Below, one piece after another: positions 1 to 64,000 of a DNA stretch of 64,000 nucleotides. The translations under genes were made by a program, and so were the position numbers. The notes under the pieces were generated by a model that was given only the letters and a program-made list of their open reading frames with translations, was not told where the DNA came from and ran no database searches. Source of the stretch: an uncultured Chloroflexia bacterium. Lineage in GTDB: Bacteria; Chloroflexota; Anaerolineae; Anaerolineales; UBA4823. The stretch lies in assembly GCA_963726375.1 (NCBI GenBank), contig CAVSCE010000011.1, positions 210,914 through 274,913 of the forward strand. Reading direction: 5' to 3'. Position 1 is the first letter of the stretch; every line of letters begins with the position of its first letter.

Positions 1-762
1 GTAAAACCCGGATGGGAAGCGTGCACCCGTGCGATCGCGCCGGGCCAGAACGCCTCCGGTTGGATCCCCCAGGTTTTCTGGAAGACATCCGGCAGGACCA
101 GCATCGCCATATCGCAGCGCAAGCCGTCGCACCGCTCCGCGAGGCTGAGCAGCTCTGCGATCATCGCCTGCTGCAGGGATGGGCTGCCGTAATTAAGCTG
201 CAGCGTATCGATCCAGGGTGGAAAATTCGGGTCGCGCCCGTGTGCTAATCGTTTTATCCCATGCGCTGTTTCGATCGGATGAAAATCGCCAGCGGAGCGG
301 GCTGGTCTTAAAAGATCGGCTTCGATGAAGTACTCCGGGTGGCTTCTGGCCCAGGGATGGCTGATGCCGGTGTGGTTTGGGATGAAATCGAGCATTAATT
401 TCAGCCCGCAGTCCCGCATCCTGCCTCGCAGCCGCTCCAGCGCCGCTTGCCCTCCCCAATCTTCTGGGACCTGGTAGCCGGAGATCGCGAAACACGAGCT
501 GCACAGCGAGCTGAGCCTCTCCTCCCAACATCTGGCGGGCTTCTACCTGCAGCCCTGGCTGGCGGCGCGCGATCTCGGCTTCCGCTTCTCCGGTCGCCCA
601 CATACAGATCAGGTAAAGCCAATCGAAGCCGGTGTCTGCAAGCTGCCTGAGCGATTCGTCAGGGATATCGTCCAGCGCAGCCTGGCGCCCTAACGTTTCG
701 CTGATCTCCGCCAACCACAGGCGGACGTTTTTTTGATAGAGGATTGGATAGCGCATAAGCAA
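1..762 (-). CDS. GH13 alpha-amylase-family glycoside hydrolase; C-terminus runs off the window start; one apparent frameshift near 500
   Basis: ORF 193..762 gives the N-terminus (..DTGFDWLYLICMWATGE..). A second minus frame from ~500 to 1 reads CFAISGYQVPEDWGG..GLKLMLDFIPNHTGISHPWARSHPEYF..GLRCDMAML, which matches GH13 conserved regions. The two frames do not join. Confidence 0.75.
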
Positions 763-843
763 GCCGAATTCAAGGGTAAAGTTGGGGTCAGGTCCGAGTG
801 CTATGTAATCTCGATTCGATGGCTGAGGGAAACTTTCGCAGCC

Positions 844-1960
844 TCAATCGCCCAGGCAGATGCCCAGGTCCCGGGCGGTCAGCACCGTGTCGCAGTCGAG
901 CGGGACGGTCTTCATCCGGGTCGTAGCCAGCTCCAGCGGAACGTAACGAACCGTCGGGGGATCGAGCGCCACCATCACATCCCGCCTCCCTTCGGCGATC
1001 GCCCTCACCGCGGCTGCGCCGAACCTCAAGGCGAGCAGGCGGTCGTTGCTGGTGGGCGAGCCGCCGCGCAGCAGGTGGCCCAGAACGACCAGGCGAGTCT
1101 CTTTGCCGGTGCGCTCCTGCAGCTCGGCAGACACTTTTTCTCCGACGCCGCCGAGCCGCTCAGCCCTGCCAGCTTCCCTGCTCATCACGCTCAGCGAGCC
1201 TCCCTCTGGCGCCGCCCCTTCGGCGACGACGACCAGCGAGAACCGCCGGCCTTGCTGTTCCCGATCGTTGATTTTTTTCACCACGCTTTCGATCCGGTAG
1301 GGGATCTCAGGGATCAGGATCGCGTCCGCCGAGCCGGCAATTCCGCGATTCCAGCGCGATCCAGCCGGCGTAGCGCCCCATCACCTCGACGACGATCACC
1401 CGCTGGTGGGACGAAGCAGTCGAGTGCAGCCGGTCCAGGCATTCGCAGGCGAACGAGACGGCGGTGTCAAAGCCAAACGTGACCACGGTCTGGTCCAGGT
1501 CGTTGTCGATCGTCTTTGGGACGCCGACCACCCAGAGCCCTTTTTCAGCCAGCGCGTGGGCGATCTCCATCGAGCCGTCGCCGCCGATCGAGATCAGTGC
1601 GTCGAGCTCGTGCAGGTTAAAAAGCCGGACCAGCTCGTCGGAGCGGTCCACTTCTTCCACCGTCCCATCCGCACGGCGGACAGGGTAGCGCAGCGGGTTG
1701 CCCCGGTTCGTCGTCCCCAGGATTGTCCCGCCCAGATGGGTGATCCCGCGCACGTCGTCGCGCAGCAGCCGGACCAGCCCACCGCCCGGGAACCGCTCGG
1801 GGAGCAGCAGCCCGTTGTAACCGTCGCGAATGCCGTAGATCTCCCAGCCGAGCTCGATCGCAGTCAGCGTCGCCGCCCGGATGACCGCGTTCAACCCTGG
1901 AGCGTCGCCCCCGCCGGTGCAGATCGCGATCCTGCGAATTTTCGGTGTTTTGCGTGGCAT
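844..1960 (-). CDS. pfkA: 6-phosphofructokinase (PfkA family), split by a 1-nt frameshift near 1310
   Basis: ORF 1307..1960 is the N-half (CTGGGDAPGLN, GGDGS, PKTIDND, MGR). ORF 844..1284 is the C-half. At the junction ..AGWIALES continues as GIAGSADAILIPEIPYRIESVVKK only in the other frame. Confidence 0.85.
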
Positions 1961-1980
1961 AGATGCCCCTTGATTGTCTA

Positions 1981-3139
<1,159 letters not shown>

Positions 3140-3326
3140 TTAAACTCAAGACAGGTCGCTCGTTTCCTCTCAAACTGGCGCTCAAAAGACATTGACTGAT
3201 TCAGATGATAAAGCTCCTGAAATCCGAGTGCAACCATTTCGCTAAAAAGGAAAATCCCGCGGTCTATTTCCCGCGGGAAAAAATTCCTTACACATGCCAG
3301 GCGCAGACCATGATGCTGGTTACAAA

Positions 3327-4291
3327 TCAATTGCCGTTATTCTCGCTTTGGATCTCCAGCACCCGCCGGGCGGCCTCGTCGTCGGTGATCAGCGTATTGA
3401 TCAGCTCCCCGCGCAGCGCCGCGATGATGCTCTCAGCCTTTTTGGCTCCACCGGCGACTGCTACAACCTCCTTCATTTTTCCAAGCGTTTCGGCGGGGAT
3501 CGCGCACATGCGCCGGTTGATCCAGTGGTCTGTCAGGATCTTTCCATCTTTATTAAAATCAGGCAGGCGACATCTCCGACGATCCCGTCTGCCCGCATCG
3601 CCTCGACTTCTTCCAGCGGCAGATAGCCCAGCTTGTAGGCATTGTACAATTCCGGCAGCGTGGAGCCGATCCCGACCAGGCCGATATCGCATTCTGCGGC
3701 CTTATCAAGCGTATCCCGGATCATCTTGTCCTGCATCAACGCGTTCTTCGCGTCTTCATTTTCCATCAGCAGCGGCGCGTGCAGGTAATGGCAGGTGCAG
3801 CCCAATGCGTTGGCCAGGTTCGGCGCCAGCAGCGGGCCGATCGACGAGCCGTGCTCCGTGCCGGTCCCGCCGATCATCTGGACAACTTCCATATCGGGCC
3901 GGTTTTGCGGTCGAAAAGCTCGCACCATCTGGTAGAGCCCGGTCCCCCAGCTGATCCCGACGATCCTGACGCTGTTGAGCCTGGCGGTCAGATATTCCGC
4001 AGCCAGCACGCCCAGCCCCTGGAGCGTTTCCTCGTAGCTTTTATTCTGCCGGATTAAGACGTGGACCTGTCTGAGGTGGAACTTCGCCAACAATGCGTTC
4101 TCCAGCTCGCTGGATGTCCGCCACGGGTAATGGATGATGTGCTCAACAATCCCGCGTTTGTGCGCCTCCGTCAGAAGGCGTGAAATTGCGGAGCAGAGTC
4201 AAGCCAATTTCATCGGCAATCTCTTGCTGATTTCGCTCTTTGTCGTAGTAAAGTGAAGCAACTCGCGCCAGCAACTCCAGACGGCTTTGAT
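3327..4291 (-). CDS. SorC/DeoR-type sugar-binding transcriptional regulator, two apparent frameshifts (~4195 and ~3560)
   Basis: Three minus-frame pieces. The first is MPEYQSRLELLARVASLYYDKERNQQEIADEIGL, continuing in another frame as SAISRLLTEAHKRGIVEHII (HTH). The second is ORF 3533..4093 (sugar-binding domain). The third is ORF 3327..3692 (..VAVAGGAKKAESIIAALRGELINTLITDE). Confidence 0.8.
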
Positions 4292-4372
4292 ATTCGGGCA
4301 TGTAGCCATCCTTATTGGATTACTCATTTGCCGGCCGGATCCGCAGAAGACCCGACCGGCAGCTTCTTCAGG

Positions 4373-5034
4373 TTATTTCTGTTCCAACCCGGTCAGAAAA
4401 CCTCGGAAAATGTATGCAACCGAAACGCTTCCAGGGTCCGGATGACCGAGTGTTCGCTCGCCCTGGTATTTTGCCCGACCGTAATGTGCAGGAAAATTGC
4501 ATGTGCTTTCCGAGCCTTGCATCGCGGCTTGCGCAGCTTCAGCCAGCATCGCTTCCAGCGGCTCACCCTTATCCGCAGATGCTCGCAGCGCCTGGACGGC
4601 GGGGATCAGGGCGTCCATAGAGTCTTATCGCCGATGCGCGCCTTCGTTTGCCCTTCGATGGACAGCAGCCCGCTTTCGAACATCCGGGCAAATCCCTCTC
4701 CATCGAGCACGGTCAGACCTGCAGTCGCCTCGGACATCCCGAGGAAAAGCGAGCCGAACAGCGGTCCGGTTGCGCCGCCGTCGATGTCCATTAATGCCCA
4801 GGCGATATTGCCAAGCATCGCCCCCAGATCGCCTTCCGGTTCAGCCTGGATCACCTCGCCCATCTTTTCCATCGCCCGCAGCATCGTGATCCCGTGGTCT
4901 CCGTCGCCGATTGCGGCGTCCAGGTGGCAGAGCTCCAGTTTTTTCTCGCGGATGATCTCGATCGCTCCGCCAAGCATGCGTTTGAGATCTTCTTTATTTA
5001 CCTGCATAACCATGTCGGGGAAATCTCCATTCAA
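4373..5034 (-). CDS. dhaL: Dihydroxyacetone/ketose kinase subunit DhaL (copy 1), frameshift near 4618
   Basis: ORF 4606..5034 carries DAAIGDGDHG and ends ..GDKTL. ORF 4373..4618 continues MDALIPAVQAL.. in another frame. The start is uncertain (TTG 5034 or ATG ~5010). Confidence 0.85.
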
Positions 5035-5041
5035 TCAGGAC

Positions 5042-6043
5042 CTAGACCACTTTATAGTAAGCCGCATCGCAGGGCGCGTTGTAAAGCTTTTCGAGCTCGT
5101 CATCCACCCGGCCGATCGACATCTGGAATCCGCCCTGCTCTTGAACGGTGAGCAGCTCGCCGATTTGCGATCCGACCAGCTGGATCCCTTTTTCTTCAAG
5201 CACCTGGGCGACCCGGCGGAAGACGATGAACATTTCCATCAGCGTCGTGGCGCCGGTTCCGTTGATAAATACCACCAGCTTTTCGCCGGCCTTCACGTCC
5301 AAATCCTTCAGCAGGTTGTTGAGCATGATCTCGGCGGTTTCATCCGCGCTTTTCAGCTTCATCCGGCCAACGCCGGCTTCGCCGTGCTGGCCCATCCCGA
5401 TCTCCATCTCGTCATCGGGCAGCTCAAAGAACGGGAAACCGGTCGCCGGGTGCGTCGCAGGCGTGGCCGCGACCGCGATCGTCGCCGTGCTGAGGCTCAT
5501 TTTCTCGCCGACCCGCAGCACTTCATCGAATGAATACCCGGCTTCGGCGGCAGCTCCGACGACTTTGATCACCATCAGCGTCCCGATCAGCCCGCGGCGG
5601 TTGTCCTGGTCGTTCCGGGGCGCGTTCGAGATGTCATCGCTGCTCAGGATCCGCTTCATCTTCATGCCCTGACGCCCGGCCATCTGAATGACCATGTTCG
5701 AAGAAAGGACATCGCCTTCATGGTTGAACACAACCAAAACGACGCCAGCGCCGCGGTCAGCCTGTTTTAACGCTTCCATCACGCGCGGCGCACCAGGCGC
5801 AGCGAATATATCGCCCAGGGCGCAGACGTCGATCAGTCCTTTTCCGACCCAGCCGATTAATGCGGGCTCGTGCCCGGCGCCGCCCATCGTGACGACGCCG
5901 ACTTTGCCAGCCTCTTTAGGTTCGGCACGGGCGACGATCCGCTCGGCTGATTGAACAACCCGCTTGGGATTGGACTTCACGAAGCCGTCGACGAGCTCTG
6001 GGACGAGATTCTCTGCCTTGTTGATGAATTTTTTCATTGCCAT
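5042..6043 (-). CDS. dhaK: Dihydroxyacetone/ketose kinase subunit DhaK (copy 1)
   Basis: Intact 333-aa ORF with GGAGHEP, RRGLIG and GMGQHGEAG motifs. It sits 7 nt upstream of dhaL. Confidence 0.9.
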   Translation of the reverse strand: MAMKKFINKAENLVPELVDGFVKSNPKRVVQSAERIVARAEPKEAGKVGVVTMGGAGHEPALIGWVGKGLIDVCALGDIFAAPGAPRVMEALKQADRGAGVVLVVFNHEGDVLSSNMVIQMAGRQGMKMKRILSSDDISNAPRNDQDNRRGLIGTLMVIKVVGAAAEAGYSFDEVLRVGEKMSLSTATIAVAATPATHPATGFPFFELPDDEMEIGMGQHGEAGVGRMKLKSADETAEIMLNNLLKDLDVKAGEKLVVFINGTGATTLMEMFIVFRRVAQVLEEKGIQLVGSQIGELLTVQEQGGFQMSIGRVDDELEKLYNAPCDAAYYKVV

Positions 6044-6106
6044 AATTTAACCCATCCTCTCAATGTTCACTTCTGAATTTTGATAACGAAATCTTAACAC
6101 CAGTCG

Positions 6107-6118
6107 TCACAAATGTGA
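6107..6118. promoter_or_regulatory. Candidate operator TCACAAATGTGA in the dhaK1 upstream region
   Basis: The 12-mer has inverted TCACA/TGTGA arms and is identical to 20689..20700. On the minus strand it overlaps a sigma70-like TTCACA-17nt-TAAGAT arrangement 60-100 nt upstream of the dhaK1 start. Confidence 0.4.
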
Positions 6119-6146
6119 AGACATGGGAGAATTTGACCGATCGAGA

Positions 6147-8005
6147 TCAGATCGTCCGGTCATTGCCGCCGTCGATCTGGATTTGCCCGCCGGTCATGTG
6201 CTGGAACAGCGGGCCGCACATCTCGGCGACCAGCTCAGCCACATCATGACTTTTTATCTCGGTTTTCAGCAGGTTGCGCTTCTTATACTGATCAACCGTC
6301 ATGCCGTAATGCGCAGAGCGCGCCTTCAGCACCTCTTCGGTATACAGGGCGGTATCGAAGACTGCGTCAGGGTGAATGACGTTCACCCTCACCCGGTCGC
6401 CGCCCCATTCCAGCGCAGCAACGCGCGCAAGCTGGGTGACGGCTGCTTTGGAAGTCGAATAGGCCGCCGCGCCAGGCCCCGGGGCGCGCATGTTCTTGGA
6501 TCCCACGACGACTACCCGTCCGTAGCGCGGCGCCAGCCGCAGCAGCGGGAAAGCCTCGCGCAGGATCACCATGTTCGAGACAAAATTGATGTTTAATACC
6601 TTCGTGAATTCAGCCAGGGTCAGCTTTTCAATGTGAACTCCGCCGGGGAAAAGCCCGGCATTCAGCACCAGCATGTCCAACCCGCCGAATTCAGCCCCAA
6701 CCTTCTGGAGCGTCTTGATCACATTTTCTTCATCTGTGATATCACATTCCATCCCGCGATAGCACGGATGATCGAATGTGCGAACGATCTCCGGATTGAT
6801 GTCGATACCGACCACGCTGCTGCCGCGCCGGAGGAGCGACTCGACGCAGGATTTCCCAATTCCAGAAGCTGCGCCAGTGACCAGCGCCACTTCTCCCGAG
6901 AACGGGAGCAGCTCAGGCCGTCTGGCAGCCGTCCATTTTGCTGCAGATTGGAGATCCTCGAGCGCCAGCGGGTGGTATTCCCCCAGCCGGGCAGCCGTTC
7001 GGACTGCCAGGACGCCATCGTGGAAAAAGCCCGACGCTTCCTTCGCTTCGCGGGCCAGAATCGGCAGCCGCGATCGCTCCCATCCCGGTCTTCCACAGGA
7101 TGCTCGCGCCAAGCGCAAGATTCGGCCGGCAGAGCTCCTTCGCTGAATTCTCCATCCGGGACGCGCACCGGGATGCCTGTACGGGCGAAGCGGCTCGGAA
7201 CCGGCAGCCCGGATTGAAGCACCTGTTCGCCTGCTTCCGATTCGATGAATTCTCGGATCTCCGCGAAATCATCCAGGTGCAGAACCAGGGGACGGCCTCG
7301 TTGGGACGAGATCCGGTAGCGGATCTTTGGAAGCTCCAGTTTGTCGCCTGGCGAAAGCGCTTCTTCAGCTGGCTCTTCGGCCGGCAGCCGGTCTTGCGCG
7401 ATTTGAGCGAGGCGCGCAAACGAGCTGCAGCATTCCGCGCTGGTTTCGCCGCCGACCAGCAGCCCCCGGTTGAGCAGGACATATGCGCAGCGGACCTGGG
7501 CTGCGCGCGTGATCCTCCTGCACAGCCGGCGCATGTCCGCATCAAACGGGGCGATCAACGCAGCTTCTTTGTACCATTCGTGCAGGACCTGAGAGCCATT
7601 CTTCAGACAGGAGGCTGCCAGGATCGGCAGCGGTTCGCCAAAACAGACATATTTTGAAGTCAGCGCGGCGTGCAGCAGTGCGATGGGTGGGGGCATCGGT
7701 GTCTCACAGAGAGCCCTGCTGTTTGAGAGCGCCTCTCCCAGCTCGGTCGGATCGAAAACCGGCAGCTCGCTCAAACCTTGCAGCGCCTCCAGCCGCACGC
7801 ATGCCCAGCCTTCTGGATCTGGGAGGACGGGCGAAGTCCAGCTGACCTGTCCGATCAGAAGCAGTGATTCCTGGATCCCGAATATATTCCGCCACGATGT
7901 CTTAATGGAGATGGACAACCCGGGCCGGACCCATTGGGTTTTCGTGATGGCCTGGCTGAACTGCCTGATTTCTGTTCTCAGCGCCTCGACGAGATATTTT
8001 TCCAT
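6147..8005 (-). CDS. Class-II-aldolase/adducin-like domain fused to a short-chain dehydrogenase (YuxG/RhaEW-like architecture), frameshift(s) ~7100-7140
   Basis: ORF 6719..8005 is the N-terminal domain (..PPPIALLHAAL..VLLNRGLLVGGETS..). ORF 6147..7118 is the SDR (VTGAASGIG, NAG, YSTSK, PD). The order and size match bifunctional aldolase/SDR proteins. Confidence 0.7.
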
Positions 8006-8111
8006 ACGAACTGGCCTCCAATAAGCCAGGCATTCAGCCTGACAAAGTTTTCAATGGATTTTGCTGCCGGACCATCAAATACCGATCAGCATTGGAATTC
8101 AAAAAAGTCCA

Positions 8112-8176
8112 AGAAGAGGCACGGCTTTCCATCAAGCAAAAACCGGAAACCTGGCTATTTCTGTCGGGCCTCTTCT
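8112..8176 (-). terminator. Possible long stem-loop plus U-run after the aldolase gene
   Basis: AGAAGAGGC (8112..8120) pairs with GCCTCTTCT (8168..8176). On the minus strand this is followed by TGGACTTTTTT. The 47-nt loop is long for an intrinsic terminator. Confidence 0.3.
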
Positions 8177-8200
8177 CGCTGACGACCAGGAGGACCAGTA

Positions 8201-8986
8201 TTAGCGCTCGAAAGTTTCGTAAACTTCAAAAGCCTGCTTGGGCGTGTATCCCTCGTGGATCACGCTCTTCAGGGCACGCGCCATCGCGCGCGGCCGGTCG
8301 TTCTGCCAGATGTTCCGGCCAAGGTTCACACCGATCGCGCCGCCTTGCATGCCCTTGTAAACGAATTCGAGGACTTCGAAATCGTTGTCGGTCTTTGGAC
8401 CGCCGGCTATCACAACCGGAACCGGGCAGCCGCCTGCGACTTTTTCGAAATTATCGCAGTAGTAGGTTTTAACGACGGTAGCGCCCATTTCTGCGCAGAT
8501 CCGGCAGGCCATCGCCAGGTAGCGCGCCTCGCGCTTGTCCATCTCCCGACCCACGGCGGTCACAGCCATCACCGGGATGCCGTAAGGCTCGCACCAGTTA
8601 ACCAGCTGGGCCAGGTTCAAGATCGAATCGTGTTCGTAATCGCTGCCGACGAAGACGGAAATCCCGATCGCGGAAACATTCAGCCGCAGCATCTCGTCAA
8701 CCGACGTCGTGATGCCTTCATTAGAGAGATCACCGCCGGACATGCTCGTGCCGCCGCTTACGCGCAGGATGATCGGGGTTTCGGTCGTAGGTGGAATTTG
8801 CGAGCGGAGCACGCCGCGCGTCACAAACAGGGCGTCGACGAACTCAACTAAAGGAAGCGCCGCATTACCGACGTGTTCCAGCCTGGAAGTGGGGCCCTGG
8901 AAATAGCCGTGGTCCATGGCCAGATAGAAGCACTTCCCATCTTGCTTGATTACTTTTGATACTCGGTTGGCTTTACCCCAATCCAT
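8201..8986 (-). CDS. Class-I aldolase, DeoC/FbaB(DhnA)/LsrF family (copy 1)
   Basis: Taken from the internal start MDWGKANRV (ATG 8986, AAGGAG 9 nt upstream) within ORF 8201..9175. It has ..LAMDHGYFQGP.., the putative Schiff-base Lys in GATVVKTYY, and GVNLGRNIWQ. Confidence 0.8.
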   Translation of the reverse strand: MDWGKANRVSKVIKQDGKCFYLAMDHGYFQGPTSRLEHVGNAALPLVEFVDALFVTRGVLRSQIPPTTETPIILRVSGGTSMSGGDLSNEGITTSVDEMLRLNVSAIGISVFVGSDYEHDSILNLAQLVNWCEPYGIPVMAVTAVGREMDKREARYLAMACRICAEMGATVVKTYYCDNFEKVAGGCPVPVVIAGGPKTDNDFEVLEFVYKGMQGGAIGVNLGRNIWQNDRPRAMARALKSVIHEGYTPKQAFEVYETFER

Positions 8987-8995
8987 AATAGAAAA

Positions 8996-9042
8996 CTCCT
9001 TGTCGTTGTGTGAAATGATATGAATCTCCTGCGACAAGGGAG
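8996..9042 (-). promoter_or_regulatory. 5'-UTR hairpin able to sequester the aldolase Shine-Dalgarno
   Basis: In the minus-strand RNA, CUCC(C)UUGUCG pairs with CGACAAGGAG (10 bp, one bulge, 26-nt loop). The 3' arm contains the AAGGAG that lies 9 nt upstream of the ATG at 8986. Confidence 0.35.
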
Positions 9043-9197
9043 GCGATGGCAGAACGGGTGTGGGCTCCGGCAGAGTCGGATTGGAGGCGTAATCCGCCCG
9101 GCCTGAGAAATCGGTTTTTGAAACCCCCGCTGCATGTTTAAAATAGCATGATCGCAGACAGATGTCAAGTCCCAATTTTCACGATTGACCAGTTGAT

Positions 9198-9209
9198 TCA
9201 CGAATGTGA
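9198..9209. promoter_or_regulatory. Candidate operator TCACGAATGTGA in the divergent aldolase/ABC intergenic region
   Basis: One mismatch to the 12-mer at 6107 and 20689. It lies inside the spacer after a TTGACC hexamer (9185..9190). Confidence 0.35.
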
Positions 9210-9252
9210 CATTAGAAAAGCTCATTTAAGACCTTTTCAGGGCACCCGCTCA

Positions 9253-9292
9253 TTGACAAACTCACATATGCATGCTATATTCACGTATGTGA
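9253..9292 (+). promoter_or_regulatory. Sigma70-like promoter with an overlapping operator, facing the ABC importer operon
   Basis: TTGACA (9253..9258), 17 nt spacer, then TATATT (9276..9281). TCACGTATGTGA (9281..9292) overlaps the -10 and TCACATATGCAT (9262..9273) lies in the spacer. Confidence 0.45.
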
Positions 9293-9652
9293 GAGATTGC
9301 TGGTCGGCATTCATGTTTGACAGAACAGTCGGTAAGTCTTGCGCCCATTCTGGTGAAATCCAGCGGTTTTTCTCTAGCGTATTTCCATCCTCTTGCGATA
9401 AAATGAGTATGCGACAGGCAGGAAGATAGCATGTCCTGCGGGTGTGGTGAATTCAGAATGACCATTAAGTTTAGATCGGGAACTCGTCCCGGCCAGCTGG
9501 AGGCAAAAGAAAGCTGCCAGGCGCGCCTTGATCTGCTTTATGGATAGAGGAAGGAGGTGGATGCGTTTCTAACCTGGTCCAAGATTTCTCGGAATTTGAC
9601 GGCACCTGAAATAGAGTATCGATACCAATAATTGAAGGATAATGAGGAGAAA

Positions 9653-11138
9653 ATGCAAAAACATCGATTTTTCAACACCGTTATGGTAGCGCTCTTGCTG
9701 CTTGGCTTGCTTGCAGCAGCTTGCGCCCCGGCTCCTACCCAGGCCCCGGCGCCCGCCGCAACCGAAGCTCCTGCTGCTCCAGCTCCCGCTGAACCCGTTG
9801 CTACCGAAGCTCCGGCTGAACCCGTTGCTACCGAAGCTCCAGCCGAGCCGGTCGCGACCGAAGCGCCTGCAGCCGAAGCGCCGAAGTCCGATGTCGAGCT
9901 GGTCTTCGTCTGGCACTCCGGTGGTCTCGGCGAGAAGTTTGAAGAGCTCGCTCAGCAGTACACCGCGTTGACCGGCGTAAAAGTTCGTGCGGACCTGGTC
10001 CCCTACGGCCCGCAGTGGCACGACAAGATCGCGGCCGAGTTCGCAGCCCAGGGCTCCGGCTTTGACCTGGCGATGTTCGACAGCCAGTCGATGTCCGAGT
10101 TTGCCTCCGGCGGTCACGTCGTTCAGCTGAACGACTACATCGACCAGAGCGAGCTGATCAGCGCTGAGGACTTCACCCCCGCTGCCCTGCGCCAGTACGG
10201 CGAGTATCCGGAAGGCTCTGGCAACATCTTCGCCCTCCCGATCAACCAGGACTGCATGGGCCTCGTCTACCGCAAGGACCTCTTTGAGGATCCGGCCGAA
10301 AAGGAAGCCTTCAAGGCCAAATACGGCTACGAGCTGGCTGTCCCCACCACCTACATGATGATGCGCGACATCGCTGAATTCTTCACCCGCCCCGAAGAGA
10401 ACCTCTACGGCCTGGCCTCCTACGGCAGCCGCGACTACGATGCGGTCACCAGCCCGCTGGACGGCGTGATCTGGTCGTACGGCGGAGCCCTCTGGGATCC
10501 TGAGACCAAGATGGCCCAGGGCGTGATCAACTCCGAGACCAACGTCAAGGCGCTTGAGTATCTACGCCGACCTGTTCCAGTTCATGCCCCCCGGCGCATC
10601 TGCCTGGTTCTACGACGAAGTCAACAACGCGGTCCACACCGGCATCGTCGCAATGGCGATCAACTGGTACTACTTCTTCTTCGTCCACGCCGACCCGGCG
10701 ATCAACCCCTACGCCGACAAGATGGGCTACGACGTACTCCCCGGCGAGATGGTCGACGGCAAGCTCAACCGCGGCATTTCCGTCGGCGGTCAGGGTCTTT
10801 CGATCTCGGCTTACTCGAAGAACATCGAAGAAGCCTGGAAGCTGCTCGAGTGGTTCATGACCAACGAGATCCAGTGGCAGTGGACCGAGATCGGCGCACA
10901 GACCGGTCGGGTCGACATCCTCACCGATCCAAGATATGTCACGACCAAGCCATGGAACGAGACCTTCCCTGAGTCGATGAAATATGTCCAGGATTACTGG
11001 CACGTGATCGAGTATCCTGAGCTGCTCGACATCTGGCAGAAGTACGCCAGCCTGGTCGTCTCCGGCGAAATGGGCGCGAAGGAAGCGCTGGACGCCGTCG
11101 CCGTGGAACACCAGGCGATCATGGATCAGATGGAGTAA
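9653..11138 (+). CDS. CUT1-family extracellular sugar-binding lipoprotein of the ABC importer, frameshift near 10558
   Basis: MQKHRFFNTVMVALLLLGLLAAAC is a lipobox signal, followed by a Pro/Ala/Thr/Glu linker. ORF 9632..10972 loses sense after ..NVKALEY. ORF 10554..11138 continues IYADLFQFMPPGASAWFYDEV.. to the stop. Confidence 0.8.
9791..9871 (+). repeat. 3 x 27-bp tandem repeat encoding (EPVATEAPA)x3 in the lipoprotein linker
   Basis: GAACCCGTTGCTACCGAAGCTCCGGCT is repeated at 9791, 9818 and (diverged) 9845. It is in frame within the SBP. Confidence 0.9.
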
Positions 11139-11154
11139 TTTCTTGTGTGAATCC

Positions 11155-11185
11155 GTCCCCGCGCAGAAGCCTTCTGTGCGGGGAC
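11155..11185 (+). promoter_or_regulatory. Strong intercistronic stem-loop between the SBP and permease genes
   Basis: GTCCCCGCGCAGAAG and CTTCTGTGCGGGGAC form ~13-15 bp with one mismatch and no U-tract. It sits 17 nt after the SBP stop, within a 213-nt gap. Confidence 0.5.
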
Positions 11186-11351
11186 GTAAACTTGACCCTG
11201 CTGGCGGCCCCGCAGCTATCTCAGACAAAGACCAGCTGGTGGTTGAGTCCATCACAAAGCTTGCGTTTCCCGATCTTCCACTCAAAATTCATCCCTGCCA
11301 GAAGATTGGGGACGCAAGCCCTCTAATAGATTTCTAAGTGGAGGCTGAAAC

Positions 11352-12287
11352 TTGAATACTGCCCTTCCTGCTCCTTCAGATGATAAACCCGTTGTCGTTA
11401 AACGACATGGGATGAGTGATGATGTCCTGAAAAGGGTTATGCTCGCGCCGGCGGTCCTGATCATTGTCGGCCTGGTGCTCTACCCGTTTCTTTGGGCTGT
11501 CTATTTGAGCTTTCATCAGTTTTCAATCCTGAAGAAAAAACCAGCCGTGTTTATTGGATTGGAGAATTATCAGAGCTTGCTTCACGATCCGGATATCTGG
11601 GAGCGGTTTATTTTTACCGGAAAATTTGTCTTCACAGTGGTATCGATTGAGCTGGTTTTCGGTTTCTTGATCGCATATTTCATTCACACGCAGTTCAAAG
11701 GGGGCGGCGTCTGGGTCACCCTGCTTCTGCTGCCGATGATGATCGCGCCGGTTATTTCTGGATTGTTCTGGAAATACATCCTCTCGAACAACTGGGGGGT
11801 GATTAACTATTTCATTAAGGGAATTCTGGGATTGCCTGAAGTCCAATGGTTGAGTACGAACACGGCGGGGTTTTGGTCGATTGTGATCGTCGACGTCTGG
11901 ATGTGGACCCCGTTCATGATGCTGCTCAGCCTGGCGGGTCTTTCGGCGGTTCCGACATACCTTTACGAATCAGCTGAAGTGGATCGGGCGTCGTCCTGGT
12001 TCAAGTTCACACGGATCACCCTGCCGCTGTCCGCTCCATTAATCTTGCTGGCGGTCGTTTTCCGGACGATTGATGCCTTCAAGACGACGGATATCGTCTG
12101 GGTGTTAACAGCCGGCGGACCCGGCTCTTCCACAGAGACTATCGCATACGCCCTCTACAAGCTGGCGTTTGCGTTCTACAAGACAGGCGAGGCTTCAGCC
12201 CTGGCGGTCATGCTCTTGATCACAGTGATCGGCCTGAGCATTATCCTTGTGCGCGTGCTGAACCGCGCCAAGCAAGCGACACAGTAG
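11352..12287 (+). CDS. ABC sugar transporter permease (MalF/UgpA-like)
   Basis: Intact 311-aa ORF with a TTG start and GGAGG 8 nt upstream. It is a multi-TM protein with an EAA-type loop (..ESAEVDRASSWFKFTRITLP..). Confidence 0.85.
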   Translation: MNTALPAPSDDKPVVVKRHGMSDDVLKRVMLAPAVLIIVGLVLYPFLWAVYLSFHQFSILKKKPAVFIGLENYQSLLHDPDIWERFIFTGKFVFTVVSIELVFGFLIAYFIHTQFKGGGVWVTLLLLPMMIAPVISGLFWKYILSNNWGVINYFIKGILGLPEVQWLSTNTAGFWSIVIVDVWMWTPFMMLLSLAGLSAVPTYLYESAEVDRASSWFKFTRITLPLSAPLILLAVVFRTIDAFKTTDIVWVLTAGGPGSSTETIAYALYKLAFAFYKTGEASALAVMLLITVIGLSIILVRVLNRAKQATQ

Positions 12288-12299
12288 ACGGAGCAAGCC

Positions 12300-13142
12300 A
12301 TGCATTCGAAAAAACTCTTAAAACGCATTCTTGCCTGGGCGCTGCTGATCCTCCTGATCGTGATCTTCATCTTTCCGTTTTACTGGATGGTCGCCACAGC
12401 CCTGAAAACCCGGATTCAGATCGTCAATATCCCCCCCCTGTTTATCTTCACGCCGACCTTAGATAATTTCAAAGGTGTCTTCTTCACAAGCTCCGGGTTG
12501 GAGACGAACTTTAAAGAATTCTTCAAGATGAGCATCATCATCAGCGCCCTGAGCACCTTTTTCTCGGTTCTCTTCGGCTCGCTGGCAGCCTACAGCGTCT
12601 CGCGCTTCAAGATGAAGGGTAAAGATGACCTGATGTTCTTCATCCTGAGCACGCGCATGCTCCCGCCAATCGCCACGCTGGTGCCGCTGTTCTTGATGTA
12701 CCGTCAGCTCGGCCTTTCCGACACGGTGCACGGGATGGTTCTGCTGTATACGATGTTCAACCTGGGCTTTACGACCTGGATGATGAAGAGCTTCTTCGAT
12801 GAGATCCCGATCGAATATGAGGAAGCCGCGCTGATGGACGGCTACAGCCGCTGGGAAGCGTTCGTGAAAGTAGTCCTGCCTCAATCGGTCACCGGCCTGG
12901 CAGCCTCGGCTGTCTTCTGCCTGATCGCGAGCTGGAACGAATTTGTTTACGGATCTATCCTGACGACCCGTTATGCCCGTACGGTCCCGCCGGCGGTGGC
13001 AGTGCGCGTCGGTCACGAAGGATACGAGTGGGGCAAGATCGCCGCGACGGCCTTCATGTACGTCTTACCAGTATTGATTTTCACCTTCCTGGTTCGAAAA
13101 TCCTTGCTGCGCGGTCTCACCTTTGGCGCGATCAAGAAATAG
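12300..13142 (+). CDS. ABC sugar transporter permease (MalG/UgpE-like)
   Basis: Intact 280-aa ORF with an EAA motif (EEAALMDGYSRWEAFVKVVLP), immediately after the first permease. Confidence 0.85.
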   Translation: MHSKKLLKRILAWALLILLIVIFIFPFYWMVATALKTRIQIVNIPPLFIFTPTLDNFKGVFFTSSGLETNFKEFFKMSIIISALSTFFSVLFGSLAAYSVSRFKMKGKDDLMFFILSTRMLPPIATLVPLFLMYRQLGLSDTVHGMVLLYTMFNLGFTTWMMKSFFDEIPIEYEEAALMDGYSRWEAFVKVVLPQSVTGLAASAVFCLIASWNEFVYGSILTTRYARTVPPAVAVRVGHEGYEWGKIAATAFMYVLPVLIFTFLVRKSLLRGLTFGAIKK

Positions 13143-13182
13143 GCCGAAGAGGATCGATTCTTCAGAGAGTGAGATACCAAAC

Positions 13183-14277
13183 ATGGCTAAAGTCGAATTA
13201 CGTGATATTGTCAAGAGATACGGTCAAAATGTCGCCGTCAATCATGTCAACCTGACCGTCGAGGACGGCGAATTCCTGATCTTACTGGGTCCATCAGGCT
13301 GTGGGAAAACGACCAGCTTGCGCAGTATCGCCGGGTTGGAAGCTCTGGATGGAGGCGAAATACTGATCGATGACGTCGTCGTCAATGACAAACGTGCCTC
13401 AGATCGAGATACAGCTTTTTGCTTCCAGCAGTACGCCCTGTACCCCCACCTGACTGCATTTGAAAATATCGCCTTCCCGCTCCGAACGCAGCAGATGGCC
13501 AATCAGGAAGTGGAACACCGCGTGACTGAGGTTGGAAAGCAGCTTCAGATTGAAGAGATCTTCACAAGAAAACCCAGCAAATTGAGCGCCGGCGACCAGC
13601 AGCGCGTCGCCCTGGCGCGCGCGATGGTCCGGCAGCCGAAAGTCTATCTGATGGATGAGCCGCTGTCCAACCTGGACGCTCAGCTGCGCGTCGATATGCG
13701 CGGCGAGCTCCGCCGGCTTCAAATAACCAACAGAATCACCACCATATATGTTACTCACGACCAGACCGAAGCGATGGCCATGGCCGACCGGATTGCGATC
13801 ATGAACCTGGGCGTGCTCCAGCAGGTCGGCACCCCGGACGATGTCTATACCTATCCGGTAAACTTGTTTGTGGCGAATTTCATCGGCAGTCCCAGCATGA
13901 ATTTCATCAATTGCGAATATGTTGCCGCCGATCATGGTGTGCGCATTCCGACGGAGACCGATTCGGTCGTCTACAGACTTCCGGAAGATATCAAGCAATC
14001 GGTTTCTGGTTTGAAAGACGGCGATGAGCTGGTTTTGGGCATCCGGCCGGAAGACGTGTACATTCATACGGAACCGGTGGATGATGGTTTTGAAGTCAAA
14101 TACATCCTGTTGGAAGCCCTGGGATCTGAGAACATCCACCATGTCGGTCACAGTAATCTGTTTGTGATTGCTCGAACCTCTCCGGCTGATGTCTTCGAAG
14201 AAGGCCAGTCCCTCTGGATTTCTTTCGAGCATGCTGGTATCCGGCTTTTCGATCGAAAAACCGAGATGGCGATTTAG
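13183..14277 (+). CDS. MalK/UgpC-like ABC ATPase 1, with an atypical LSAGD signature
   Basis: Starts MAKVELRDIVKRYG. Has Walker A GPSGCGKTT, signature LSAGDQQRV, Walker B VYLMDEPLS, H-loop THDQ and a C-terminal MalK-type regulatory domain. Confidence 0.85.
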   Translation: MAKVELRDIVKRYGQNVAVNHVNLTVEDGEFLILLGPSGCGKTTSLRSIAGLEALDGGEILIDDVVVNDKRASDRDTAFCFQQYALYPHLTAFENIAFPLRTQQMANQEVEHRVTEVGKQLQIEEIFTRKPSKLSAGDQQRVALARAMVRQPKVYLMDEPLSNLDAQLRVDMRGELRRLQITNRITTIYVTHDQTEAMAMADRIAIMNLGVLQQVGTPDDVYTYPVNLFVANFIGSPSMNFINCEYVAADHGVRIPTETDSVVYRLPEDIKQSVSGLKDGDELVLGIRPEDVYIHTEPVDDGFEVKYILLEALGSENIHHVGHSNLFVIARTSPADVFEEGQSLWISFEHAGIRLFDRKTEMAI

Positions 14278-14287
14278 GAAGGTTGCT

Positions 14288-15361
14288 ATGTCTGAAGTCA
14301 ATATCATAGGTTTACAGAAGAGTTTTGGAGATGTCCAGGCGTTGAACGATGTCTCGTTTGACGTGAAGGATCACGAGTTTGTGACCATGCTTGGGCCTAC
14401 CGGCGCAGGAAAAACGACGACACTCCGCTGCGTCGCCGGTTTGGAGAAGCTGGATTTGGGCGAGATTCATCTCAGCGGAGCAAATATCAACATGCTGCCT
14501 CCTGGCCAGCGAAATATGGCCTTTGTTTCACAGCATTACGCCCTGTACCCGCATATGACGGTTCGCCGCAACCTGCAGTTCCCGCTGGACAAAACAGAAA
14601 TGACCAGCGATCAGAAGAAAGCGCGGATCGATGAGATCGCCAAGATCCTTCACATCGTCCCGCTGCTTCAGCGATATCCGAGCAAGCTGAGCGGCGGTGA
14701 AATGCAGCGCGTTGTCATCGGGCGAGCGATGGTCCGCAGCCCGCAGTTGTTCCTGCTGGATGAGCCGCTGTCCAACCTGGATGCCAAGCTTCGGGAAGAG
14801 CTCCGCTTCGAGCTCAAACGCTTGCAGAAAGAGGCCGGTTCGACCACGCTCTACGTCACCCACGACCAGATCGAGGCGATGTCGATGTCAGACAGGGTCG
14901 TGGTGATCGACAAAGGTGTGCTGCAGCAAATCGGCAGACCATCCGAGATTTATTCCTATCCTGCAAACGTTTTGGTTTCCAGCATCGTCGGCACCCCCCC
15001 GATGAACATCGTACCCGTGGTCGTCGGCGATAATCGCTTCAATCTCGAAACGAATGGCCACGGCGCAGAGCTGCCCTCCAACTATAAGAACATCCTTGCA
15101 CCCGGGAAATATCAGCTGGGTGTTCGCCCGGAAAATGTAAAACTTGTCTCAAAATCGGCTCCGAACGCCCTACCGGCCGAGGTATTGGTGATCGAAGCGT
15201 TTGGATACGAAAAGCTGGTGGAGATCGATCTGGCGAAGACCCGAGTCCGCGCCCGGGTTTCGCCGCGCACAAAGCTGAAGGTCGGCGAGAAAATTTTTAT
15301 CCAGCTCGATGAGAATAAGACGCGTTTCTTCGATGTCAGCGGTACGTTGATTCGCTCCTGA
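14288..15361 (+). CDS. MalK/UgpC-like ABC ATPase 2, with a canonical signature
   Basis: Starts MSEVNIIGLQKSFG. Has GPTGAGKTT, LSGGEMQRV, LFLLDEPLS and THDQ. It begins 10 nt after ATPase 1. Confidence 0.85.
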   Translation: MSEVNIIGLQKSFGDVQALNDVSFDVKDHEFVTMLGPTGAGKTTTLRCVAGLEKLDLGEIHLSGANINMLPPGQRNMAFVSQHYALYPHMTVRRNLQFPLDKTEMTSDQKKARIDEIAKILHIVPLLQRYPSKLSGGEMQRVVIGRAMVRSPQLFLLDEPLSNLDAKLREELRFELKRLQKEAGSTTLYVTHDQIEAMSMSDRVVVIDKGVLQQIGRPSEIYSYPANVLVSSIVGTPPMNIVPVVVGDNRFNLETNGHGAELPSNYKNILAPGKYQLGVRPENVKLVSKSAPNALPAEVLVIEAFGYEKLVEIDLAKTRVRARVSPRTKLKVGEKIFIQLDENKTRFFDVSGTLIRS

Positions 15362-15378
15362 GCCTCTTGGAGGAAAAC

Positions 15379-15546
15379 ATGGAAAAACGAAAAAAATTTG
15401 GTATTTACGGAGATATGATCGCGATTGGGCTGATCATCGCCGGATTCTTGATGATGGTTCAACCGCTGACGATGTTGCTGTACACGATTGGATTTCCAGT
15501 AATCCTGTCAGGCGTCGTTCTGTTTAATATCAGCTCGCATTATTAG
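15379..15546 (+). CDS. 55-aa two-TM small membrane protein (below the ORF-track cutoff)
   Basis: My own translation gives MEKRKKFGIYGDMIAIGLIIAGFLMMVQPLTMLLYTIGFPVILSGVVLFNISSHY. GGAGGA lies 7 nt upstream. The ORF fills the gap between ATPase 2 and dhaK2. Confidence 0.5.
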   Translation: MEKRKKFGIYGDMIAIGLIIAGFLMMVQPLTMLLYTIGFPVILSGVVLFNISSHY

Positions 15547-15570
15547 GATCTTTCCAAAGGGACAGATCTC

Positions 15571-16575
15571 ATGGCAAAGAAGATAATCAACAACCCAAAG
15601 GATGTCGTCCAGGAGACGATTTCTGGTTATTTGATGATGCACCCTGGAGAGTTTCGCCAGCTGGAAGGCGTCACGGCCATCGTAAAGACTCAGCTGGACC
15701 CGGATAAGGTCGGGTTGGTCATCGGCGGAGGCAGCGGGCACGAACCGATCTTCCTCGAATTCATTGGCAAGGGCTATGCCGATGCGGTTGCGATGGGCAA
15801 CATCTTCGCCGCCCCGTCCCCGGATATCGTCCTCGCCGCGACCCAGGCGGTCGACCGGGGCAAGGGCGTCCTTTACGTATATGGGAATTACGCCGGCGAC
15901 AACCTGAATTTTGACATGGGCGCAGAGCTGGCCGATCTGGAAGGCATTCGGACTGAAACCGTGCGCGTCTGGGATGATGTCGCATCGGCGCCGCCGGAAC
16001 GCATCACCGACCGCCGCGGCATCGCCGGAGATTTTTATGTGATCAAAGTCGCTGGCGGCTGCTGCGATGCCGGCCTTGACCTGGATGAAGTAAAAAGGAT
16101 AACTACCAAGGCGCGAGACAATACCCGCACCATGGGCGTCGCCCTTTATCCAGGCACGATCCCGGGTGAAGGCACACCCGCCTTCACCCTCCCGGAAGAT
16201 GAGATTGAAATCGGCCTGGGCCTGCACGGCGAACCGGGCGTCCGCCGCGGCAAAATCCAGCCAGCGGATAAACTGGTCGACGAGATGATGTCGCTGATCG
16301 TCCCCGACCTGCCCTTTAAGGCCGGCGACGAGGTTTGCGCACTGATCGACGGCTTTGGATCAACGACGCGCATGGAGCAGCTGATTGCGATGCGCCGGAC
16401 TCTGCAGAACCTCGAACACATGGGCTTCAAAGTTCACCAGGCGGATGCGGGTGCTTACGCGACCTGCCAGGAGATGGCCGGTTTTTCGATCACCCTGATG
16501 CGCCTGGATGAAGAGCTTAAAAAGTATTTCGATTGGCCGGTTTGGTCGACGGTTTACAAGAACAGGCCGCGGTGA
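15571..16575 (+). CDS. dhaK: Dihydroxyacetone/ketose kinase subunit DhaK (copy 2)
   Basis: Intact 334-aa ORF with GGGSGHEP, NYAGD, DRRGIAG and GLHGEPG. Confidence 0.9.
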   Translation: MAKKIINNPKDVVQETISGYLMMHPGEFRQLEGVTAIVKTQLDPDKVGLVIGGGSGHEPIFLEFIGKGYADAVAMGNIFAAPSPDIVLAATQAVDRGKGVLYVYGNYAGDNLNFDMGAELADLEGIRTETVRVWDDVASAPPERITDRRGIAGDFYVIKVAGGCCDAGLDLDEVKRITTKARDNTRTMGVALYPGTIPGEGTPAFTLPEDEIEIGLGLHGEPGVRRGKIQPADKLVDEMMSLIVPDLPFKAGDEVCALIDGFGSTTRMEQLIAMRRTLQNLEHMGFKVHQADAGAYATCQEMAGFSITLMRLDEELKKYFDWPVWSTVYKNRPR

Positions 16576-16582
16576 GCTGTTT

Positions 16583-17230
16583 ATGGAAAGCCTGACAGCT
16601 TCTCAGCTAAAAGACATGCTGATGCATGTCGCGAAATCAGTCATCGATTCAAAAGAACAGCTTTGCGAGGCCGATCGGAATATCGGCGACGGCGATCACG
16701 GAATCGGGATGGCGCTGGGCATGGAAGCCGCTGCCAACGAGCTGGCTGCAAAGGAATTCACCGACGTCTACGCTGTTTTCGGGACCGTTGGACGTACGAT
16801 GATCAAAGTGATGGGTGGGGCCTCGGGCATCATCTTTGGCCTGCTTTTCTATGCAGGCTCGAAGAACATGCAGCCGAAATCCGAGCTGTCCACGCAGGAT
16901 TTCGCCGAAGTCTTCGCCAGGGCGTTGGCCGAAATCCAGGCTAAGGGCGGGGCACAGCTGGGAGACAAGACCATCGTGGACGGGCTGCAGCCGTTCGTCG
17001 AAGCGCTGCAAAAAAGCCAATCTGCTGGAGAGGGCTTCAAGCCATTGCTTCGTGCAGGCTATGCTGCCGCCGAGGCCGGGAAGGAAAAAAGCAAGCAGTA
17101 CATCGCCCGTTTCGGCAAAGCAAAAACCCTCGGCGAGCGGGCGGTTGGTTTCCCGGACGCAGGCTGCGTGACGCTGACGGTGATTTCCAGGTCGATGTGT
17201 GAGTGGGCAGACGCGAACCTGGCGGAATAA
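16583..17230 (+). CDS. dhaL: Dihydroxyacetone/ketose kinase subunit DhaL (copy 2)
   Basis: Starts MESLTASQLKDML (ATG 16583) within ORF 16508..17230. Has DRNIGDGDHG and GDKT. Confidence 0.88.
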   Translation: MESLTASQLKDMLMHVAKSVIDSKEQLCEADRNIGDGDHGIGMALGMEAAANELAAKEFTDVYAVFGTVGRTMIKVMGGASGIIFGLLFYAGSKNMQPKSELSTQDFAEVFARALAEIQAKGGAQLGDKTIVDGLQPFVEALQKSQSAGEGFKPLLRAGYAAAEAGKEKSKQYIARFGKAKTLGERAVGFPDAGCVTLTVISRSMCEWADANLAE

Positions 17231-17246
17231 ATCTATTCTCCTCCCT

Positions 17247-17285
17247 GATCGAAGCCGATCTGTTCTCGACGGATCGGCTTCGATC
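17247..17285 (+). promoter_or_regulatory. Perfect 14-bp hairpin downstream of dhaL2, with no U-tract
   Basis: GATCGAAGCCGATC (17247..17260) pairs with GATCGGCTTCGATC (17272..17285), leaving an 11-nt loop. Confidence 0.55.
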
Positions 17286-17333
17286 GAGAGCAGCTGCCCG
17301 ACTGAAAAAGATCGATCGTGAGTGGCAACCAGT

Positions 17334-17363
17334 TCCGGCAGGATTTTCCTGCCGGAGTTTTTT
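17334..17363 (+). terminator. Canonical intrinsic terminator between dhaL2 and rpiB
   Basis: TCCGGCAGGA-TTT-TCCTGCCGGA forms a 10-bp stem, followed by GTTTTTT. Confidence 0.7.
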
Positions 17364-17391
17364 CTGAACTTGAAGAAAGCAAGGAACCCGA

Positions 17392-17856
17392 ATGCCGGCA
17401 AAAGAATTGATCTTAGGCTGCGACTTTGCTGCAGTAAAGCTTATGAAGGTAGTCCGCAAGCTGCTTGAAGACCAGGCGATCGCTTACACGTTCATCGGGG
17501 TCGAAGACGAATCGGATGAGACGGCCTATCCACTGATCGCCCGGCAGGTCGCTGAAGCGATCATCGCGAGCGGTTATCAGAAAGAAGGAATTTTGATCTG
17601 CGGCACCGGGATTGGAATGTCGATCAGCGCCAACAAGTTCCCGGGGATCTATGCCGCGATCTGCCACGACGGTTATTCAGCCGAGCGGGCGCGCCTGAGC
17701 AACAGCACCAACGTGCTCTGCATGGGGGCGCGCGTGATCGGGCCTGAGCATGCCAAAAAAGTTCTCAGCGCCTGGTTGAAGACTGAGTTTCAGGGCGGGC
17801 GCTCCCAGGCGAAGCTCGATCTCATTCGATCGTTTGAGCAGGAGCTCTACCGATGA
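17392..17856 (+). CDS. rpiB: RpiB/LacA/LacB-family sugar-phosphate isomerase
   Basis: Intact 154-aa ORF with ICGTGIGMSISANK, NVLCMGARVIG and FQGGRSQ. Confidence 0.85.
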   Translation: MPAKELILGCDFAAVKLMKVVRKLLEDQAIAYTFIGVEDESDETAYPLIARQVAEAIIASGYQKEGILICGTGIGMSISANKFPGIYAAICHDGYSAERARLSNSTNVLCMGARVIGPEHAKKVLSAWLKTEFQGGRSQAKLDLIRSFEQELYR

Positions 17857-18638
17857 GCCTTCGGTTCCAGACCTTGTTTGTGGGCTCAAACTTGAAGATG
17901 TACCAGACGAACCGCCAGACGCTGGAGTTCCTGGATCAGCTCCAGCAGCTCACGGGCGATATCCCGCGCTCGCAGCTGAAATTGTTCATCCTGCCGTCCT
18001 ATACGGCTCTGGCTGATGCCTGCCGGATGGTGGATCACGGTCGGATCTGGATCGGTGCGCAGAACATGCATTGGGAAGAGCAGGGCCAGTTCACCGGCGA
18101 GATTTCGCCCATCCAGCTGCGGGATATCGGTGTCGATCTCGTTATGGTCGCCCACGCCGAGCGCCGCCAGCACTTCGGGGAAACCGACGCGCTGGCGAAC
18201 CGCAGGGTGCTTTCAAGCCTGGCGCATGGTTTCCAGACCCTGCTGTGTGTCGGAGACCGCCGCGAAGACCTGCAGTCCGGGCGGTCGGCGGAGGTCTTAA
18301 GCCGCCAGCTGGAGGTTGGATTGACGGGCGTGAATTCCGAACAGGCAGACCGCTTGTGGGTCGCCTATGAGCCGGCCTGGGCGATCGGTGAGGGTGGGAC
18401 GGTCGCCGACCCTGCTTTTGCAAACGAGATGCACGCGGTCCTGCGCATGATCCTCAGGAAATGCTTCCCGGACCGGGAAGCGGGCGTGCCGCTGCTCTAC
18501 GGCGGCAGCGTGAACTTGGAGAATGCGGTGGATTTGATCCGCCAACCCGAGATCGACGGGCTGTTCATCGGCCGCGCCGCCTGGGACGCAGCCCGGTTGA
18601 ATCGAATCGTGCGCGATACCCTCGCTACCCGGCGTTGA
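17853..18638 (+). CDS. Triose-phosphate-isomerase-family protein (non-canonical, EryH/TpiA2-like inferred)
   Basis: 261-aa ORF whose start overlaps the rpiB stop (ATGA). TIM motifs are present but altered: SNLKMY, VAHAERR (canonical GHSERR), YEPAWAIGEG (canonical YEPVWAIGTG), YGGSV. Confidence 0.8.
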   Translation: MSLRFQTLFVGSNLKMYQTNRQTLEFLDQLQQLTGDIPRSQLKLFILPSYTALADACRMVDHGRIWIGAQNMHWEEQGQFTGEISPIQLRDIGVDLVMVAHAERRQHFGETDALANRRVLSSLAHGFQTLLCVGDRREDLQSGRSAEVLSRQLEVGLTGVNSEQADRLWVAYEPAWAIGEGGTVADPAFANEMHAVLRMILRKCFPDREAGVPLLYGGSVNLENAVDLIRQPEIDGLFIGRAAWDAARLNRIVRDTLATRR

Positions 18639-19675
18639 GCTCCGGGTTGATCGAAACCTTCATCGCCGTTCCAGCGATCATCAATTTAAGCGCTTCTTCG
18701 GTCTGCTCGAGCGGCATCTCGCCCGAGAGCATGAAGCGCGTGTCGATCAGGCCTGACGCGACCAGGTTGCAGGACTCCCAAAAATCGACCGGGGAGTTGC
18801 CGTGCGTGTTGAACAGGCTGATTTCGCCGTAATGGACAGCCGGCGCGTCGAGTTCGACGATCGTCCCGCTCTTCAATCCGCCGAACCACAGCACCCGACC
18901 TCCGCGCCTTGCAGCGCGCACTGCGCCTTCCCAGGTCTCCTTCGCTCCGGCGCATTCGATCGAGACGTCCGCGCCGCGCCCGGCGGTGAGATCGCGGATC
19001 GCCTGAACGGCGTCCGCACGGCCCGCGTTGATGATCGCAGAGGCGCCGAGCTGCCGGGCATACTCCAACCGCTCGTCGTTGCGGTCGACCACGATCACTT
19101 CCGCCGCCCCGGACGAACGGGCGAGCTGCAGGTGCATCAGGCCCACTGCCCCGCCGCCGCCCATAATCGCGACCTTCTCGCCGGGTCGGATCTGGATCAT
19201 TTTATGCGAGTGGACGACCGAGGCCAGCGGTTCCATCAGGGCAGCCTGGGCGTAGCTCAGGTGCTCGGGGACCACAAGCGTGTTCCAGCGCACGAATGTG
19301 CCGGGAAGCCTGACGTACTCCGCATAGGCGGCAAAGTTGTGAATCATGTTCTCGCAGATGTTTTCCTGGTGGTGCTTGCACGGGTAGCAGGCGCCGCAAG
19401 GCCCAAAACAGCTGGCAGTCACGCGCATCCCCAGGCTGAAATTCTCCACCATGCGGGCCTATCTCAACCACGTCCCCTGCAAATTCGTGCCCAAACAGGA
19501 ACGGAGGCGGGTATTTCGGGTGCCCGCGCAGGTAGGTTTTAACGTCGGTGCCGCAGGTTGTGGCCGAGCGAACCTTGACGAGCATTTCATCCGGGCCGAT
19601 CACCGGCATCGGCACTTCCTGCACCTGCAGCTTTTCAGGTCCCAAATAGACGACAGCGCGCATTGTTTTTGTCAT
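18625..19675 (-). CDS. Zn-dependent medium-chain polyol/alcohol dehydrogenase (sorbitol/threonine-DH-like), frameshift near 19450
   Basis: ORF 19202..19693 is the N-part (CGTD..GHEFAG). ORF 18625..19452 is the remainder (structural-Zn CGACYPCKHHQENIC, Rossmann MGGGGAVG). It is convergent with the TIM-like gene and overlaps it by 14 nt. Confidence 0.8.
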
Positions 19676-19689
19676 GGATTTATCTCGCG

Positions 19690-20572
19690 TCAAAGTTGTT
19701 GAGCCGCGCCAGCCATATTCAGCTCGGCGATCGCGCCTGTAAAATCTTGCTCGTGGACGATCTTCTGGATCGCGCGGATCATTTTTTCGGGGTGGGGGTG
19801 CTGCCAGACGTTCCGGCCGAAAGTAATCCCCGAGGCGCCCCGCTGGATGCAGACCAGCACATCATGCAGCATCTCCTCGACGCACTGGCTTTTTCCGCCG
19901 CCCAGCAGCACGATCGGAGCCGGGCAGGACTCTGCGATCCTTTCCATCTCCTCCGGCACGTCCGGGAAATCGCTTTTCACCACGTCTGCCCCGATCTCGA
20001 ACGCGATCCGAGCCATATCCGCCAATATTTTCGAAATCTTTAATCGGCTTTCCCTCGAACCGCAGCCCCCAGGTGGTCGGCTCGATCATCACCGGGATCC
20101 CCAGTCGATGGCAGCTCTCGATGGTCGCTGCGGCAAAAGCCATGTTGTCGATCTGGCGGTTGCTCTGCTCCTGACCGAAGATCAGGCAAATCTTGACCAT
20201 ATCCGCGCCCAGGCGGGCCGCCTCTTCGGCGGAAATGGTGGGCACCTGACCGTCGGTCCTGTCGCCGCCCGGGAAGTTCGCAAACAGTGGGAAATCGACC
20301 GCCAGGATCACCGCCGGCGACTCTCTGCCGGTGAGCAGATATCCAAAGCGGCGCAGCGCCCCGGGATTCACCAATATACCTTCAGGCTTGCCGGCTAAAA
20401 CCTGCTCGAGGCGTTCGCCCAGGTTCTCCAGGCCGGCAACAGCGCCCATCGCGACGCCGTGGTCAACCGCGACTGCGACGCACCGGCCTGTCTCTTTATT
20501 AAACAGACGGCTGGTGCGGATTGTGACTCCATAATCAAAAGCCTGGTTCAGCATGAAGGACACCTCGTTCAT
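19690..20572 (-). CDS. Class-I aldolase, DeoC/FbaB(DhnA)/LsrF family (copy 2), frameshift near 20042
   Basis: ORF 19862..20572 makes sense up to ..FEGKPIK. ORF 19690..20025 continues KISKILADMARIAFEIGADVVKSDFP (putative Schiff-base Lys)..FGRNVWQ. Confidence 0.78.
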
Positions 20573-20632
20573 GGATGGATGGAATTTCAGATTATTTTGG
20601 TGGTCCGCCTGGATCGAGCAGCGGATGTTCGA

Positions 20633-20700
20633 TTGACAAATCCGAAAATGAGCGTTAAACTAGCAATAATTACATTTGTGATATTATATCACAAATGTGA
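20633..20700 (+). promoter_or_regulatory. Sigma70-like promoter followed by a 27-bp perfect palindrome, upstream of the PFP-type pfk
   Basis: TTGACA (20633..20638), 17 nt spacer, then TAAACT (20656..20661). The palindrome ACATTTGTGATAT-T-ATATCACAAATGT spans 20672..20698 and contains TCACAAATGTGA at 20689..20700. Confidence 0.55.
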
Positions 20701-20728
20701 CGAAATAGGCAGGTCTCAGGAGGTTGTC

Positions 20729-21946
20729 TTGACGAAGCTCAAAGGGAATCTTGTTGTCGGGCAGTCGGGTGGGCCGAGCGCTGTGATCAACGGCTCGGTC
20801 TGCGGTGTTGTTCAGGAGGCATTTCGACACCCGGAAATCGAAGAGGTTTACGGTATGCGCCATGGGATCGAAGGGTTGCTCCGCGAAGACCTGCTGGACT
20901 TTCGCAAGGAAGCGCCGGATGATATTGATGGGCTGCGCAAGACGCCTTCTTCTGCATTGGGATCCTGCCGCTTCAAGACCAGCGATGACGACCTGGAGCA
21001 GATCGTTCGGATCTGCCGGCTGCATAACATCCGCTTCTTCATGTATGCCGGCGGTGGAGATTCGATGGATACCGCAGACAGGCTTTCAAGAGCCGCATCG
21101 GCTCAAAATTTTGAGATGCGGATCATCGGCGTCCCTAAAACGATTGACAACGATCTTCCTGTCACCGACCACTCTCCGGGATACGGCTCGGCGGCGCGCT
21201 ATATCGCGACGATATGTACCGAGATGAAGCGAGATGCGATCGCACTGCGTCACACTGAAAGGGTCAAGATCCTCGAGACGATGGGCCGCAACAGCGGCTG
21301 GCTGGCAGCAGCCTCGGCGCTCGCCGATGATTACGCCCCGGACCTGATCTATCTCCCAGAACGGCGGTTGACAGAAGACCAGATCCTGGCGGATATCGAC
21401 GACTTGCTCCGCACAAAGGGTTTCGTCTTCCTGGCCGCTAACGATGGATTGAGAAAGCCGGACGGGAGCTTCATCTCGATGAATACCGATCCGCTGAACA
21501 CCGATGCCTTCGGCCACCCGGAGCCGGGTGACCTGGGCAAATATCTCGCCGATCTGGTGATGACGAAGCTGAAGGTCAAAGCGCGCGCCGATAAACCCGG
21601 GATCATCCAGCGCTGCGCCGGGCAGTTTATCTCTCCAGCGGATGCGGACGAAGCTTATCGCGTCGGGCAGCGGGCGGTCATCCAGGCTGCCGCCGGCGAG
21701 AGCGGGCAGATGATCACGCTCGTCCGCGAGCCTGGCGAGCCTTACGTCTGCTCTACCGGCGCTGTCCCGCTCGGTCTGGTCTCGAACCTTGAAAAATTAG
21801 TCCCAGGCGAATACATCCATCCGTCTGGAAACCAGGTTGCGGAAAAATTTAAGGAATATGCTCGCCCGCTGATCGGCGGGCCTCTCCCGGATTATGTCAC
21901 GCTGAAAGCTTTTCCGGTCAAGAAGCTTCTGAAGCAGCCATCCTGA
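20729..21946 (+). CDS. Phosphofructokinase, long PFP(PfpB)-like type; phosphoryl donor not resolvable from sequence
   Basis: TTG start with AGGAGG 5 nt upstream, within ORF 20459..21946. Has GQSGGPSAVINGSV, GGGDSMDT, GVPKTIDNDL and MGRNSGW. Length 405 aa. Confidence 0.8.
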   Translation: MTKLKGNLVVGQSGGPSAVINGSVCGVVQEAFRHPEIEEVYGMRHGIEGLLREDLLDFRKEAPDDIDGLRKTPSSALGSCRFKTSDDDLEQIVRICRLHNIRFFMYAGGGDSMDTADRLSRAASAQNFEMRIIGVPKTIDNDLPVTDHSPGYGSAARYIATICTEMKRDAIALRHTERVKILETMGRNSGWLAAASALADDYAPDLIYLPERRLTEDQILADIDDLLRTKGFVFLAANDGLRKPDGSFISMNTDPLNTDAFGHPEPGDLGKYLADLVMTKLKVKARADKPGIIQRCAGQFISPADADEAYRVGQRAVIQAAAGESGQMITLVREPGEPYVCSTGAVPLGLVSNLEKLVPGEYIHPSGNQVAEKFKEYARPLIGGPLPDYVTLKAFPVKKLLKQPS

Positions 21947-22029
21947 GCCAATCAAAAGACCTGAGAGTTGTGGAAATCCGTCAGCCTTCGTCGATTTTCT
22001 CGATCTCCGAACCAGAAAGGAAGCCATCC

Positions 22030-23187
22030 ATGGGTAAACCAGCGCTCACGCCTCGCGAGAGAGTCATCATGGCGATCAACCATCAGGAGCCGGACCGGGT
22101 TCCCTTCGACCTCTACCTTAGCGCGGCGGCGTACCATGAGCTCCGGGCTTATCTCGGCCTCCCACCGGATCCGGATCAAAAGGTGGGCATCTGGTCGGAG
22201 GTCTCTCCGGCTGTCGACCTGCTCGATGCGATCCGCGTGGATTTCCTTTATATCGGATTGAACCCGGCATCCAAACCCTCGCCTCTGGCTCGAGACGACG
22301 GTCTGCTGTACGACCAGTGGGGAGTGGGGCGGAAGAAAGTCGAGCTGCCCGAGGGTGGAAGCTATTACGAAATGGAGCGCTATCCGCTGGCGAATCCGAC
22401 TCTTCAGAGCATTGCGGAGTACCCCTGGCCGGATCCTTATGATCCCCGAAGGGTGGAGGGGCTGCGCGAAAAATTCCTGCAGGCGCAGCGGGAATCGGAT
22501 AAGGCGATTGTCAGCCGGTTCGCTACCTCAATCTGGGAGCAGGCCACCTATCTGGTCGGATTCCAGGAATTCCTGGAGCTGGCTGTGCTCCAGCCCGAGA
22601 TCGCTGAGGCTGTGCTGGATAGGACTACCGAGGTCGCGATGGGCATGGCGGATGTGGGGATCGGGGCCGTCGGCGACCTGATCGACATCTACCGGATGAG
22701 CGGCGAAGACATGGGCACCCAGCGCTCGCCGCTGATCTCCCCCAGGATGTACGCCCGCCTGGTCGAGCCGCGCTTCAGACGCTATTGGAAATTCATCAAG
22801 CAAAAATTGTCTGAAGCAGGCTCCTCGGCGAAGATCATGGTCCATTCCTGCGGGACGGTTCGCGCCTTCCTGCCGAGCTGGATCGAGATGGGCCTGGATA
22901 TCCTCGACCCCGTCCAACCCCTGGCTTTGGGGATGGAGCCCGAAGGCTTGAAGCGTGACTTCGGTCGGGAGCTGACCTTCCACGGCGGGATCGATCTGCA
23001 GGAGCTGCTGCCGAAGGGAACTCCGGAGCAGGTCATGGAAGGAGTCCGCGATATGATCCGGACCTTGGGTCCTGGCGGCGGGTACATCGTCTCTCCGGCG
23101 CATAACGTCCAGCAGGATGTCCCGCCAGAGAACCTGGTCGCGATCCGTGATGCGATCGAGCTGTATGGAGCTTACCCGATCCAATAA
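22030..23187 (+). CDS. Uroporphyrinogen-decarboxylase (URO-D) family protein, MtaA/CmuA-like; function unknown
   Basis: Starts MGKPALTPRERVIMAINHQEPDRVPFD within ORF 21970..23187. The N-terminus and ..HSCG..DILDPVQP.. are typical of the URO-D family. Confidence 0.7.
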   Translation: MGKPALTPRERVIMAINHQEPDRVPFDLYLSAAAYHELRAYLGLPPDPDQKVGIWSEVSPAVDLLDAIRVDFLYIGLNPASKPSPLARDDGLLYDQWGVGRKKVELPEGGSYYEMERYPLANPTLQSIAEYPWPDPYDPRRVEGLREKFLQAQRESDKAIVSRFATSIWEQATYLVGFQEFLELAVLQPEIAEAVLDRTTEVAMGMADVGIGAVGDLIDIYRMSGEDMGTQRSPLISPRMYARLVEPRFRRYWKFIKQKLSEAGSSAKIMVHSCGTVRAFLPSWIEMGLDILDPVQPLALGMEPEGLKRDFGRELTFHGGIDLQELLPKGTPEQVMEGVRDMIRTLGPGGGYIVSPAHNVQQDVPPENLVAIRDAIELYGAYPIQ

Positions 23188-23205
23188 GTAAAAGCGGATT
23201 GCCAG

Positions 23206-25649
23206 TCAGGCGATTTTGACCTCGACGCGCACTTCATCTCTCCCAGGTTCGGGGATGGGGAGGATGTTCCCTCGATTTCTTTTCCGTCAACGATCAATTT
23301 CGGCACTGTTCCCGGATCAGCCCGCTTGACCCGGATCTTGTACGTCACACCTCGATAAATTCGTTCGGCGCTGAACCCGGGCCAATCGTCGGGGATCACC
23401 GGGTCGACCTTCAATCCATCCAGCGTCGGGCGGATCCCGAGGATCCACTGGCTGATCGCGACGTAGTTCCACGAGGCTGTCCCGGTCAGCCAGGAGTTCT
23501 TGGCTTCGCCGTGGGTCGGGGCGTCCTTCCCGGCGATCATCTGAGCGTACACGTACGGCTCGCAGCGGTGGACTTCAGAAATTTCTTCCCGGAACGATGG
23601 ATTGATGCGCAGGTAATAATCGTGGGCGCTCCGCCGCGGCCCAACCGGGCTTCAGCGATCATGATCCAGGGGTTCGTGTGGCAAAAAATTCCTGCATTTT
23701 CCTTATATCCAGGCGGGTAGGTCGTGATCTCTCCGAGCCGCAGGTCATAGGCGGTATAAGCTGGCTGGTGCAGCACGATGCCGTGAGGCGTTGCAAGCCG
23801 CTCGGACACCGAATCGATCGCCTGGCGGGCCCGCCCGTCGACCAGCCCGATCCCGGCCATCACGCAGATGCCCTGCGGTTCGATGAAGATCTGACCCTGC
23901 TCGTTTTGAAGCGAACCGATCGGCTCGCCGAAAGCGTCGTATGCCCGCCGGAACCAGCTTCCGTCCCAGCCGCTCTGCAGGACCGTCTGTTCCATCTGTT
24001 GGGCCGCCAACCGATAACTCGCTGCCTCAGCTTGCCGGCCGATTTTTTCAGCGATATCTGCCATCTCCGCAGCTGCAAGCACGAACAGCCCGCCGATGAA
24101 GACCGATTCGGCAGCTTTTCCTTCCAGGTTGGTTGTTGTCTGGAACGATTCCCCGGGTTTTTCCGAGAAGCAGTTCAGGTTCAGACAGTCATTCCAATCG
24201 GCGCGCCCGATCAGAGGCAGGTTATGCGGCCCGATCCGGTCCAGCGTGTAGCGGATGCTGCGCTGCAGGTGGTCGTAGAGCGGTTGGGCAAGCGCCGGGT
24301 CGTTGTCGTAAGGAGTGGAAACATCCAGGATCGTGAAATCGCCGGTTTCTTTCAAATATGCCGAGACAGCCAGCACGAGCCAGAGCGGGTCGTCATTAAA
24401 ATTCGTGCCAACTTCGTTATTGCCGCGTTTGGTGAGCGGCTGGTACTGGTGGTACGCCCCACCGTCGGGAAGCTGGGTCGCCGCCAGGTCCAGGATTCGC
24501 TCCCTGGCGCGTTCCGGGATCATATGGAGGAATCCGAGCAGGTCCTGGTTGGAATCGCGAAAACCCATCCCGCGGCCGATCCCCGATTCGAAGTAGGAAG
24601 CCGAGCGGGACATATTGAAGGTGACCATGCACTGGTACGCGTTCCAGATATTCACCATGCGGTTCGTGTGCTCATCAGGCGTGTTCACCTGGAACCGATC
24701 TAAATGGGCGGACCATGATTCCACCAGGTTTCTGAACGCCTGCTCGACCTTATAGTCGTGGAGGTAATATTCGATGATGGGCCGGAGTCTGGTTTTATTG
24801 ATCCGGTTCGAGCCAGGCGGCTCGAATTTCTCCGCAAGGGGGTTGTGATGGATTCCGAGCAGGAAGATCGCCTGGCGCGTTTCACCGGGTTGGAGCGAAA
24901 GATCGATCTGCAGCGCGCCGATCGGCGACCATCCGTGAGCCTCACCGTTCAAAAGCTGCCCTTGCTCGACTGCCAGCGGCCGATCCCAGCCGCGGTAGGG
25001 GCCGATAAAGGCGTCTCGCCGGGTCTCGTAGCTGACCGGAGAAGGCGTGCAGGCAAAGAACGCGAAATGATCGCGCCGCTCGCGGTACTCGGTCTTGTGG
25101 TAGATCACGCCGTCTTCTACTTCGACCTCACCGGTGTTAAAATTTCTTTGGAAATTGGTGGCGTCATCGTGGGCGTCCCACAGGCAGAACTCGACCGCTG
25201 AAAAGATGGAGATTTTCTTTGTTGTATCGCCGTGGTTCGTCAGGCGGATCTGCCAGATTTCAAGGTCGGCAGACAGAGGCACAAAAAAGCGCGTCCAGGA
25301 GCGGATCGGGCCGCGCTGCGATTCTATTGTTGTGTAACCCAGCCCATGACGGCAGGTGTAGCTGTCTAACGCAGAGCGGTTCGGTTGGCCGGTTGGAGAC
25401 CAGGACTTCTCCGGTGGTATGATCGCGCAGGTAGATGCAGCGCCCGCCGGTGTCCAGGGGGACGTTGTTGTAGCGGTAGCGCGTGATCCGGCGCAGCCTG
25501 GCGTCGCGGTAAAACGAATAACCCCCGGCTGTGTTTGAGATCAGCCCAAACATCCTCTCCGAACCCAGGTAGTTGATCCAGGGCAAGGGGGTATCCGGGC
25601 GGGTGATCACGTACTCGCGTTGGGCGTCATCAAAATATCCGTATTTCAT
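23206..25649 (-). CDS. GH94 cellobiose/chitobiose-type glycan phosphorylase, three apparent frameshifts (~25398, ~23625, ~23275)
   Basis: N-terminus [55 protein letters not shown] (ORF 25260..25649). Core in ORF 23537..25282. C-part in ORF 23172..23552. The last residues [21 protein letters not shown]-stop appear in a further frame ending at 23206. Confidence 0.85.
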
Positions 25650-25961
25650 GGATCCATCATACCACAGCCGTCGTTTCCAAGATTCCAGACAAATCCCGTA
25701 GAATTATCAGACTAAGGTATGACATTTGGCACTGGCATTCAGGATGCAAGTGCTTAAAACGTTAGTATGCCGCCGTAGTTCGATCCCCATTGCACATGGC
25801 GGCAGGCAGTCTGCCAACCTGATAATCTCGCTTGAAGGATCATTGTAAATCATCGGCGCTTCCACATCCGAACGTTTCAGCGGGACGACCTTGCGGCGAT
25901 CCAGGACCTGCAGGACCGCTATGCTCTCTGGTATCCGGGTGCGAGCGCTCCTGCGGTCGAA

Positions 25962-26804
25962 GTGTATTGCTCTCCTGGATTTGGGAGCGGGGCGAATATC
26001 TTCTCCGCGTTCTCGTCCGACGGTACGCTGGTTGGATTTGCGCCGCTGCTGCCTGAGCTGGTAACCGACAGCCAGCCCGATGGCTCGCATATCATCTGGG
26101 CTGAGATCAAAGTCGATCCGGCAGCGGATGAAGCGGAACCACTGCGGGAAGCGCTGCTGGGCTGCGTGCTGGATCGTTCCACAGATCTTGTGAAGCGCCT
26201 GCCGCGCGGCCCAACCCAGGTGATTATTCAATCTGATCCGAACGAGACCTCGATCATCGAATTCCTGACCGGCGCTGGCTTTGTCCATACCGAGAGCGTG
26301 TTCCACATGCAGCGCGATCTTGGGGCCCCGATCGCAGCGGTGCTCGCGCCGCCCGGGATGAAATCAGTCCCCTGGCGGATGAAATCCGCAGCGGAGCAGC
26401 AGCTGTATGTCGATTCTCGAAACCTTTGCTTTCCCGAAAACCGTTTGAGCCTGGAAGATTGGTTGTATTTCCTGCAGTCACCGCTCTGGGAAGTTGGCGC
26501 CTGTCTGGCAGTGTTCGACGACGATGAGCTGGCCGGGAGCATAACGCTGTTTTGGGACGAGGCTCGCAATCGTGTGTCTGGGCGGTCGGTCGGCTCAACT
26601 GAATTCCTGTTCGTTCTGCCGCGCTGGCGCGGCCTGGGTCTGGGAAAATACCTGATCGCCCAGGGGTTGAGCTATCTCAAAAAGCACGGGCTGACGGAGG
26701 CGCAGCTTGAAGTCAGGGCGGCAAACATCGGCGCCCTCGGCCTTTACACCCAAATGGGCTACCAGGTCAACCGGGAAAGCTGGTTCCTGGTCAATACACT
26801 ATAA
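25962..26804 (+). CDS. GNAT-family N-acetyltransferase (two-domain, MshD-like layout)
   Basis: ORF has a GTG start. The C-terminal domain has FVLPRWRGLGLGKYL. The same frame stays open and GNAT-like upstream (FHIRTFQRDDLAAIQDL from ~25850) without a canonical start codon. Confidence 0.7.
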   Translation: MYCSPGFGSGANIFSAFSSDGTLVGFAPLLPELVTDSQPDGSHIIWAEIKVDPAADEAEPLREALLGCVLDRSTDLVKRLPRGPTQVIIQSDPNETSIIEFLTGAGFVHTESVFHMQRDLGAPIAAVLAPPGMKSVPWRMKSAAEQQLYVDSRNLCFPENRLSLEDWLYFLQSPLWEVGACLAVFDDDELAGSITLFWDEARNRVSGRSVGSTEFLFVLPRWRGLGLGKYLIAQGLSYLKKHGLTEAQLEVRAANIGALGLYTQMGYQVNRESWFLVNTL

Positions 26805-26811
26805 TCCCCGA

Positions 26812-27528
26812 TTATTCCGAATAAATCGCCAGGTATCCCGCCTCCTCGTGGAGGGAAATCAGGTCACTGTCCTCTTTCGACCAGGCGGTCAGCTCGGGTT
26901 CGAGCGCGAGCGCTTCTTTCAGTTCAGCTATCGCCCGCTCTTTTTGGCCTTCGAGTGCATGCTGGCAGGCCCGGTTGTAGATCACCGTCCCGTTCCATTT
27001 TCGATCATCAGGGGCCAGGGCAATCAACCCGGCGGTGACCGATCCCTGGAGCTCGCTCGATAAGCCCGGCTTGCCGAGATCGTTGAACACGATCCCCAGG
27101 TGGATCAGCGCATGTTCGACGAAGTTGAACACCAGGCCCTGCCAGAGCGGGCGATTGGATGGGAGCAGGTCGGTCCGCAGCAGGTCTTCCTCGCTCAAAT
27201 CGGCGAGCAGTGCCCGGATCGATTGGCGGGCGTCTTCGCTGCGCTGGAGCGATTGCTCCCAGGTCAGCGATCGGCAGGCCAGGAACTCCTGGTCGTTGAT
27301 CTCAAGATAATTTTCGTAATCGACGAAAGGCTCGCCGCGGCGAGCCCTTTGGATATTTTCAAGCTGGCGCACGCACCAGCCGGCGGAGTGGCAGATGTTG
27401 TCTTTCGCGGCCCAGGCGTTCAGCTCGCCGACCGCCTGGCGCTCGCCTTCACTCAGCAGGTCCCCAAGCTCAACTTCGGCCGCTTGCATCAAATCAAGCA
27501 GGCGCAGGATTTGTTCTTTCTTTGACAT
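26812..27528 (-). CDS. DinB/ClbS-like four-helix-bundle protein with a TPR-like C-terminal segment
   Basis: Intact 238-aa ORF. LNAWAAKDNICHSAGW and EHALIHLG resemble DinB-fold His motifs. The family call is tentative. Confidence 0.4.
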   Translation of the reverse strand: MSKKEQILRLLDLMQAAEVELGDLLSEGERQAVGELNAWAAKDNICHSAGWCVRQLENIQRARRGEPFVDYENYLEINDQEFLACRSLTWEQSLQRSEDARQSIRALLADLSEEDLLRTDLLPSNRPLWQGLVFNFVEHALIHLGIVFNDLGKPGLSSELQGSVTAGLIALAPDDRKWNGTVIYNRACQHALEGQKERAIAELKEALALEPELTAWSKEDSDLISLHEEAGYLAIYSE

Positions 27529-27907
27529 CGGGCTCTCCAGTCTTATCTTCGGATGATCGGCAGGTGGATGTTATTATATTTCACCGTGAGGAAACCGAAA
27601 GGCTGATTTTGCCGGGAAGGATGATCTCAGCCGGGCTGAAAGCGGCTTCAGAGAGACGATGGGGGGTGCTGAATTGGGCTGCGTATTGAATCGTATCATT
27701 GGTGTTAAATCTAATTCCCGGCGCCAGCTGGATGTGTCTTGGCTGGGGTATTGGTGGAAGAAAACATCATATCAGGAAAGGCCAGGCGCAAGAAAATTTT
27801 GAAAACGCTCGAGCCGACCGCTCTGAAGTGCTGAGGCGATCATCCATCCAGCGGGCAGGGCTCAAGTTCGTGGAAATATATCTCGGGGAAGTTTCCCCAA
27901 ACGCGGC

Positions 27908-28696
27908 TCAGAGCTCGATCGTCCCGTGCAGGTAAAGCACAGCCCGGCCGCCGATCTTCACACGCTCGCCGACCAGCTCGCAGACCAGCTCGCCGCCGCG
28001 GGCGGAGATCTGGCGGGACTCCAGCCGGTTCTTCCCCAACCGATTTGCCCAGTAGGGGATCAGCGTGCAGTGCGACGAGCCGGTCACCGGGTCTTCTGGG
28101 ACGCCGACTCGCGGCGCAAAGAAGCGCGAGACGAAATCGGATCCCTCTCCCGGCGCGGTCGCGATCACACCCAGGGCGTCCAGCTGCGCAAGGCGCTCGA
28201 AATTAGGCTGTAAGGCGGCCACCTCGGCTTCCGACTCAAACACGGCCAGCACGTCGCGCGCCCGGCTGACCTCGACCGGCGCGGCTCCCAATCCCTCGAG
28301 CAGCGCTGCAGGAGCTTCGTAAGGAAGCGGGGGCCGGCTCGGGAAATCCATCACCAGCAGCTCATGCTCATACGAGACGGTCAGCGGGCCGCTCAGCGTG
28401 TCGAATTGCACCGCCGGGGCATTAAAGCCCAGGCATTCCTTCAGCACGAAGGCGGTCGCCAGCGTGGCGTGCCCGCACAGGTCGACCTCCGCGCCGGGCG
28501 TGAACCAGCGCAGGTGGAAGCGCTCGGTCTCGTCTTTGAGCGGGACGAAGAAGGCGGTCTCGGCGTGGCGGTTTTCGGCCGCGATCTTCTGCATCGTCTC
28601 GGCCGGCAGCCAGGATTCAAGCGGGCAGACGCCTGCCGGGTTGCCGGCGAACAGGCGTGAGGTGAATGCGTCGACGTGATAGTAGGGGATTTTCAT
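27908..28696 (-). CDS. PhzF-family isomerase/epimerase
   Basis: Intact 262-aa ORF with MKIPYYHVDAFTSRLFAGNPAGV, ETAF, RWFTP..EVDLCGHATLA and GSSHC. Confidence 0.85.
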   Translation of the reverse strand: MKIPYYHVDAFTSRLFAGNPAGVCPLESWLPAETMQKIAAENRHAETAFFVPLKDETERFHLRWFTPGAEVDLCGHATLATAFVLKECLGFNAPAVQFDTLSGPLTVSYEHELLVMDFPSRPPLPYEAPAALLEGLGAAPVEVSRARDVLAVFESEAEVAALQPNFERLAQLDALGVIATAPGEGSDFVSRFFAPRVGVPEDPVTGSSHCTLIPYWANRLGKNRLESRQISARGGELVCELVGERVKIGGRAVLYLHGTIEL

Positions 28697-28958
28697 ATGG
28701 CGACCTCGGGAATTATTTCTGAGGATTATACCAATTCTGCTGCTCCAAGCCGAACTCTCCCTTTGGATGTCATAGTATTTCTAAATAATTCCAACAGGAG
28801 CTTCCGCTCTCGGGAATCTCTCACGGTCGTGGCTGTTCTTTCGAACGGGGGTGTTTTCCAAGATTTATCAGAATGTGATAAATGTCACTTGTTGCCAAAC
28901 TCAATAATTGTATATTATTGCGATATATAGCCTGGAGCAGCTTGGCAGCTTCATTCAG

Positions 28959-29789
28959 ATGCCTAAAAAATCATACCCAGTGGATGTCCCGATGCAAACA
29001 TTGAAGAAAACGGTAGTATTGGCATGTTTGTTCCTGACGATAATTTCGCCCGGTTCTGTTGAGGGGCTTCTCGAGCCTTCTTTCTCTTCAAGTGCCTCGG
29101 CAGATGCGCCAGAATTTCCGGGGATCGAGCGAATCTCGGTGGCGACGGATCGGACGCAGGGGAACGATTATTCATGGTTCCCTTCGATATCCTCCGACGG
29201 CCGATACGTGGCATTTCAGTCCGCTGCCACCACTCTGGTGAAAGGTGATACGAATGAAAATGCGGATATTTTTGTCCGTGATCGGATCACCGGGATCACC
29301 GAGCGGATTTCCGTATCCAGCGATGAGATCCAGGGGAATGGGGTATCTGGTGAGCCCTGCATTTCCGCCGACGGGCGATACGTTGTGTTCTGGTCGTATG
29401 CCAATAACCTGGTGGGTGGAGATACGAATGTTGGGGCAGATGTCTTCCTCCGAGACCAAATCAACGGGATAACCGAACGGGTTTCGGTTTCAAGCAGCGA
29501 AGTGCAGGGGGACAACTATTCTTTTGGTGCTTCCATCTCCGCGGATGGGCGATATGTAGCTTTTTGGAGCTACGCATCCAACCTGGTGAGCGGGCAAACC
29601 GACTATACGCCGAATATCTTCCTCCACGATCGGGTGAACGGGACGACGGATCTTATTTCTGTCCCAGTGGGCGGCGGTCAGTCGAACGGCTGGTCGCAAG
29701 ATCCTTCGATCTCATCTGATGGAAGGTTTGTAGCTTTGCCTACTCCGAAAATTATATTCGATACAGATCGTGATTTATGTCACAGATGA
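28959..29789 (+). CDS. Secreted PD40/TolB-like beta-propeller repeat protein, C-terminally truncated
   Basis: Signal-like MPKKSYPVDVPMQTLKKTVVLACLFLTIISPGSVEG. At least 4 repeats of DGRYVAF.S.A.NLV.GDTN...D.F.RD...G.TER.SVS. The last repeat breaks after DGRFVA at ~29740. Confidence 0.7.
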   Translation: MPKKSYPVDVPMQTLKKTVVLACLFLTIISPGSVEGLLEPSFSSSASADAPEFPGIERISVATDRTQGNDYSWFPSISSDGRYVAFQSAATTLVKGDTNENADIFVRDRITGITERISVSSDEIQGNGVSGEPCISADGRYVVFWSYANNLVGGDTNVGADVFLRDQINGITERVSVSSSEVQGDNYSFGASISADGRYVAFWSYASNLVSGQTDYTPNIFLHDRVNGTTDLISVPVGGGQSNGWSQDPSISSDGRFVALPTPKIIFDTDRDLCHR

Positions 29790-30700
29790 CGCCGAGCAGT
29801 GTTCCGGTCGGATTGCGCTTGCATTCGCCAGGTTTTCGATAGTGGATGTATTCGAGCATGCACCGAGTGAAGCGTCTTTGTCGAGATCCTAAAGCACTGA
29901 ACCGATTCTGCGACGTTCTTTCCAGATCCAGTTTGCCATAAACGGCGCAATCCATTTTCATGAGCCGTGTCAATATTGTCGCCCGGGTCTGAAAATCCCA
30001 TACTCCTTTTTCTGAGGCTCGACCAGGTTCCAATCAATGAAAGCATTGCCTGATCGGTATCGACAGATATCGTGTAAAAATCACGGATAAGATTAAAGCA
30101 GCGTACCAAAACGGATTATCTTTCATACGCCAGGTTTTCGAGAGTGGCTGTTTTCCAGCTGAACAGACCTTCAGGATCCCTTGCTGAGGTTGAGCGGAAC
30201 ACCGGTCTCTTTATCAACGATTACGTCGAGCAGGGCCAACAAATTGGTCCTTATCGGCAGCACATACGAATATCCCTGCAGCTCGGATGGTGCTCATCTG
30301 GATTTCGGCGTCCTGGCAGATCCAAATGAAGACGGTGCTTGGAGCGACCAGCAGCCTGTTGATCCATTCGGTTGATCTGGCGAACCTGCTGCTGATATGT
30401 GGGGATATGACCCTGATGATCAACTTGGGTCCATCCACTTAGCGGGCAAGGTATGGTCGGTAGCAGCGGCGCGATCATCCAGAGCCCTTCAGGTATCTAT
30501 CGGGTAACAGTGCCTCCTGGTGCCGTCAGTCATGACCTGACTCTGGAGCTCTTTGGCGAACCGCCATTCGTCGAGCGATTGAGCCCAACTCCGTTCAGGC
30601 GGCAGGTCCTTCTGGCTGCGGGGGTTGGAATGGTTGGAAGGACCGTCACGGGCTTTGAGCCTCGAATTTCCTCAGCAGGAGTTCGAATCTCCGGTCACGT
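29790..30700 (-). mobile_element. Decayed IS3/IS481-like (rve integrase) transposase remnant with multiple frameshifts and stops
   Basis: Minus-strand frames carry fragments NRLLVAPSTVFIWI (cf. PNxLWxxDITYI), FLHD..SGNAF, PGDNIDTAHENGLRRLWQ (cf. DNAxxESFxxTLKxE) and YGKLDLERTSQNRFSALG (cf. YNxERPHSALG). GC is locally lower. No terminal inverted repeats were found. Confidence 0.45.
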
Positions 30701-31120
30701 AGACATTTCCTATGCCGAAGAGTAGAAGGACACATTGCTGCTAGTGCTGCAGCTGAAGGAAAAGCTTGTGCGGTGAACAGGCGCAGAGCGAACAAAGATA
30801 ATGTCCAGAAATTGAGCGCAGGATATCGGATTTCGCTGTTTTGGAAAAGTCGGTGTGATAAAAAAGCTCATTAGAGCCGACCGCTCGATTATATCCTGCA
30901 AAAAAGAGCTCGCTCAGGATTAACTCTGGCCATTATTCCTGGTTTCAGGAATGGGCCGGTTCACTGTCGGTTTATGCGGTCAGTTTGACGAGCACCCGGT
31001 CATAATACCTCTCAGTGATTGTCAAGAAGCGGCTGTTGAAGGGCATAAATCTCAAGAGATGAAAGGTAGAATGATATCGATGCCTCACAAAAATAAATCA
31101 AATAGAATCAGGAGATTTCA

Positions 31121-32506
31121 ATGATCTACGAGAACTGCACAATCATCACGATGGACGCTCACAGGCGGATCCTCACCGACGGCGCCCTGGCGGTTCGGGA
31201 TGGCCGCATCGCCGCGGTCGGAAAGCGCGAATCGCTTCACCGCCAATTCCCGGATGATCCCGGGCGGGTGGACCTGCGCGGGATGCTGGTCATGCCCGGC
31301 CTGGTCAACACCCACGTCCACCTGTCGCAGGCCTTGATCCGGGGCTGCGCCGACGACCTTTCGCTGGTGGATTTCTTGACCAAACGAGTCTGGCCGCTGC
31401 AGGGCAACTACGACCATGAGGATGCGCGTCTGAGCGCCGAGCTGTGCCTGCTGGAGATGCTGAAATCAGGGACGACAGCGTTTGTGGAGGCGATGACCGC
31501 CCATAATTACGGATTTGACGGAATCGCCCGGGTCGTCGAGCTGTCTGGGCTGCGGGCCGCGCTGTCAAAGATCGTCATGGACATCCCATCCTATGCAATG
31601 TCTGAGAACAGCATGCATCCCGGGTTGGTCGAAGACTCTGAAGAATCGTTCGCAGAGGCGCTGGAAATGCACCGCCGCTGGGATGGGGCTGCGGACGGCC
31701 GCATCCAGGTCTGGTTCGGGCCGCGTCCGCCCGGCGGGACCTCTTCGGCGATGTACCGCCGCATGACCGAGCTCGTGCGTGAAAAGGGCATGCGCCTGAC
31801 CGTCCACCTGGCCGAGGTGCGCGAGGACATCGATTACATCCGCCGCGAATATAACCTCTCTGCGATCGAATACGCTCGCAGCGTCGGCATGCTCGGGCCC
31901 AACATCCTGCTGATCCATGTCGTCTGGGTTGGGCCGGACGAGATCGCCCTCCTGGCAGAAACCGGCACCCACGTCACCCACAACCCGCTCTCGAATTCCA
32001 AGCTGGCTTCCGGGATCTCCCCGATCCCGGAGATGCTGAAGGCCGGGGTGAACGTCGGCCTGGGTACGGACGCGGCGACCTGCAGCAACGACTACGACAT
32101 GATCCGCGCCATGCGCTGGGCGTCGTTCCTCCATAAAGCCCGCCTGCTGGACCCCGAGATCATGCCATGCGAGACGGTGCTTGAGATGGCCACGCTCAAC
32201 GGCGCGAAAGCGATGGGACTGGAAGACGAGATCGGCTCGCTGGAACCCGGCAAACGGGCCGATTTCATCGTGCTCGACCTGGACAAGCCTCACCTCACGC
32301 CGGCGCCCAACCCGGTTTCTGCCGTCGTTTCCGCCGCCACCGGGAAAGATGTAGATATGGTGTTCATCGATGGGAAAATGGTGGTGCAGGGCGGAAAAGC
32401 GCTGTTCATGGACGAAGACCGAATCCTGGCCGAAGCCCGTGAGCGCGCGGAGCGCCTTTACCGTAAGGCTGGGATCGAGCTTAAACCGCGTTGGCCGGTC
32501 GAGTGA
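31121..32506 (+). CDS. Amidohydrolase of the MtaD/TRZ-ATZ (nucleoside/aminohydrolase deaminase) family
   Basis: Intact 461-aa ORF with PGLVNTHVHLSQ (HxH), ..HLAE.., ..HVVW.. and GLGTDAA. Confidence 0.8.
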   Translation: MIYENCTIITMDAHRRILTDGALAVRDGRIAAVGKRESLHRQFPDDPGRVDLRGMLVMPGLVNTHVHLSQALIRGCADDLSLVDFLTKRVWPLQGNYDHEDARLSAELCLLEMLKSGTTAFVEAMTAHNYGFDGIARVVELSGLRAALSKIVMDIPSYAMSENSMHPGLVEDSEESFAEALEMHRRWDGAADGRIQVWFGPRPPGGTSSAMYRRMTELVREKGMRLTVHLAEVREDIDYIRREYNLSAIEYARSVGMLGPNILLIHVVWVGPDEIALLAETGTHVTHNPLSNSKLASGISPIPEMLKAGVNVGLGTDAATCSNDYDMIRAMRWASFLHKARLLDPEIMPCETVLEMATLNGAKAMGLEDEIGSLEPGKRADFIVLDLDKPHLTPAPNPVSAVVSAATGKDVDMVFIDGKMVVQGGKALFMDEDRILAEARERAERLYRKAGIELKPRWPVE

Positions 32507-32545
32507 GCGCAGAAACCGCAGGCCGGGTTTTTTTACTTCGTTCTT
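32507..32545 (+). terminator. Weak hairpin plus T7 run between convergent genes
   Basis: GAAACCGCAGGCCGGGTTTTTTT. The stem is only ~5 bp and A/U-rich, so support rests mainly on the U-tract. Confidence 0.3.
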
Positions 32546-32576
32546 AAAAGCGGATCGGGGCTGAGCAGGTAGCTTA

Positions 32577-33011
32577 TCAATTAACCGAGACATCCCAGTT
32601 TTCAAGCCGGCCCGTGAAATGGAAGCGCTTCCCGGTCCGTTCGCGGTATTCGAGGATCGTTTCGTTGATGTGTTCCGGGAAAGTCTCCAGGTATTTCTCC
32701 AGCATCCTTCTGATCACTTTTGGATCGCCGGAAGAAAATTGAAAGGTCACCGAGACTTGATAACCGCCTGTTTTGGTCATGACGCCGTTCCAGCTCTCCA
32801 GGACGATCGAGCCAAAGGACGAGGCGTGCTGGTCGCCGTCCAGGTACCAGGCTTGCTGGTCCAGATCGCGGACCATCCGCTCATTAATGTACATTGAGAC
32901 GATCTCACGGGCATTCCGGCTGACATCTGAGAAGAGCAGGTCAATTTTTGCCGATTGCCCTGCGCCCTGGCTGACCGTTAGCGGTCGATCTCTGTAATAC
33001 TCGCCTGTCAT
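32577..33011 (-). CDS. Hypothetical protein (144 aa from the internal ATG); no recognisable family
   Basis: MTGEYYRDRPLTVSQ.. within ORF 32577..33176. It has coding-like composition and no motif I can name. Confidence 0.45.
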   Translation of the reverse strand: MTGEYYRDRPLTVSQGAGQSAKIDLLFSDVSRNAREIVSMYINERMVRDLDQQAWYLDGDQHASSFGSIVLESWNGVMTKTGGYQVSVTFQFSSGDPKVIRRMLEKYLETFPEHINETILEYRERTGKRFHFTGRLENWDVSVN

Positions 33012-33301
33012 GGTCTGGACTCTCCCAAGTCTGAGTATATTATATCCGTTTATTTTGAATGCCCCGATCCGGTGTTTCCCGCAGGGTCGTGAGAAACCCG
33101 TGAAATCAGAAAATCCATGCGGTGTGGAGGATAATACTGCCAGGCATGCCTCATGGAGGCTGCACCGTGTCAACACCCTCCTGACTCAGGCTGCGGGTGG
33201 ACCTATTCACGCTGTATGTTGCTCCTGGTGCGCGTCTGGAGGCTTTCAAGGCTCAAGCCAACGGAAACACGATTCGCAAGAAGGTAAGAGAGTTTTTTCT
33301 A

Positions 33302-33350
33302 TTGACCTTTTCTTGACCTCCCTTTGCGTTTCTTGTCCCAAAATTGACCT
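33302..33350 (+). promoter_or_regulatory. Phased TTGACCT-like direct repeats upstream of the kdp operon
   Basis: TTGACCT at 33302, 33313 and 33344, with degenerate TTGCGTT at 33324 and TTGTCCC at 33333. Spacing is 9-11 bp. Confidence 0.35.
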
Positions 33351-33363
33351 CTAAAAGAATATC

Positions 33364-33392
33364 ATCATCTCAAATGGAGAATTTGAGATGAT
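33364..33392 (+). promoter_or_regulatory. 12-bp perfect hairpin enclosing the SD and start codon of the first kdp leader ORF
   Basis: ATCATCTCAAAT-GGAGA-ATTTGAGATGAT. The loop is GGAGA and the ATG at 33388 lies in the 3' arm. Confidence 0.5.
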
Positions 33393-33480
33393 GGACCTGC
33401 TCATGCTGTTGGTCCTCGGGTGCTTCTGCCTGGGGACTTTTGGTTTGCTTAAAATCTGCGATCTGTTGATGAGGTCATGA
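33388..33480 (+). CDS. 30-aa hydrophobic leader/small membrane peptide upstream of kdpF
   Basis: My own translation gives MMDLLMLLVLGCFCLGTFGLLKICDLLMRS. It ends 1 nt before the kdpF ATG. Confidence 0.35.
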   Translation: MMDLLMLLVLGCFCLGTFGLLKICDLLMRS

Positions 33481-33481
33481 A

Positions 33482-33565
33482 ATGGTTGGATTTGCCGGGA
33501 TATTGACCCTGGCTCTGCTGGGTTACCTGTTTGTAGAGCTGCTTTTTGCGGATCGGTTCAAGTGA
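33482..33565 (+). CDS. kdpF: K+-transporting ATPase subunit F
   Basis: My own translation gives MVGFAGILTLALLGYLFVELLFADRFK (27 aa). The LLGYL..L..P/A..F pattern and the position before kdpA fit KdpF. Confidence 0.65.
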   Translation: MVGFAGILTLALLGYLFVELLFADRFK

Positions 33566-33578
33566 TCGAGGTGCGGCG

Positions 33579-35321
33579 ATGACGATGAACGGTCTGCTGC
33601 AAATTTCTGCCGTCCTGCTGGTCTTGCTTCTTCTGGTCAGGCCGCTGGGGAGGTATATGAGCCGCGTCTACCAGGGCGAGCCGGTCTTTCTCTCACGCGT
33701 CCTGAGCCCGGTCGAGCGCCTTGTCTACCGGCTGATCGGCGTCGACCCGTCCGAGGAGATGGGCTGGAAGACCTACGCCGGTTCGATGCTGCTGTTCAAC
33801 CTGCTCGGCCTGCTGGTCATGTACCTTCTGCTGCGACTCCAGGCGCTGCTGCCGCTCAATCCTCAAGGGTTAGCTGCCTTTCGTCCGGATCTGGCGTTCA
33901 ACACCGCGGTTAGCTTCACGACCAATACCAACTGGCAGAACTACGGCGGCGAGACCGGGATGAGCTATTTGATCCAGATGCTCGGTCCGACGGCCCAGAA
34001 TTTCATCTCTGCAGGGACCGGTATGGCCATCCTGGCGGCGTTCATCCGCGGCTTTAAGCGCCAGTCATCAAAAACCCTGGGCAACTTCTGGGTCGATTTT
34101 ACCCGCTCGAACCTGTACATCCTGCTGCCTCTGGCGGTGCTGTTTTCGCTGGCTCTGGTCTCCCAGGGTGTGGTCCAGACCTTCAGCCCTTCCCGTTCAG
34201 TCCCGCTGCTCCAGCCGATAGTTGATAATGAAGGAAACGCGGTTGCGACGCAGGTTATCGCCCTCGGTCCGGCAGCCTCACAAATTGCGATCAAGCAGCT
34301 CGGCAGCAACGGCGGCGGTTTTTTCTCAGCAAACTCCGCGCACCCGTTTGAAAATCCCACACCGCTCTCGAATTTCCTCGAGATGATCGCGATCGTCCTG
34401 ATCCCGGCCGCATTGTGCATCACGTTTGGGGAGATGGTGGGCGATCCCCGCCAGGGTTGGATGCTCCTGATCGTCATGTTGGTTCTGGTTGGCGTTTCTT
34501 TGCTGGGCGTGTACGCAGCCGAATCGGTCGGCAATCCGGCTCTGGAACAACTGGGTGTCGACCAAAAGTCGAGCGAGCTCAACCCCGGTGGAAATATGGA
34601 GGGCAAAGAAGTCCGCTTCGGCGTACCAAACTCGGCTGCCTGGGCGGTGATGACAACCGCCTCATCCAACGGCTCGGTCAATTCGATGCTCGATTCTTTC
34701 ACACCGCTCGGCGGGCTTGTTATGCTTCTGCTGATGCAGATGGGAGAAGTGGTGTTCGGTGGGGTGGGCTCGGGCTTGTACGGCATGCTGGCATTTGTGA
34801 TCCTGGCAGTCTTCGTGGCGGGGCTGATGGTCGGCCGCACACCTGAATATCTCGGCAAGAAAATCGAGATATTTGAAATGAAGATGGCATCGCTCGTGAT
34901 TCTGATCATGCCGATCATCGTGCTGGGATTCACCGCCCTGGCGGTGTCCACCCAGGCGGGCAAGGAGGCAGTATTGAACCCCGGTCCGCATGGTTTCAGC
35001 GAGATCCTGTACGCCTACACGTCTCAGGGGAACAACAACGGCAGCGCCTTCGCCGGCCTGAGCGGAAACAACCCTTTCTACAATCTTACAGGCGGTCTGG
35101 CGATGCTCCTTTCGCGCTACTGGCTGGCGATCCCAACCCTGGCACTGGCCGGCGCGCTGGCGATCAAGAAAAAAGTGCCGGCGAGCGCCGGCACGTTGCC
35201 CACGCACACCCCGCTGTTCGCCGCCTGGCTGATCGGGATCGTGCTCCTGGTCGCGGCCTTGAATTTCTTTCCGGCCCTGGCGCTTGGACCGGTGATCGAG
35301 CACCTGCTGCTGAGCTTTTAG
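33579..35321 (+). CDS. kdpA: K+-transporting ATPase subunit A
   Basis: Starts MTMNGLLQISAVLLV.. within ORF 33546..35321. It is polytopic, with NTNWQNYGGE and GTNGGGF-type selectivity segments (LGSNGGGFF). Confidence 0.92.
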   Translation: MTMNGLLQISAVLLVLLLLVRPLGRYMSRVYQGEPVFLSRVLSPVERLVYRLIGVDPSEEMGWKTYAGSMLLFNLLGLLVMYLLLRLQALLPLNPQGLAAFRPDLAFNTAVSFTTNTNWQNYGGETGMSYLIQMLGPTAQNFISAGTGMAILAAFIRGFKRQSSKTLGNFWVDFTRSNLYILLPLAVLFSLALVSQGVVQTFSPSRSVPLLQPIVDNEGNAVATQVIALGPAASQIAIKQLGSNGGGFFSANSAHPFENPTPLSNFLEMIAIVLIPAALCITFGEMVGDPRQGWMLLIVMLVLVGVSLLGVYAAESVGNPALEQLGVDQKSSELNPGGNMEGKEVRFGVPNSAAWAVMTTASSNGSVNSMLDSFTPLGGLVMLLLMQMGEVVFGGVGSGLYGMLAFVILAVFVAGLMVGRTPEYLGKKIEIFEMKMASLVILIMPIIVLGFTALAVSTQAGKEAVLNPGPHGFSEILYAYTSQGNNNGSAFAGLSGNNPFYNLTGGLAMLLSRYWLAIPTLALAGALAIKKKVPASAGTLPTHTPLFAAWLIGIVLLVAALNFFPALALGPVIEHLLLSF

Positions 35322-35333
35322 GCAAGAAATCTC

Positions 35334-37484
35334 ATGAAAATGAAATGGACCTACTCTCGAGGGAATAATATACCGGTGTCAGCCCGGTTTAAGCTGTACC
35401 TGGGCGCAGTCGTGGATGCTTTCAAAAAGCTTGATCCGCGCCAGATGATGCGCAGCCCGGTGATGTTTGTTGTGGAAATTGGCTCCATGATGTCGATGCT
35501 GCTCTGGGTGAAGGCGCTTTCAGGTGCAGATCATTCAGAGCAGGGTTTCATCGGCGCGATCACCCTCTGGCTGTGGATCACCGTGCTGTTCGCGAACTTT
35601 TCCGAGGCGCTGGCCGAAGGGCGCGGCAAAGCCCAGGCCGAAGCGCTTCGCCTCACCCGCCAGAACACCCCGGCCTGCCGGTTGAAGGGCCCCGACAGGA
35701 ACTCGCCGTCCGAGTGGGTATCTTCCCCTGACCTGCGCCTGGACGATCTCGTCCTGGTAAAGACCGGGGACCTGGTCCCTGCGGACGGCGAGGTCGTCGA
35801 AGGCATTGCTTCGGTGGATGAAAGCGCCGTAACCGGAGAGAGCGCGCCGGTCATCCGGGAAGCCGGCGGAGACCGCAGTGCGGTGACTGGCGGGACGCGC
35901 ATCCTGTCGGATTGGCTGATCGTCCGCGTCACAGCAAATCCAGGCGAGGGCTTTCTGGATCGGATCATCGGATTGATCGAAGGAGCGAAGCGCCAGAAAA
36001 CGCCGAATGAAATCGCCCTGAACATCCTCCTGTCTGCTTTCACGATTATTTTCCTGGTGGTGTGCGCGACGACGCTGATATTTTCAGAATACAGCGCAGA
36101 GACCGCCGGGCAGGGGGCGGCGATACCGTTGAGCGTGATCATCGCCCTGCTGGTCTGCCTGATTCCGACCACCATCGGCGGCCTGGTCTCTGCGATCGGG
36201 ATTGCAGGGATGGACCGCTTGGTCCAGCGAAATGTGATCGCCATGTCGGGTCGGGCGGTGGAGGCTGCCGGCGACGTGGATGTGCTGCTCCTGGACAAGA
36301 CCGGGACGATTACGCTTGGCAACCGTCAGGCGGTTGAAATAAACCCATTATCGGGTGTGACGCCGGACGACCTGGCTGAAGCCGTGCAGCTGGCCTCGCT
36401 TGCAGACGAAACTCCTGAAGGGCGCAGCATCGTGATCCTGACCAAAGAAAAATACGGCCTGCGCGGGCAGCACGTCGGCGGCAACGGCAGGGCAGGGACT
36501 TCGGCCGGGATGCGCTTCATCCCATTCAGCGCCCAGACGCGGATGAGCGGTGTGGATATCCCTAAGGCTGCAGAGGTCGATGGTGGTGCAAAAAACGGGC
36601 AGGTGACGAAAATTCGCAAAGGCGCGCCGGATACCATGATAGCGCTGATCGAAAGAGCCGGACGCCAAATTCAGCCTGAGCTGCACCAGATCGTCAATCG
36701 GATTGCTCAGAGCGGCGGCACGCCGCTGGTGGTCACCCGGGACGAGCAGGCTCTGGGTGTGATCCATTTGAAAGATGTCGTCAAGGGCGGGATCAAAGAG
36801 CGGTTCGCCCGGCTGCGAAGCATGGGGATTAAGACGGTAATGATCACTGGCGACAACGCCTTGACTGCCGCCGCGATCGCTGCGGAGGCCGGAGTGGATG
36901 ACTTCCTGGCCCAGGCTACCCCGGAGGCCAAGCTCAAGCTGATCCGGGAGTACCAGGCTGGGGGTCGCCTGGTGGCAATGACCGGAGATGGAACAAACGA
37001 TGCCCCGGCCCTGGCGCAGGCGGATGTCGCCGTAGCGATGAACACCGGCACGCAGCCAGCCCGGGAGGCTGCCAATATGGTGGACCTTGACAGCAACCCC
37101 ACCAAGCTGATTGAAATCGTGGAGATCGGGAAACAGCTCCTGATGACCCGCGGCGCATTGTTCACCTTCAGCATCACCAATGACCTGGCCAAGTATTTTG
37201 CGATCATCCCGGCCGCGTTCGTGGGTGTATACCCGGAGCTGGGGATGCTGAACTTCATGCGCCTGTCCACGCCGCAGAGCGCGATCCTTTCTGCAGTGAT
37301 ATTCAACGCCCTCATCATTGTTGCGCTGATCCCGCTGGCGCTGCACGGCGTGCCTTACCGCCCCAAGCCGGCAGAAGCTCTCCTGCGCGAAAACTTGTTG
37401 ATTTACGGTCTGGGAGGTCTGGTCGCGCCATTTATTGGCATCAAGCTGATCGATATGCTCTTGAATGCGTTAAGTCTTGTGTGA
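35334..37484 (+). CDS. kdpB: K+-transporting P-type ATPase subunit B
   Basis: Intact 716-aa ORF with DKTGTIT, MITGDN and [10 protein letters not shown]. Confidence 0.95.
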
Positions 37485-37493
37485 GGTCCTATT

Positions 37494-37790
37494 ATGAAAA
37501 ACCTATTTTCTCTTTCAGGCTGGTTCGTCTTGGTTCTCATCATCGCCGGATTTCTATTCCTGTTTTGGTGGGTGTTGAGCACCGTACCGAGCTCAAGCAA
37601 TCAGACCTTTGAATGCGTTGGCTTGCTGTTGGTTTTCTATGGGCTGCTGACCCTGTGGCTGAAAGCAAATGAGACAGCCATAATAAAGGAAGACCTGGAA
37701 TATATGCGGACCATGCGAACTGCCGCCAGCCGAAAACCTGACGAAAATTTGCCACGACGAGACACGCCCTCGGCAAGCAGTAATTTTTAG
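37494..37790 (+). CDS. 98-aa two-TM membrane protein inserted between kdpB and kdpC (positional analogue of cyanobacterial kdpG)
   Basis: The ATG lies 9 nt after the kdpB stop, with GAGGT upstream. The product has two hydrophobic helices followed by a charged tail. GC is lower than in the flanks, and a 124-nt gap precedes kdpC. Confidence 0.5.
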   Translation: MKNLFSLSGWFVLVLIIAGFLFLFWWVLSTVPSSSNQTFECVGLLLVFYGLLTLWLKANETAIIKEDLEYMRTMRTAASRKPDENLPRRDTPSASSNF

Positions 37791-37914
37791 GATGAGCTCG
37801 TGTCCCTTCCTTGGTTTTCTGAGGAAGGTGAATAACCTGGGGTGGGATTTCCTGAGGATCTGCTGCAGGATCCTTGTTGGCTGCGAAACATTTCATTAGA
37901 GGATGTGAATAGAT

Positions 37915-38511
37915 ATGATTAACCAGATTCGGACGGCGGGGTTGACGCTGTTAATTTTCACCGTGGTGACTGGTCTGCTCTACCCGGCCTTGATTACCTG
38001 GATCGCCCAGGCTCTGGTACCTGTCCAGGCGAATGGGAGCATGATCCTGGCTGGGGATCAGGTTGTCGGTTCCGAATTAATCGGCCAGCCTTTCGATGAG
38101 CCGGAATATTTTTGGGGACGGCCTTCCGCATCGATCCCCTTTCCCTATAACGCGGCTGCCTCGGCCGGCTCAAACCTGGGTCCGAGCAACCCTGTGCTGG
38201 AGCAGGCAGTGCAGGCCCGGATCGAACGCTTGCGTTCGCTCGATCCTCAAAACCCGTTGCCAGTTCCAGTAGACCTGGTCACCGCATCGGGCAGCGGGTT
38301 GGACCCGCATATCTCGCTGGCATCAGCGCGCTTTCAGGCAGCGCGTGTGGCACGGGCAAGGCAGGCCGCTCCTGCCGAGATCGATGCACTGATCGAGCAG
38401 CACATCGAGCGGCGCCAGCTTGGGTTCCTGGGCGAGCCGCGCCTGAATGTGCTGGCGTTGAACCTGGCTCTGGACCTTTCCTTTCCAATCAGTCCATCTG
38501 CGATACAATGA
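37915..38511 (+). CDS. kdpC: K+-transporting ATPase subunit C
   Basis: Intact 198-aa ORF with an N-terminal TM helix, SGSNLGPSNP and ASGSGLDPHIS. Confidence 0.92.
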   Translation: MINQIRTAGLTLLIFTVVTGLLYPALITWIAQALVPVQANGSMILAGDQVVGSELIGQPFDEPEYFWGRPSASIPFPYNAAASAGSNLGPSNPVLEQAVQARIERLRSLDPQNPLPVPVDLVTASGSGLDPHISLASARFQAARVARARQAAPAEIDALIEQHIERRQLGFLGEPRLNVLALNLALDLSFPISPSAIQ

Positions 38512-38565
38512 TGATTGCAAGATACCTGGAGGACCTGGCGGCCTCTCCAGGGTTCAGGTGTGCGC

Positions 38566-41255
38566 ATGCAAACCGGCGAATCCCGTCCTGATCCAGATCG
38601 ACTCCTGGAGCAAATCGAGCATGAAAATCTTCAGGCTCAGCGCGGCAGGCTGAAGATCTTTTTGGGCTACGCAGCCGGAGTTGGCAAGACCTTTGCGATG
38701 CTGGAAGCCGCTCACCAGCGCCAGGCGGAAGGCCTCGATGCCGTCGTGGGATATATTGAGACCCACGGGCGCGTGGAAACCGAAGCGATGCTGGCAGGGC
38801 TTGAGGTTCTGCCGCGCAAATTGATCACCTACCGCGATCGGGCGCTGTCAGAATTGGATACGGATGCAGTCATTGCACGCCGGCCGCAGCTGGTTCTGGT
38901 GGATGAGCTGGCTCATACGAATCTCCCTGGTTCCAGGCATTTAAAAAGGTTTCAAGACGTCGAAGAGATCCTGGACTCCGGGATCGACGTCTATACAACG
39001 CTGAATATCCAGCATCTGGAAAGCTTGAACAACGTCATCGCCCAAATTACGGGGATCACGGTTCGAGAAACGGTCCCAGACCGCATGATCGATGATGCTA
39101 CCGACATCGAGCTGATCGACCTGCCCCCCGACGAGCTGCTCATCCGTCTGAAAGATGGAAAAGTCTACATCCCCGAGCAGGCGGCCCGGGCAATCCAGCG
39201 CTTTTTTCGCAAAGGCAACCTGACCGCGCTGCGGGAGCTGTCCATGCGCCGGGCTGCCGAGCGCGTGGATGACCAGATGCGAGATTATATGCAGGTCGAG
39301 GCAATCCCCGGACCCTGGCCAGCGGGGGAGCGGCTGATGGTGTGCGTCAGCCCGAGCCCTATGTCTGAGCGCCTGGTGCGCTCCACCCGCCGCCTGGCTG
39401 ACGAATTGAATGCTGAATGGCTGGCGTTGTATGTTGAGCTGCCTGAGCATGCCAGGCTGTCGCAGGACCAGCGCAACCGCCTCGGTAAGACCTTGCTTCT
39501 GGTTGAGGAGCTGGGCGGGCGGTCCTATTCGCTGCCCGGCAGCTCGGTTGCCGAGACCGCCCTGAATTACGCCCAGATGAACAATATCACGAAGATCATC
39601 GTCGGAAAGCCGCTTCAAGCTCGCTGGCGCGATTTCTTTTTCGGCTCAGTGGTCGATGATCTTGTTCGGACCAGCGGGAAAATTGACGTGTATGTCATCA
39701 GCAGCGGAAGCGATGAAAAATTGCCTGCCCCTACAGGCCGGATAGCGGCACCCCCCATGGTTTGGAAGAATTATGGGATTGCGGTGCTGATCCTCTGCCT
39801 AGCCTATGTGGTCGGCAGATTATTTCGTCCTTATATTTCGCCGACGAACCTGGTGATGGTCTTTCTTCTGGCTGTGGTCGTTAGCGCAGTCTACCTTGGA
39901 CGCGGACCGTCTGTTCTGGTGTCTTTCCTGGGTGTCCTGGTTTTTGACTACTTCTTTGTGCCGCCGTTCTTGACTTTTGCAATCTCAGACACAGAATATA
40001 TCCTGACCTTCATCGGCTTGTTTGGAGTCGGACTGGTGATCAGCGAGCTGACCGCGCGTGTCCGTGACCGCGCCGATGTAGCTCAGCGCAGGGAGATGGA
40101 TACCGCCAGGCTGTATGCGCTCAGCCGTGATTTGTCTGTTGCTGAAGGGCTGGAAGAGATTGTTCAGTCAGTCATCGATCATATTGCAAAGACCTTCGCT
40201 CGGGTTTCAATCATTTTTCTGCCGGATGATAACAACCCAAAAAACCTGGTTCCCCATGGCATGAAGAAGGACCTTGATCTCGATCAAAATGAGCTGGCGG
40301 TGGCCGACTGGACTTTTCGGCACGGCCAGGCAGCAGGTCGGGGAACGGATACGCTCGCGGCGGCGGATACTCGCTTCATCCCTCTGAAAACCGCGAATGG
40401 TGTGATCGGCGTCATTGGGATTCGACCGGGAAATCCGGAAAATACCCTCACGCCTGATCAGCGCCGATTGCTTGAGACTTTCACCAGCCAGGCGGCGCTT
40501 GCAATTGAACATGCCCGCCTTGCCGAACAGGCGCACTTGACTCGCCTTCTGCAGGCAGCTGAAAAGCTGCAGACGGCTTTATTGAATTCGATCTCCCACG
40601 ACCTGCGCACACCGCTGGTATCGATCAAGGGCGCGCTCACGAGCCTGGCCGAGAGCGGACCGGCAATGAACGCCGAGATTCGTAGCGCTTGATTGAGACA
40701 GCTGTGGAAGAAACGGACCGGATGAACCGGCTGGTGGGCAATCTGTTAAATATGACACGCCTGGAGGCGGGGGCGATGCAGGTGGTCAAAAAACCTGGGG
40801 ACCTGCTGGATGCGATCGGGACTGCGCTGGAAAACCTGGGCGAAAGGTCGAAAGACCATTCGATAATGATTGATGTCCCCGATAACTTTGCGCTGGTCCC
40901 GATGGATTTTGTCTTGATCGTGCAGGTGCTGGTCAACCTGATCGACAATTCGCTGAAGTATTCCGCGCCGGGGACTCCCATCGACATTCGAGCGCATCAG
41001 GAGAACAGGATGGCGCAGGTTACCGTGAGCGACAGGGGAGTTGGCATCCCAGCAGGCGACTTGGAGCATATATTTGATAAATTCTATCGGGTTCAGCGCC
41101 CCGAGAACATCAGCGGGACAGGATTGGGTCTCTCGATCAGCAAAGGGATCGTCGAAGCCCATGGAGGCAGCATTTGGGCCGAAAACCAGGTTGGGGGCGG
41201 CGCCTCGATTGCTTTCACGCTGCCCCTGGAGGAAAACCAGGAGGCAAAGCAGTGA
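38566..41255 (+). CDS. kdpD: Sensor histidine kinase KdpD (full-length type), frameshift near 40685
   Basis: ORF 38515..40692 covers the KdpD N-domain (GYAAGVGKT), a Usp-like region, TM block, GAF and H-box SISHDLRTPL. ORF 40689..41255 covers the ATPase domain (N, G1 and G2 boxes: DNSLKYS, DRGVGI, GTGLGLS). Confidence 0.9.
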
Positions 41256-41944
41256 CCGAGATCGGGATGAGAGTCCTGGTTGTCGATGACGAGCGCGCCA
41301 TTCGAAAGTATCTGAACGCGGCGCTGAACGCCCAGGGGAGCGTGGTGATCGAAGCGATCGATGGTGAATCCGCGCTGCGAGCCGCTGCATTGGAACGGCC
41401 AGACGTGATCATCCTCGACCTGGGACTGCCCGATATCGATGGCGTTGAAATCACCCGAAGGATCCGAGAGTGGTCGCAGGTGCCGATCATCATCCTGTCC
41501 GTGCGCGAGCAGGAAAGCGATAAAATCGCTGCCCTCGATGCCGGGGCGGACGATTATCTGACCAAACCGTTTGGGACGGGCGAGCTGCTGGCGCGCATCC
41601 GGGCGGCCGTGCGGCGGACCAACCAGCCAGAGGACGAACCGGTCATCGAGACCGGCAGGCTGAGAGTCGATCTTGCCCGCCGGCGAGTGACCCTGGATCA
41701 GACCGAGGTTTCTCTGACCCCGATCGAATATGATATTATCCGGCTGCTGGCACAGAACATAGGCAGGGTGCTGACTCACAGGCAGCTGCTTCAGCAGGTA
41801 TGGGGAAGGACTTACGGGGACGACCTGCACCTGCTGCGCGTGAACATCAGCAATTTACGCCGAAAAATCGAAACCGACCCGGCGCGCCCGCAGTTTATCC
41901 TTACGGAAGCTGGAGTGGGTTATCGGCTGAGGTCGATTGAATAA
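41252..41944 (+). CDS. kdpE: OmpR-family response regulator KdpE
   Basis: The GTG overlaps the kdpD stop (GTGA); an alternative ATG is at 41267. Has MRVLVVDDE, DLGLPD, KPF and a winged-helix C-terminus (LRVNISNLRRKIE). Confidence 0.9.
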   Translation: MTEIGMRVLVVDDERAIRKYLNAALNAQGSVVIEAIDGESALRAAALERPDVIILDLGLPDIDGVEITRRIREWSQVPIIILSVREQESDKIAALDAGADDYLTKPFGTGELLARIRAAVRRTNQPEDEPVIETGRLRVDLARRRVTLDQTEVSLTPIEYDIIRLLAQNIGRVLTHRQLLQQVWGRTYGDDLHLLRVNISNLRRKIETDPARPQFILTEAGVGYRLRSIE

Positions 41945-42202
41945 ACCGGCCAAATCATCCAGCTTTTTCTGTTCAATTTAGCTGTCACACATTTTATGGG
42001 GTGAACTGAAAAGCCCGAAATCGTCTATTTTTTTTACTCAGTGGATGTATGGCAAGAGAATATATTGATAGTCCACCTGTCCATTTTGGCGCTCGCTGTT
42101 TTCGTCCCCGGGCAGGTAAGCTCGCACGAACCAGGTGTTATCCTGATTCGAAGTCCGGTCGTAAATTATAGCTTGCTTCGCAAGGTTGAAGAGAATGCGA
42201 AA

Positions 42203-42231
42203 CCTCCATCAACATTCGATGGAGGTCTTTT
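42203..42231 (+). terminator. Intrinsic terminator, plus-strand orientation
   Basis: CCTCCATC-AACATTC-GATGGAGG followed by TCTTTTT. It lies ~260 nt downstream of kdpE and abuts the 3' end of the tRNA on the other strand. Confidence 0.6.
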
Positions 42232-42309
<78 letters not shown>

Positions 42310-42365
42310 TTTTTCCGTACGCCGCATTATAACCGAGTTAAAGCTTCATTGCAAGGAAAAACGAT

Positions 42366-43608
42366 TTACGTGACAAAGACGCAAAGATCGCCAGGAGTAC
42401 AGATCATAGTATTCTTTGCGTTCTTCGCCTTTCGCGTTTGTTCTTTAAATCCAGGGTTCCCCGTTCCTCTGCCCCACAGCCCGTAGCCGGCTTCGCGGCG
42501 GGCTTCGCGGCGGGCATGCTGCTCGAGGATCTCCAGCACATGTTCAGCTTTCTCTTGCGCGGCGGCTTCCAGCCAGAGCCGGCCCTTTTCGGCCGTCCCG
42601 AGGCTGCCCGCGCCGTATGCGCCGGTCTTGCTGTCGTCGTCCCAGGGTGGGTTGGCGATCAGCGCCCCACCTTCGACCCAATCCATATAGTAGTTCGGGG
42701 TAGAGACGAAATCCGTCTCGTCGACGACCTTCTCCATGTGCACCAGCTCCGGCCGCAGGTGCAGGATCAGCGAGGTCTCCAGCTCGCAAGCATGCCCCAA
42801 CCCCCCAATAGAAGATGAACGGATCCTTTGGATCGCCTCGCCCCCGCTTTCGCCGGAGAGATAAAGGAACGCCGTGGCGATAAAAGCCCTGCGGTGCCGC
42901 TCCCCGGCATACTTGATCACGTTGACCAGGAAGGAATGGTTCCCGCCGTGGCCGTTGATGAAGTAGAGCGTCCTGAAACCGCGCTCGACCAGCGTGTCGG
43001 CGACCGCCAGGAAGAAATCTTCGAATGCCCGCCCGCCGCAGCTCAGCGTCCCGGCGAAGGATGGGCGGTGAGTGCTGACGCCGTATGGGAAGACCGGCAT
43101 GGACCAGGCGTGCTCCGGATCCATCAGCGGACGCCGCTTCGGCGACTGCCGAGATGATCAGCGTGTCGGTGCTCATCGGCAGGTGGTAGGCGTGCTGCTC
43201 GGTGTGGCCGACCGGGATCAGGATCACTTTATCCCGAACCGAGTTCGGGGGAAGCGCCTGCGGGGCGGCATGCTGGCTGGGGTGGACCAGGGCGATCCCC
43301 GCTGAGCCGAGCTCGAGCTGCGCGTCCTGCGGCGTAAGTATGAAGACGTTGCTAAAACCATCGTCGCGCAGGCTTTCGACCAGGTTGAGCAGCAGCGTCC
43401 GCAGCTTTTCCCGCGGGACCGCCAGACCGCTGCCTGCCCAGCCGTATGGAATGGGCGGGAGCAGCCCGGCCTGGATTGGGCTGCCCAGGGCGCTGGCAAG
43501 CCGCTCCTGGTTATATCCCTGCCCAAGCGGGATCACCAGGGGAGTATGGCGCGGCAATTCGTCGACTTCGGGGAACGTGATGTTCTCATATTGAAAAAAT
43601 TTGGTCAT
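42366..43608 (-). CDS. Creatininase-fold amidohydrolase with a degenerate N-terminal duplicate of the same fold, frameshift near 43120
   Basis: ORF 42544..43656 (from MTKFFQYE) makes sense to ..ISAVAEAASA. ORF 42366..43124 continues MDPEHAWSMPVFPYGVSTH..INGHGGN..GHACELETS. The last ~30 codons run into repeat element A. Confidence 0.7.
42411..42450. repeat. Short pyrimidine/G periodic element (TTCTTTGCG/TTCTTCGCC/TTTCGCG), copy A
   Basis: ATTCTTTGCGTTCTTCGCCTTTCGCGTTTGTTCTTTAAAT. Its left end pairs with ACGCAAAGA at 42379..42387. It resembles copy B and the kdp-upstream segment 33320..33345. Confidence 0.4.
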
Positions 43609-43664
43609 CGTGAACCCGTTGAAACCATAAAAGCTAGAATGTTCAATCGTTAACATTGAGCGCT

Positions 43665-44314
43665 TTAAAGACGGCTCAGCAGCTGCGCCTTTTTCTCCTG
43701 GAACTCTTCGTCCGTCAGCAGCCCCTGCTGGCGCAGCATGTCCAGCTGCTTGATCAGGTCCGGCAGGCTGGGCGTTCCCCCGGCGACGGCGATGTCGCCA
43801 AAGGAGAAGCCCTCGCCGCTCTCCAGCTTCTCCTTGGCGTTGAGCATCGCGGTCTTGAACTCGACCGGGTGGTCGATGCGCTTGAACAGGTTGACGCCCA
43901 GCTCGCTGGCGGTCAGGATCTCGATGTCGCCATAGTCAAAAATTCGCCCGAACGCGGTCTGCATCAGCTTTACATCGTTAACCTTTTCAAGCGATGTGTC
44001 GGTCACAAGCTTGTCCAGCACGCCAGAGAGCTGGATCACCCGCCGGTTGGTAAGGACGTACATGTGGTTCGTGTAGCTCAGGATATCTCGAATGGCGGTC
44101 ACGATCGGGATCAGGATCAGCGCGAAGCCAACTGCGACGATGATCAATGCGTACTGCGGGAGGAAAATCGCCGTGGTTACCGTCGCGGCCAGAAAAACAG
44201 GATCAAGATGATCTCGGTCAGGATCGAGCTGATCAGCAGGAACCAATGCTGGCGGGCGGTGTGAATAATTTTTTCGCGCTCAGCCAGCATGCTTTCAAGA
44301 TAGGACTTCGACAT
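43665..44314 (-). CDS. Membrane bPH (YdbS/DUF304-like) domain protein with a C-terminal SHOCT domain, frameshift near 44195
   Basis: My own translation from ATG 44314 gives MSKSYLESMLAEREKIIHTARQHWFLLISSILTEIILILFF. ORF 43665..44246 continues ..YVLTNRRVIQLSG.. and ends LKQLDMLRQQGLLTDEEFQEKKAQLL (SHOCT). Confidence 0.65.
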
Positions 44315-44472
44315 AGCAGCCGCCTCCAATTCATTTATCGAGTGGATCCGAGGGACGATTCATCATTAAACTGAATCTTCTGGGACTATATCAAACCAGG
44401 ACGTATTCGTCAAGCTGAGTGTAAAAAACTCCGGATCAAAAAACCTGGACGCAGATGGAACAAAATGCAAGA

Positions 44473-44488
44473 AGACCAGCGCTGGTCT
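44473..44488 (-). terminator. Palindromic hairpin plus T-rich tail downstream of the MFS gene
   Basis: AGACCAGCGCTGGTCT is a 16-bp perfect palindrome. On the minus strand it is followed by TCTTGCATTTTG. It lies ~75 nt after the MFS stop. Confidence 0.5.
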
Positions 44489-44504
44489 CTATAAAGAAGA
44501 AACC

Positions 44505-44543
44505 TTATTGTGCTTTGTGCTCTTCGTGTCCTTCGCGGTTCGA
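44505..44543. repeat. Short pyrimidine/G periodic element, copy B
   Basis: TTATTGTGCTTTGTGCTCTTCGTGTCCTTCGCGGTTCG. It has the same 7-9-nt YTTYGYG periodicity as copy A. Confidence 0.4.
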
Positions 44544-44563
44544 TCTCTCATATTGGACAAAAA

Positions 44564-45841
44564 CTAACCGGCGATTTCAGCAAAGTTTTCTTCAGTATGG
44601 ACCGCACCCTGATCAGCGATGAAAAAATGGAAAATCCCGGCCGCAGCCAGCCCGCCCAGCGCGCTCACAAAGAAGGTCAGCTGGTAGCCGTAAGCCTGGG
44701 CCAGCCAACCCCCGATAAAAGGAGCCAGGATATTTGCCGGGGCAATCAGCGTGTTTGCCATTCCAACGTAAGCAGGGCGCTCGGCTTCGCTGCCGTACTC
44801 CAGCGTCATCGAGAGCGCAACCGTCCAGATCGCGACGTTCCCAACCCCGGCCAGGATAAAGACCAGGAAGAACCAGATCTTGGTCGGCGCCCACCACGCC
44901 AGCAGCGCGCTGGCCGAGATCGAGAGCAGCCCGGCGATCATCACGTTGCGGTGTCCGATCCGGTCTCCCAGCCAGCCCATGGTCACGTTCGCGGCCACGT
45001 TGGTGCCCATCAGCACGCCGGTCATCCAGCCGATCTGGGTCTCGCTCACCCCGAGCCGGCTGACGGCATAGACCGTGTAGAAGGCGTAGCCGATCAACGC
45101 AAGCTGAGAGATCAGCCGCCCGAATATGAACCGGCGGAAATTCTGGTCGCGGCGCAGGATCGTCCGCAAGCTGGACATCATGTCCACCTGGGTGGCTGCC
45201 AGCTCCGCTTCAGGCCGCGGGCTTGCCGGCTCGCGGGTCATCGCCAACAGGATCCATCCGACGACCATCAGCGCGCTGCAGATCAGAAAATCAATCCCAA
45301 ATCCTTTTGTGCCGGTATTCCGGGAAAGGATCACCCCGGCGAACACCGCCGCGACGCTGCCGAGCAGGTTCGCCGCCGCGGCCTGGACTCCAAAAAAGCT
45401 GCCGCGCTGCCCGGACGGGATGATCTTGCCGATCATGTTCTGCCAGGGGTTGGCGGTCAGCCCCGCGCCCAGACCCTGCACGATCAGCAGGCAAAATGTG
45501 GCTACCAGGCCGGCAGGGATCCCGATCCATGGGATCAGGAACGCGATCACCGCCAGACCCAGGAACGGGAAGCGCTCGAGCAGCGTGAGCGAGATGACCG
45601 CCGGCTTAAAGCGCGGCAGGCGGGAGATCCATCGGGCGGTGAAAAGCTGCGGCAGCTGCCATCCGGCCGAGTGAATCGCCGGGACCAACCCAATCAGGAT
45701 GGGCGAATCGGTCATCGTGCTGACGAACAGCGGCAAGATCGTGACGAACGAGGCGAAGCCCATCGCAAAGCCGAAAAATGCGCCTTCGAGGATGTTCACG
45801 GTCATGTTGTGGCGGAGGTTCGTCTGCAGGTCAGCGTTCAT
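44564..45841 (-). CDS. MFS transporter
   Basis: ORF 44564..45913. I prefer the internal start MNADLQTNLRHNMTV (45841). There are 12 predicted hydrophobic segments with typical MFS loops. Confidence 0.8.
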   Translation of the reverse strand: MNADLQTNLRHNMTVNILEGAFFGFAMGFASFVTILPLFVSTMTDSPILIGLVPAIHSAGWQLPQLFTARWISRLPRFKPAVISLTLLERFPFLGLAVIAFLIPWIGIPAGLVATFCLLIVQGLGAGLTANPWQNMIGKIIPSGQRGSFFGVQAAAANLLGSVAAVFAGVILSRNTGTKGFGIDFLICSALMVVGWILLAMTREPASPRPEAELAATQVDMMSSLRTILRRDQNFRRFIFGRLISQLALIGYAFYTVYAVSRLGVSETQIGWMTGVLMGTNVAANVTMGWLGDRIGHRNVMIAGLLSISASALLAWWAPTKIWFFLVFILAGVGNVAIWTVALSMTLEYGSEAERPAYVGMANTLIAPANILAPFIGGWLAQAYGYQLTFFVSALGGLAAAGIFHFFIADQGAVHTEENFAEIAG

Positions 45842-47144
45842 GGCTCGTTCCGGTTTTCTTTTGAAGACGGACCAACCGGTGCTGCAGCTCTTCGGTGAGC
45901 TGGCGTTTTTCAAAAATGCCAGCAGGGTGATTATCCGAGCCAGTCAGGGCGCCGGTCTCGATCTGCTCGAGCGCGGATTCGGTCCAGGATATTGCCAGGC
46001 GAATGTCTTTGAGCTGGTGCTCGTAATATTTGGCCAGCTCGATATGCGATTCCAGGTGGTGGTGATCGGCGGCCTGCCGCCAGAGCTGGAGCGCAGGTTC
46101 CCAGTCGTTCTGGCGTTTGCGGAGCGCTGCCAGCCGTGCGATCGCCTGCAGCAGCAGCGCTTCGGGGAATTGTTCGCTGTGGAGGTCCTCGTGGTCCAAC
46201 CCGTGGATGTAGAGCTGGGCTGCCCGGTCCAGCTCTCCCAGGTCTTCGAAGAGCTTCGCTAATGCGATCAGGTCGATCCCAAATCGGCTGCCGAGGGAGA
46301 CCGGCTCAGCGAGCAGCCATGCCATGTGGTCCAGCAAGCCGGTCAAAGAGAGCACGTCCATCGCGTTATGATACAGGACGTTCTTCAGCGGCTCGGGGTC
46401 GCCGCTGCGCAGGAAGTCGAAATAGATCTGCGGGATCATCCAGCCGGGGATGTCCTGCTCGCTGCGGAGTGCGCCGAGCACCTGGACCTCCAGGTTGACC
46501 AGAGTCCGGCTTGGGATCCGGTCGCGCCAGAGCCGGCGGGCCAGGTGGAGCAGGTCGATATGGGCCAGGTCCTTCAGCGGCGAGCGCAGGCCCTGGAAGG
46601 TGAACCGCGTCTGCAGCAGCGGGACGTCGAAAGTCTTACCGTTGAAGGTCGCAATCGCCTGGCAGGGCGCCAGGAAGGCTTCGAAAGCAGCCAGCTGGGC
46701 CGGTTCCTCGCCGGGGTCACGCAGAAAGAACTGCTGCAGGACAAATTCTTCTCCGCAAAAGCGGCCTATGCCGATCAAGAACGCATACGTCCCGGTCCCG
46801 CCAGAAAGGCCGGTCGTTTCGGTGTCCATGAATGCGATCGCTTCCGGCGGCAGGCTGCGGATTCGCTCGTCACCCGCCCATTGCGCCAGCACGTCCAGCG
46901 GAGCATCCACCCGCAGCGCCGAAGCCCCGTGCGGCTCTCCCAGCGCAAAGCGCCGCTCGACCACGAACGCTTCGCCCTGCGGGGTCTGGATTCGCTCGCC
47001 GCCCAGGACCTCTTCCAACCGCTGCGGCTGGCTGGGAGGCTGGACAGGTTTGATGTCCTGGGCGCCGACTTTAACGCCGAGGGCTTTCAGTCTTTCTGAA
47101 ATGGACGACGGCATGCTGGAATGGCCTGTGGGTTGACTTTTCAA
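45831..47144 (-). CDS. RNase-H-fold (YprB-like 3'-5' exonuclease) domain protein with a TPR-like C-terminus
   Basis: Intact 437-aa ORF with FMDTETTGLSGGTGTYAFLIGIG, ..TFNGKTFDVPLL.. and ..YHNAMDVLSL... Confidence 0.7.
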   Translation of the reverse strand: MKSQPTGHSSMPSSISERLKALGVKVGAQDIKPVQPPSQPQRLEEVLGGERIQTPQGEAFVVERRFALGEPHGASALRVDAPLDVLAQWAGDERIRSLPPEAIAFMDTETTGLSGGTGTYAFLIGIGRFCGEEFVLQQFFLRDPGEEPAQLAAFEAFLAPCQAIATFNGKTFDVPLLQTRFTFQGLRSPLKDLAHIDLLHLARRLWRDRIPSRTLVNLEVQVLGALRSEQDIPGWMIPQIYFDFLRSGDPEPLKNVLYHNAMDVLSLTGLLDHMAWLLAEPVSLGSRFGIDLIALAKLFEDLGELDRAAQLYIHGLDHEDLHSEQFPEALLLQAIARLAALRKRQNDWEPALQLWRQAADHHHLESHIELAKYYEHQLKDIRLAISWTESALEQIETGALTGSDNHPAGIFEKRQLTEELQHRLVRLQKKTGTSHER

Positions 47145-47196
47145 TCTTTCGGTGCTATTGTATCACCCTACATCGAAGACGATCGGGAGAGAAACG

Positions 47197-50100
47197 ATGA
47201 TGCGGAAAGCCCTGTTTCGACTGTTCTCACTGCTGGCGCTGGTAGTATTTCTAGGTAATTTGACCCCGCTGCAACCTGGATTGGCGTCATCCGGCGGCTC
47301 ACAGCCCAGCCAGGTTTCCATGCTGACCCCGCTGGTCGTTCCGGCTTCCCGCTACGATGTCTCGCCTGATCTGCGCACTTTGAGACCGGTCCAATCCGCA
47401 GCGAGCAGCGAGGCGTTATTCCCGCCTGAAATCCCAAACCCTGTGCTGCCAAAGGCGCTCAGAGGCCGTTCGGATAAGGAGCTGGGGCTGCTCGCACCCG
47501 GAGAACCTGCGCTGCTGAGCGAGATGCCCGCGCCGGTATTCAACTTTGACGGCATCAGCAACATGTTCGGCGGTTGGCCGCCTGACACCCAGGGCGATAT
47601 CGGCTCGAATCATTACATCCAGTGGATCAACCTGCATTTTGCGATCTGGGAGATCGACCGGTCAAGCCTGACCGCAGAGATTGTCTACGGTCCGGTCCCG
47701 GGAAACACCCTTTTCCAGGGATTTGGCGGTCCCTGCCAGAACACCAATCACGGTGATCCCATCACGCTCTACGACCCATTCGCCGACCGCTGGCTGATGA
47801 GCCAATTTGCGCTGCCCAACTACCCGAACGGCCCGTTCTACCAGTGCGTGGCGGTCTCGTCCAGCTCTGATCCGCTTGGGGGATGGTACCGCTACGAGTA
47901 CCCGATGCCGACCAACAAGATGAACGATTACCCGAAATTTGGGGTCTGGCCGGATGCCTACTTTATGACCGTAAACCAGTACAACAGCGGGACGCTAGGC
48001 TGGGGAGGCGCGGCTGCTGCGGCGTTCGACCGGGCTGCAATGCTCTCCGGAAACCAGGCGGTGATGGTGTTTTTTGACCTCTACAACGTGAATCCGGACT
48101 ACGGTGGGCTGCTGCCGGCCGATTTTGACGGCCTCAATACCCCTCCGGACGGCGCGCCGGGGTATTTTGCCTCCTGGGATGACGGCAGCTGGATCGGCCC
48201 GCAGGATGCGGTCCGGATCTGGGAATTCATCGTCGATTGGACAGACCCCGGGGCTGCCTCATTTGGCCTGGACGGTAATCCGAACTGGGTGCTCCCTACC
48301 GCTAACGTCGATCCATCGATGTGTTTTATGATGCGAAATTGCATCCCTCAGCCCAACACAACCAACAAGCTTGACGCGATCTCCGACCGGCTGATGTACC
48401 GGCTGCAGTACCGTAATTTTGGCGGCTATGCCGCGCTGGTCTCCAACCATACCGTGGATTCGGATGGGCTCGACCACGCCGGGATCCACTGGTTCGAGCT
48501 GCGCCGCCCTGCACTGGAAGGCAATTGGAGCCTCTACCAGGAAGGAGTCTTTGCCCCGGATGCACACCACCGCTGGATGGGCAGCGCCGCTCTGGATCAT
48601 ATCGGCGACCTGGCGCTCGGCTACAGCCTCTCGAGCGCTTCGGTCTACCCATCCGTCCGTTACACCGGCCGGATAACCGGCGATCCGCTCGGGACGCTTC
48701 CGCAGGGCGAGAAGGAGATTGTGGCCGGCAGCGGTTCGCAGACCAGCTCCAACCGCTGGGGCGATTACAGCATGCTTGGGATCGATCCGGTCGACGACTG
48801 CACCTTCTGGTACACCCAGCAGTACGTCCAGGTCAGCGGTTACAACTCCTGGAAGACCCGGATCGGAGCGTTTCGATTCCCGGGCTGCACGATTGGTCCG
48901 CAGGGTGAGCTGGTCGGGGTGATCAGAGAAGCCGTGACGGGCGAGCCAATCCAGGGCGCCCAAATTATGATCGCCCAGAGCATCACTCAGACGCTGAGCA
49001 CCCGCTCGAATCCAGCGGGTGAATACCTGTTTGTTGCCCCGACCGGCGTGTATTCGATGACGGTCACTGCATTTGGCTATTATCCGCAGTTTCTGACCGG
49101 TGTGGAAGTCGTCGCGGCTGAGGTCACGGTTCAGGATTTCGCGCTGTCTCGCTCACCCACGCATCAGGTCACCGGAAAGGTTCGCGATGCCGCGACCGGC
49201 TGGCCGCTTTACGCCCGGATCACCGCAGTAGGGGCGGATACGCCGCCGGTCTGGTCCGACCCGGTCAGCGGGTTTTACAGCATGGAGCTTCCAGAAGGCA
49301 ACCCTTACACTCTGCTGCGTGGACGCATTCATAGAAGGTTATCTCCCGGGATCAACCCAGGTCAATGAAGTGACGCAAGACATGAGCCTGGATTTCGATT
49401 TGGAAGTGGACCCAACCACCTGCAGCGCGCCTGGCTACGAGGCGACCATCATCGGGTCCTTCCAATCGGACTTTGAAGCCGATGACGGCGGGCTGACGAC
49501 CGAAGGGACGACCTCCTGGGAGTGGGGAGCGATCGTCAGCGGGCCGATGACTGCCCACTCCGGCGTCAACGGCTGGGCTACCAACCTGGAGGATATTTAC
49601 AGCAACAATGAGAGTGGTTATCTAAACTTGCCTGCGCTTGACCTGAGCGGCTATCCTGGTGAGCGGCCGGCAATTGCCTGGTGGCAGTGGCTCGAGACCG
49701 AATCGCGCTACGATTATGCCAGCATCGAGGCGAGCAAGGACGGCGGGAGCACGTGGCAGGCGGTTTACGGCCCCTTCAGCGGAGAAGTGGACAAGAACTG
49801 GGCCTCGCATTACCTCACCCTGGATCCGGAGTTTCCTGGTTTCCAATCTGCTGCTCCGCTTTCGCTTTACCTCAGACAGCTCAGTAGCAAAACCTGGCTG
49901 GTATCTCGACGACTTGTCGGCCGGGATCGGAAAATGCCTGCCCCAAGCCGGGCGGTCTCGTGACCGGCCGCGTGCTGGACGCCAACACCTTTGATGGTCT
50001 GAACGGAGCAAGCCTGCTGGACGACCTTGGCGGGGAGCACCTGACGGTCGCCACGCCGGAGGATCCCTCGCTTGGCGGCGGCTATTATGTGATGTTTGCC

Positions 50101-52741
50101 CCGACCGGCACGCATGTATTTACCGCTACGCTCGGCGGCGGTTATCTCCCGGACATCAGGACCGTTGAAGTGGCCTCAGGTCAGACGGCTAATCAGGACT
50201 TCCTGCTGCCGGCCGGGAATCTGGTCTTTAACCACCCGGATCTCTCGGCGAGACTTCAATTTGGCGAGACGTCGCTCCAGGTATTGAACCTGACCAACCT
50301 GGGCGGCGCTCCGGCGGATGTCGAGCTGGTAGAGCTCAAAGGTGGATTTCTCCCGTTGGGACCGTTTGAAGAACCTGATTTTGGCGTTAAAATCATTCAA
50401 AGCCGAACAGCCGACGAGCAAAGGCCTTGGCATCCCCGCCGCACCCTCGAGCAAACCGCTCTCAGCCGGAACGGTGATCCAATCCTGGGCTCCCTCAGGC
50501 ATCGAAGGCGCCTGGGCGGCCGGGTATGACGCAGTCAACGACACCGTCTGGGTCTCCACGCCCACTTCCTTCTGGAGCGGCGAAGATCTCATGGCTGAAT
50601 TCTCGACCTCCGGCGAGCCGACAGGTCGGTCATTATGCTCATGATATCCCGCACAGCTCTGGACCTGCCGACCTGGCGTACAACTGGAATACCGGTATGT
50701 TCTGGATCATGAATGTGAATACCGGCAGCGCTAACTGCATCTACGAATTGAGCCCGGATGTCGGCTATACCGGCAATATGATCTGTCCCGGTGGGGGGGC
50801 TGGTTTCTCCACCTCGCAGCGCGGTCTGGCCTACGATCCGGATACCGATACCTGGTTCGCGGGCGGCTGGAACGACCTGAAAATCCACCGTTTTGCCAAT
50901 GACGGCACGCTGCTTTCAAGCGTCAACACCGGGCTGGCAATCTCCGGCCTGGCATATAATCCGGACAGCGGGCACATCTTCGCGATCACCAACGACAGCC
51001 AGACGAAAATTTTTGTCCTGGACGTCGCGAATAACTACCAGCAGATCGGGCAGTTCTCAGTCTCCGAGGGCTTTGGATCCTACGCCGGCGGCGGCCTGGA
51101 GTTCGATTGCAGCGGCAGCCTGTGGGCCGTCGATTTGAGCCAGAACCGCGTCGTCCAGCTCGAATCCGGGGAGGTCGGCTCGCCTTGCGAGCGAGATGTT
51201 TCCTGGATCTCCTTCCAGCCGGTGGAAGCAGCGGTCGCAGCGGGGAACAGCCTGCCTATCCAGGCGACGTTCGACGCTGGAGCTCCGGAAATTGACCAGC
51301 CGGGCGAATATTCAATGCTGCTCAAGGTCAGAGAAGACACCCCCTATCTGGTCGATACCCTGCCTGTGACCCTGACGATCTCGGCGCCCGCGAGCTGGGG
51401 CAAGCTGGATGGAGTGGTGGCGGGCCGGAGCCCGTGCGGCGGCGACCCCGAGCCGCTCGACCAGGCGGAACTATTTATTGAGAGCAGCACCGGCCTGACC
51501 TGGACGATCCAGACAGATTCAAGCGGGTTTTACCAGCGCTGGCTGGATTCCGCCGGCAGCCCGTACACGCTCACAGTGTCTGCCCCCGGGTACCTCTCAG
51601 AGCGGCTGCCAGGCCTGCAGGTCAGACCAGGGATCGTTGCGACCTACGACCTGACTCTTGTTGAGAACACGGCTTGCTTCGAGGTTCAACCGCTTTCGCT
51701 GGAAGTAGATCTAAAAACCGATGCATGGCTCACCCGGACGATCACGCTCACAAACAGCGGGACGGCGCAAGGTGCTTTTATTTGGAATGAAACCACTGAA
51801 ACCGGGCTGAATACCGACTTGGACTGGCTGTCCATCCAACCGGCCTCGGGTTCGATCCCACCTGATGGTGGGGTGGTAAGTAACGTGGTCTTGATTGATT
51901 CCGGGTACCCGGAAGTTTCCACGCCCGGCATCTACCATGCCACCCTGGCGTTGGAAACCGAAGGATCGCAGCAGGATATTACTTACCTCGTCCCGATCAC
52001 GCTCAGCGTGCTTGCCCGTGAATACGGGGTTGCGATCTCTCCCGACCAGATCGGGGAGGGCATCCCCGGTCAGACCGTGGATTACACCCTCGAGATCACC
52101 AACACGAGCGAAGGGCTGACCGATACCTTTGCGCTTGAGATGGGCTCCTCGCAGTGGCAGACCTGGCTGGAGACCATTTCCGTAGGCCCAATTGCTGCTG
52201 GAGTCAGCCAGGAAGTGCAGATGCACGTGCGGATTCCAGACTTCCGCGCTGCCTTCTGAAGATGATCGGGTTGTCATCACCGCGAAATCTATGAGCAATT
52301 CCCTTCAAAACGGCTGCCGCTTCGTTCAAAACTACCGTGCTCATGCCGCTGGCCGACCTGGAGCTCGGAAAAACCGTCTTCCCGGACCCGGGCTGGGCAG
52401 GCCAGCCGCTGACCTACACCCTGACTGTGACCAACCACGGTCCGACGATCGCTCCGGAGACGATGCTCGTGGATTTTCTCTCCCCGAAGCTCGAATACCT
52501 TGGCGACGATGCCGGCTGCTCGCTGGCTGGGGGTATGCTTACCTGCCCGCTCGGTGAACTGCCGGTCGCAGGAGCGCGCACCGTGAAGATCAGCGCACTG
52601 CCGATGCACACCGGCCTGCTTGTGAACCAGGCTGCTGTCGCCTCCCAGGCGGATGACCCGTTGATGGATAATAATTTCAGTGGGCTTGTGAGTGCGGTGG
52701 TTGGCTGGTTGTTTTACTTCCCGTGGATCGCTGGGCCGTAG
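47197..52741 (+). CDS. Giant secreted multidomain protein (~1,848 aa if rejoined), at least 7 frameshifts
   Basis: Signal peptide MMRKALFRLFSLLALVVFLGN. Pieces are 47152..49368, 49319..49963, 49659..49994 (frame), 49960..50529, 50342..50644, 50526..52259, 52192.. and 52337..52741. Each piece continues the previous sense across a frame change. Domains include CarboxypepD_reg-like beta-sandwiches, a jelly-roll module (WEWG..GWATN..FRFTSDSSVAKPGWYLDD), NHL/propeller-like repeats (GLAYDPDTD, GLAYNPDSG) and a terminal DUF11-type repeat (LTYTLTVTNHGP). Confidence 0.7.
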
Positions 52742-52754
52742 GGCTGACCGAGGA

Positions 52755-52958
52755 TTAGGTAAAATCCTGCTCCGAATCCATCACCACAATCACATCAAGA
52801 TCGGTGAACAGGTCGCGCCGACCAGCCAGATACGACCCGAATAAGATCACACGCTGCACCCTCGGGTCAGCCGAGAGTGCAGCGGTCAGGGTTTCGAGGT
52901 TTCTCGTCAGGCTGTCAGCATGCTCCTGGCGCTGGTCTTCGATCGAAATGGAAGTCAA
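52755..52958 (-). CDS. Minimal nucleotidyltransferase (MNT-type) stub, 67 aa, probably truncated
   Basis: LFGSYLAGRRDLFTDLDVIVV is the GS-x9-DxD NTase motif. The ORF stops ~10 residues after it, and no HEPN partner is nearby. Confidence 0.55.
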   Translation of the reverse strand: MTSISIEDQRQEHADSLTRNLETLTAALSADPRVQRVILFGSYLAGRRDLFTDLDVIVVMDSEQDFT

Positions 52959-52979
52959 CCAGAATCCTCCCTGGGAGCT

Positions 52980-54128
52980 TCAGTCAGGTGTGATAAATGT
53001 GATCACCACCGTCATCCCCCAGCGCAGGCGCGGATCGGTCTCGTTCAGCTTGACCCGCACGGTGTAGGTGATGTCGCCCCGTTTTTCAACGGAAACCCTG
53101 CTGATTTCGGTCACTTCGCCGTCGATCACCAGGTCAGGGATCGCGTCCGGGACGATGGTGACCTTCTGACCGACTTCGATGTCGACGACTTCGATCTCCG
53201 TCAGGTCGTCGGTCTCGGCGAAAAGCTCGCGCAGGTCGGCAATCTGCATTACAGGGACGCCGGCCGCCGCGTTTTGGCCGATAATCAGATCGTTATCGAC
53301 CACCGTGCCGTCGATCGTGGATTTGAGCTCCAGATTGTCCAGGTTCGCATTCGCGGCGTCCAGGTTCGCTTCAGCTGCTTTGATACGGGCTTCGGCAGCC
53401 TCCACCTGGTCCTTGTCCGGCCCGCTTTGCAGGTCCTGGTAGTCATTCATCGTCTCTTCCAGGCGGGTTTCGGCTTCGTGCAGCTTGGTTTCGAGCTGCA
53501 GCCAGCGCACAGCGGTGTTGTAATCGCTCTGGGCCGAATCCAGGTCTTCTTTCAGATCCTCGCGAGTGTCGTTGCCCGAATCCCAATACTTCACCGGCTC
53601 GAATTTGTCGCGGGCGGCATCAAGGATGACTTTCATCGCCGCGATCGCCTCGAGCGGGGTCATCCCTTTCATGTTCTGCGGGACGGTGAAGTTATCGATC
53701 GCGTACTGGGCGTCTTTCAAGGCTTTGTTTGCGTCGGACATCGCGGCCGCGGCGTCTGACTGCGCCAGCGCCAGGTTATCTTCAAGCTTCTGGCGGGCTT
53801 GTTTGGCTGCGACCAGCTCTGCTTCAGCGGCGGCGATTGCCGCTTCGATCTGTTCGCGGTTGCCGAGCCGGGCGACGACCTGCCCGTTTGTGACCTGGTC
53901 GCCTTTTGCTGCCATCAATTCTTCAACCTGACCGCTGCTGAAAAAAGCCAGCTGGGCGTCTTCTTTTGGGACGATGTAACCCTCGGCGACGACATCCGTG
54001 TCCGAGATTACGATTGGGATTGGTGTGGGGGTCGGTTGGCCTCCCGATCCAGGCAGCCCACCGCAGCCAGCAGTGAGCAGGCTGGCCAGGATCAAAACGG
54101 ACAACAGCGGCAGCAGTTTGGTTTTCAT
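52980..54128 (-). CDS. HlyD/MacA-family periplasmic adaptor (membrane-fusion) lipoprotein
   Basis: Starts MKTKLLPLLSVLILASLLTAGC (lipobox) within ORF 52980..54299. Has a long coiled-coil (AAEAELVAAKQARQKLEDNL..) and beta-barrel segments. Confidence 0.8.
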   Translation of the reverse strand: MKTKLLPLLSVLILASLLTAGCGGLPGSGGQPTPTPIPIVISDTDVVAEGYIVPKEDAQLAFFSSGQVEELMAAKGDQVTNGQVVARLGNREQIEAAIAAAEAELVAAKQARQKLEDNLALAQSDAAAAMSDANKALKDAQYAIDNFTVPQNMKGMTPLEAIAAMKVILDAARDKFEPVKYWDSGNDTREDLKEDLDSAQSDYNTAVRWLQLETKLHEAETRLEETMNDYQDLQSGPDKDQVEAAEARIKAAEANLDAANANLDNLELKSTIDGTVVDNDLIIGQNAAAGVPVMQIADLRELFAETDDLTEIEVVDIEVGQKVTIVPDAIPDLVIDGEVTEISRVSVEKRGDITYTVRVKLNETDPRLRWGMTVVITFITPD

Positions 54129-54199
54129 GAACATCTTCTCCAGAGTTTTACCTGTGTGAATTCGCATGCTAATTATAAATCGAATGAGAGAAAAATCGA

Positions 54200-56593
54200 T
54201 CACTGATACGCCAGGCTTTCGCGCACGCTGATCTGCGTCGCGCTGCGCGCCGGCAGCCAGCTCGCCACGATCGAAAGAAACGTTATGATCATGAACCACA
54301 GGATGATGCCGGTCGGCTCGAACTTATAAAGGATGTCGATCTGAAAGGCGCTTCCCAGCACGCTGGCCATCATCTTGCCGGCCGGGATCGAAAGGGGTAC
54401 TGCGATCGCCCAGCTCAGCCAGCCCAGGATCAGCCCTTCGCCGATGAACATTTTAAAGATCGTCCACGAGGAAGCGCCGATCGCCCGCATCACGCCGATC
54501 TCCCTGCGGCGCTCCATGACGCTCAGCGAGAGTGCGCCGCTCAAGGCGATGCTGCCGACTGCGCCGATCACGACCGCCATGATCCCAAGCAGCACGAGCA
54601 GAAAATTGAACTGCTGGACGAATTGGTTTGCCGTGGCAGTGGTGCTGTCCGACCCTATCCCGAAGATGCCTCGCTGCGCGCTGACTTCCATCCCATTTTC
54701 ATTGTAATATTCGCGCAGCGCCCTGGCGATCGACTCTTCGGCTTCCACCCCGGATTCCTTCGTCTTGATCCAGAGCGACTGTGCCTTTCCGCTGCTGCCG
54801 GTGTCGTGCAGCAGCACGTCGCGGTTCACCAGCGTGAATGTGGTCAGGATCGGGTCAAAGATCAGCCCGACGACCTGGAAATCGCGCTCCTTCTTCTCGC
54901 TGTAGCGGACTGTGACCCAGTCGCCGACCTTGATCCCCTCATCTTCAGCCAGCTTCTTGTTCAGGACGATCGCATAAGTGTCGTTTGGATCGAGCCAGCG
55001 CCCGCCGCGCAGCTGGTAGCCGTACGCATCGGTCGGGAGCGGGACGCCCATAACCTGGACCTGCTCATCATCGTCGGTTGCCTCCGATCCCTTGAGACGG
55101 ATGGACGCGCCGGTTAACCCCCACATTTCGACTGCTTCGATCCCTGGAAATTTCATGGTCAGCTCTTCGGTGGTCTCGATCCGCTCCGGGTCGGTCAGGA
55201 TGAATGTGATATTTGTGTCCAGGATCTCGAACAGCACATCCTTGATCGTATAGGAGACCGAGTCGCGCACGCTGACGACCATCATGAAGACCAGCGCGCT
55301 CATCACCAACGCAAGTTCCAGCATCACCACCCGGCGCTTGTGCCGGAAGGTGCTGCTGACGGTCAGGATCGCCAACCGCGAGATGAACTTGATCCTGGTC
55401 AGGATTTTCTCGAGCAGGCCGACGCCCGCCGAAAGGCCGTAAGTGCTGATCGCTTCCCTTACTGTGATCCGCGCTGCTGAAAAGATCGGGAAAAGCGCCA
55501 CCAGCATCGGCGCGAGCAGCGCGATCGAGCTGGCGAGTATCAGTGAAATCGGATCCACCGTGAATGAGCCTGGATCTGCGCCAAAGCTGTTGATCAGCCA
55601 GCTGGAGATCGCCCAGCCGCCCAGAATGCTGAGCGGCAGCGAGACCAATAACGAGAGCAGGCCGTAAATGATCACCACCACCAGATAGAAGCGGGCGATT
55701 TGCCCGGTGCGTGCCCCGATCGCTTTCATCACGCCGATCTGGTCGGTCTGAGCGGAGATGATCGAGGTGATCGTATTGTAGACCAGCAGCAGCCCCAGGA
55801 TCAACGCGAACAACCCCAGAATGCCGAGCAGCATGAAGATCCCGTCCAGCGAATCCTGGAAGAAGTGCTTATTCGGGTCGGTGATCCAGCGCCCGGAATC
55901 ATACCCCATCCTGCGCAGCCGGTCGTCGATCCGGTCAGCCAGCTCGGTGACTTTGTCCTCGTCCCATGCTGCGGCTTTGATCAGCAACCGCCCGAAATCC
56001 TTGTCGCCGACCAGGTATTCGTAATAGTCCTGGTCGACGTAGAACTGGGCCGTGCCGCCGAATTGGGCGGGCGCTACCATCTGGTCGTATATTTTCCCGC
56101 TGGTTTGGACCTGATACTCTTTATTATCGATTCGCATCGTGACTGGCGCGTTATCTGGGATGCCGAAGATCAGCGCGTCCTGCCCGACCGCGACGATCTT
56201 ACCGCTGGGCCATTCGCCGTTGACCAGCTCGAGCCTGTTCATATTCTGATTGCTGAAGTCGGTTCGAGCCGTCAGCGTGCCCTGTTCCCATTCATCATCG
56301 GGGTTCACTCGCCATTCAACCGTGGCGCTGTTAAATCCCTCATATTCAGTCACACCGTCGATATGCCCGACTGTGATCAGCTCGTCCTCATCGATCGGCA
56401 GTCCGACGAAGACGTTGATCATCGCCGGGTTCATCCCTGTCCACATTTTCTGCATCATCGGGATGACCAGATTGCGCGTCCCCAGGATCATGCCGATCGA
56501 CGCCGAGCCGATCCCGATGATCAGCATGACCTGCAACGTGCGCGCTTTGTGAGACCAGAGATCGCGCAGAATTTTATATCGAAGGCTGCCCAT
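54200..56593 (-). CDS. MacB/FtsX-family ABC transporter permease (duplicated FtsX, 797 aa)
   Basis: Intact ORF with two large extracytoplasmic domains, each followed by FtsX-type TM bundles (..GVMKAIGAR.., ..GVMRAIGAS..). Confidence 0.85.
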   Translation of the reverse strand: MGSLRYKILRDLWSHKARTLQVMLIIGIGSASIGMILGTRNLVIPMMQKMWTGMNPAMINVFVGLPIDEDELITVGHIDGVTEYEGFNSATVEWRVNPDDEWEQGTLTARTDFSNQNMNRLELVNGEWPSGKIVAVGQDALIFGIPDNAPVTMRIDNKEYQVQTSGKIYDQMVAPAQFGGTAQFYVDQDYYEYLVGDKDFGRLLIKAAAWDEDKVTELADRIDDRLRRMGYDSGRWITDPNKHFFQDSLDGIFMLLGILGLFALILGLLLVYNTITSIISAQTDQIGVMKAIGARTGQIARFYLVVVIIYGLLSLLVSLPLSILGGWAISSWLINSFGADPGSFTVDPISLILASSIALLAPMLVALFPIFSAARITVREAISTYGLSAGVGLLEKILTRIKFISRLAILTVSSTFRHKRRVVMLELALVMSALVFMMVVSVRDSVSYTIKDVLFEILDTNITFILTDPERIETTEELTMKFPGIEAVEMWGLTGASIRLKGSEATDDDEQVQVMGVPLPTDAYGYQLRGGRWLDPNDTYAIVLNKKLAEDEGIKVGDWVTVRYSEKKERDFQVVGLIFDPILTTFTLVNRDVLLHDTGSSGKAQSLWIKTKESGVEAEESIARALREYYNENGMEVSAQRGIFGIGSDSTTATANQFVQQFNFLLVLLGIMAVVIGAVGSIALSGALSLSVMERRREIGVMRAIGASSWTIFKMFIGEGLILGWLSWAIAVPLSIPAGKMMASVLGSAFQIDILYKFEPTGIILWFMIITFLSIVASWLPARSATQISVRESLAYQ

Positions 56594-56595
56594 GA

Positions 56596-57342
56596 TTAAT
56601 AACCCGTCCAGTTGACCTCACCGACGAATTCGTCGCGTGTGATCCGGCCATCGACGATCTCGACCACGCGCGGGACGCGCCTGGCGAGCTCTTTATCGTG
56701 CGTGACCATCAACAGCGTCTTGCCCTCGTCCACGAGCCGGTCGAAAAGGTCAAAGACATCGTAAGCGGTGCGCTGGTCCAGGTTGCCCGTCGGCTCGTCT
56801 GCGACCAGGATCTGCGGATCGTTCGCCAGGGCGCGCGCGATCGCAGCGCGCTGCTGCTGTCCGCCGGAAACTGTGCCGGGGAGCTTGTCCGCCTGGTCTT
56901 CCAGCCCTACGATGCTCAGCAGGTCCAAAGCGCGTTCCTTGCGCTCGCGCGGGGAATACTTCCTGGCGAAATCCATCGGGAGCATCACGTTTTGAAGCAG
57001 GGTCAGCGCAGGCAGCATCTGGAAGAACTGGAAGATGATCCCGATGTGCTGGCCTCGCCATGCTGCCAGCTTGTTCTCGTTCATTTTATGTACTTCCAGC
57101 CCGGTGACGATCACTTCGCCGTGGGTGGGCCGGTCGATTCCGGTGATCATGTTTAAGAGCGTCGATTTGCCGTTCCCAGATGGTCCGACAATCGTCACAA
57201 ATTCGCCGCTGTTGACATTGAAGGAAATCCCTTTCAAGACGGTCACCTCGCCCCCGCCGACCGGAAAGGTTTTAACCACGTCCTTTACCTGAACCAGCGC
57301 CCCGTTCGCCCCGTTCCCATTTTTACCGTTTCCGTCACTCAT
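56596..57342 (-). CDS. ABC transporter ATP-binding protein (MacB/LolD-type)
   Basis: Has [36 protein letters not shown] and THD. Its stop abuts the permease start. Confidence 0.9.
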
Positions 57343-57423
57343 CGCTTGCTCCTTACCTGAAAATCAAGCAAAAAAGCTTGATTTCGGGCGGGTCGTCCCT
57401 CCAACCGGCCCGAATCGATAAAA

Positions 57424-58674
57424 TTAACAGCCGCTGCCTGTCCGGTCTGCGGACCAGATCAACTCCATGCGGGGTTTGTACTCGCGGGCGTCATACCACT
57501 TTTCGACATCAACCATTTTTACGCTTTTGGTTGCCAGGGCGAGTTCAACGTCGCACCACATCCGCTCATGAATGAAAGCGGTCATGCGCCCGAAGATGCC
57601 ATTGGAGAGCAGGCTCGCGGCAGTCAGCGCAAAATTCGCCGCGCCCAGCAGGTCCTGGCCGTCTGGTGAGCCGGTCCGGAGCAGGTAGGTCAGCGATTGA
57701 AGGAAGACTTCTTCGCCGGTAATGTGCGCCATCAGCTGAGCTGCGATCATCCCGCTGCCGACCAACCCACCATATCCGCTCAGCATCTCTTCGCTCAGGT
57801 GGACCCGGCGCGGCGGCGGGAGTTTTTCGTGTTCCGGGATCTGCGAAAGCTCTGCAGGGCTTTCTGCCGAGATCAGCCGGGCATATTTTTGGGCTTTTTC
57901 GGCCTGAGGCTGGGTCCCATTGCAGACCAGAGCCACAGCATAGTTAGCAGGCGTCTGGTGCTTGTCCTGTGTGATGAGGTAAGCCAGCAGGTCGGGGTCG
58001 TAAGGGACTTCCGGGATCAGCACCCGGTCCACTCCTGCCAGCAGCGCCATCAGCAGCGTGCTGTATCCAGATTTGGCTGCAAACGTCTCAATCACGACCA
58101 GCTGCTCGCGCGAGCCGGCCAGGGCGCGCAGCTCGTGGATGAACGCCACCCCGCGCGCCAACCCGGTGCTGAACCCGAGCGTGTAATCCGTCCCGTGGAT
58201 ATTGTTGTGGATAGTCTTGGGGATTGCGATGATCGGGGCGCCCAGCTCGCTCAGATGGGCGGCAAAATTGAGCGTGTCGTCATCGCCGATCACGATCAGG
58301 GCTCGATAGCCCAGCCGCTCGATGACCTTAAGGATGTGGTTGGTCAGGTCCTGCGTTTCCAGCCTGGCATCAGACAGGTGCGGAGGGACAAGGGAGCGCG
58401 GGGTACGGCGCGGGTCTAGCCGCGAGGAATGGAAGAATGAGCCCGGAGTCCGGTCGATCGGGCGGACGATATTCTTGTTCAGCTCGATAAAGTGATCGCT
58501 GTAAGTTGATGGGCTGTCCGGATTGTAGTGGATCAAACCTTCCCAGCCCTTGCGCACCCCGATCGGCTCGAAACCAAGATCGATCGCGCGGTAGACCAGG
58601 CTCTTCAGGCACATGTTCAATCCCGGCACGTCCCCGCCGCCAGTGAGAATCCCGACACGTTTGCTCATGGCCAT
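57424..58674 (-). CDS. Divergent phosphofructokinase-family protein with substituted catalytic aspartates
   Basis: Intact 416-aa ORF with GILTGGGDVPGLN and VIGDDDT. The PKTIDND motif reads PKTIHNN. Confidence 0.75.
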   Translation of the reverse strand: MAMSKRVGILTGGGDVPGLNMCLKSLVYRAIDLGFEPIGVRKGWEGLIHYNPDSPSTYSDHFIELNKNIVRPIDRTPGSFFHSSRLDPRRTPRSLVPPHLSDARLETQDLTNHILKVIERLGYRALIVIGDDDTLNFAAHLSELGAPIIAIPKTIHNNIHGTDYTLGFSTGLARGVAFIHELRALAGSREQLVVIETFAAKSGYSTLLMALLAGVDRVLIPEVPYDPDLLAYLITQDKHQTPANYAVALVCNGTQPQAEKAQKYARLISAESPAELSQIPEHEKLPPPRRVHLSEEMLSGYGGLVGSGMIAAQLMAHITGEEVFLQSLTYLLRTGSPDGQDLLGAANFALTAASLLSNGIFGRMTAFIHERMWCDVELALATKSVKMVDVEKWYDAREYKPRMELIWSADRTGSGC

Positions 58675-58944
58675 CTTGCGCTCCTTAATATGCTATGTTG
58701 TTATTTACGCAATTCTGAAAAATAAGTTTAACATGAAATGCGGATGTTAGGAAGGAATTCGATATATGAGACCGGATTTTCCGATTAACTTTTCGTTTTC
58801 TTAATAATTTGGGGGAGGGGTGATCTGAACTCGCTGTTATGTTGAGTATAATTTCCTGGAATTTGCAGCACAGGCAGCCTGAAATGTCTTCAGGTCTTGC
58901 GGCTTACGGTTCAGATGCAGGTACAAATCGATCGGAGATTGAAC

Positions 58945-59520
58945 ATGAGCGAAGTGCGTATCCGCGCCCTCGTCCCTGATCTGGGAGAGGATTTTCTGGA
59001 TTTCTTCGACCATTCCGCTTTTTCGGATAATCCGGAATGGGCAAGCTGTTACTGCCAGTTCTACCTGATTGACCCGCAGGGCAAGCCCTGGGACGATCGA
59101 ACTGGTGGAGAGAACCGGTTGTCCGCAGCCGATAAGCTCGCCGCTGGAGAGATGCCCGGTTTTCTTGCTTTCCTGGATGAAAAAGCGGTAGGTTTTTGCT
59201 GCGCCGCTCCTCGGCGAAACTTTCCCCTGCTTGCTGGCATTCCGGAGCTTGCCGCCACGGATGCAGATCAGGTTGGCTCGGTGGTCTGTTTCATCGTGGC
59301 TCCAACATACCGGGGCCGGGGGATTGCATCGGCGCTGTTGCAGGCTGCCTGCCAGGGTCTCCGGGAAGCCGGAATCCGCTGGGTGGAAGCTTACCCCAGG
59401 ATAGGGACCTCAGAAGCTGCCGCAAATTGCCACGGTCCGCTGCAGATGTACCTGGACGAAGGATTTAAAACGGTGAAGGAGTTCCCGACCTTCCAGATCG
59501 TACGGAAGGAGCTGGTGTGA
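58945..59520 (+). CDS. GNAT-family acetyltransferase
   Basis: Starts MSEVRIRALVPDLGEDFLDFF (ATG 58945, GGAGA upstream) within ORF 58897..59520. Has VAPTYRGRGIASALL. Confidence 0.75.
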   Translation: MSEVRIRALVPDLGEDFLDFFDHSAFSDNPEWASCYCQFYLIDPQGKPWDDRTGGENRLSAADKLAAGEMPGFLAFLDEKAVGFCCAAPRRNFPLLAGIPELAATDADQVGSVVCFIVAPTYRGRGIASALLQAACQGLREAGIRWVEAYPRIGTSEAAANCHGPLQMYLDEGFKTVKEFPTFQIVRKELV

Positions 59521-59637
59521 TTGGGCTGGCTTCTTTCGATTTCAGCCGCTGTCCCCCGCGGTTATGAGCGCCTCAGGCCATCCTAAGCTCCGCCTCGGGA
59601 TTCCTGCTGCATCTTCGATTGCCCTGAACCAATCCTC

Positions 59638-60337
59638 TCACCAGATTCGCGGTATCAGCCGAAAGCGGACGCGCTTGCGCGTATTCCCGGTAGCCCTCCA
59701 GCTCATCCTGCAGGGTTTTATCCTCCAGGTCGGTGCGTTTGACCAGCACAATCGTCAGAAATATCGCCGGAAGCATCGCCCAGCTCGAATCCAGCAGGAT
59801 CGGAGTCGCCAGGGAAGCCAGCAGCCCGCCGGCATAACCGGGGTGCCTCACCCAGCGGTAAGGGCCGCTCGAGATCACCTTCTGGCCGCGCTCGGTCTGG
59901 ATCCGCACCACGCCGGAGAAAAAGCGGTTTTCGATCAGCGCATAGCTGGAAAACGCGTAACCCGCCAGGATCAGGATCAGCGCGAGGATCTTGGCTGTCC
60001 GGCTGAAGGCGGGGGACCATCCGTAAAGCTGGTCCAACCCGGCGACGATCATGATCAGGATGCTGGCGAGGCTGAACAGCGGGGCGAGTTTCTTGTCCCA
60101 TTCCTTGGCGTCTTCGTGCTGCAGGGAGCGGGCGCGCTCTGCGATCAGGTCCGGGTGGCGCCGGGCTGCCAGAATCCGGCTGATAATAAATCCCAGGATT
60201 GCGATGATCGCGTAAATCCAGGCTTCTAACCAGCTCCAATCGCGGGAGATCAGCAGCGGCAGGCAGGGGACGATGATGACGAACAGCAGCAGCTGGATGA
60301 GGACTCTAAAAGTGAAGATTTTTGGTTTTTGATCCAT
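59638..60337 (-). CDS. Isoprenylcysteine carboxyl methyltransferase (ICMT)/phospholipid-MT-family membrane protein, frameshift near 59682
   Basis: ORF 59573..60337 has GPYRWVRHPGYAG and EDKTLQDELEGYREYAQ. The family-typical end RVRFRLIPRIW-stop appears one frame over and stops at 59638. Confidence 0.75.
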
Positions 60338-60540
60338 TTAAGATTTCCCTTTATAAAATGCCAAAGCGTTTCATTGAAAACGGGGACCTTACGATTTTAT
60401 ACCTTTAACCATCGCCTGAGAATAGCAGATCATCGCAGCGACCGCACATGAGTCAGATCGAGCGCGACCCGATTCGGGCAGCTTTCAAATGAGAATCCGG
60501 GATAAAATTCATTTAGATCTGATCATCAGGAGTGAAAATT

Positions 60541-61425
60541 ATGGAGTTCCCTCGGCAGGATACCGTGATCTCCCATCTCATCGAATGGTCCGGGCAGCGT
60601 CTCGACGTGCGTGCCGCGATCCTGACCAGCTCACGCGCCGGCTCGGTCGCTCCCGTCGACCTGCTCTCCGATTACGACGTGATCTTCGCGGTGGAAGACG
60701 TTCACCCTTATTTCGATTCTCGGAAGTGGTTGGAGGATTTCGGCAGCGTCCTGGTGCTCTGGCGCGATCCGATCCGGCTGGAATACGGGCTGGAGCGCTT
60801 CGCCTATATCACCCAGTATGAGAGCGGCCTCAAGATCGACTTCACGTTGATGGCGAAGGGCATCCTGGCACAGGTCGCAAAAAAGGCAACCCTGCCGGAC
60901 GAGCTTGACGTCGGCTACCAGGTTCTGCTCGACAAAGACGGGCTGACCGCCGGGCTGAAACCGCCGACTCACCGGGCGCATATCCCCGCGCCGCCGACCG
61001 AACCCGAATACCTTTATCAGATCGAGACCTTTTTCCACGAGCTGACCTACGTCGCCAAATACCTGTGCCGGGACGAGCTGATGCCAGCCAGGGCGATCTT
61101 CGAAGAGGCGAAGGTCGACCACCTGCGGCGGTTGCTCGAATGGCGGATCGAGATCGAGTGCGGCTGGACGTTCAAGCCGGGCGTGTACGGGCGGTTCCTG
61201 AAATCAAAGCTGGATAACGAGACCTGGCAGGAGCTGGAAGCCACCTGCGCCGGCCCAGGGATTGAAGAAAGCTGGAATGCGCTCTTTGCGGCGGCGAGGC
61301 TTTTCCGGCGGATTGCAATTGAGGCGGGACAGGCGCTCAGTTATCCCTACCCTGACGAGATGGACAGACGGATGGCGGTTTACCTGTCGGAGATGAGGGC
61401 TTTAAGGCTGCCTGGGACTGAATAG
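60541..61425 (+). CDS. Aminoglycoside 6-nucleotidyltransferase, ANT(6)/AadK family
   Basis: ATG 60541 has AGGAG 9 nt upstream (the ORF track starts at GTG 60532). Has ..ILTSSRAG..SDYDVIF.., GLKIDFTL, VLLDKDG and the helical C-domain pattern of AadK-like enzymes. Confidence 0.75.
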   Translation: MEFPRQDTVISHLIEWSGQRLDVRAAILTSSRAGSVAPVDLLSDYDVIFAVEDVHPYFDSRKWLEDFGSVLVLWRDPIRLEYGLERFAYITQYESGLKIDFTLMAKGILAQVAKKATLPDELDVGYQVLLDKDGLTAGLKPPTHRAHIPAPPTEPEYLYQIETFFHELTYVAKYLCRDELMPARAIFEEAKVDHLRRLLEWRIEIECGWTFKPGVYGRFLKSKLDNETWQELEATCAGPGIEESWNALFAAARLFRRIAIEAGQALSYPYPDEMDRRMAVYLSEMRALRLPGTE

Positions 61426-61555
61426 ATTTCCCTTCCATAAATAGATATTAAAGATTATAATAGTCTTATATATGACTGCGAGGAAAGTCTTTTCCTGCGC
61501 CGATATCTTAAGACCGCCTGTCCCAACTGGCCCGACCATCCTGGGGAGTTCCGCT

Positions 61556-62860
61556 ATGAAATCTGTCCATCTTCGCCTGATCCTGGCCGCTCTGGCGCTT
61601 TTTGCGGCCTCAGCCGCCTGCATGTCCGCCAGCGGCGGCGAACCTGAAGCCGCATCGACGAGCGCTGCAGTTTCCGTCGCTTCGTTCGGTCCAACCCAAA
61701 CCGCAGAGCCGACGCCTCTCGCGACCGAACCGCCGGCCGCGACGTCCACACAGCCGCAGTCCAGCCCTCAGGCGCAGCCGACCGCCTCGGCGCTGGTAAC
61801 GCTCCCGCCGCCCGTCCCCGGCCCCAATTCACTGGACCTGGTCGGCCTCTCGAGCGAGCCGATTGTCCCCGATTTTCAGGAGAGCTATATCCAGGAGATG
61901 AGCTGGACCGACCCGGACGGCAGCCTCCAGCAGGCCGATATGGTTTATGACTTCAGCCAGCAGACCACCCCGCTGGATGCCTGGAGCCTGCTTTATGAAG
62001 ACAACAACCCCTTCCTGGCCTCCCGCTTCGAAACCGCCCGGATCGGTCCGCAAGGCTACTCGCTCAGCGCCGAAACCACCTGCCAGCTCGTCGATCCCGC
62101 CAGCCTGGCTGATCAACAGCCGCGCGATTCGTTTGATGACCTCTTTCAGGCTTTTACGGGCACAGCCGGCCTATCTGAAGCGGAGGTCGAGCTGGACAGC
62201 CAGGTCGTGGATGTCTACACTCTGGAGCCGGAGAATTTCCTGCCCGGGGCGGAGATCGTGATCACGGCTTCGGCTGCGAATGAGGAAGGGGAGTTCACCT
62301 CGAGCAGCACTTCGACGCTCCGGCTGGTTGAAGAAGGCACCGTGCTGGAGAGCGGCAGGCTCTATCTGGCGCGCCAGGGCGGCTACGTCAGGCAGGTCGA
62401 GCTGGTCTACAGCCGGACTGCCGATCAAAATGATGCGCCGTTCGCACAGCCGGGCAGTCGGATGGAGCGCAGCCTGGTCTATGCTTTCAAACCTGCCCTG
62501 GAAGCGGGCGCCCCCATCGCGCCTCCAGAAGGTTGCCCGGGTTCAGGCGATGATTCGCGGTCTGCCGAACCGACCGCCCCTTCAGGCGCGGAAACGGCTG
62601 AAGCCGGCTCGCTGCCGCGCATGGCAGATGCCTCGAACGTCCTCGACAGCGGCAATTCACTCACTTATGAGACAGCTTCAAGCGTGACCGAGGTGGTCGA
62701 ATTCTACAAGCAGGAGCTCGAAGCCCAGGGCTGGGCGTTGGACGATGAAATCTCATTGGGGACGCTTGCGACGCTCGAGTTCAGCCGCGATGGGGGGTCG
62801 CTCTCGCTGACTGCGATCGAATCGGGGGACGGGACGATGGTGACCATCGTCCTGGGTTGA
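61556..62860 (+). CDS. Secreted lipoprotein of unknown function
   Basis: MKSVHLRLILAALALFAASAAC is a lipobox, followed by a Pro/Thr/Ala/Ser-rich linker and a ~330-aa acidic domain. It lies within ORF 61472..62860. Confidence 0.6.
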   Translation: MKSVHLRLILAALALFAASAACMSASGGEPEAASTSAAVSVASFGPTQTAEPTPLATEPPAATSTQPQSSPQAQPTASALVTLPPPVPGPNSLDLVGLSSEPIVPDFQESYIQEMSWTDPDGSLQQADMVYDFSQQTTPLDAWSLLYEDNNPFLASRFETARIGPQGYSLSAETTCQLVDPASLADQQPRDSFDDLFQAFTGTAGLSEAEVELDSQVVDVYTLEPENFLPGAEIVITASAANEEGEFTSSSTSTLRLVEEGTVLESGRLYLARQGGYVRQVELVYSRTADQNDAPFAQPGSRMERSLVYAFKPALEAGAPIAPPEGCPGSGDDSRSAEPTAPSGAETAEAGSLPRMADASNVLDSGNSLTYETASSVTEVVEFYKQELEAQGWALDDEISLGTLATLEFSRDGGSLSLTAIESGDGTMVTIVLG

Positions 62861-62880
62861 GAGGCTCGTTCGTGAAGCCG

Positions 62881-64000
62881 CTAGAGCAAACCTGCGAAAC
62901 CGGCCGCCAGCAGGCTGATCATTAAAACCAGTACAGCCGCGTAGCCTGCCAGCCGGCGCAGCACCTCGCCTTCGCGCCCGACCATCCCCGCGGTGCTGCA
63001 GCCTACCACAACTTTTGCCGGCGCGGCGATCGAAGCCAGCGCCGCCCCGGCGGTCTGGGCGGCGAGGATGACCGCCTCTGGCTGACCAAGCAGCCGGGCG
63101 GTTTGCAGCTGCAGCGCCCCAAAGACGACGTTCGAATTGGTGTTGCTGCCGGTAATGAACGCGCCGATCGCGCCGATCCAGGGCGCAGCCAGTGGGAAGA
63201 ACGCCCCGAATCCACCTGCCAGGCCCTGGGCGAGGGTGTAGGTCATCCCGGCATGCTCCATCACCAGCGCCAGACTGATCATCGAGACGATGCTGACGCT
63301 CGACGGCAGCACCCGTTGCAGCGTGCCGTCCAGGATACGCCCGATTGCGCCGGGTTGGTAGCACCCAAACCGTCGATAAATGAGATATGCCAGGATCGAA
63401 GAATACAGCAGCAGGCTTCCTGTGTGGGCGATCAAATTGATCTCGCGGCCCATCCCGGCCGGAGTGATGAAACCGAGCAGGCTGCGCGTCTCCGGAAACG
63501 GCACCTGGAGGATCACCGGGCTGAGCGCCTGCTTGACCGGCGGGATCAGCTGGACGATCAGCGTGACCAGGATCAGGATGGCATAACCTGAAATCGCGAT
63601 CAAAAACTTGGGGCTGCCCAGGCTGAAACCAGGTCCCGCCCCCGTTTCCAATGGAGCTTTCTGCCGGCCTCGGCTGCGCACGACCAGCGGCGTGATCAGC
63701 ATGCCAACCAGCGCGCTCAGGAAGGTCGCGATGTTCCAACCCCCCAGGCTTACGATCCAGAACTGGACTGCGCCCATTACGATCCCCCAGATCATGACGG
63801 GAATGAACATCCTCCGCACGCCTGGCATGCCTTCCATCGAATGCGCTGCCATCAACCCGATCAGCGGGCAGGTCAGGCTTAAGAACAGGGCGGCCAGGGG
63901 TCCGAGAATTTCATGCGGCAGCCCGGTTGCAGCCATCAGCGCCTGGAAAGACGAGCCCATCGAGCCGAACGTCACCCCCCAGCCGTGCCCGATCGATGGG
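62881..64000 (-). CDS. lctP: L-lactate/glycolate permease (LctP family); N-terminus beyond the window end
   Basis: The frame stays open to position 64000 (..PSIGHGWGVTFGSMGSSFQAL..). Has ..FITGSNTNSNVVFG.. and ..AAQTAGAA... It is polytopic. Confidence 0.85.
   Translation of the reverse strand, partial: PSIGHGWGVTFGSMGSSFQALMAATGLPHEILGPLAALFLSLTCPLIGLMAAHSMEGMPGVRRMFIPVMIWGIVMGAVQFWIVSLGGWNIATFLSALVGMLITPLVVRSRGRQKAPLETGAGPGFSLGSPKFLIAISGYAILILVTLIVQLIPPVKQALSPVILQVPFPETRSLLGFITPAGMGREINLIAHTGSLLLYSSILAYLIYRRFGCYQPGAIGRILDGTLQRVLPSSVSIVSMISLALVMEHAGMTYTLAQGLAGGFGAFFPLAAPWIGAIGAFITGSNTNSNVVFGALQLQTARLLGQPEAVILAAQTAGAALASIAAPAKVVVGCSTAGMVGREGEVLRRLAGYAAVLVLMISLLAAGFAGLL

Follow-up and report, generated by a model that had tools for sequence, protein, structure and literature searches.

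Tetritol catabolism in Mycobacterium smegmatis involves a Zn polyol dehydrogenase, a DAK-family kinase, an isomerase pair and an ABC importer. L-erythrulose-1-phosphate is converted to erythrose-4-phosphate by LerI and DerI (PMC10733421). In clostridia, PPi-dependent phosphofructokinase (PPi-PFK) and aldolase stand in for transaldolase (PMC7029132). Here we describe an island of about 20 kb, one conserved candidate catabolic regulon of Anaerolineae-type Chloroflexi, found in a 64,000-nucleotide stretch of DNA (the window).

Gene content and conservation

Pfam and NCBIfam models recovered all the genes listed in an earlier note on this DNA, at or near the positions that it had assigned to them (Table 1). 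The whole array is present, gene for gene, in the related loci L002, L003, L004 and L070, with TIM-family proteins 56–66% identical to that of the window; L001 and L167 have a part of the array, and L083–L085 the left arm alone. Since the same array is found again in related loci, the arrangement is not due to chance.

Table 1. Genes and candidate regulatory features of the island
Feature	Position	Strand	Description
Hairpin	3278-3255		terminator-like, beyond SorC
SorC	3327-4329	-	sugar-phosphate-sensing regulator family; Pfam Sugar-bind, both pieces
DhaL1	4373-5034	-	kinase 1, nucleotide-binding subunit
DhaK1	5042-6043	-	kinase 1, substrate-binding subunit
Palindrome	6107-6118		TCACAAATGTGA, operator-like, upstream of DhaK1; overlaps promoter-like site
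Promoter-like site	6119-6091	-	
Fusion gene	6147-8005	-	divergent class-II-aldolase-like N-domain, SDR dehydrogenase C-domain
AldA	8201-8986	-	DeoC family; LsrF-like class I (Schiff-base) aldolase/thiolase
Promoter-like site	9168-9140	-	AldA/SBP control region
Palindrome	9198-9209		TCACGAATGTGA, operator-like, divergent AldA/SBP control region
Promoter-like site	9253-9281	+	AldA/SBP control region
Palindrome	9281-9292		TCACGTATGTGA, operator-like, divergent AldA/SBP control region
SBP	9653-11138	+	CUT1-type solute-binding protein; SBP_bac_1, both pieces
ABC permeases	11352-12287, 12300-13142	+	BPD_transp_1
ABC ATPases	13183-14277, 14288-15361	+	MalK/UgpC-type; ABC_tran, OB_MalK/TOBE
55-aa peptide	15379-15546	+	hydrophobic membrane peptide, kept alongside transporter
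DhaK2	15571-16575	+	split DAK-family kinase 2
DhaL2	16583-17230	+	split DAK-family kinase 2
Hairpin	17331-17369	+	terminator-like, 13-bp stem and T-run, between DhaL2 and rpiB
RpiB	17392-17856	+	RpiB-family isomerase; LacAB_rpiB, 154.5 bits
TIM paralogue	17853-18638	+	TIM family
Zn-ADH	18625-19675	-	polyol-type dehydrogenase; ADH_zinc_N, ADH_N
AldB	19690-20554	-	DhnA/MJ0400-type class I aldolase, DeoC family
Promoter-like site	20633-20661	+	just upstream of paired palindromes
Paired palindromes	20670-20681, 20689-20700		operator-like, divergent AldB/PFK control region
PPi-PFK	20729-21946	+	PPi-dependent 6-phosphofructokinase subfamily; NF010675
URO-D-like	21970-23187	+	3' of PFK

Six genes are disrupted by 1-bp frameshifts or an in-frame stop. 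SorC has a stop near the HTH and a frameshift near 3557, and the intact 330-aa homologue from L085 matches 4312–3351 in two frames. The DhaL1 frameshift is at about 4618, where the two frames of the homologue alignment meet, and the Dak2 domain of the ORF ends at 101/174. The frameshifts of the fusion gene and SBP lie somewhere within about 7049–7187 and at about 10554–10561, respectively, the intact 471-aa SBP of L003 spanning two frames. Relative to L167, ADH has a 1-bp insertion at 19453, and intact homologues from L001 and L003 align with it in two frames; indel comparison places a 1-bp deletion in AldB at 20036. Since a 93%-identical contig, differing by 25 single-base indels, is broken at other places, and the L003 orthologues are intact, these lesions are most likely assembly errors. 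The earlier note mentioned neither them nor the 55-aa peptide, the co-regulated PPi-PFK and the narrow distribution of AHAERR described below.

The importer and the Zn-ADH

Among solved structures, SBP comes closest to trehalose/maltose-binding proteins (100 and 93 bits) and to the sugar ABC SBP 5iai (92 bits). Maltose/trehalose and polyol binders score about equally, and this comparison does not separate disaccharides from polyols, which counts against a firm choice of substrate. The ATPases score 391 and 374 bits with the UgpC-like model NF008653, under its cut-off, and are 81% and 80% identical to L001 proteins. The 55-aa peptide, for which a Pfam search gave no family, is 76% identical to a 55-aa gene called in L001, and is also present in L002–L004 and L070 (68–80%) and in L131 (38%). 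The Zn-ADH is a member of the group of polyol (L-iditol) dehydrogenases, and homologues are called 'L-iditol 2-dehydrogenase' at JGI.

The isomerase pair

The rpiB stop overlaps the start of the TIM paralogue in ATGA at 17853–17856, and the latter carries AHAERR (aa 100) and AIGEG (aa 177); direct reading confirms the overlap and both motifs, which the earlier note had given. Catalytic K15, H101 and E173 are kept. Apart from this protein, AHAERR is seen in a single other one, which is 94% identical to it; all other members of the close clade have GHAERR. With the solved L-erythrulose-1-phosphate isomerase 11ef (LerI) the paralogue shares loop 8, DGLFIGR[SA]AW, and a non-canonical loop 6 with IGE, whereas four canonical TIMs have a DGALVGGASL-type loop 8 and IGTG. 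Its scores with the NCBIfam TIM models all stay under the respective cut-offs.

Of 80 genome loci of the paralogue family, 51 have RpiB within 5 kb, and 23 contain a DAK kinase. Annotated Rhizobium apiose clusters consist of oiaX, a four-carbon acid sugar kinase, TIM and RpiB. The Pasteurella cluster contains DhaK, DhaL, SorC and RpiB, followed by TIM, tal and tkt; in Klebsiella, TIM and SorC adjoin RpiB, tal and tkt; the Firmicutes clusters combine a fused 590-aa DAK, TIM and RpiB, in some cases with Zn-ADH. Taken together, the 11ef loop signatures, the scores under the TIM cut-offs and the RpiB-linked relatives support the earlier reading of the pair as isomerases of the tetrulose-phosphate type rather than housekeeping enzymes. 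The TIM paralogue is a candidate L-erythrulose-1-phosphate isomerase, and the RpiB-family gene a candidate D-erythrulose-4-phosphate isomerase. The claim that annotation would miss this pathway is partly true, but several homologues of the TIM paralogue (52–61% identical) are already named 'L-erythrulose 1-phosphate isomerase' at JGI.

Several results count against the tetrulose-phosphate reading. Among solved structures 11ef is the best match (180.5 bits), but a Thermotoga TIM is nearly equal (177.1 bits). In the NJ tree, the paralogues do stand apart from canonical TIMs, but with weak support. The RpiB gene passes TIGR01120 rpiB (141.8 versus the cut-off of 138.65) and fails the rhizobial DerI model (134.9 versus 240), and its homologues carry the name RpiB at JGI. 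The hairpin separating DhaL2 from rpiB likewise counts against our best explanation. Further, related pairs occur not only in DAK-kinase clusters but also in the apiose clusters and in four-carbon acid-sugar kinase/PdxA clusters. Since apiose and acid-sugar routes also use the isomerase pair, erythrose-4-phosphate as the product leaves the input unfixed. In one distant locus with both kinase modules, apiosidase-like GH140 genes are situated on the flanks, another point against our best explanation.

The loop-8 signature common with L-erythrulose-1-phosphate isomerase and the RpiB-adjoining relatives give good support to a funnel from tetrulose phosphate to erythrose-4-phosphate, into which the Zn polyol dehydrogenase and a split DAK kinase would feed.

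Two DAK kinases and the aldolase genes

DhaK2 and DhaL2 match Dak1 (361 bits) and Dak2 (161 bits), the fused-DAK family NF011049 being their top NCBIfam match (400 and 169 bits), and their translations contain the GLHGE histidine and the GDGDHG motif. DhaK1 (Dak1, 329.5 bits) is also closest to NF011049, fused 'dihydroxyacetone kinase family protein' (341 bits), falls below the DhaK equivalog cut-off, and is 38% identical to the L001 orthologue of DhaK2. Of the two erythrulose kinases proposed earlier, kinase 2 may fill this role, but kinase 1 is not simply the second one: across phyla, it is linked to LsrF-like AldA (28 of 40 loci), and for this reason its place is probably at the start of a branch leading to cleavage, and its task not just the other erythrulose enantiomer. 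An LsrG-like protein also accompanies kinase 1 and an AldA-type gene elsewhere. The branch of kinase 1 and an LsrF-like aldolase/thiolase is undescribed.

AldA exceeds the cut-off of NF006081, '3-hydroxy-5-phosphonooxypentane-2,4-dione thiolase' (352 versus 297 bits), and matches E. coli LsrF over its full length (257 bits). The lysine that is substituted in 4p2v, a solved variant of LsrF (IIKTYY to IIATYY), is kept in AldA, within VVKTYY. The SDR half of the fusion gene matches adh_short (139 bits) and NF006196 'bifunctional aldolase/SDR' (399 bits); the intact 627-aa homologue from L085 scores 439 against the cut-off of 831. For the N-domain, Pfam gives no family, and hhalign against class II aldolases yields 10% probability, with NRG where aldolases have NHG. 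AldB scores 178 bits with NF005556 (cut-off 241), and the top solved match of its L003 orthologue is MJ0400 (130 bits).

The ORF 20459–21946 encodes PPi-PFK (NF010675, 451 bits, cut-off 273), with the true start, TTG preceded by AGGAGG, near 20729; it is syntenic in L003, L004, L070 and L167. The URO-D-like gene, whose start overlaps the PFK stop in L003, is recognised by PF01208 on the L003 orthologue, and scores 56 bits with the MtaA/CmuA family (cut-off 235); this gene too is kept in synteny.

Regulation

Among NCBIfam models, SorC comes nearest to DeoR (198 bits) and LsrR (163 bits), without reaching the cut-off of either. The palindrome TCAC-N4-GTGA occurs in three intergenic regions: the one preceding the DhaK1 unit, the one shared by the AldA and SBP operons, and the one that separates the AldB-ADH operon from the PFK-UROD operon. 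There it adjoins or overlaps promoter-like sites. The window contains 11 matches versus 2.5 expected, and four of five exact sites fall in intergenic regions of the cluster. Eight related loci have it at orthologous intergenic positions, as compared to five matches in about 2 Mb of other loci. In L084 and L085 it precedes DhaK1 by 70–114 bp; it retains its AldA/SBP position in L002, L003, L004, L070 and L083, and has one conserved AldB-PFK site in L003, L004 and L070; in L001 it lies upstream of AldB. The conserved palindrome ties the island, including PPi-PFK and the URO-D-like gene, into one candidate regulon.

The proposed pathway and its relation to known systems

The CUT1 ABC system would take up a small polyol, which we infer to be most probably a tetritol such as erythritol or threitol, and the Zn polyol dehydrogenase would oxidise it to erythrulose. 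Two-subunit DhaK2/DhaL2 would then phosphorylate erythrulose, presumably with ATP. The TIM paralogue would shift the carbonyl, converting L-erythrulose-1-phosphate to D-erythrulose-4-phosphate, and the RpiB paralogue would yield D-erythrose-4-phosphate. SorC would sense a sugar phosphate and probably repress all units via the palindrome. As a whole, this reading of the island, from import of a small polyol to erythrose-4-phosphate in a SorC regulon with extra branches, seems to us about evenly poised between right and wrong.

What AldA, AldB, the SDR fusion, PFK and the URO-D-like gene do is guesswork. More speculatively, DhaK1/DhaL1, AldA and the SDR fusion might cleave a phosphorylated hydroxy-ketone to DHAP and a C1 or C2 fragment. 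Equally speculative is a step in which AldB would join erythrose-4-phosphate and DHAP into sedoheptulose-1,7-bisphosphate, which reversible PPi-PFK would turn into sedoheptulose-7-phosphate; AldB and PPi-PFK may thus do here what tal and tkt seem to do in the clusters of Pasteurella and Klebsiella. While the attached extra branches are unexplained, the pathway type is known, and the island includes the components named above for the tetritol route of M. smegmatis.

Gene content and sequence quality

All genes listed in the earlier note were borne out by the ORF listing and family scans of the window, and both the ATGA overlap of the rpiB and TIM genes (17853-17856) and the AHAERR and AIGEG motifs of the TIM-family protein are read in the sequence as claimed. 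The final 1.5-kb ORF of that list encodes a PPi-type phosphofructokinase (PFK).

Genes of the island, grouped by arm and transcription unit
Feature	Coordinates	Strand	Remarks
AldA, LsrF-like DeoC-family class I aldolase	8201-8986	-	first in minus-strand transcription order
Fusion, divergent aldolase-like domain + SDR	6147-8005	-	next after AldA
DhaK1	5042-6043	-	family scan
DhaL1	4373-5034	-	family scan
SorC regulator	3327-4329	-	last in left-arm transcription order
CUT1 importer, SBP gene	9653-11138	+	divergent from AldA; followed by two permeases and two MalK/UgpC-type ATPases
55-aa membrane peptide	15379-15546	+	between second ABC ATPase and DhaK2
DhaK2	15571-16575	+	family scan
DhaL2	16583-17230	+	family scan
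RpiB-family gene	17392-17856	+	PF02502, 154.5 bits
TIM-family gene	17853-18638	+	PF00121, 232 bits
Zn-dependent dehydrogenase (ADH)	18625-19675	-	convergent with RpiB/TIM genes
AldB, second DeoC-family aldolase	19690-20554	-	convergent with RpiB/TIM genes, alongside ADH
PPi-type phosphofructokinase	20729-21946	+	likely start TTG at 20729, behind AGGAGG
URO-D/MtaA-like gene	21970-23187	+	after PFK, downstream of the common operator

Six of these genes (SorC, DhaL1, fusion, SBP, ADH and AldB) are interrupted. We read the interruptions as assembly errors, because the orthologues of the broken genes are intact in L003 and L085, two related loci, because genes outside the island are split too, and because L167, a contig 93% identical to the window, is broken elsewhere. 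Compared with L167, the stretch 17005-27960 shows 25-26 indels over approximately 10.6-10.8 kb, of a single base but for one of two bases, many of them inside genes (19453 and 19597 in ADH, 20036 in AldB), and L167 carries breaks of its own at positions different from those in the window. An error-prone metagenome assembly, probably of long reads, appears to be the source of the window, and thus its ORF-based reading needs frameshift-tolerant methods. The six interruptions might instead mark the island as a decaying set of pseudogenes with no present function. However, the lesions are single-base indels found throughout the window, and the GH94 and PFK genes, which do not belong to the island, have them too. 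Protein identity to the relatives is high on either side of every break, and the 93%-identical contig, from a similar assembly, has different lesions; hence decay was rejected as extremely improbable.

The GH94 (cellobiose/chitobiose phosphorylase-like) gene at 23172-25649, on the minus strand, falls into three ORFs and is also split, differently, in L167. A gene encoding an N6/N4 DNA methyltransferase (2069-3115, minus strand) directly adjoins the island, and the C-terminal ~90 residues of the product look out-of-frame. Positions 33546-41944 hold all of the kdpABC potassium pump operon, along with genes for the KdpD sensor kinase and a response regulator of the KdpE type; the sensor region runs on into a second ORF (40689-41255). 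The Rfam scan of positions 1-26000 yielded no RNA family.

Conservation of the array and a candidate operator

In the scan with a profile of the closest clade, with one genome per species, the nearest relatives of the TIM paralogue are from Chloroflexi MAGs (56-66% identity), followed by a large group from the Lachnospiraceae and Erysipelotrichaceae (about 50%). The named homologues of ADH and RpiB belong to Anaerolineales, Leptolinea and Anaerolineaceae MAGs. When the window proteins were mapped on the related loci, the array was found to be complete in L002, L003, L004 and L070 and partial in L001 and L167, its order being fusion, AldA / SBP, permeases, ATPases, small peptide, DhaK2, DhaL2, RpiB, TIM / ADH, AldB / PFK, UROD. 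The close relatives of DhaK1 (88-93%), identified by a metagenome scan with this protein, retain AldA, fusion, DhaK1, DhaL1 and SorC.

The small hydrophobic peptide, 55-56 aa long, is also encoded at L001:2365-2532 and L003:7578-7748, with 68-80% identity in the Chloroflexi loci, and, at 38%, in locus L131, beside a related transporter. It has no Pfam family and may be an accessory subunit of the transporter. In L003, from the Chloroflexi MAG RBG_16_57_11, the island is adjoined by a gene (15381-16745, minus strand) for an ApeA-like HEPN defence protein (ApeA_NTD1 + HEPN_Apea), which is absent from the window.

The intergenic regions of the island share the palindrome TCAC-N4-GTGA, located upstream of DhaK1 (6107), between AldA and SBP (9198 and 9281) and between AldB and PFK (20670 and 20689). 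With at most one mismatch, it occurs 11 times in the window against 2.5 expected, and four of the five exact sites are the island intergenic ones. Promoter-like hexamer pairs score best at 9253-9281, 9168-9140, 20633-20661 and 6119-6091, next to the palindromes or overlapping them. The palindrome is seen at orthologous intergenic positions in eight related loci (L001-L004, L070, L083-L085), and only five matches were found in about 2 Mb of other loci. This conservation provides phylogenetic-footprint evidence that points to one common repressor. Most simply, this would be the SorC protein of the island, whose score with the LsrR model is 163 (cut-off 486). The footprint shows that the two arms belong together with the ADH-AldB and PFK-UROD units.

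Between DhaL2 and the rpiB-TIM pair, there is a strong terminator-like hairpin (17331-17369; a 13-bp stem and a T-run), with no promoter-like site downstream of it. It could act as an attenuator or a device setting the expression ratio.

The TIM and RpiB paralogues

The translated TIM paralogue retains the catalytic triad K15, H101, E173, and its scores are below every NCBIfam TIM equivalog cut-off. [quoted passage not shown] The neighbour-joining tree had the expected topology, but the split between the paralogues and canonical TIMs had weak bootstrap support, and we relied in its place on loop signatures and gene context. The signature was derived here from the compared sequences, not from the literature. 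The window protein has DGLFIGRAAW in loop 8 and AIGEGG in loop 6, and 11ef has DGLFIGRSAW and DIGENG, whereas the canonical TIMs (1b9b, 6bve, 4y8f, 7rgc) have a DGALVGGASL-type loop 8 and AIGTG in loop 6. The loop-8 motif [DN]GLF[IV]GR[SA]AW is common to the window protein and its clade, to the solved LerI and to paralogues of Rhizobium, Klebsiella, Pasteurella and one soil contig; among the four Firmicutes representatives scanned it was recovered only in Aequitasia. All but one of these proteins have a non-canonical loop 6 (IGE, IGV or IGA, the canonical form being IGTG).

An RpiB paralogue is encoded within 5 kb of the TIM paralogue in 51 of 80 genome loci, and directly upstream of it in 25. 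The window RpiB passes the TIGR01120 rpiB equivalog cut-off (141.8 against 138.65) and fails that of NF051858, the model of rhizobial DerI, the isomerase of D-erythrulose-4-phosphate (134.9 bits against 240). The latter model is lineage-specific, so the failed match would lower the case for DerI membership while leaving the predicted function unaffected. The models cannot tell the window paralogue from RpiB, and name searches returned just RpiB.

The contexts of the pair are diverse. Rhizobium plasmid loci are annotated with oiaX (3-oxo-isoapionate-4-phosphate decarboxylase), a four-carbon acid sugar kinase, TIM and RpiB. The Pasteurella cluster comprises PdxA-like, DhaK, DhaL, SorC, RpiB, TRAP, TIM, tal and tkt genes, and in Klebsiella the PdxA, kinase, RpiB, tal and tkt genes adjoin TIM and SorC. 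The Firmicutes clusters are of three types, each including TIM and RpiB: one has KdgT/DUF1537/PdxA, and two have a CUT2 ABC transporter, accompanied by a fused 590-aa DAK in one and by UPF0261 and a RuBisCO-like protein in the other. URO-D-like genes were considered as neighbours of the Firmicutes pair, but the recurrent neighbours proved to be the RuBisCO-like protein and UPF0261. In seven gut Firmicutes loci (L014, L018, L026, L040, L044, L057, L061) the module of fused DAK, TIM and RpiB occurs with an FGGY kinase, a class II fructose-bisphosphate aldolase and a kinase of the ADP-PFK/glucokinase family; in gut Firmicutes, then, this module has been joined independently by an aldolase and a PFK-like kinase.

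LerI and DerI are established to convert tetrulose phosphates to erythrose-4-P (PMC10733421). Since the loop characters and the cluster contexts agree, the TIM/RpiB pair has the look of a general funnel that leads tetrulose phosphates to erythrose-4-P.

Upstream steps and the substrate

The Zn-ADH belongs to the polyol (sorbitol/L-iditol) group, and name searches gave only generic L-iditol 2-dehydrogenase. Both kinases fit the fused 'dihydroxyacetone kinase family' model NF011049 better than the PTS-type DhaK model, and family scans of the island ORFs revealed no DhaM-like gene. The translations of both retain the Dak1 substrate histidine (GLHGE/GQHGE) and the Dak2 nucleotide motif GDGDHG. Each kinase is split into separate DhaK and DhaL genes, as also happens in Pasteurella and in soil contigs; the Firmicutes homologue is a fused protein of 590 aa, and the mycobacterial DAK-family erythrulose kinases are single fused polypeptides. 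The solved relatives of the SBP are maltose/trehalose and polyol binders with similar low scores, and it has no NCBIfam match.

An ABC importer, a Zn polyol dehydrogenase, a DAK kinase and isomerases of the LerI and DerI types make up the component set of erythritol and L-threitol catabolism in M. smegmatis, and hence a tetritol is proposed as the substrate. The earlier note had outlined a route of import, oxidation, phosphorylation and isomerisation of a C4 polyol or ketose, a reading that is supported in part. Its core, a predicted funnel that forms erythrose-4-P and is fed by a DAK kinase, is well supported, whereas a tetritol as the actual substrate and the roles of the extra genes are not.

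AldB, the PPi-type phosphofructokinase and the URO-D-like gene

AldB is closest to the archaeal MJ0400/DhnA aldolases. The island PFK scores 451 with NF010675 (PPi subfamily, cut-off 273), and its L003 orthologue 468; both pass the cut-off of this subfamily, PPi being the predicted phosphoryl donor. Cellulolytic clostridia have a sedoheptulose-1,7-bisphosphate bypass, in which a PPi-PFK and an aldolase act instead of transaldolase (PMC7029132). From nothing but gene position and the common operator, we hypothesise that AldB and the PPi-PFK take up erythrose-4-P: AldB would condense it with DHAP to yield sedoheptulose-1,7-bisphosphate, and the reversible PPi-PFK would convert the latter to sedoheptulose-7-P. 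This route could be the clostridial bypass reversed, in parallel to the tal-tkt genes of the gammaproteobacterial clusters.

Two more PFK-family genes occur in the 64-kb window, at 1307-1960 and 57424-58674, both on the minus strand. The three genes comprise a truncated fragment, a member of the PPi subfamily, and an ATP-type-like gene below the cut-offs. The URO-D/MtaA-like gene and the PPi-PFK are syntenic, and the start of the L003 copy (14025-15248) overlaps the stop of PFK. The family scores of this gene all fall far short of the cut-offs, and it has no obvious role in sugar metabolism.

AldA, kinase 1 and a proposed LsrF-like branch

AldA meets the cut-off of the LsrF equivalog NF006081 (352 bits against 297) and aligns to E. 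coli LsrF at full length with 257 bits. Its VVKTYY motif is aligned with IIKTYY of LsrF and keeps the lysine that 4p2v, a solved variant of LsrF, has lost (IIATYY). The trio DhaK1-DhaL-AldA is present in 28 of the 40 metagenomic loci with enough flank, mostly from soil and sediment, at 55-60% identity. In 24 loci the module is accompanied by a gene encoding an ABM-domain protein of about 103 aa, which in 18 of them starts 24-57 bp after AldA. The only NCBIfam match of this protein is LsrG, at full length, with 20 bits against the cut-off of 135. This suggests that the soil and sediment contigs carry an Lsr-like module, not described before, with a DAK kinase instead of LsrK. Other neighbours of the trio are AraC regulators, APC permeases, lactonases, SDRs, Zn-ADHs, aminotransferases and GH140-like genes. 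One of the contigs, L117, joins the trio to RpiB, TIM, DhaK2 and DhaL2, so that an unrelated lineage, too, has the two modules together.

The loci with the ABM gene downstream of AldA include L098, L100, L107, L108, L112-L114, L117, L119, L122-L124, L127, L136, L140, L150 and L153; in L112, for example, it occupies positions 12553-12864. In these contigs the LsrF-like aldolase comes after a split DAK kinase. In L117 (15091-16716 and 2592-4028), L112 and L114, which are probable soil-bacterial contigs, GH140 apiosidase-like genes flank the DAK/LsrF-like/RpiB/TIM cluster, which hints at apiose-containing plant polysaccharides as the substrate source there.

No ABM/LsrG-like gene was found in the window (the best tblastn E-value was 0.036), and the SDR fusion occupies its place. 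The N-terminal domain of the fusion is barely recognisable as aldolase-like, with NRG against NHG of class II aldolases. It has no Pfam match, Aldolase_II being undetected, one weak match to a solved structure (E 0.001), and an hhalign probability of 10%. The intact homologue from L085 fails the cut-off of PRK08324, the RhaEW-like bifunctional aldolase/SDR (439 against 831).

Judging by the encoded proteins, kinase 1 probably feeds a cleavage reaction giving DHAP. This may be an aldol cleavage, e.g. of erythrulose-1-P to DHAP and formaldehyde, or else a thiolysis, of the kind known from LsrF, of an intermediate that has been oxidised. Our literature search found no paper on the combination of LsrF, DAK kinase, TIM and RpiB, nor on apulose.

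Alternative explanations

The left arm might be an Lsr-like pathway, in which the DAK kinase replaces LsrK, and the LsrF-like enzyme converts a phosphorylated, P-HPD-like hydroxy-diketone and CoA to DHAP and acetyl-CoA, with AI-2/DPD, or a deoxy-ketopentose after oxidation by the SDR, as the source of the diketone. The full-length similarity of AldA to LsrF above the equivalog cut-off, with the lysine kept, agrees with this, as do the SorC/LsrR-like regulator, the recurrence of the trio in the metagenomic loci and the LsrG match of the accompanying ABM-domain protein. However, the window has no LsrG-like gene, FGGY kinase or LsrB-type transporter, the similarity to LsrG elsewhere is far below the cut-off, and LsrF-family enzymes may be plain aldolases too; moreover, the aminotransferase, lactonase, GH140-like and APC permease neighbours of the soil trio suit nutrient catabolism, not signal quenching. 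We consider this pathway rather doubtful, although it does not conflict with the main explanation of the right arm. It is possible, if on the unlikely side, that the same funnel has another input: free erythrulose or tetroses, apiose-derived apiitol or apulose, or a larger polyol cleaved by the aldolases. The LerI/RpiB-type pair serves clusters for apiose with the RuBisCO-like decarboxylase in Rhizobium and Firmicutes, and also occurs in clusters with PdxA and a four-carbon acid sugar kinase; in L117 both kinase modules, AldA, RpiB and TIM are flanked by the GH140 apiosidase-like genes and a lactonase; the known tetritol route leaves two aldolases and the SDR fusion without a role; and the SBP is uninformative about the substrate. 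On the other hand, the regulon of the window and its Chloroflexi relatives contains no glycosidase, lactonase, RuBisCO-like protein or DUF1537 kinase, and the Zn polyol dehydrogenase and DAK kinase directly upstream of the isomerases fit the tetritol route most simply.

It is also conceivable, but very unlikely, that the island serves ordinary use of glycerol or dihydroxyacetone, with DhaKL making DHAP and with housekeeping TIM, RpiB, PFK and aldolases. The family-level gene names match, RpiB passes its equivalog cut-off, the window has just one TIM-family gene, and the PPi-PFK could be a glycolytic enzyme. Nevertheless, the TIM paralogue fails the TIM equivalog cut-offs and has its phosphate-gripping loops replaced, as in LerI, while its orthologues are found in dedicated catabolic clusters of four phyla, typically with RpiB. 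Further, the importer, the dehydrogenase, both kinases and the regulator are under the same operator as these genes, and the window has two more PFK-family genes.

Joint interpretation

The two arms may be read jointly, as a kinase 1/SDR/LsrF-type cleavage branch and a route from a tetritol to erythrose-4-P without transaldolase, controlled by one SorC repressor at TCAC-N4-GTGA. The branch would convert a phosphorylated hydroxy-ketone or diketone into DHAP and either an acyl-CoA or a C1 unit, and would be the Chloroflexi version of a widespread, undescribed soil module that combines a DAK kinase with an LsrF-like enzyme and an LsrG-like protein. In the second part, erythrose-4-P would enter metabolism via the co-regulated class I aldolase and PPi-PFK. 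The two parts have not been described together before, and we offer their combination tentatively, as unlikely to hold as a whole.

Anaerolineae are abundant and poorly cultured bacteria of sediments and sludge. If the reading is right, the catabolism of tetritols and tetrulose phosphates, known so far from the Alphaproteobacteria and Actinobacteria, reaches this class, and the loop-8 motif DGLFIGR[SA]AW becomes a practical marker distinguishing LerI-type isomerases from the housekeeping triosephosphate isomerase. Existing knowledge is not overturned; rather, the annotation is refined. The testable hypotheses are the predicted SorC operator with its regulon, the participation of the PPi-PFK and class I aldolase in the uptake of erythrose-4-P, and a functional role for LsrF-like proteins, now annotated as autoinducer-2 thiolases, in their widespread pairing with a DAK kinase. 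The analysis also yields enzyme candidates for characterisation and for synthetic erythrulose-phosphate pathways.

Comparison with known systems

The erythritol pathway of Brucella and rhizobia, reportedly described by Barbier et al. in 2014, consists of EryA, EryB, EryC, EryH/TpiA2 and EryI/RpiB with the regulator EryD. It shares with the island the TIM and RpiB paralogues for the final two steps to erythrose-4-P and a regulator of the SorC family. However, family scans of the island genes revealed no EryA-type FGGY erythritol kinase, EryB-type dehydrogenase or EryC-type isomerase; the island kinase is of the DAK type, and the proposed order is oxidation before phosphorylation. Hence the island is not a member of the Ery system.

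The oxidative pathway of D-apiose is said to have been characterised by Carter et al. in 2018 and to include the oiaX/oiaC RuBisCO-like decarboxylase, a four-carbon acid sugar kinase, LerI and DerI. These clusters have the same pair of TIM and RpiB paralogues in the translationally coupled order and, in the Rhizobium loci, a DhaK gene nearby. Unlike them, the island lacks a RuBisCO-like protein, a DUF1537 or UPF0261 kinase and an apiose dehydrogenase, and its transporter is CUT1 rather than CUT2.

The E. coli Lsr system processes autoinducer-2 by means of LsrK, LsrG, LsrF, LsrR and LsrACDB. The resemblance to the island consists in AldA, which meets the LsrF model, a regulator of the same SorC/LsrR family, and a kinase encoded alongside. 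At that, the island has a DAK kinase in place of an FGGY one and a CUT1 transporter in place of LsrB/CUT2; LsrG is missing from the window, and the island encodes an SDR fusion in addition. It does not belong to the Lsr system.

With the clostridial bypass (PMC7029132), the island shares a PPi-type PFK and a class I aldolase of the fructose/sedoheptulose-bisphosphate type, here co-regulated with an erythrose-4-P module. The link in the island is only positional and regulatory, and its aldolase is of the archaeal DhnA/MJ0400 type.

The pathways for erythritol, L-threitol and D-threitol in Mycobacterium smegmatis were reportedly worked out by Huang et al. in 2015. They involve EltD, DthD, LerK, DerK, LerI and DerI (PMC10733421, PMC12994016). 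Both this route and the island have an ABC importer, a Zn polyol dehydrogenase, two DAK-family kinases and, as the LerI and DerI kinds of component, a TIM-family and an RpiB-family isomerase. They lead, in the island by prediction, to erythrose-4-P, which feeds into the pentose-phosphate pathway; the island also encodes an SDR, as is used for D-threitol. The differences are the split DhaK/DhaL kinases, a single regulon with a single RpiB, the fusion of the SDR to a degenerate aldolase-like domain, and the addition of two class I aldolases (one of them LsrF-like), a PPi-PFK and a URO-D-like gene. Although the island is from another phylum, the Chloroflexi, and the likeness is by kinds of components, not by the mycobacterial sequences, it would seem to work most like the tetritol route of M. 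smegmatis.

What the first reader, a model, noticed from the sequence alone, without database searches (positions are those of the whole stretch)
19690..21946. Divergent class-I aldolase / PFP-type PFK pair may drain erythrose-4-P via sedoheptulose-1,7-bisphosphate
Seen in sequence: an FbaB/LsrF-family aldolase (19690..20572, minus) and a long PFP-like PFK (20729..21946, plus) diverge from one 156-bp control region. That region carries the cluster-wide palindromic operator. A second aldolase of the same family (8201..8986) heads the other arm. Established knowledge: PPi-type PFKs can interconvert sedoheptulose-7-P and sedoheptulose-1,7-bisphosphate, and FBP-type aldolases cleave or form SBP from DHAP plus erythrose-4-P. 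This has been reported as a transaldolase bypass in cellulolytic clostridia. Inference: if the neighbouring genes produce E4P (and DHAP from DhaKL), this pair would condense them to SBP and convert it to S7P. That would feed the pentose-phosphate pathway without transaldolase.
Basis: inference. Interest (0 to 1): 0.55.

Follow-up and report, generated by a model that had tools for sequence, protein, structure and literature searches.

The report
Aldolase–PPi-PFK pair in polyol regulon

Summary
The two genes and the palindrome are real. However, the aldolase (19690-20554, minus) carries a one-base frameshift at about 20033-20036. The window has many such indels, so this is most likely a long-read sequencing error.

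The PFK (20729-21946) belongs to the PRK14072 PPi-PFK subfamily and carries the PPi sequence signatures. It belongs to a distinct PFK clade (NJ bootstrap 85/100), and in every member whose surroundings could be read it is followed by a URO-D-like gene.

The aldolase defines a small DhnA subfamily with an invariant EPTTWG motif in place of the archaeal YPRG. It is always linked to a Zn-ADH, an ABC importer, DhaKL and a TIM-like gene.

The divergent aldolase|PFK arrangement recurs in 7 of 9 readable orthologous loci. The promoter and operator are invariant across seven loci. An unlinked PFK-URO-D operon carries a closely similar operator, so co-regulation is well supported.

The neighbouring genes match known erythrulose-to-E4P clusters. 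The SBP-shunt idea is therefore plausible, and Brucella and clostridia offer precedents.

It remains untested, and three things weaken it:
- The aldolase is not a canonical FBP/SBP aldolase.
- The aldolase occurs without the PFK in two loci and in all distant relatives.
- Absence of transaldolase could not be checked.

An erythrulose-1-phosphate aldolase role is a serious rival.

The parts
19690..20554 (-). ald1: DhnA-type class I aldolase of the 'EPTTWG' subfamily. The reading frame is broken by one extra base near 20033-20036. When repaired it is 287 aa.
   Evidence: PF01791 matches both halves. Three-frame translation. DNA alignment with the intact ortholog L093 and with L085. The family alignment A2 runs across the junction without a gap.
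20633..20661 (+). Sigma-70-like promoter TTGACA-17-TAAACT pointing towards the PFK.
   Evidence: Promoter scan: 10 of 12 matches, 0.2 expected in shuffles. Both hexamer positions are conserved in 7 loci.
20670..20700 (.). Composite palindromic operator: two 12-nt boxes of type TCACAAwTGTGA, 19 nt apart. On the minus strand its centre (20691-20683) reads TGATATAAT, an extended -10 box facing ald1.
   Evidence: The minus-strand -10 box was read from the sequence (inference).
20729..21946 (+). PFK-B: PPi-type 6-phosphofructokinase, 405 aa, TTG start preceded by AGGAGG.
   Evidence: NF010675 451 bits against a cut-off of 273. Best PDB matches are the PPi-PFKs 3k2q and 3hno. Motifs GGGDSMDT and PKTIDND. 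Member of a distinct clade, 85/100.
22030..23187 (+). URO-D/MtaA-like protein of unknown function, apparently co-transcribed with the PFK.
   Evidence: PF01208 88.7 bits. Only 21 bits to solved URO-D structures. Follows the PFK in the window, L001, L083, L085, L092, L094 and L095.
18625..19675 (-). Zn-dependent polyol-type alcohol dehydrogenase, downstream of ald1 in the same operon. Frameshifted near 19453.
17853..18638 (+). TIM-family isomerase: either a true triose-phosphate isomerase or an erythrulose-phosphate isomerase.
   Evidence: PF00121. Just below the TIM equivalog cut-off, 267 against 293. 49% identical to a canonical TpiA.
17392..17856 (+). RpiB/LacAB-family sugar-phosphate isomerase.
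   Evidence: TIGR01120 141.8 bits against 138.65. DerI model 134.9 bits against 240.
15571..17230 (+). DhaK (15571-16575) and DhaL (16583-17230), subunits of an ATP-dependent DAK-type kinase.
   Evidence: PF02733 and PF02734. NCBIfam.
9653..15543 (+). CUT1-type ABC importer: SBP, two permeases, two MalK-like ATPases, and a conserved 55-aa membrane ORF at 15379-15543.
8201..8986 (-). ald2: LsrF-type DhnA-family protein, first gene of the left arm.
   Evidence: NF006081 354.9 bits against 297. 256 bits to E. coli LsrF.
3533..8005 (-). Rest of the left arm: frameshifted bifunctional aldolase/SDR (6147-8005), DhaK2 (5042-6043), frameshifted DhaL2 (4373-5013), frameshifted SorC-family regulator (3533-4301).
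6107..6118 (.). Operator core copy upstream of DhaK2.
9198..9292 (.). Two operator-core copies (9198-9209 and 9281-9292) in the divergent ald2|SBP region.

Best explanation
The pair belongs to a repressor-controlled regulon, probably under the SorC-type regulator, for a small polyol. The polyol is most likely a tetritol (erythritol or threitol). The organism is probably an Anaerolineae-like Chloroflexota bacterium.

Proposed steps (all catalytic steps are inferred):
1. The ABC importer takes up the polyol.
2. The Zn-ADH oxidises it to erythrulose.
3. The DhaKL kinases phosphorylate erythrulose.
4. The TIM-like and RpiB-like isomerases convert erythrulose phosphate to erythrose-4-phosphate.
5. 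The EPTTWG-type class I aldolase condenses E4P with DHAP to sedoheptulose-1,7-bisphosphate.
6. The dedicated PPi-PFK paralog converts SBP plus Pi to S7P plus PPi. Carbon then enters the non-oxidative pentose-phosphate pathway. The same two enzymes could also interconvert F6P, FBP and triose phosphates.

Shown here: gene identities, PPi-type sequence signatures, conserved synteny, shared promoter and operator, and a separate PFK clade.

Inferred: the substrate, every catalytic step, and the direction of flux.

The frameshift in the aldolase is most likely an assembly error.
For: 1. The PFK meets the PPi-PFK subfamily threshold. It has Asp in GGxD, Lys in PKTIDND and a non-Gly residue at the adenine-blocking position (criteria from PMC12203962). 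PPi-PFKs of clostridia and methanotrophs use S7P nearly as well as F6P (PMC7029132, PMC12203962).

2. The window has two further PFK genes. One of them (PFK-A, 844-1960) carries the ATP-type GGDG motif, so PFK-B need not be the housekeeping enzyme.

3. PFKs linked to ald1 or URO-D form one clade, separate from the stand-alone PFKs of related organisms (NJ bootstrap 85/100).

4. The divergent ald1|PFK arrangement occurs in 7 of 9 orthologous loci with readable flanks: the window, L085, L001, L083, L093, L094 and L095.

5. The control region is otherwise poorly conserved (49% mean identity), yet -35, -10 and operator are invariant. L092 has PFK-URO-D away from ald1 behind a promoter of the same layout and the same operator core. 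The operator core also precedes the importer, ald2 and DhaK2 operons.

6. ADH, DAK-type kinase, TIM-like and RpiB-like genes together are the known signature of erythrulose-to-E4P clusters (PMC5992420, citing Barbier 2014; PMC10733421).

7. In Brucella, erythritol-derived E4P enters metabolism via Tal or via Fba, and the double mutant cannot grow on erythritol (PMC11508834).

8. ald1 keeps the class I core. This comprises the Schiff-base Lys199, Asp37-His38, and the Gly224-Gly225 and Gly252-Arg253 phosphate site, plus an invariant Glu164 (residue roles from PMC2728841).
Against: 1. ald1 lacks the catalytic Tyr and the neighbouring Arg of archaeal class IA FBP aldolases (Thr166 and Trp168 in EPTTWG). 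It is far below every NCBIfam FBP-aldolase cut-off.

2. ald1-ADH stays with the DhaKL/TIM/importer cluster in L086 and L087, where no PFK is adjacent.

3. Family members at 31-51% identity lie in other sugar or polyol clusters. These contain FGGY kinases, dehydrogenases or an aldehyde:ferredoxin oxidoreductase, and never a PFK within 10 kb. That pattern fits a ketose-monophosphate aldolase.

4. The PFK's invariable neighbour is a URO-D-like gene with no role in this scheme.

5. Cluster-linked PFKs share no diagnostic active-site substitution relative to stand-alone ones.

6. The RpiB-like gene is missing from L083, and the TIM-like protein looks nearly canonical. E4P formation is therefore itself an inference.

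7. Presence or absence of transaldolase in the genome is unknown.
Confidence: 0.4

Rival explanations
1. ald1 is a ketose-1-phosphate aldolase that cleaves the product of the ADH plus DhaKL steps. For a tetritol this would be erythrulose-1-phosphate to DHAP plus formaldehyde (EC 4.1.2.2, the route proposed long ago for Propionibacterium pentosaceum). For a larger polyol it would be DHAP plus another aldehyde. On this reading the PFK-URO-D operon is a separate regulon member with a different job, not the aldolase's partner.
For: - ald1 is co-operonic with the ADH and always linked to DhaKL, with or without a PFK.
- Distant family members sit with FGGY kinases and dehydrogenases, and in L090 with an aldehyde:ferredoxin oxidoreductase that could remove a free aldehyde.
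- Only one phosphate site is recognisable, and the Arg of the YPRG motif is replaced by Trp.
- Class I and class II DHAP aldolases are known to make or cleave erythrulose-1-phosphate.
- A cleavage role in erythritol catabolism has been suggested for P. pentosaceum and S. meliloti (PMC10733421).
Against: - No formaldehyde-detoxifying or assimilating gene was recognised in the regulon.
- The TIM-like and RpiB-like isomerases point to the E4P route.
- The PFK is adjacent in 7 of 9 loci and shares the operator.
Confidence: 0.25
2. The PFK, the aldolase and the TIM are simply substrate-induced isoenzymes of ordinary glycolysis and gluconeogenesis (F6P to FBP to DHAP plus GAP). They add capacity when the polyol is used, with no special role for seven-carbon sugars.
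For: - The three genes encode consecutive glycolytic enzyme types.
- The TIM-like protein is 49% identical to a canonical TpiA.
- Cluster-linked PFKs show no specificity-changing substitution.
- PPi-PFKs are reversible and common in anaerobes (PMC12203962).
Against: - ald1 lacks defining features of FBP aldolases.
- The window already has another PFK with the ATP-type motif.
- FBP and SBP activities normally coexist in one enzyme pair, so this rival overlaps with the main explanation rather than excluding it.
Confidence: 0.15
3. In this strain the aldolase and the ADH are genuine pseudogenes, so the pair is not functional here.
For: - The frameshift is in the deposited record: the database holds the truncated 230-aa product from a 333,570-bp contig.
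- The related assembly L085 is also out of frame at the same spot, with a different indel.
Against: - Apart from the single indel, the gene is intact and keeps all invariant family residues.
- At least eight genes in 26 kb are split.
- There are 25 gap openings against L085 in 10.6 kb, several of them compensating pairs inside genes.
- Both the window's close relative L085 and the more distant relatives L001 and L083 come from Flye-style long-read metagenome contigs that also contain split genes.
Confidence: 0.1

Closest known systems
Sedoheptulose-1,7-bisphosphate pathway of cellulolytic clostridia and Entamoeba (PPi-PFK plus FBP aldolase in place of transaldolase; PMC7029132)
   Same: The PFK is PPi-type, of the PRK14072 subfamily by the NCBIfam model. 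Whether the characterised clostridial enzymes belong to that same subfamily was not verified here. It is paired with a DHAP-dependent aldolase, and the proposed chemistry is identical (E4P + DHAP <-> SBP <-> S7P).
   Different: In clostridia the housekeeping glycolytic enzymes do the job, and the aldolase is a canonical FBP aldolase. Here the PFK is a separate paralog clade wired into a catabolic regulon, and the aldolase belongs to an uncharacterised DhnA subfamily. The proposed flux runs in the opposite direction (E4P consumption). Activity and absence of transaldolase are unknown.
Brucella erythritol catabolism, in which E4P enters central metabolism via transaldolase or via Fba (PMC11508834; Barbier 2014)
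   Same: A polyol is converted to E4P by TIM-family and RpiB-family isomerases, under a SorC-type regulator (that EryD is SorC-type is from my own knowledge). An aldolase route via SBP is physiologically relevant.
   Different: Brucella phosphorylates erythritol first (EryA/EryB) and uses its chromosomal class II Fba and phosphatases. Neither a PFK nor an aldolase is part of the ery locus. Here DAK-type kinases act on the ketose, and a PPi-PFK would replace the phosphatase.
Erythrulose-kinase type tetritol clusters (Mycobacterium smegmatis EltD/LerK/LerI/DerI; Yarrowia EYD1/EYK1/EYI1; PMC10733421, PMC5992420)
   Same: Dehydrogenase, DAK-family kinase, TIM-like isomerase and RpiB-like isomerase are clustered with a transporter.
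   Different: None of the descriptions of these clusters that I read mentions an aldolase, a PFK or a URO-D-like gene as part of them. The window's isomerases do not reach the curated DerI model cut-off.
DhnA-family class I aldolases: T. tenax FBPA, M. jannaschii MJ0400 (ADH synthase), E. coli LsrF (PMC2728841)
   Same: Same fold family (PF01791). The Schiff-base Lys, general-base Asp, His and Gly-Gly/Gly-Arg phosphate site are conserved.
   Different: The catalytic Tyr of FBPA and MJ0400 is absent, as is Asp251 of LsrF. An invariant Glu in EPTTWG may take that role. Identity to MJ0400 and LsrF is only about 30%.
Ketotetrose-phosphate aldolase, EC 4.1.2.2 (erythrulose-1-phosphate formaldehyde-lyase)
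   Same: A DHAP-dependent aldolase proposed to act in erythritol catabolism directly after an erythrulose kinase. This matches ald1's tight linkage to the ADH and DhaKL.
   Different: I found no dedicated gene or sequence for this activity to compare with. No formaldehyde-handling genes were seen here.

Membership tests
PPi-dependent phosphofructokinase (EC 2.7.1.90), PRK14072-type | PFK domain and a subfamily model score above the curated cut-off | tested here: met
   PF00365 190 bits. NF010675 451.2 bits against a cut-off of 273, over model positions 3-414 of 416.
PPi-dependent phosphofructokinase (EC 2.7.1.90), PRK14072-type | Asp at the fourth position of GGxD (E. coli Gly104, B. burgdorferi Asp177), which blocks the ATP alpha-phosphate site | tested here: met
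   GGGDSMDT in the window, GG(G/N)D in all 22 aligned relatives, and the same in the PDB PPi-PFKs 3k2q and 3hno. Criterion from PMC12203962.
PPi-dependent phosphofructokinase (EC 2.7.1.90), PRK14072-type | Lys in PKTIDxD, and a residue larger than Gly at the B. burgdorferi Asn181 position | tested here: met
   VPKTIDNDL, and Thr four residues after the Asp. The review notes that the Lys alone is not decisive.
PPi-dependent phosphofructokinase (EC 2.7.1.90), PRK14072-type | Use of PPi rather than ATP, and activity on S7P/SBP | not testable with these tools
   Needs an enzyme assay.
SBP pathway replacing transaldolase | No transaldolase in the genome | not testable with these tools
   Only 64 kb is available.
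SBP pathway replacing transaldolase | An aldolase that makes or cleaves SBP | not testable with these tools
   ald1 is DHAP-aldolase-like by its conserved residues, but its acceptor specificity cannot be read from sequence.
Archaeal-type class IA FBP aldolase (FbaB/DhnA, T. tenax FBPA) | PF01791 fold with the Schiff-base Lys and general-base Asp | tested here: met
   Lys199 in DVVKSD, Asp37 in VDHG; both invariant in 24 family members.
Archaeal-type class IA FBP aldolase (FbaB/DhnA, T. tenax FBPA) | Catalytic Tyr (YPRG motif) acting as proton shuttle | tested here: not met
   The MJ0400 Tyr aligns with Thr166, and the motif is EPTTWG in the whole subfamily. Role of the Tyr from PMC2728841.
Archaeal-type class IA FBP aldolase (FbaB/DhnA, T. 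tenax FBPA) | Curated NCBIfam model score | tested here: not met
   NF040816 gives 19.5 + 62.6 bits for the two halves against a cut-off of 430. The best model (PRK07226) gives 68.6 + 93.2 against 241.
LsrF (3-hydroxy-5-phosphonooxypentane-2,4-dione thiolase) | NF006081 equivalog score | tested here: not met
   ald1: 51.1 + 86 bits against 297. ald2 (8201-8986) does meet it with 354.9 bits, but has Asn where LsrF has Asp251.
Tetritol (erythrulose-kinase type) catabolic cluster producing E4P | Polyol dehydrogenase, DAK-type kinase, TIM-family isomerase and RpiB-family isomerase clustered together | tested here: met
   All four families are present in one regulon. The same set occurs in L001 and L087; RpiB is absent from L083.
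Tetritol (erythrulose-kinase type) catabolic cluster producing E4P | Isomerases that are specifically erythrulose-phosphate isomerases (DerI/EryI, LerI/EryH) | tested here: inconclusive
   The RpiB-like protein scores 134.9 bits against 240 for the DerI model but passes the generic rpiB model. The TIM-like protein is closer to a canonical TpiA (49%) than to rhizobial plasmid paralogs (about 41%).

The most novel reading that the evidence does not exclude
The regulon hard-wires a transaldolase-independent, PPi-conserving route for erythrose-4-phosphate into a polyol catabolic system. It would use three dedicated parts that have not been described together:
- a Glu-type (EPTTWG) DhnA aldolase subfamily acting as SBP aldolase;
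- a separate PPi-PFK paralog clade acting as a reversible SBP/S7P phosphotransferase;
- a URO-D-like enzyme catalysing a further, unknown step.

A second novel reading is that the EPTTWG subfamily is the missing gene for erythrulose-1-phosphate aldolase (EC 4.1.2.2). That enzyme is wanted for synthetic formaldehyde assimilation.
Probability: 0.3. Interest if true: 0.6.

Novelty: new variant of a known kind. Interest (0 to 1): 0.45.

Why it matters
If the pair really converts E4P plus DHAP to S7P, it would be the first case in which the SBP shunt is a dedicated, substrate-induced module built into a catabolic regulon, rather than a side activity of housekeeping glycolytic enzymes. It would also give a function to an uncharacterised class I aldolase subfamily and to a distinct PPi-PFK clade in poorly studied Chloroflexota.

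If the aldolase instead cleaves erythrulose-1-phosphate, it would supply a gene for an enzyme activity known since the 1950s that is of interest for engineered formaldehyde assimilation (PMC10733421).

Either way, the conserved operator, the two promoters and the unexplained URO-D-like partner make a compact system that can be tested directly.

Tried and rejected
1. A methylation motif as the cause of the frameshifts. The ald1 indel lies in TTCGAA, but none of the other 19 TTCGAA sites and no other simple motif coincides with the other frameshift sites.

2. Specificity-determining residues shared by cluster-linked PFKs. None were found. The window's own PFK has 19 private changes at otherwise conserved positions, including Glu239 to Asp, but its relatives P0002 and P0037 do not share them.

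3. Guessing the substrate from solved structures. The SBP has only weak matches (45 bits or less). The ADH matches generic threonine/sorbitol-dehydrogenase-type enzymes.

4. Classifying the TIM-like gene as LerI/EryH via rhizobial plasmid paralogs. It is closer to a canonical TpiA, so this is inconclusive.

5. Testing whether L087 (ald1 cluster without PFK) and L092 (PFK-URO-D alone, same metagenome) come from one genome. Tetranucleotide correlation is 0.87, against 0.97-0.98 for pairs of closely related loci (window/L085, L094/L095), so this is inconclusive.

6. A transaldolase search was possible only within the window.

7. The 80 genome loci around generic PPi-PFKs (50% identity or less) show no ald1. 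Only L002 and L003 have an ald2-like aldolase upstream.

8. A literature search for URO-D-like proteins in sugar clusters gave nothing useful.

9. The window's own PFK (P0001) could not be found in the contig index, so the source genome could not be explored.
Full report
**What is in the sequence**

The region contains, on the minus strand, a DeoC/LacD-family (DhnA-type) class I aldolase. On the plus strand it contains a 405-aa phosphofructokinase at 20729-21946, with a TTG start preceded by AGGAGG.

The N-terminal 185 residues and the C-terminal 110 residues lie in different frames. Alignment with the intact ortholog in L093 (82% protein identity) places a single extra base in a T run at about 20033-20036.

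Once repaired, the protein aligns without a gap across the junction and keeps every invariant family residue. The probable start is the second ATG at 20554. It has a GAGGTG ribosome-binding site, and the first ATG is missing in L085.

**Is the frameshift real?**

The adjacent Zn-ADH is split at about 19453. So are a GH94 gene (three pieces), DhaL2, the SorC regulator, an aldolase/SDR fusion and another PFK.

L085 is a 93%-identical relative from a Flye-style metagenome assembly. Against it there are 25 gap openings in 10.6 kb. Many are inside genes and some are compensating pairs. L085 itself is out of frame at the same ald1 site, with a different indel.

I read this as long-read sequencing error. 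A genuine pseudogene cannot be excluded (about 10%).

**The PFK**

- It scores 451 bits on NCBIfam NF010675 (PRK14072, diphosphate--fructose-6-phosphate 1-phosphotransferase; cut-off 273).
- Its best solved relatives are the PPi-PFKs 3k2q and 3hno.
- It has GGGD with the Asp that blocks the ATP alpha-phosphate site, Thr at the adenine-blocking position, and PKTIDND. The criteria come from PMC12203962.

The window holds two more PFK-family genes. PFK-A (844-1960, frameshifted) has GGDG, the ATP-type motif. PFK-C (57424-58674) has lost the TIDND catalytic motif. PFK-B is therefore not the only PFK of this organism.

**The aldolase**

Its closest solved relatives are MJ0400 (118 bits) and LsrF (103 bits). 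It lies below all curated cut-offs.

Only 76 homologs were found among 5.8 billion proteins. The subfamily has an invariant EPTTWG motif where the archaeal FBP aldolase and MJ0400 have the catalytic Tyr (YPRG). It keeps Lys199, Asp37-His38, Gly224-Gly225 and Gly252-Arg253 (residue roles from PMC2728841).

The invariant Glu164, together with Lys127 and Lys199, may mimic the Lys-Glu-Lys arrangement of classical class I aldolases. This is inference from sequence only.

**Context**

The window's cluster has four parts:
- Left arm (minus strand): SorC regulator, DhaL2, DhaK2, bifunctional aldolase/SDR, and LsrF-type ald2.
- Right arm (plus strand): SBP, two permeases, two ATPases, a 55-aa membrane ORF, DhaK, DhaL, RpiB-like and TIM-like.
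- Minus strand: ADH and ald1.
- Plus strand: PFK and URO-D-like.

A dehydrogenase, a DAK-type kinase, a TIM-like isomerase and an RpiB-like isomerase together are the known signature of erythrulose-to-E4P clusters in bacteria and Yarrowia (PMC5992420, PMC10733421). The isomerases cannot be assigned specifically, though.

**Conservation**

The same synteny (importer, DhaKL, TIM, ADH<-ald1 | PFK->URO-D) occurs in L001 (PFK 65% identical), L083 (59%), L085, L093, L094 and L095. Two further contig-length coincidences suggest additional pairs.

L086 and L087 keep ald1-ADH with the importer/DhaKL/TIM cluster but have no PFK next to it. L092 has PFK-URO-D alone.

Stand-alone PFKs of related organisms (L082, L084) and 80 generic PPi-PFK loci lack ald1.

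PFKs linked to ald1 or URO-D form one long-branched clade (bootstrap 85/100). They share no diagnostic substitution.

More distant ald1-like genes (31-51% identity) lie in other sugar or polyol clusters. These contain FGGY kinases, other dehydrogenases and, in L090, an aldehyde:ferredoxin oxidoreductase. None is next to a PFK.

**Regulation**

The 27-nt palindrome at 20672-20698 is unique in the window. Its 12-nt core also occurs at 6107, 9198 and 9281, each upstream of an operon of the cluster. In total there are 12 strand-specific matches against 3.2 expected.

In seven loci the control region is only 49% identical on average. Even so, TTGACA, the -10 hexamer 17 nt downstream and the operator are invariant.

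On the opposite strand the operator centre reads TGATATAAT, an extended -10 box facing ald1 (read from the sequence).

The operator also precedes ald1 in L086 and L087 and the unlinked PFK-URO-D operon in L092. Co-regulation of the PFK with the cluster is therefore well supported.

**Interpretation**

- Clostridia and Entamoeba use a PPi-PFK plus an aldolase instead of transaldolase (PMC7029132, PMC12203962).
- Brucella needs either Tal or Fba to use erythritol-derived E4P (PMC11508834).
- PPi-PFKs of clostridia and methanotrophs accept S7P.

The regulon evidence found here strengthens the functional link. I take this as the single most likely reading (about 0.4).

It is weakened in several ways:
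- The aldolase is non-canonical.
- The aldolase is independent of the PFK in part of its range.
- The PFK has an unexplained URO-D-like partner.
- Neither enzyme activity nor absence of transaldolase can be checked here.

The main rival (about 0.25) is that ald1 cleaves the ketose-1-phosphate made by the ADH and DhaKL. For a tetritol that would be erythrulose-1-phosphate to DHAP plus formaldehyde (EC 4.1.2.2).

A third reading (about 0.15) is plain inducible glycolytic isoenzymes. This overlaps with the main one.

**Novelty**

The enzyme families and the SBP concept are known. The following appear to be undescribed:
- the combination in one operator-controlled polyol regulon;
- the distinct PFK clade;
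- the EPTTWG aldolase subfamily;
- the URO-D-like partner.

I rate the finding a new variant of a known kind, of moderate interest. The case is genomic only.

Noticed in passing
window 844-1960 (-) and 57424-58674 (-): There are two further PFK-family genes in the same 64 kb. PFK-A is a frameshifted 'mixed' type of about 360 aa with GGDG plus PKTIDND. PFK-C is a 416-aa divergent paralog with GDDD, and with TIHNN in place of the catalytic TIDND, so it may be non-catalytic or have a new function.
   Followed up: partly
window 22030-23187 (+); L001, L083, L085, L092, L094, L095: A URO-D/MtaA-like gene always follows the cluster-type PFK. It scores only 21 bits against solved URO-D structures and has an HSCG motif reminiscent of the MtaA zinc site. 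It belongs to a large family (3554 hits) that is mostly not next to a PFK. Its function is unknown.
   Followed up: partly
window 6147-8005 (-): A frameshifted 'bifunctional aldolase/short-chain dehydrogenase' (NF006196; the SDR half scores 388 bits, the N-terminal half only 60 bits and has no Pfam class II aldolase hit). It lies between LsrF-like ald2 and DhaK2.
   Followed up: partly
window 8201-8986 (-): ald2 passes the LsrF equivalog threshold. However, it has Asn where E. coli LsrF has the proposed catalytic Asp251, and it sits in a polyol cluster rather than an lsr operon.
   Followed up: no
window 15571-16575 (+) and 9653-10972 (+), versus L001, L083, L086, L087, L093: DhaK is 89-91% identical across loci whose other genes are 56-75% identical. 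Where the SBP is readable it is 84-88% identical in L083, L087 and L093, but only 55% over a short fragment in L001. This suggests unusually strong constraint or recent exchange of this part of the cluster.
   Followed up: no
window 15379-15543 (+): A conserved 55-aa hydrophobic ORF lies between the second ATPase gene and dhaK (68.5% identical to L001). It is also called in L083, L086 and L087.
   Followed up: partly
window 1-26000 generally: Single-base frameshifts split at least eight genes. There are 25 gap openings against the 93%-identical L085. The window looks like an unpolished long-read assembly, so any ORF-level claim needs checking.
   Followed up: yes
window 20024-20040: The ald1 frameshift lies in a T run inside AATATTTTCGAAAT. 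The independent assembly L085 is also out of frame at exactly this spot, but with a different indel. This could be a systematic base-calling problem or a real hotspot.
   Followed up: partly
window 23172-25649 (-): A GH94 (cellobiose/chitobiose-phosphorylase-like) gene in three pieces lies directly after the URO-D-like gene. It is not conserved at this position in L001 or L083.
   Followed up: no
window 1981-3115 (-): An N6/N4 DNA methylase gene overlaps an ORF with a RAMA domain. This may be a restriction-modification remnant.
   Followed up: no
window 33546-40692 (+): A kdpA and kdpB-like P-type ATPase and a kdpD sensor kinase, unrelated to the cluster.
   Followed up: no
L090 8611-15263 and L097-L106: A sister group of the aldolase (44-51% identity) is always followed by a different Zn-ADH. 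In L090 the gene order is a UbiD-like decarboxylase (upstream of the aldolase), the aldolase and Zn-ADH, an FGGY kinase, and then an aldehyde:ferredoxin oxidoreductase, all under a SorC regulator. This appears to be an undescribed catabolic cluster.
   Followed up: partly

Follow-up and report, generated by a model that had tools for sequence, protein, structure and literature searches.

A Chloroflexota-specific offshoot of the phosphofructokinase family with a remodelled active site, encoded beside a type VII ABC transporter ATPase

The window (the whole 64-kb stretch of DNA that was analysed) carries an intact minus-strand open reading frame at 57424..58674, which has an ATG start and encodes a protein of 416 aa. 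An earlier sequence-only reading had described this frame as intact and as bearing the fold markers of the phosphofructokinase (PFK) family, and all of the motifs it quoted were found in the translation (GILTGGGDVPGLN, IGDDDT, PKTIHNN, and GTDYTLGF). The Pfam PFK profile PF00365 matches the protein with 169.8 bits (gathering cut-off 30.9) over residues 6-355, equivalent to profile positions 1-276 of 277, which places it in the PFK superfamily. An AlphaFold2 model (pLDDT 85.8, pTM 0.83) had as its best Foldseek matches the PPi-PFK 9cir, B. stearothermophilus PFK (BsPFK, 3pfk), and E. coli PfkA (EcPfkA, 1pfk), with probability 1.00 and target-normalised TM values of 0.72-0.88 (0.88 for 3pfk), and the predicted structure thus has the two-Rossmann PFK fold. 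All 11 NCBIfam PFK models score the protein below their cut-offs (best NF002872, 183.1 vs. 253; TIGR02483, 170.6 vs. 430.55), so it does not score as a competent 6-phosphofructokinase (EC 2.7.1.11 or 2.7.1.90).

This gene is the third of three PFK-family genes in the window, a count on which the sequence-only reading was correct. The other two encode the TIDND motif. One is a PPi-PFK gene at about 20.7-21.9 kb, within 20459..21946 on the plus strand, whose product passes NF010675 (450 vs. a cut-off of 273). The other lies at 844..1960 on the minus strand and is broken in two by a frameshift, one additional base near position 1343.

In PFK, the role of general base falls to Asp127, and the phosphate of fructose-6-phosphate (F6P) is liganded by Arg162 from the neighbouring subunit (PMC12203962). 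Residues are numbered here by alignment to the B. stearothermophilus and E. coli enzymes. The window protein has T154-I-H156-N157-N158 (58201..58215, minus strand; codons ACT ATC CAC AAC AAT) in place of T125-I-D127-N128-D129, which puts His at the general-base position. The loss had been thought to concern the two Asp residues of this motif; both are indeed replaced, and that account understates the change, because the whole F6P site is remodelled. Compared with BsPFK and EcPfkA, the replacements are G102D, G104D, G124K, D127H, D129N, H160R, R162Q, M169F/G170A/R171A, E222N, R243F, and H249Y, and the unchanged residues are G11, D12, R72, D103, T125, N128, and R252. The GGDG/GGDD loop G101-G102-D103-G104 is G130-D131-D132-D133 (58276..58287, minus strand), and S159-H160-[E/Q]161-R162 is S188-R189-E190-Q191 (58102..58113, minus strand). 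Among the ligands of the F6P 6-phosphate, R162, R243, and H249 have given way to Q191, F324, and Y330, and only R252 (R333) is kept; in the sugar site, M169-G170-R171 and E222 are F198-A199-A200 and N252. PPi-type enzymes are marked by Asp104 (GGDD), Lys124 (PKTIDxD), and a residue other than Gly at 108 (PMC12203962). The window protein has all three signatures, as D133 (104), K153 (124), and F137 (108, larger than Gly); these show ancestry, and perhaps a capacity to bind PPi or phosphate, and do not show activity.

Comparison of 46 related proteins (41-95% identity) with their 46 nearest canonical relatives indicated that these replacements belong to a lineage. The His at position 127 and the Asn that follows it are invariant in the 46 representatives, and D127 and D129 are present in all 46 canonical neighbours. 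His at this position marks a monophyletic clade (100 of 100 neighbour-joining bootstraps), which among the sequences examined occurs only in Chloroflexota, mostly in Anaerolineae, and which amounts to hundreds of distinct clusters in databases. PKTIHNN is found in 118 of 120 close homologues; a sister group (group B, 42-46% identity) has PKTVHN[D/N/T]. The question raised earlier, whether TIHNN defines a conserved subfamily, is therefore answered by a His clade of two groups, with the window protein in group A. Orthologues carrying TIDND had been taken beforehand as a refutation, and the opposite was seen, with His in every representative.

Other active-site positions also separate the clade from its neighbours. 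Asp occupies position 102 in 46/46 members, in both groups, and Gly in 45/46 canonical neighbours. The cross-subunit Arg162 is gone, and an Arg stands two residues earlier, at 160, in all 46 members, where 44 of the 46 canonical proteins have His. The former R162 is Gln in group A and Glu in group B, and of 78 His-clade copies from genome loci, 77 have SRE[Q/E]. R243 is a hydrophobic residue throughout the clade. D103 is retained in group A and is Arg or Asn in group B, where position 104 is Ala or Gly and both LGR and E222 are kept. The H127, D102, and R160 changes are clade-defining and are not noise.

Type VII ABC systems work with periplasmic partners, including EnvC, LolA, MacA, and TesA. 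The gene studied here adjoins an efflux-type ABC system, as the sequence-only reading had stated, with an ATPase, an FtsX permease, and a HlyD-type adaptor all on the minus strand. A spacer of 81 nt (57343..57423), in which the minus strand shows nothing resembling a terminator, separates it from the gene of a 248-aa ABC ATPase (56596..57342; PF00005) of type VII (MJ0796/LolD/MacB/YbbA-like). The best NCBIfam matches of the ATPase are LolD, MacB, FtsE, and YbbA, all below cut-off, and its best PDB matches are MJ0796 and LolD, with which it aligns end to end, with no special docking extension evident. The permease gene (54200..56593) starts 2 nt past the ATPase stop and encodes 797 aa with duplicated FtsX domains (PF02687 in two stretches) in a YbbP/ADOP-like architecture; its matches to TIGR03434 (ADOP) and MacB are below cut-off, and MacB_PCD is found in orthologues. 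The HlyD-type membrane-fusion or periplasmic adaptor (52980..54299; PF16576 and PF13437, with TIGR01730 below cut-off) probably starts downstream of the first GTG, because its orthologues are about 380 aa long. An ATPase of the MJ0796/LolD/MacB type with an FtsX permease that has a MacB-like periplasmic domain constitutes a type VII ABC module. A search upstream of the PFK-like gene and in the spacer for riboswitches or other known RNAs gave only a sub-threshold snoRNA chance match. A role in anti-phage defence was rejected; the PFK-like protein has no PADLOC match, and those of the ATPase and permease are generic.

The ABC genes had been regarded simply as a non-glycolytic context. Their adjacency stands, and this description falls short, since the ATPase gene is a near-universal operon partner. 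Of 76 genome loci whose sequence extends far enough past the PFK-like gene, all of them from one phylum, 75 have it followed, on the same strand, by the gene of an orthologous type VII ATPase (72-98% identical). The gap between the two genes has a median of about 32 nt and is at most 150 nt in 70 of these 75 loci; group B shows the same linkage, with gaps of 12-19 nt. The duplicated-FtsX permease is present in 69 of 80 loci, usually after the ATPase, and in many group A loci an adaptor gene follows the permease. In about 25 loci the PFK-like gene is located between adaptor or β-propeller genes (upstream) and the ATPase gene; in one of these orders (L048), HlyD, PD40 β-propeller, PFK-like, and ATPase genes (4-nt gap) are followed by a directly abutting permease gene. 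Some operons include a lipid hydrolase-type gene, though only sporadically (L061 has a weak GDSL-like match, L084 an α/β hydrolase), and the module contains no further biosynthetic gene with any consistency. A canonical PFK gene is found within 10 kb in only one of the 80 loci (L036). None of the three nearest Asp-bearing relatives, a small control set, has an orthologous ATPase downstream, and one of them adjoins an aldolase gene. Because all loci come from one phylum and share ancestry, the linkage count is inflated. The adjacency is, however, kept from 95% down to 42% identity, in at least three gene orders, and with gaps of 4-100 nt, and the rearranged orders and the divergence therefore argue against pure inheritance. 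Flanking genes beyond the module are not conserved.

Loss of catalytic residues under continued purifying selection characterises pseudoenzymes, and both were found in the clade, for the window gene as well as for one sublineage. In this Q-type sublineage, which still comprises at least 25 clusters when sequences are grouped at 90% identity, the whole donor site is absent (GGGD→GGE, R72→H, GDDD→GY[V/L]D, and H→Q). D12, R72, D102, D103, and H127 are lost together, and the protein is still full-length. On the acceptor side, SREQ and YLLRTGxPDGQDLLGA have been kept, and the genes are still linked to the ABC ATPase gene with gaps of about 50 nt. Two Q-type genes compared with each other gave a dN/dS of 0.136, indicating purifying selection; all pairs other than the window gene with its orthologue L010, this one included, gave 0.07-0.19. 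Y-type members resemble Q-type in that the putative catalytic His is missing while the operon position is kept under purifying selection. At least one genome, a MAG that contributed both L052 and L062, carries an H-type copy as well as the Q-type, so the Q-type may be a derived special case.

On the basis of the residues lost, the clade proteins very probably do not catalyse the glycolytic PFK step. The loss of catalytic and sugar-binding residues and the near-constant position before the ATPase gene also suggest that a clade member probably serves the ABC transporter and not glycolysis. The sequence-only reading had proposed a pseudo-enzyme or regulator, or else a kinase of altered substrate. 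That proposal is borne out by PKTIHNN in nearly all close homologues, the monophyly of the clade, and the retention of Asp in all canonical neighbours; sequence cannot pick between its two branches, and the selected, donor-site-less Q-type leans toward the first. With about even confidence we regard the protein as a PFK-derived, non-glycolytic cytoplasmic component of a type VII ABC machine, likely a ligand-sensing regulator or adaptor. The clade would have arisen within Chloroflexota from a PPi-type (group III-like) phosphofructokinase and would have dropped the F6P 1-phosphotransferase function. Encoded in a MacB/YbbAP-like operon, the protein would act in the cytoplasm with the ATPase, an interaction, physical or functional, that we infer from the gene order. 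The retooled sugar-phosphate pocket, together with the phosphate/PPi-binding donor loop that most members retain, would bind a metabolite and couple transporter activity to it. The presence in the genome of separate canonical PFKs (the PPi-PFK that passes its cut-off and the TIDND gene at 844-1960) favours this reading. As a counterpoint, sharing an operon is no proof of physical contact, and the donor loop (GGGDxPGxN, R72, K124, and T125) and D102/H127 are strictly conserved in most members, a pattern no less expected if the protein were a working enzyme that acts on a new substrate. More tentatively, the protein may be a dedicated subunit that docks on type VII nucleotide-binding domains and gates the ATPase cycle by means of a phospho-metabolite (PPi or a sugar phosphate) in the PFK cleft.

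Several other explanations fit parts of these data. The D→H and D→N changes each need one nucleotide, and another PFK gene of the window is frameshifted, as might be expected if the motif were an isolated change or a sequencing error, or if the gene were decaying into a pseudogene; the intact frame, the 118 homologues with the same motif, the hundreds of clusters, and a pN/pS of 0.19 between the window gene and a 77%-identical orthologue (L010) rule this out with near certainty. Inherited synteny without functional meaning, the protein itself having an unrelated role, is compatible with loci from a single phylum and a small control set. It is very unlikely in view of an adjacency that outlasts extensive divergence and several rearrangements while the genes outside the module change. 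Plant PFP alpha and the yeast subunits provide analogues for a different possibility, namely that the protein regulates the organism's canonical PFK as a subunit without catalysis of its own, the ABC neighbourhood being incidental. There are precedents for regulation of an active PFK by a catalytically dead module, for example the eukaryotic C-terminal half (PMC12203962), and canonical PFKs do co-occur in the window. The canonical genes are 35-56 kb distant there, and the consistent genetic link across loci is to the ABC ATPase and hardly ever to a PFK gene; we consider such a subunit extremely unlikely.

The remaining alternatives assume that the protein is catalytically active. It could still be an F6P or sedoheptulose-7-phosphate (S7P) kinase with His as its general base, a mechanistic variant of the ordinary glycolytic enzyme, given that the PFK fold and donor loop are retained, that His can in principle serve as a general base, and that R252 and Y249 are present (Y249 also occurs in 14 of 46 canonical neighbours). 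This seems highly improbable for a protein that has R162, R243, and E222 replaced (and M169/G170/R171 in group A), falls below every NCBIfam PFK cut-off, and coexists with separate canonical PFKs. It is also encoded in an ABC operon, whereas one of the nearest canonical relatives adjoins an aldolase gene, and its Q-type relatives are devoid of a donor site. More likely than this, though less so than the regulator or adaptor reading, is that the protein transfers phosphoryl groups, probably from PPi, to a new acceptor. His156, perhaps paired with Asp131, would be its base, and its product or substrate would be tied to the ABC cargo, such as a different sugar phosphate or a compound that is hydrophobic or lipid-linked. 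The conserved PPi-type donor residues (GGGD, R72, T125, K124, D104, and an aromatic at 108) and the coupled, invariant G102D and D127H changes in 46/46 members are consistent with it. The Arg has moved from 162 to 160, which is more than plain loss, with R252 kept, and the losses are complementary and non-random, group A keeping D103 and losing R171 and group B the reverse. The donor elements that decay together in the Q-type suggest one functional unit in the H-type, and the sporadic lipid hydrolase-type genes also fit. Against an active enzyme, Q-type and Y-type members lack the putative catalytic His yet hold their operon position and evolve under purifying selection, the module has no consistent biosynthetic gene, and a 2025 review of the superfamily shows no PFK-family acceptor other than sugar phosphates (PMC12203962).

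Operon-encoded cytoplasmic proteins that bind or modulate ABC ATPases include PhoU (pstSCAB-phoU) and MlaB (MlaFEDB), which are a helical metal-binding protein and a STAS domain, respectively. They offer a functional model for the preferred reading, a PFK-derived component of the transporter; they have no sequence or fold relation to the PFK-like protein, whose ATPase interaction is only proposed. PPi-dependent or "mixed-substrate group III" PFKs (PF00365; TIGR02483-like; 9cir, Ca. Prometheoarchaeum) share with the clade the two-Rossmann fold and the donor signatures (GGGDxPGxN, R72, K124, T125, D104, and non-Gly 108). The clade differs from them in His127, Asp102, R160 with Gln or Glu at 162, and a hydrophobic 243, in scores far below the family cut-offs, and in its non-glycolytic operon; group A additionally lacks D129, E222, and MGR. 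In the C-terminal half of eukaryotic ATP-PFK, a catalytically dead duplicate and a precedent for such a change of role in this fold, the ATP pocket has disappeared and that for F6P now serves as a fructose-2,6-bisphosphate effector site (PMC12203962). The Q-type resembles that half in this asymmetry, its donor side being lost and its acceptor-side motifs kept; unlike the window protein, which is stand-alone, has an ABC ATPase as genetic partner, and would bind a ligand, it is fused to an active half. The transporter itself resembles YbbAP-TesA and MacAB in its LolD/MacB/YbbA-like ATPase and in its permease, which is about 800 aa long and combines duplicated FtsX domains with MacB-type periplasmic ones (YbbP has 10 TM; PMC12646458). 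A HlyD-type adaptor is often present, as MacA is in MacAB, and the occasional operon hydrolase genes recall tesA beside ybbAP. Because the LolD, MacB, FtsE, and YbbA equivalog cut-offs are all missed, this is a distinct system of Chloroflexota.

In the literature on PFK pseudoenzymes and paralogues and on MacB/FtsX systems, including PMC12203962, no account of the clade or of its ABC linkage was found, and the type VII ABC literature, including PMC12646458, yielded no cytoplasmic PFK-like component. If the proposed role is correct, type VII ABC transporters would gain their first described accessory subunit that derives from a metabolic enzyme, and a conserved cytoplasmic partner of this origin would add a new regulatory layer to these systems. 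The protein would also parallel, in bacteria and as a separate chain, the dead C-terminal half of eukaryotic PFK, and it would offer a way into an envelope system that many Anaerolineae have and that is so far uncharacterised. The clade shows stepwise active-site decay under purifying selection, from Asp→His with a coupled Gly→Asp to full donor-site loss in one lineage, and forms a clean natural series for the recruitment of an enzyme fold to a new role. The gene at 57424..58674 is annotated as the glycolytic enzyme phosphofructokinase, and its product belongs instead to this Chloroflexota-specific offshoot. Hundreds of the clade's proteins are listed in public databases as "6-phosphofructokinase", so that a glycolytic step may be counted in metabolic reconstructions of Anaerolineae and related Chloroflexota on account of a protein that very probably does not carry it out. 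A C-terminal extension motif (…VDV..xYDAxxYKPK…) is common to the His clade and its nearest canonical Chloroflexota relatives.

The PFK-like gene (57424..58674, minus strand) has an ATG start and is uninterrupted, encoding 416 aa. The four motifs named in the sequence-only reading (GILTGGGDVPGLN, IGDDDT, PKTIHNN, and GTDYTLGF) are all present in its translation, and the I-H-N-N codons are ATC CAC AAC AAT. The protein matches Pfam PFK (PF00365) with 169.8 bits but misses the curated cut-off in each of the 11 NCBIfam PFK models that it touched. The gene was also described as the third PFK-family member in the window, and two further members, both with TIDND, were located. One is a PPi-PFK (about 20726-21946, inside ORF 20459..21946, plus strand) that passes NF010675 (450 vs 273 bits), so the organism's canonical PFK capacity does not rely on the PFK-like gene. 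The other, a canonical PFK_mixed-like gene (844..1960, minus strand), is broken into two ORFs, 1307..1960 and 844..1284, where a single additional base near 1343 shifts the frame ('GAATCG[C]GGAATT'; …ALESGIAGSADAILIPE… once that base is removed). The break reflects either an assembly/sequencing indel or a very recent pseudogene. Directly upstream of this frameshifted gene, the translation of 2069-3115 (minus strand) shows 'IFADPPYNL' (motif only), which we take to be typical of N6/N4 DNA methyltransferases.

In PFK, Asp127 is the general base, and the F6P phosphate is bound by Arg162 of the neighboring subunit (PMC12203962, a 2025 superfamily review). The window protein was aligned with B. stearothermophilus PFK, E. 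coli PfkA (PDB 1pfk_A), and a 96-sequence set used for the residue comparison; literature numbering (Ec/Bs) is the sequence index minus 1 for E. coli PfkA (PDB 1pfk_A). In these alignments, the GGGDxPGxN loop is retained, as are the canonical residues at positions 72 (R85 in the window protein), 103 (D132), 125 (T154), 128 (N157), and 252 (R333). Canonical residues are replaced at positions 102 (G by D131), 104 (G by D133), 124 (G by K153), 127 (D by H156), 129 (D by N158), 160 (H by R189), 162 (R by Q191), 169-171 (M-G-R by F-A-A), 222 (E by N252), 243 (R by F324), and 249 (H by Y330). Donor specificity is marked by GGDG or GGDD, by G or K at position 124, and by Gly or a larger residue at position 108 (PMC12203962). 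At positions 104, 124, and 108 the window protein carries D, K, and F, and it therefore descends from a PPi-type enzyme. Its AlphaFold2 model is confident (pLDDT 85.8, pTM 0.83), and the best structural matches are Prometheoarchaeum PPi-PFK and classical bacterial PFKs.

The altered motif defines a conserved subfamily, a point that the sequence-only reading had left to alignment: 118 of the top 120 homologues, which are 65-95% identical and come from MAGs of Anaerolineales and other Chloroflexota, carry PKTIHNN rather than TIDND. When 1.84 billion cluster representatives were searched exhaustively, only a few more His-bearing clusters emerged, at 42-46% identity (PKTVHNN, PKTVHND, or PKSVHND); beyond these, the nearest relatives have PKTMDND with GGDDT. 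Profile search with distant members identified a second large group (group B), which reads PKTVHN[D/N/T], GD[R/N]x, and E[I/V]LGR at the TIDND, GGDG, and MGR regions, compared to PKTIHNN, GDDD, and ETFAA in group A, to which the window protein belongs. Neighbor-joining recovers the His clade (marked by His at position 127), group A, and group B as monophyletic, with 100, 100, and 99 of 100 bootstraps, respectively. G102D, D127H, and H160R each occur in 46/46 His-clade representatives (canonical neighbors have His160 in 44/46), and R162 to Q/E was also counted as diagnostic. Position 243 is hydrophobic across the whole clade; this change is shared rather than diagnostic because 17 of 46 canonical neighbors likewise lack Arg there. 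The groups are complementary: the Mg ligand D103 is present in group A, which has lost R171, whereas group B has Arg/Asn in place of D103 and retains R171.

Scanning GTDB species-representative genomes yielded 235 matching loci. The best 80 are labeled Chloroflexota (Anaerolineales, Caldilineaceae, Promineifilaceae, and one Ca. Aquidulcis of class Limnocylindria) except for one 'Candidatus Entotheonellaceae' MAG record (L019, JBMDXC010000617.1, 3995 bp). This contig carries a typical group-A gene and ATPase, and its label is most likely a binning error. Locus L036 has a canonical PFK (3-890; PKTMDND/GGDDT/SHER) about 9 kb upstream of its His-clade gene. The C-terminal '…VDVDELYDVEAYKPK…' motif that this PFK has in common with the His-clade protein is consistent with the clade having come from a duplicated PPi-type PFK of Chloroflexota.

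As the sequence-only reading had noted, the PFK-like gene adjoins an efflux ABC system on the minus strand. An ATPase of MJ0796/LolD/MacB/YbbA type (56596..57342) follows after 81 nt, a spacer in which no terminator-like site was found. The permease (54200..56593, 797 aa, two FtsX domains) starts 2 nt past the ATPase stop and is followed by an HlyD-type adaptor (52980..54299). Among the 76 of 80 genome loci with at least about 800 bp downstream, 75 have an orthologous ATPase (72-98% identical) downstream on the same strand; the median gap between the ORFs is 32 nt, and it is ≤150 nt in 70 of the 75. The ATPase is still 72-76% identical where the PFK-like protein is down to 44-46%. When all ORFs of the 80 loci were clustered, only four families were widely shared: the PFK-like family in all 80, the ATPase in 75, the roughly 800-aa permease in 69, and the adaptor in 48. 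The remaining flanks showed no conservation. None of the three nearest Asp-bearing relatives, used as controls, has an orthologous ATPase downstream, and one of them adjoins an aldolase gene.

Adjacency of the PFK-like and ATPase genes is kept through three gene orders: PFK-like, ATPase, permease, adaptor (the window, L001, and L002); adaptor, β-propeller, PFK-like, ATPase, permease (e.g., L048, with successive gaps of a 1-nt overlap, 81 nt, 4 nt, and 0 nt); and, in group-B locus L084, α/β-hydrolase, PFK-like, ATPase, DUF418, ICMT-like methyltransferase, permease. The pairing recurs in metagenomic group-B contigs (gaps of 12-19 nt), and L007 (6106-7585), also group B, has two tandem orthologous ATPases after the PFK-like gene, each 64% identical to that of the window. 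Exceptions are L061, where a weak GDSL-like lipase gene lies between the two genes, and L057, a second paralogue whose MAG also contains an ATPase-linked copy; a Pat-like acetyl-CoA synthetase/GNAT fusion gene (11325-14015) follows this unlinked paralogue. In 25 loci, the gene directly preceding the PFK-like gene encodes a PD40 β-propeller protein. These PD40/WD40-like proteins (about 480-545 aa; e.g., L048 8282-9919 and L032 3477-4916) are preceded by an HlyD-type adaptor and are probably extracytoplasmic partners of the ABC machine.

Position 127 is His in 74 of the 78 His-clade copies recognized at genome loci, Gln in two, and Tyr in two. The Gln forms (L052, 9980-11227; L064, 10001-11230) are intact genes with four joint changes (GGGD to GGE, R72 to His, GDDD to GY[V/L]D, and H127 to Q). 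They retain SREQ and YLLRTGxPDGQDLLGA, and the ATPase is still downstream, about 50 nt away. The four-fold signature recurs in at least 25 distinct 90%-identity clusters (including P0388-P0411) retrieved by searching a database with the L064 protein. One MAG holds both a Gln copy (L052) and a His copy with its own ATPase (L062). The dN/dS ratio of the two genomic Gln genes is 0.136 at dS 0.96 (0.07-0.19 for His-type pairs); together with their place in the operon, this indicates that a protein without phosphoryl-donor and catalytic residues is kept by selection in the same position. Rarer variants include the Tyr forms (L056 and L061) and, among database matches, PKTIRNN and PKTVYNN.

All functional claims here derive from sequence, structure prediction, and comparative genomics. 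Ordinary PFK activity in the window protein is very improbable, given the loss of the general base and most F6P ligands, the failed curated models, the separate canonical PFKs, and the non-glycolytic operon. The near-universal, rearrangement-resistant ATPase pairing argues that the protein works with a type VII ABC machine. In its architecture (about 800 aa, with duplicated FtsX and MacB-type periplasmic domains), the permease resembles the 10-TM YbbP, whose partners are two YbbA ATPases and which removes hydrophobic compounds from the membrane (PMC12646458). The main rival reading, to which we give a lower probability, is that the protein is an active phosphotransferase of PPi type acting on a new acceptor; it draws on the strictly conserved donor loop, the coupling of G102D and D127H, and the decay of all donor elements in concert in the Gln lineage. 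The same lineage shows that whatever holds the protein in the operon needs no donor site. Its loss of the donor pocket with the acceptor side kept parallels the C-terminal half of eukaryotic PFK, in which the F6P pocket has turned into an effector site (PMC12203962). The ABC pairing, the Gln lineage, and this parallel favor a protein that would sense a ligand and regulate the ABC ATPase, or serve as its adaptor, a proposal to which we give about an even chance.

Databases label His-clade proteins '6-phosphofructokinase', and no curated family among the NCBIfam PFK models captures the clade. The 2025 superfamily review makes no mention of a bacterial non-catalytic or His-bearing PFK group (PMC12203962), and full-text literature searching found neither a link between a PFK homologue and MacB/FtsX-type transporters nor such a Chloroflexota paralogue. 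The genetic partnership of this clade with a type VII ABC system appears to be undescribed. The clade may represent PFK-superfamily members with a non-PFK role, for which dead PFK modules are a precedent.

Several other genes lie near the module. An ICMT/PEMT-like membrane methyltransferase is encoded just upstream on the same strand (59573-60337, minus), and a similar gene lies inside the operon of the distant group-B locus L084, between ATPase and permease (13454-14155, plus); it may be a recurrent accessory gene. GNAT acetyltransferase genes are divergent from the PFK-like gene in the window (58897-59520, plus) and in L001 (7124-7702). These neighbors and the L057 fusion may be fortuitous or may hint at control through acetylation. 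Hydrolase genes in or beside the operon, the lipase-like gene of L061 (2593-3681; 28.9 vs 32.9 bits) and the α/β hydrolase of L084 (8886-9965), recall TesA, the partner of E. coli YbbAP. The protein encoded at 60532-61425 (plus strand), 2 kb from the module, scores 206.6 bits against PF04439, the streptomycin adenylyltransferase family; it may be an enzyme that modifies antibiotics, encoded close to an efflux-type system.
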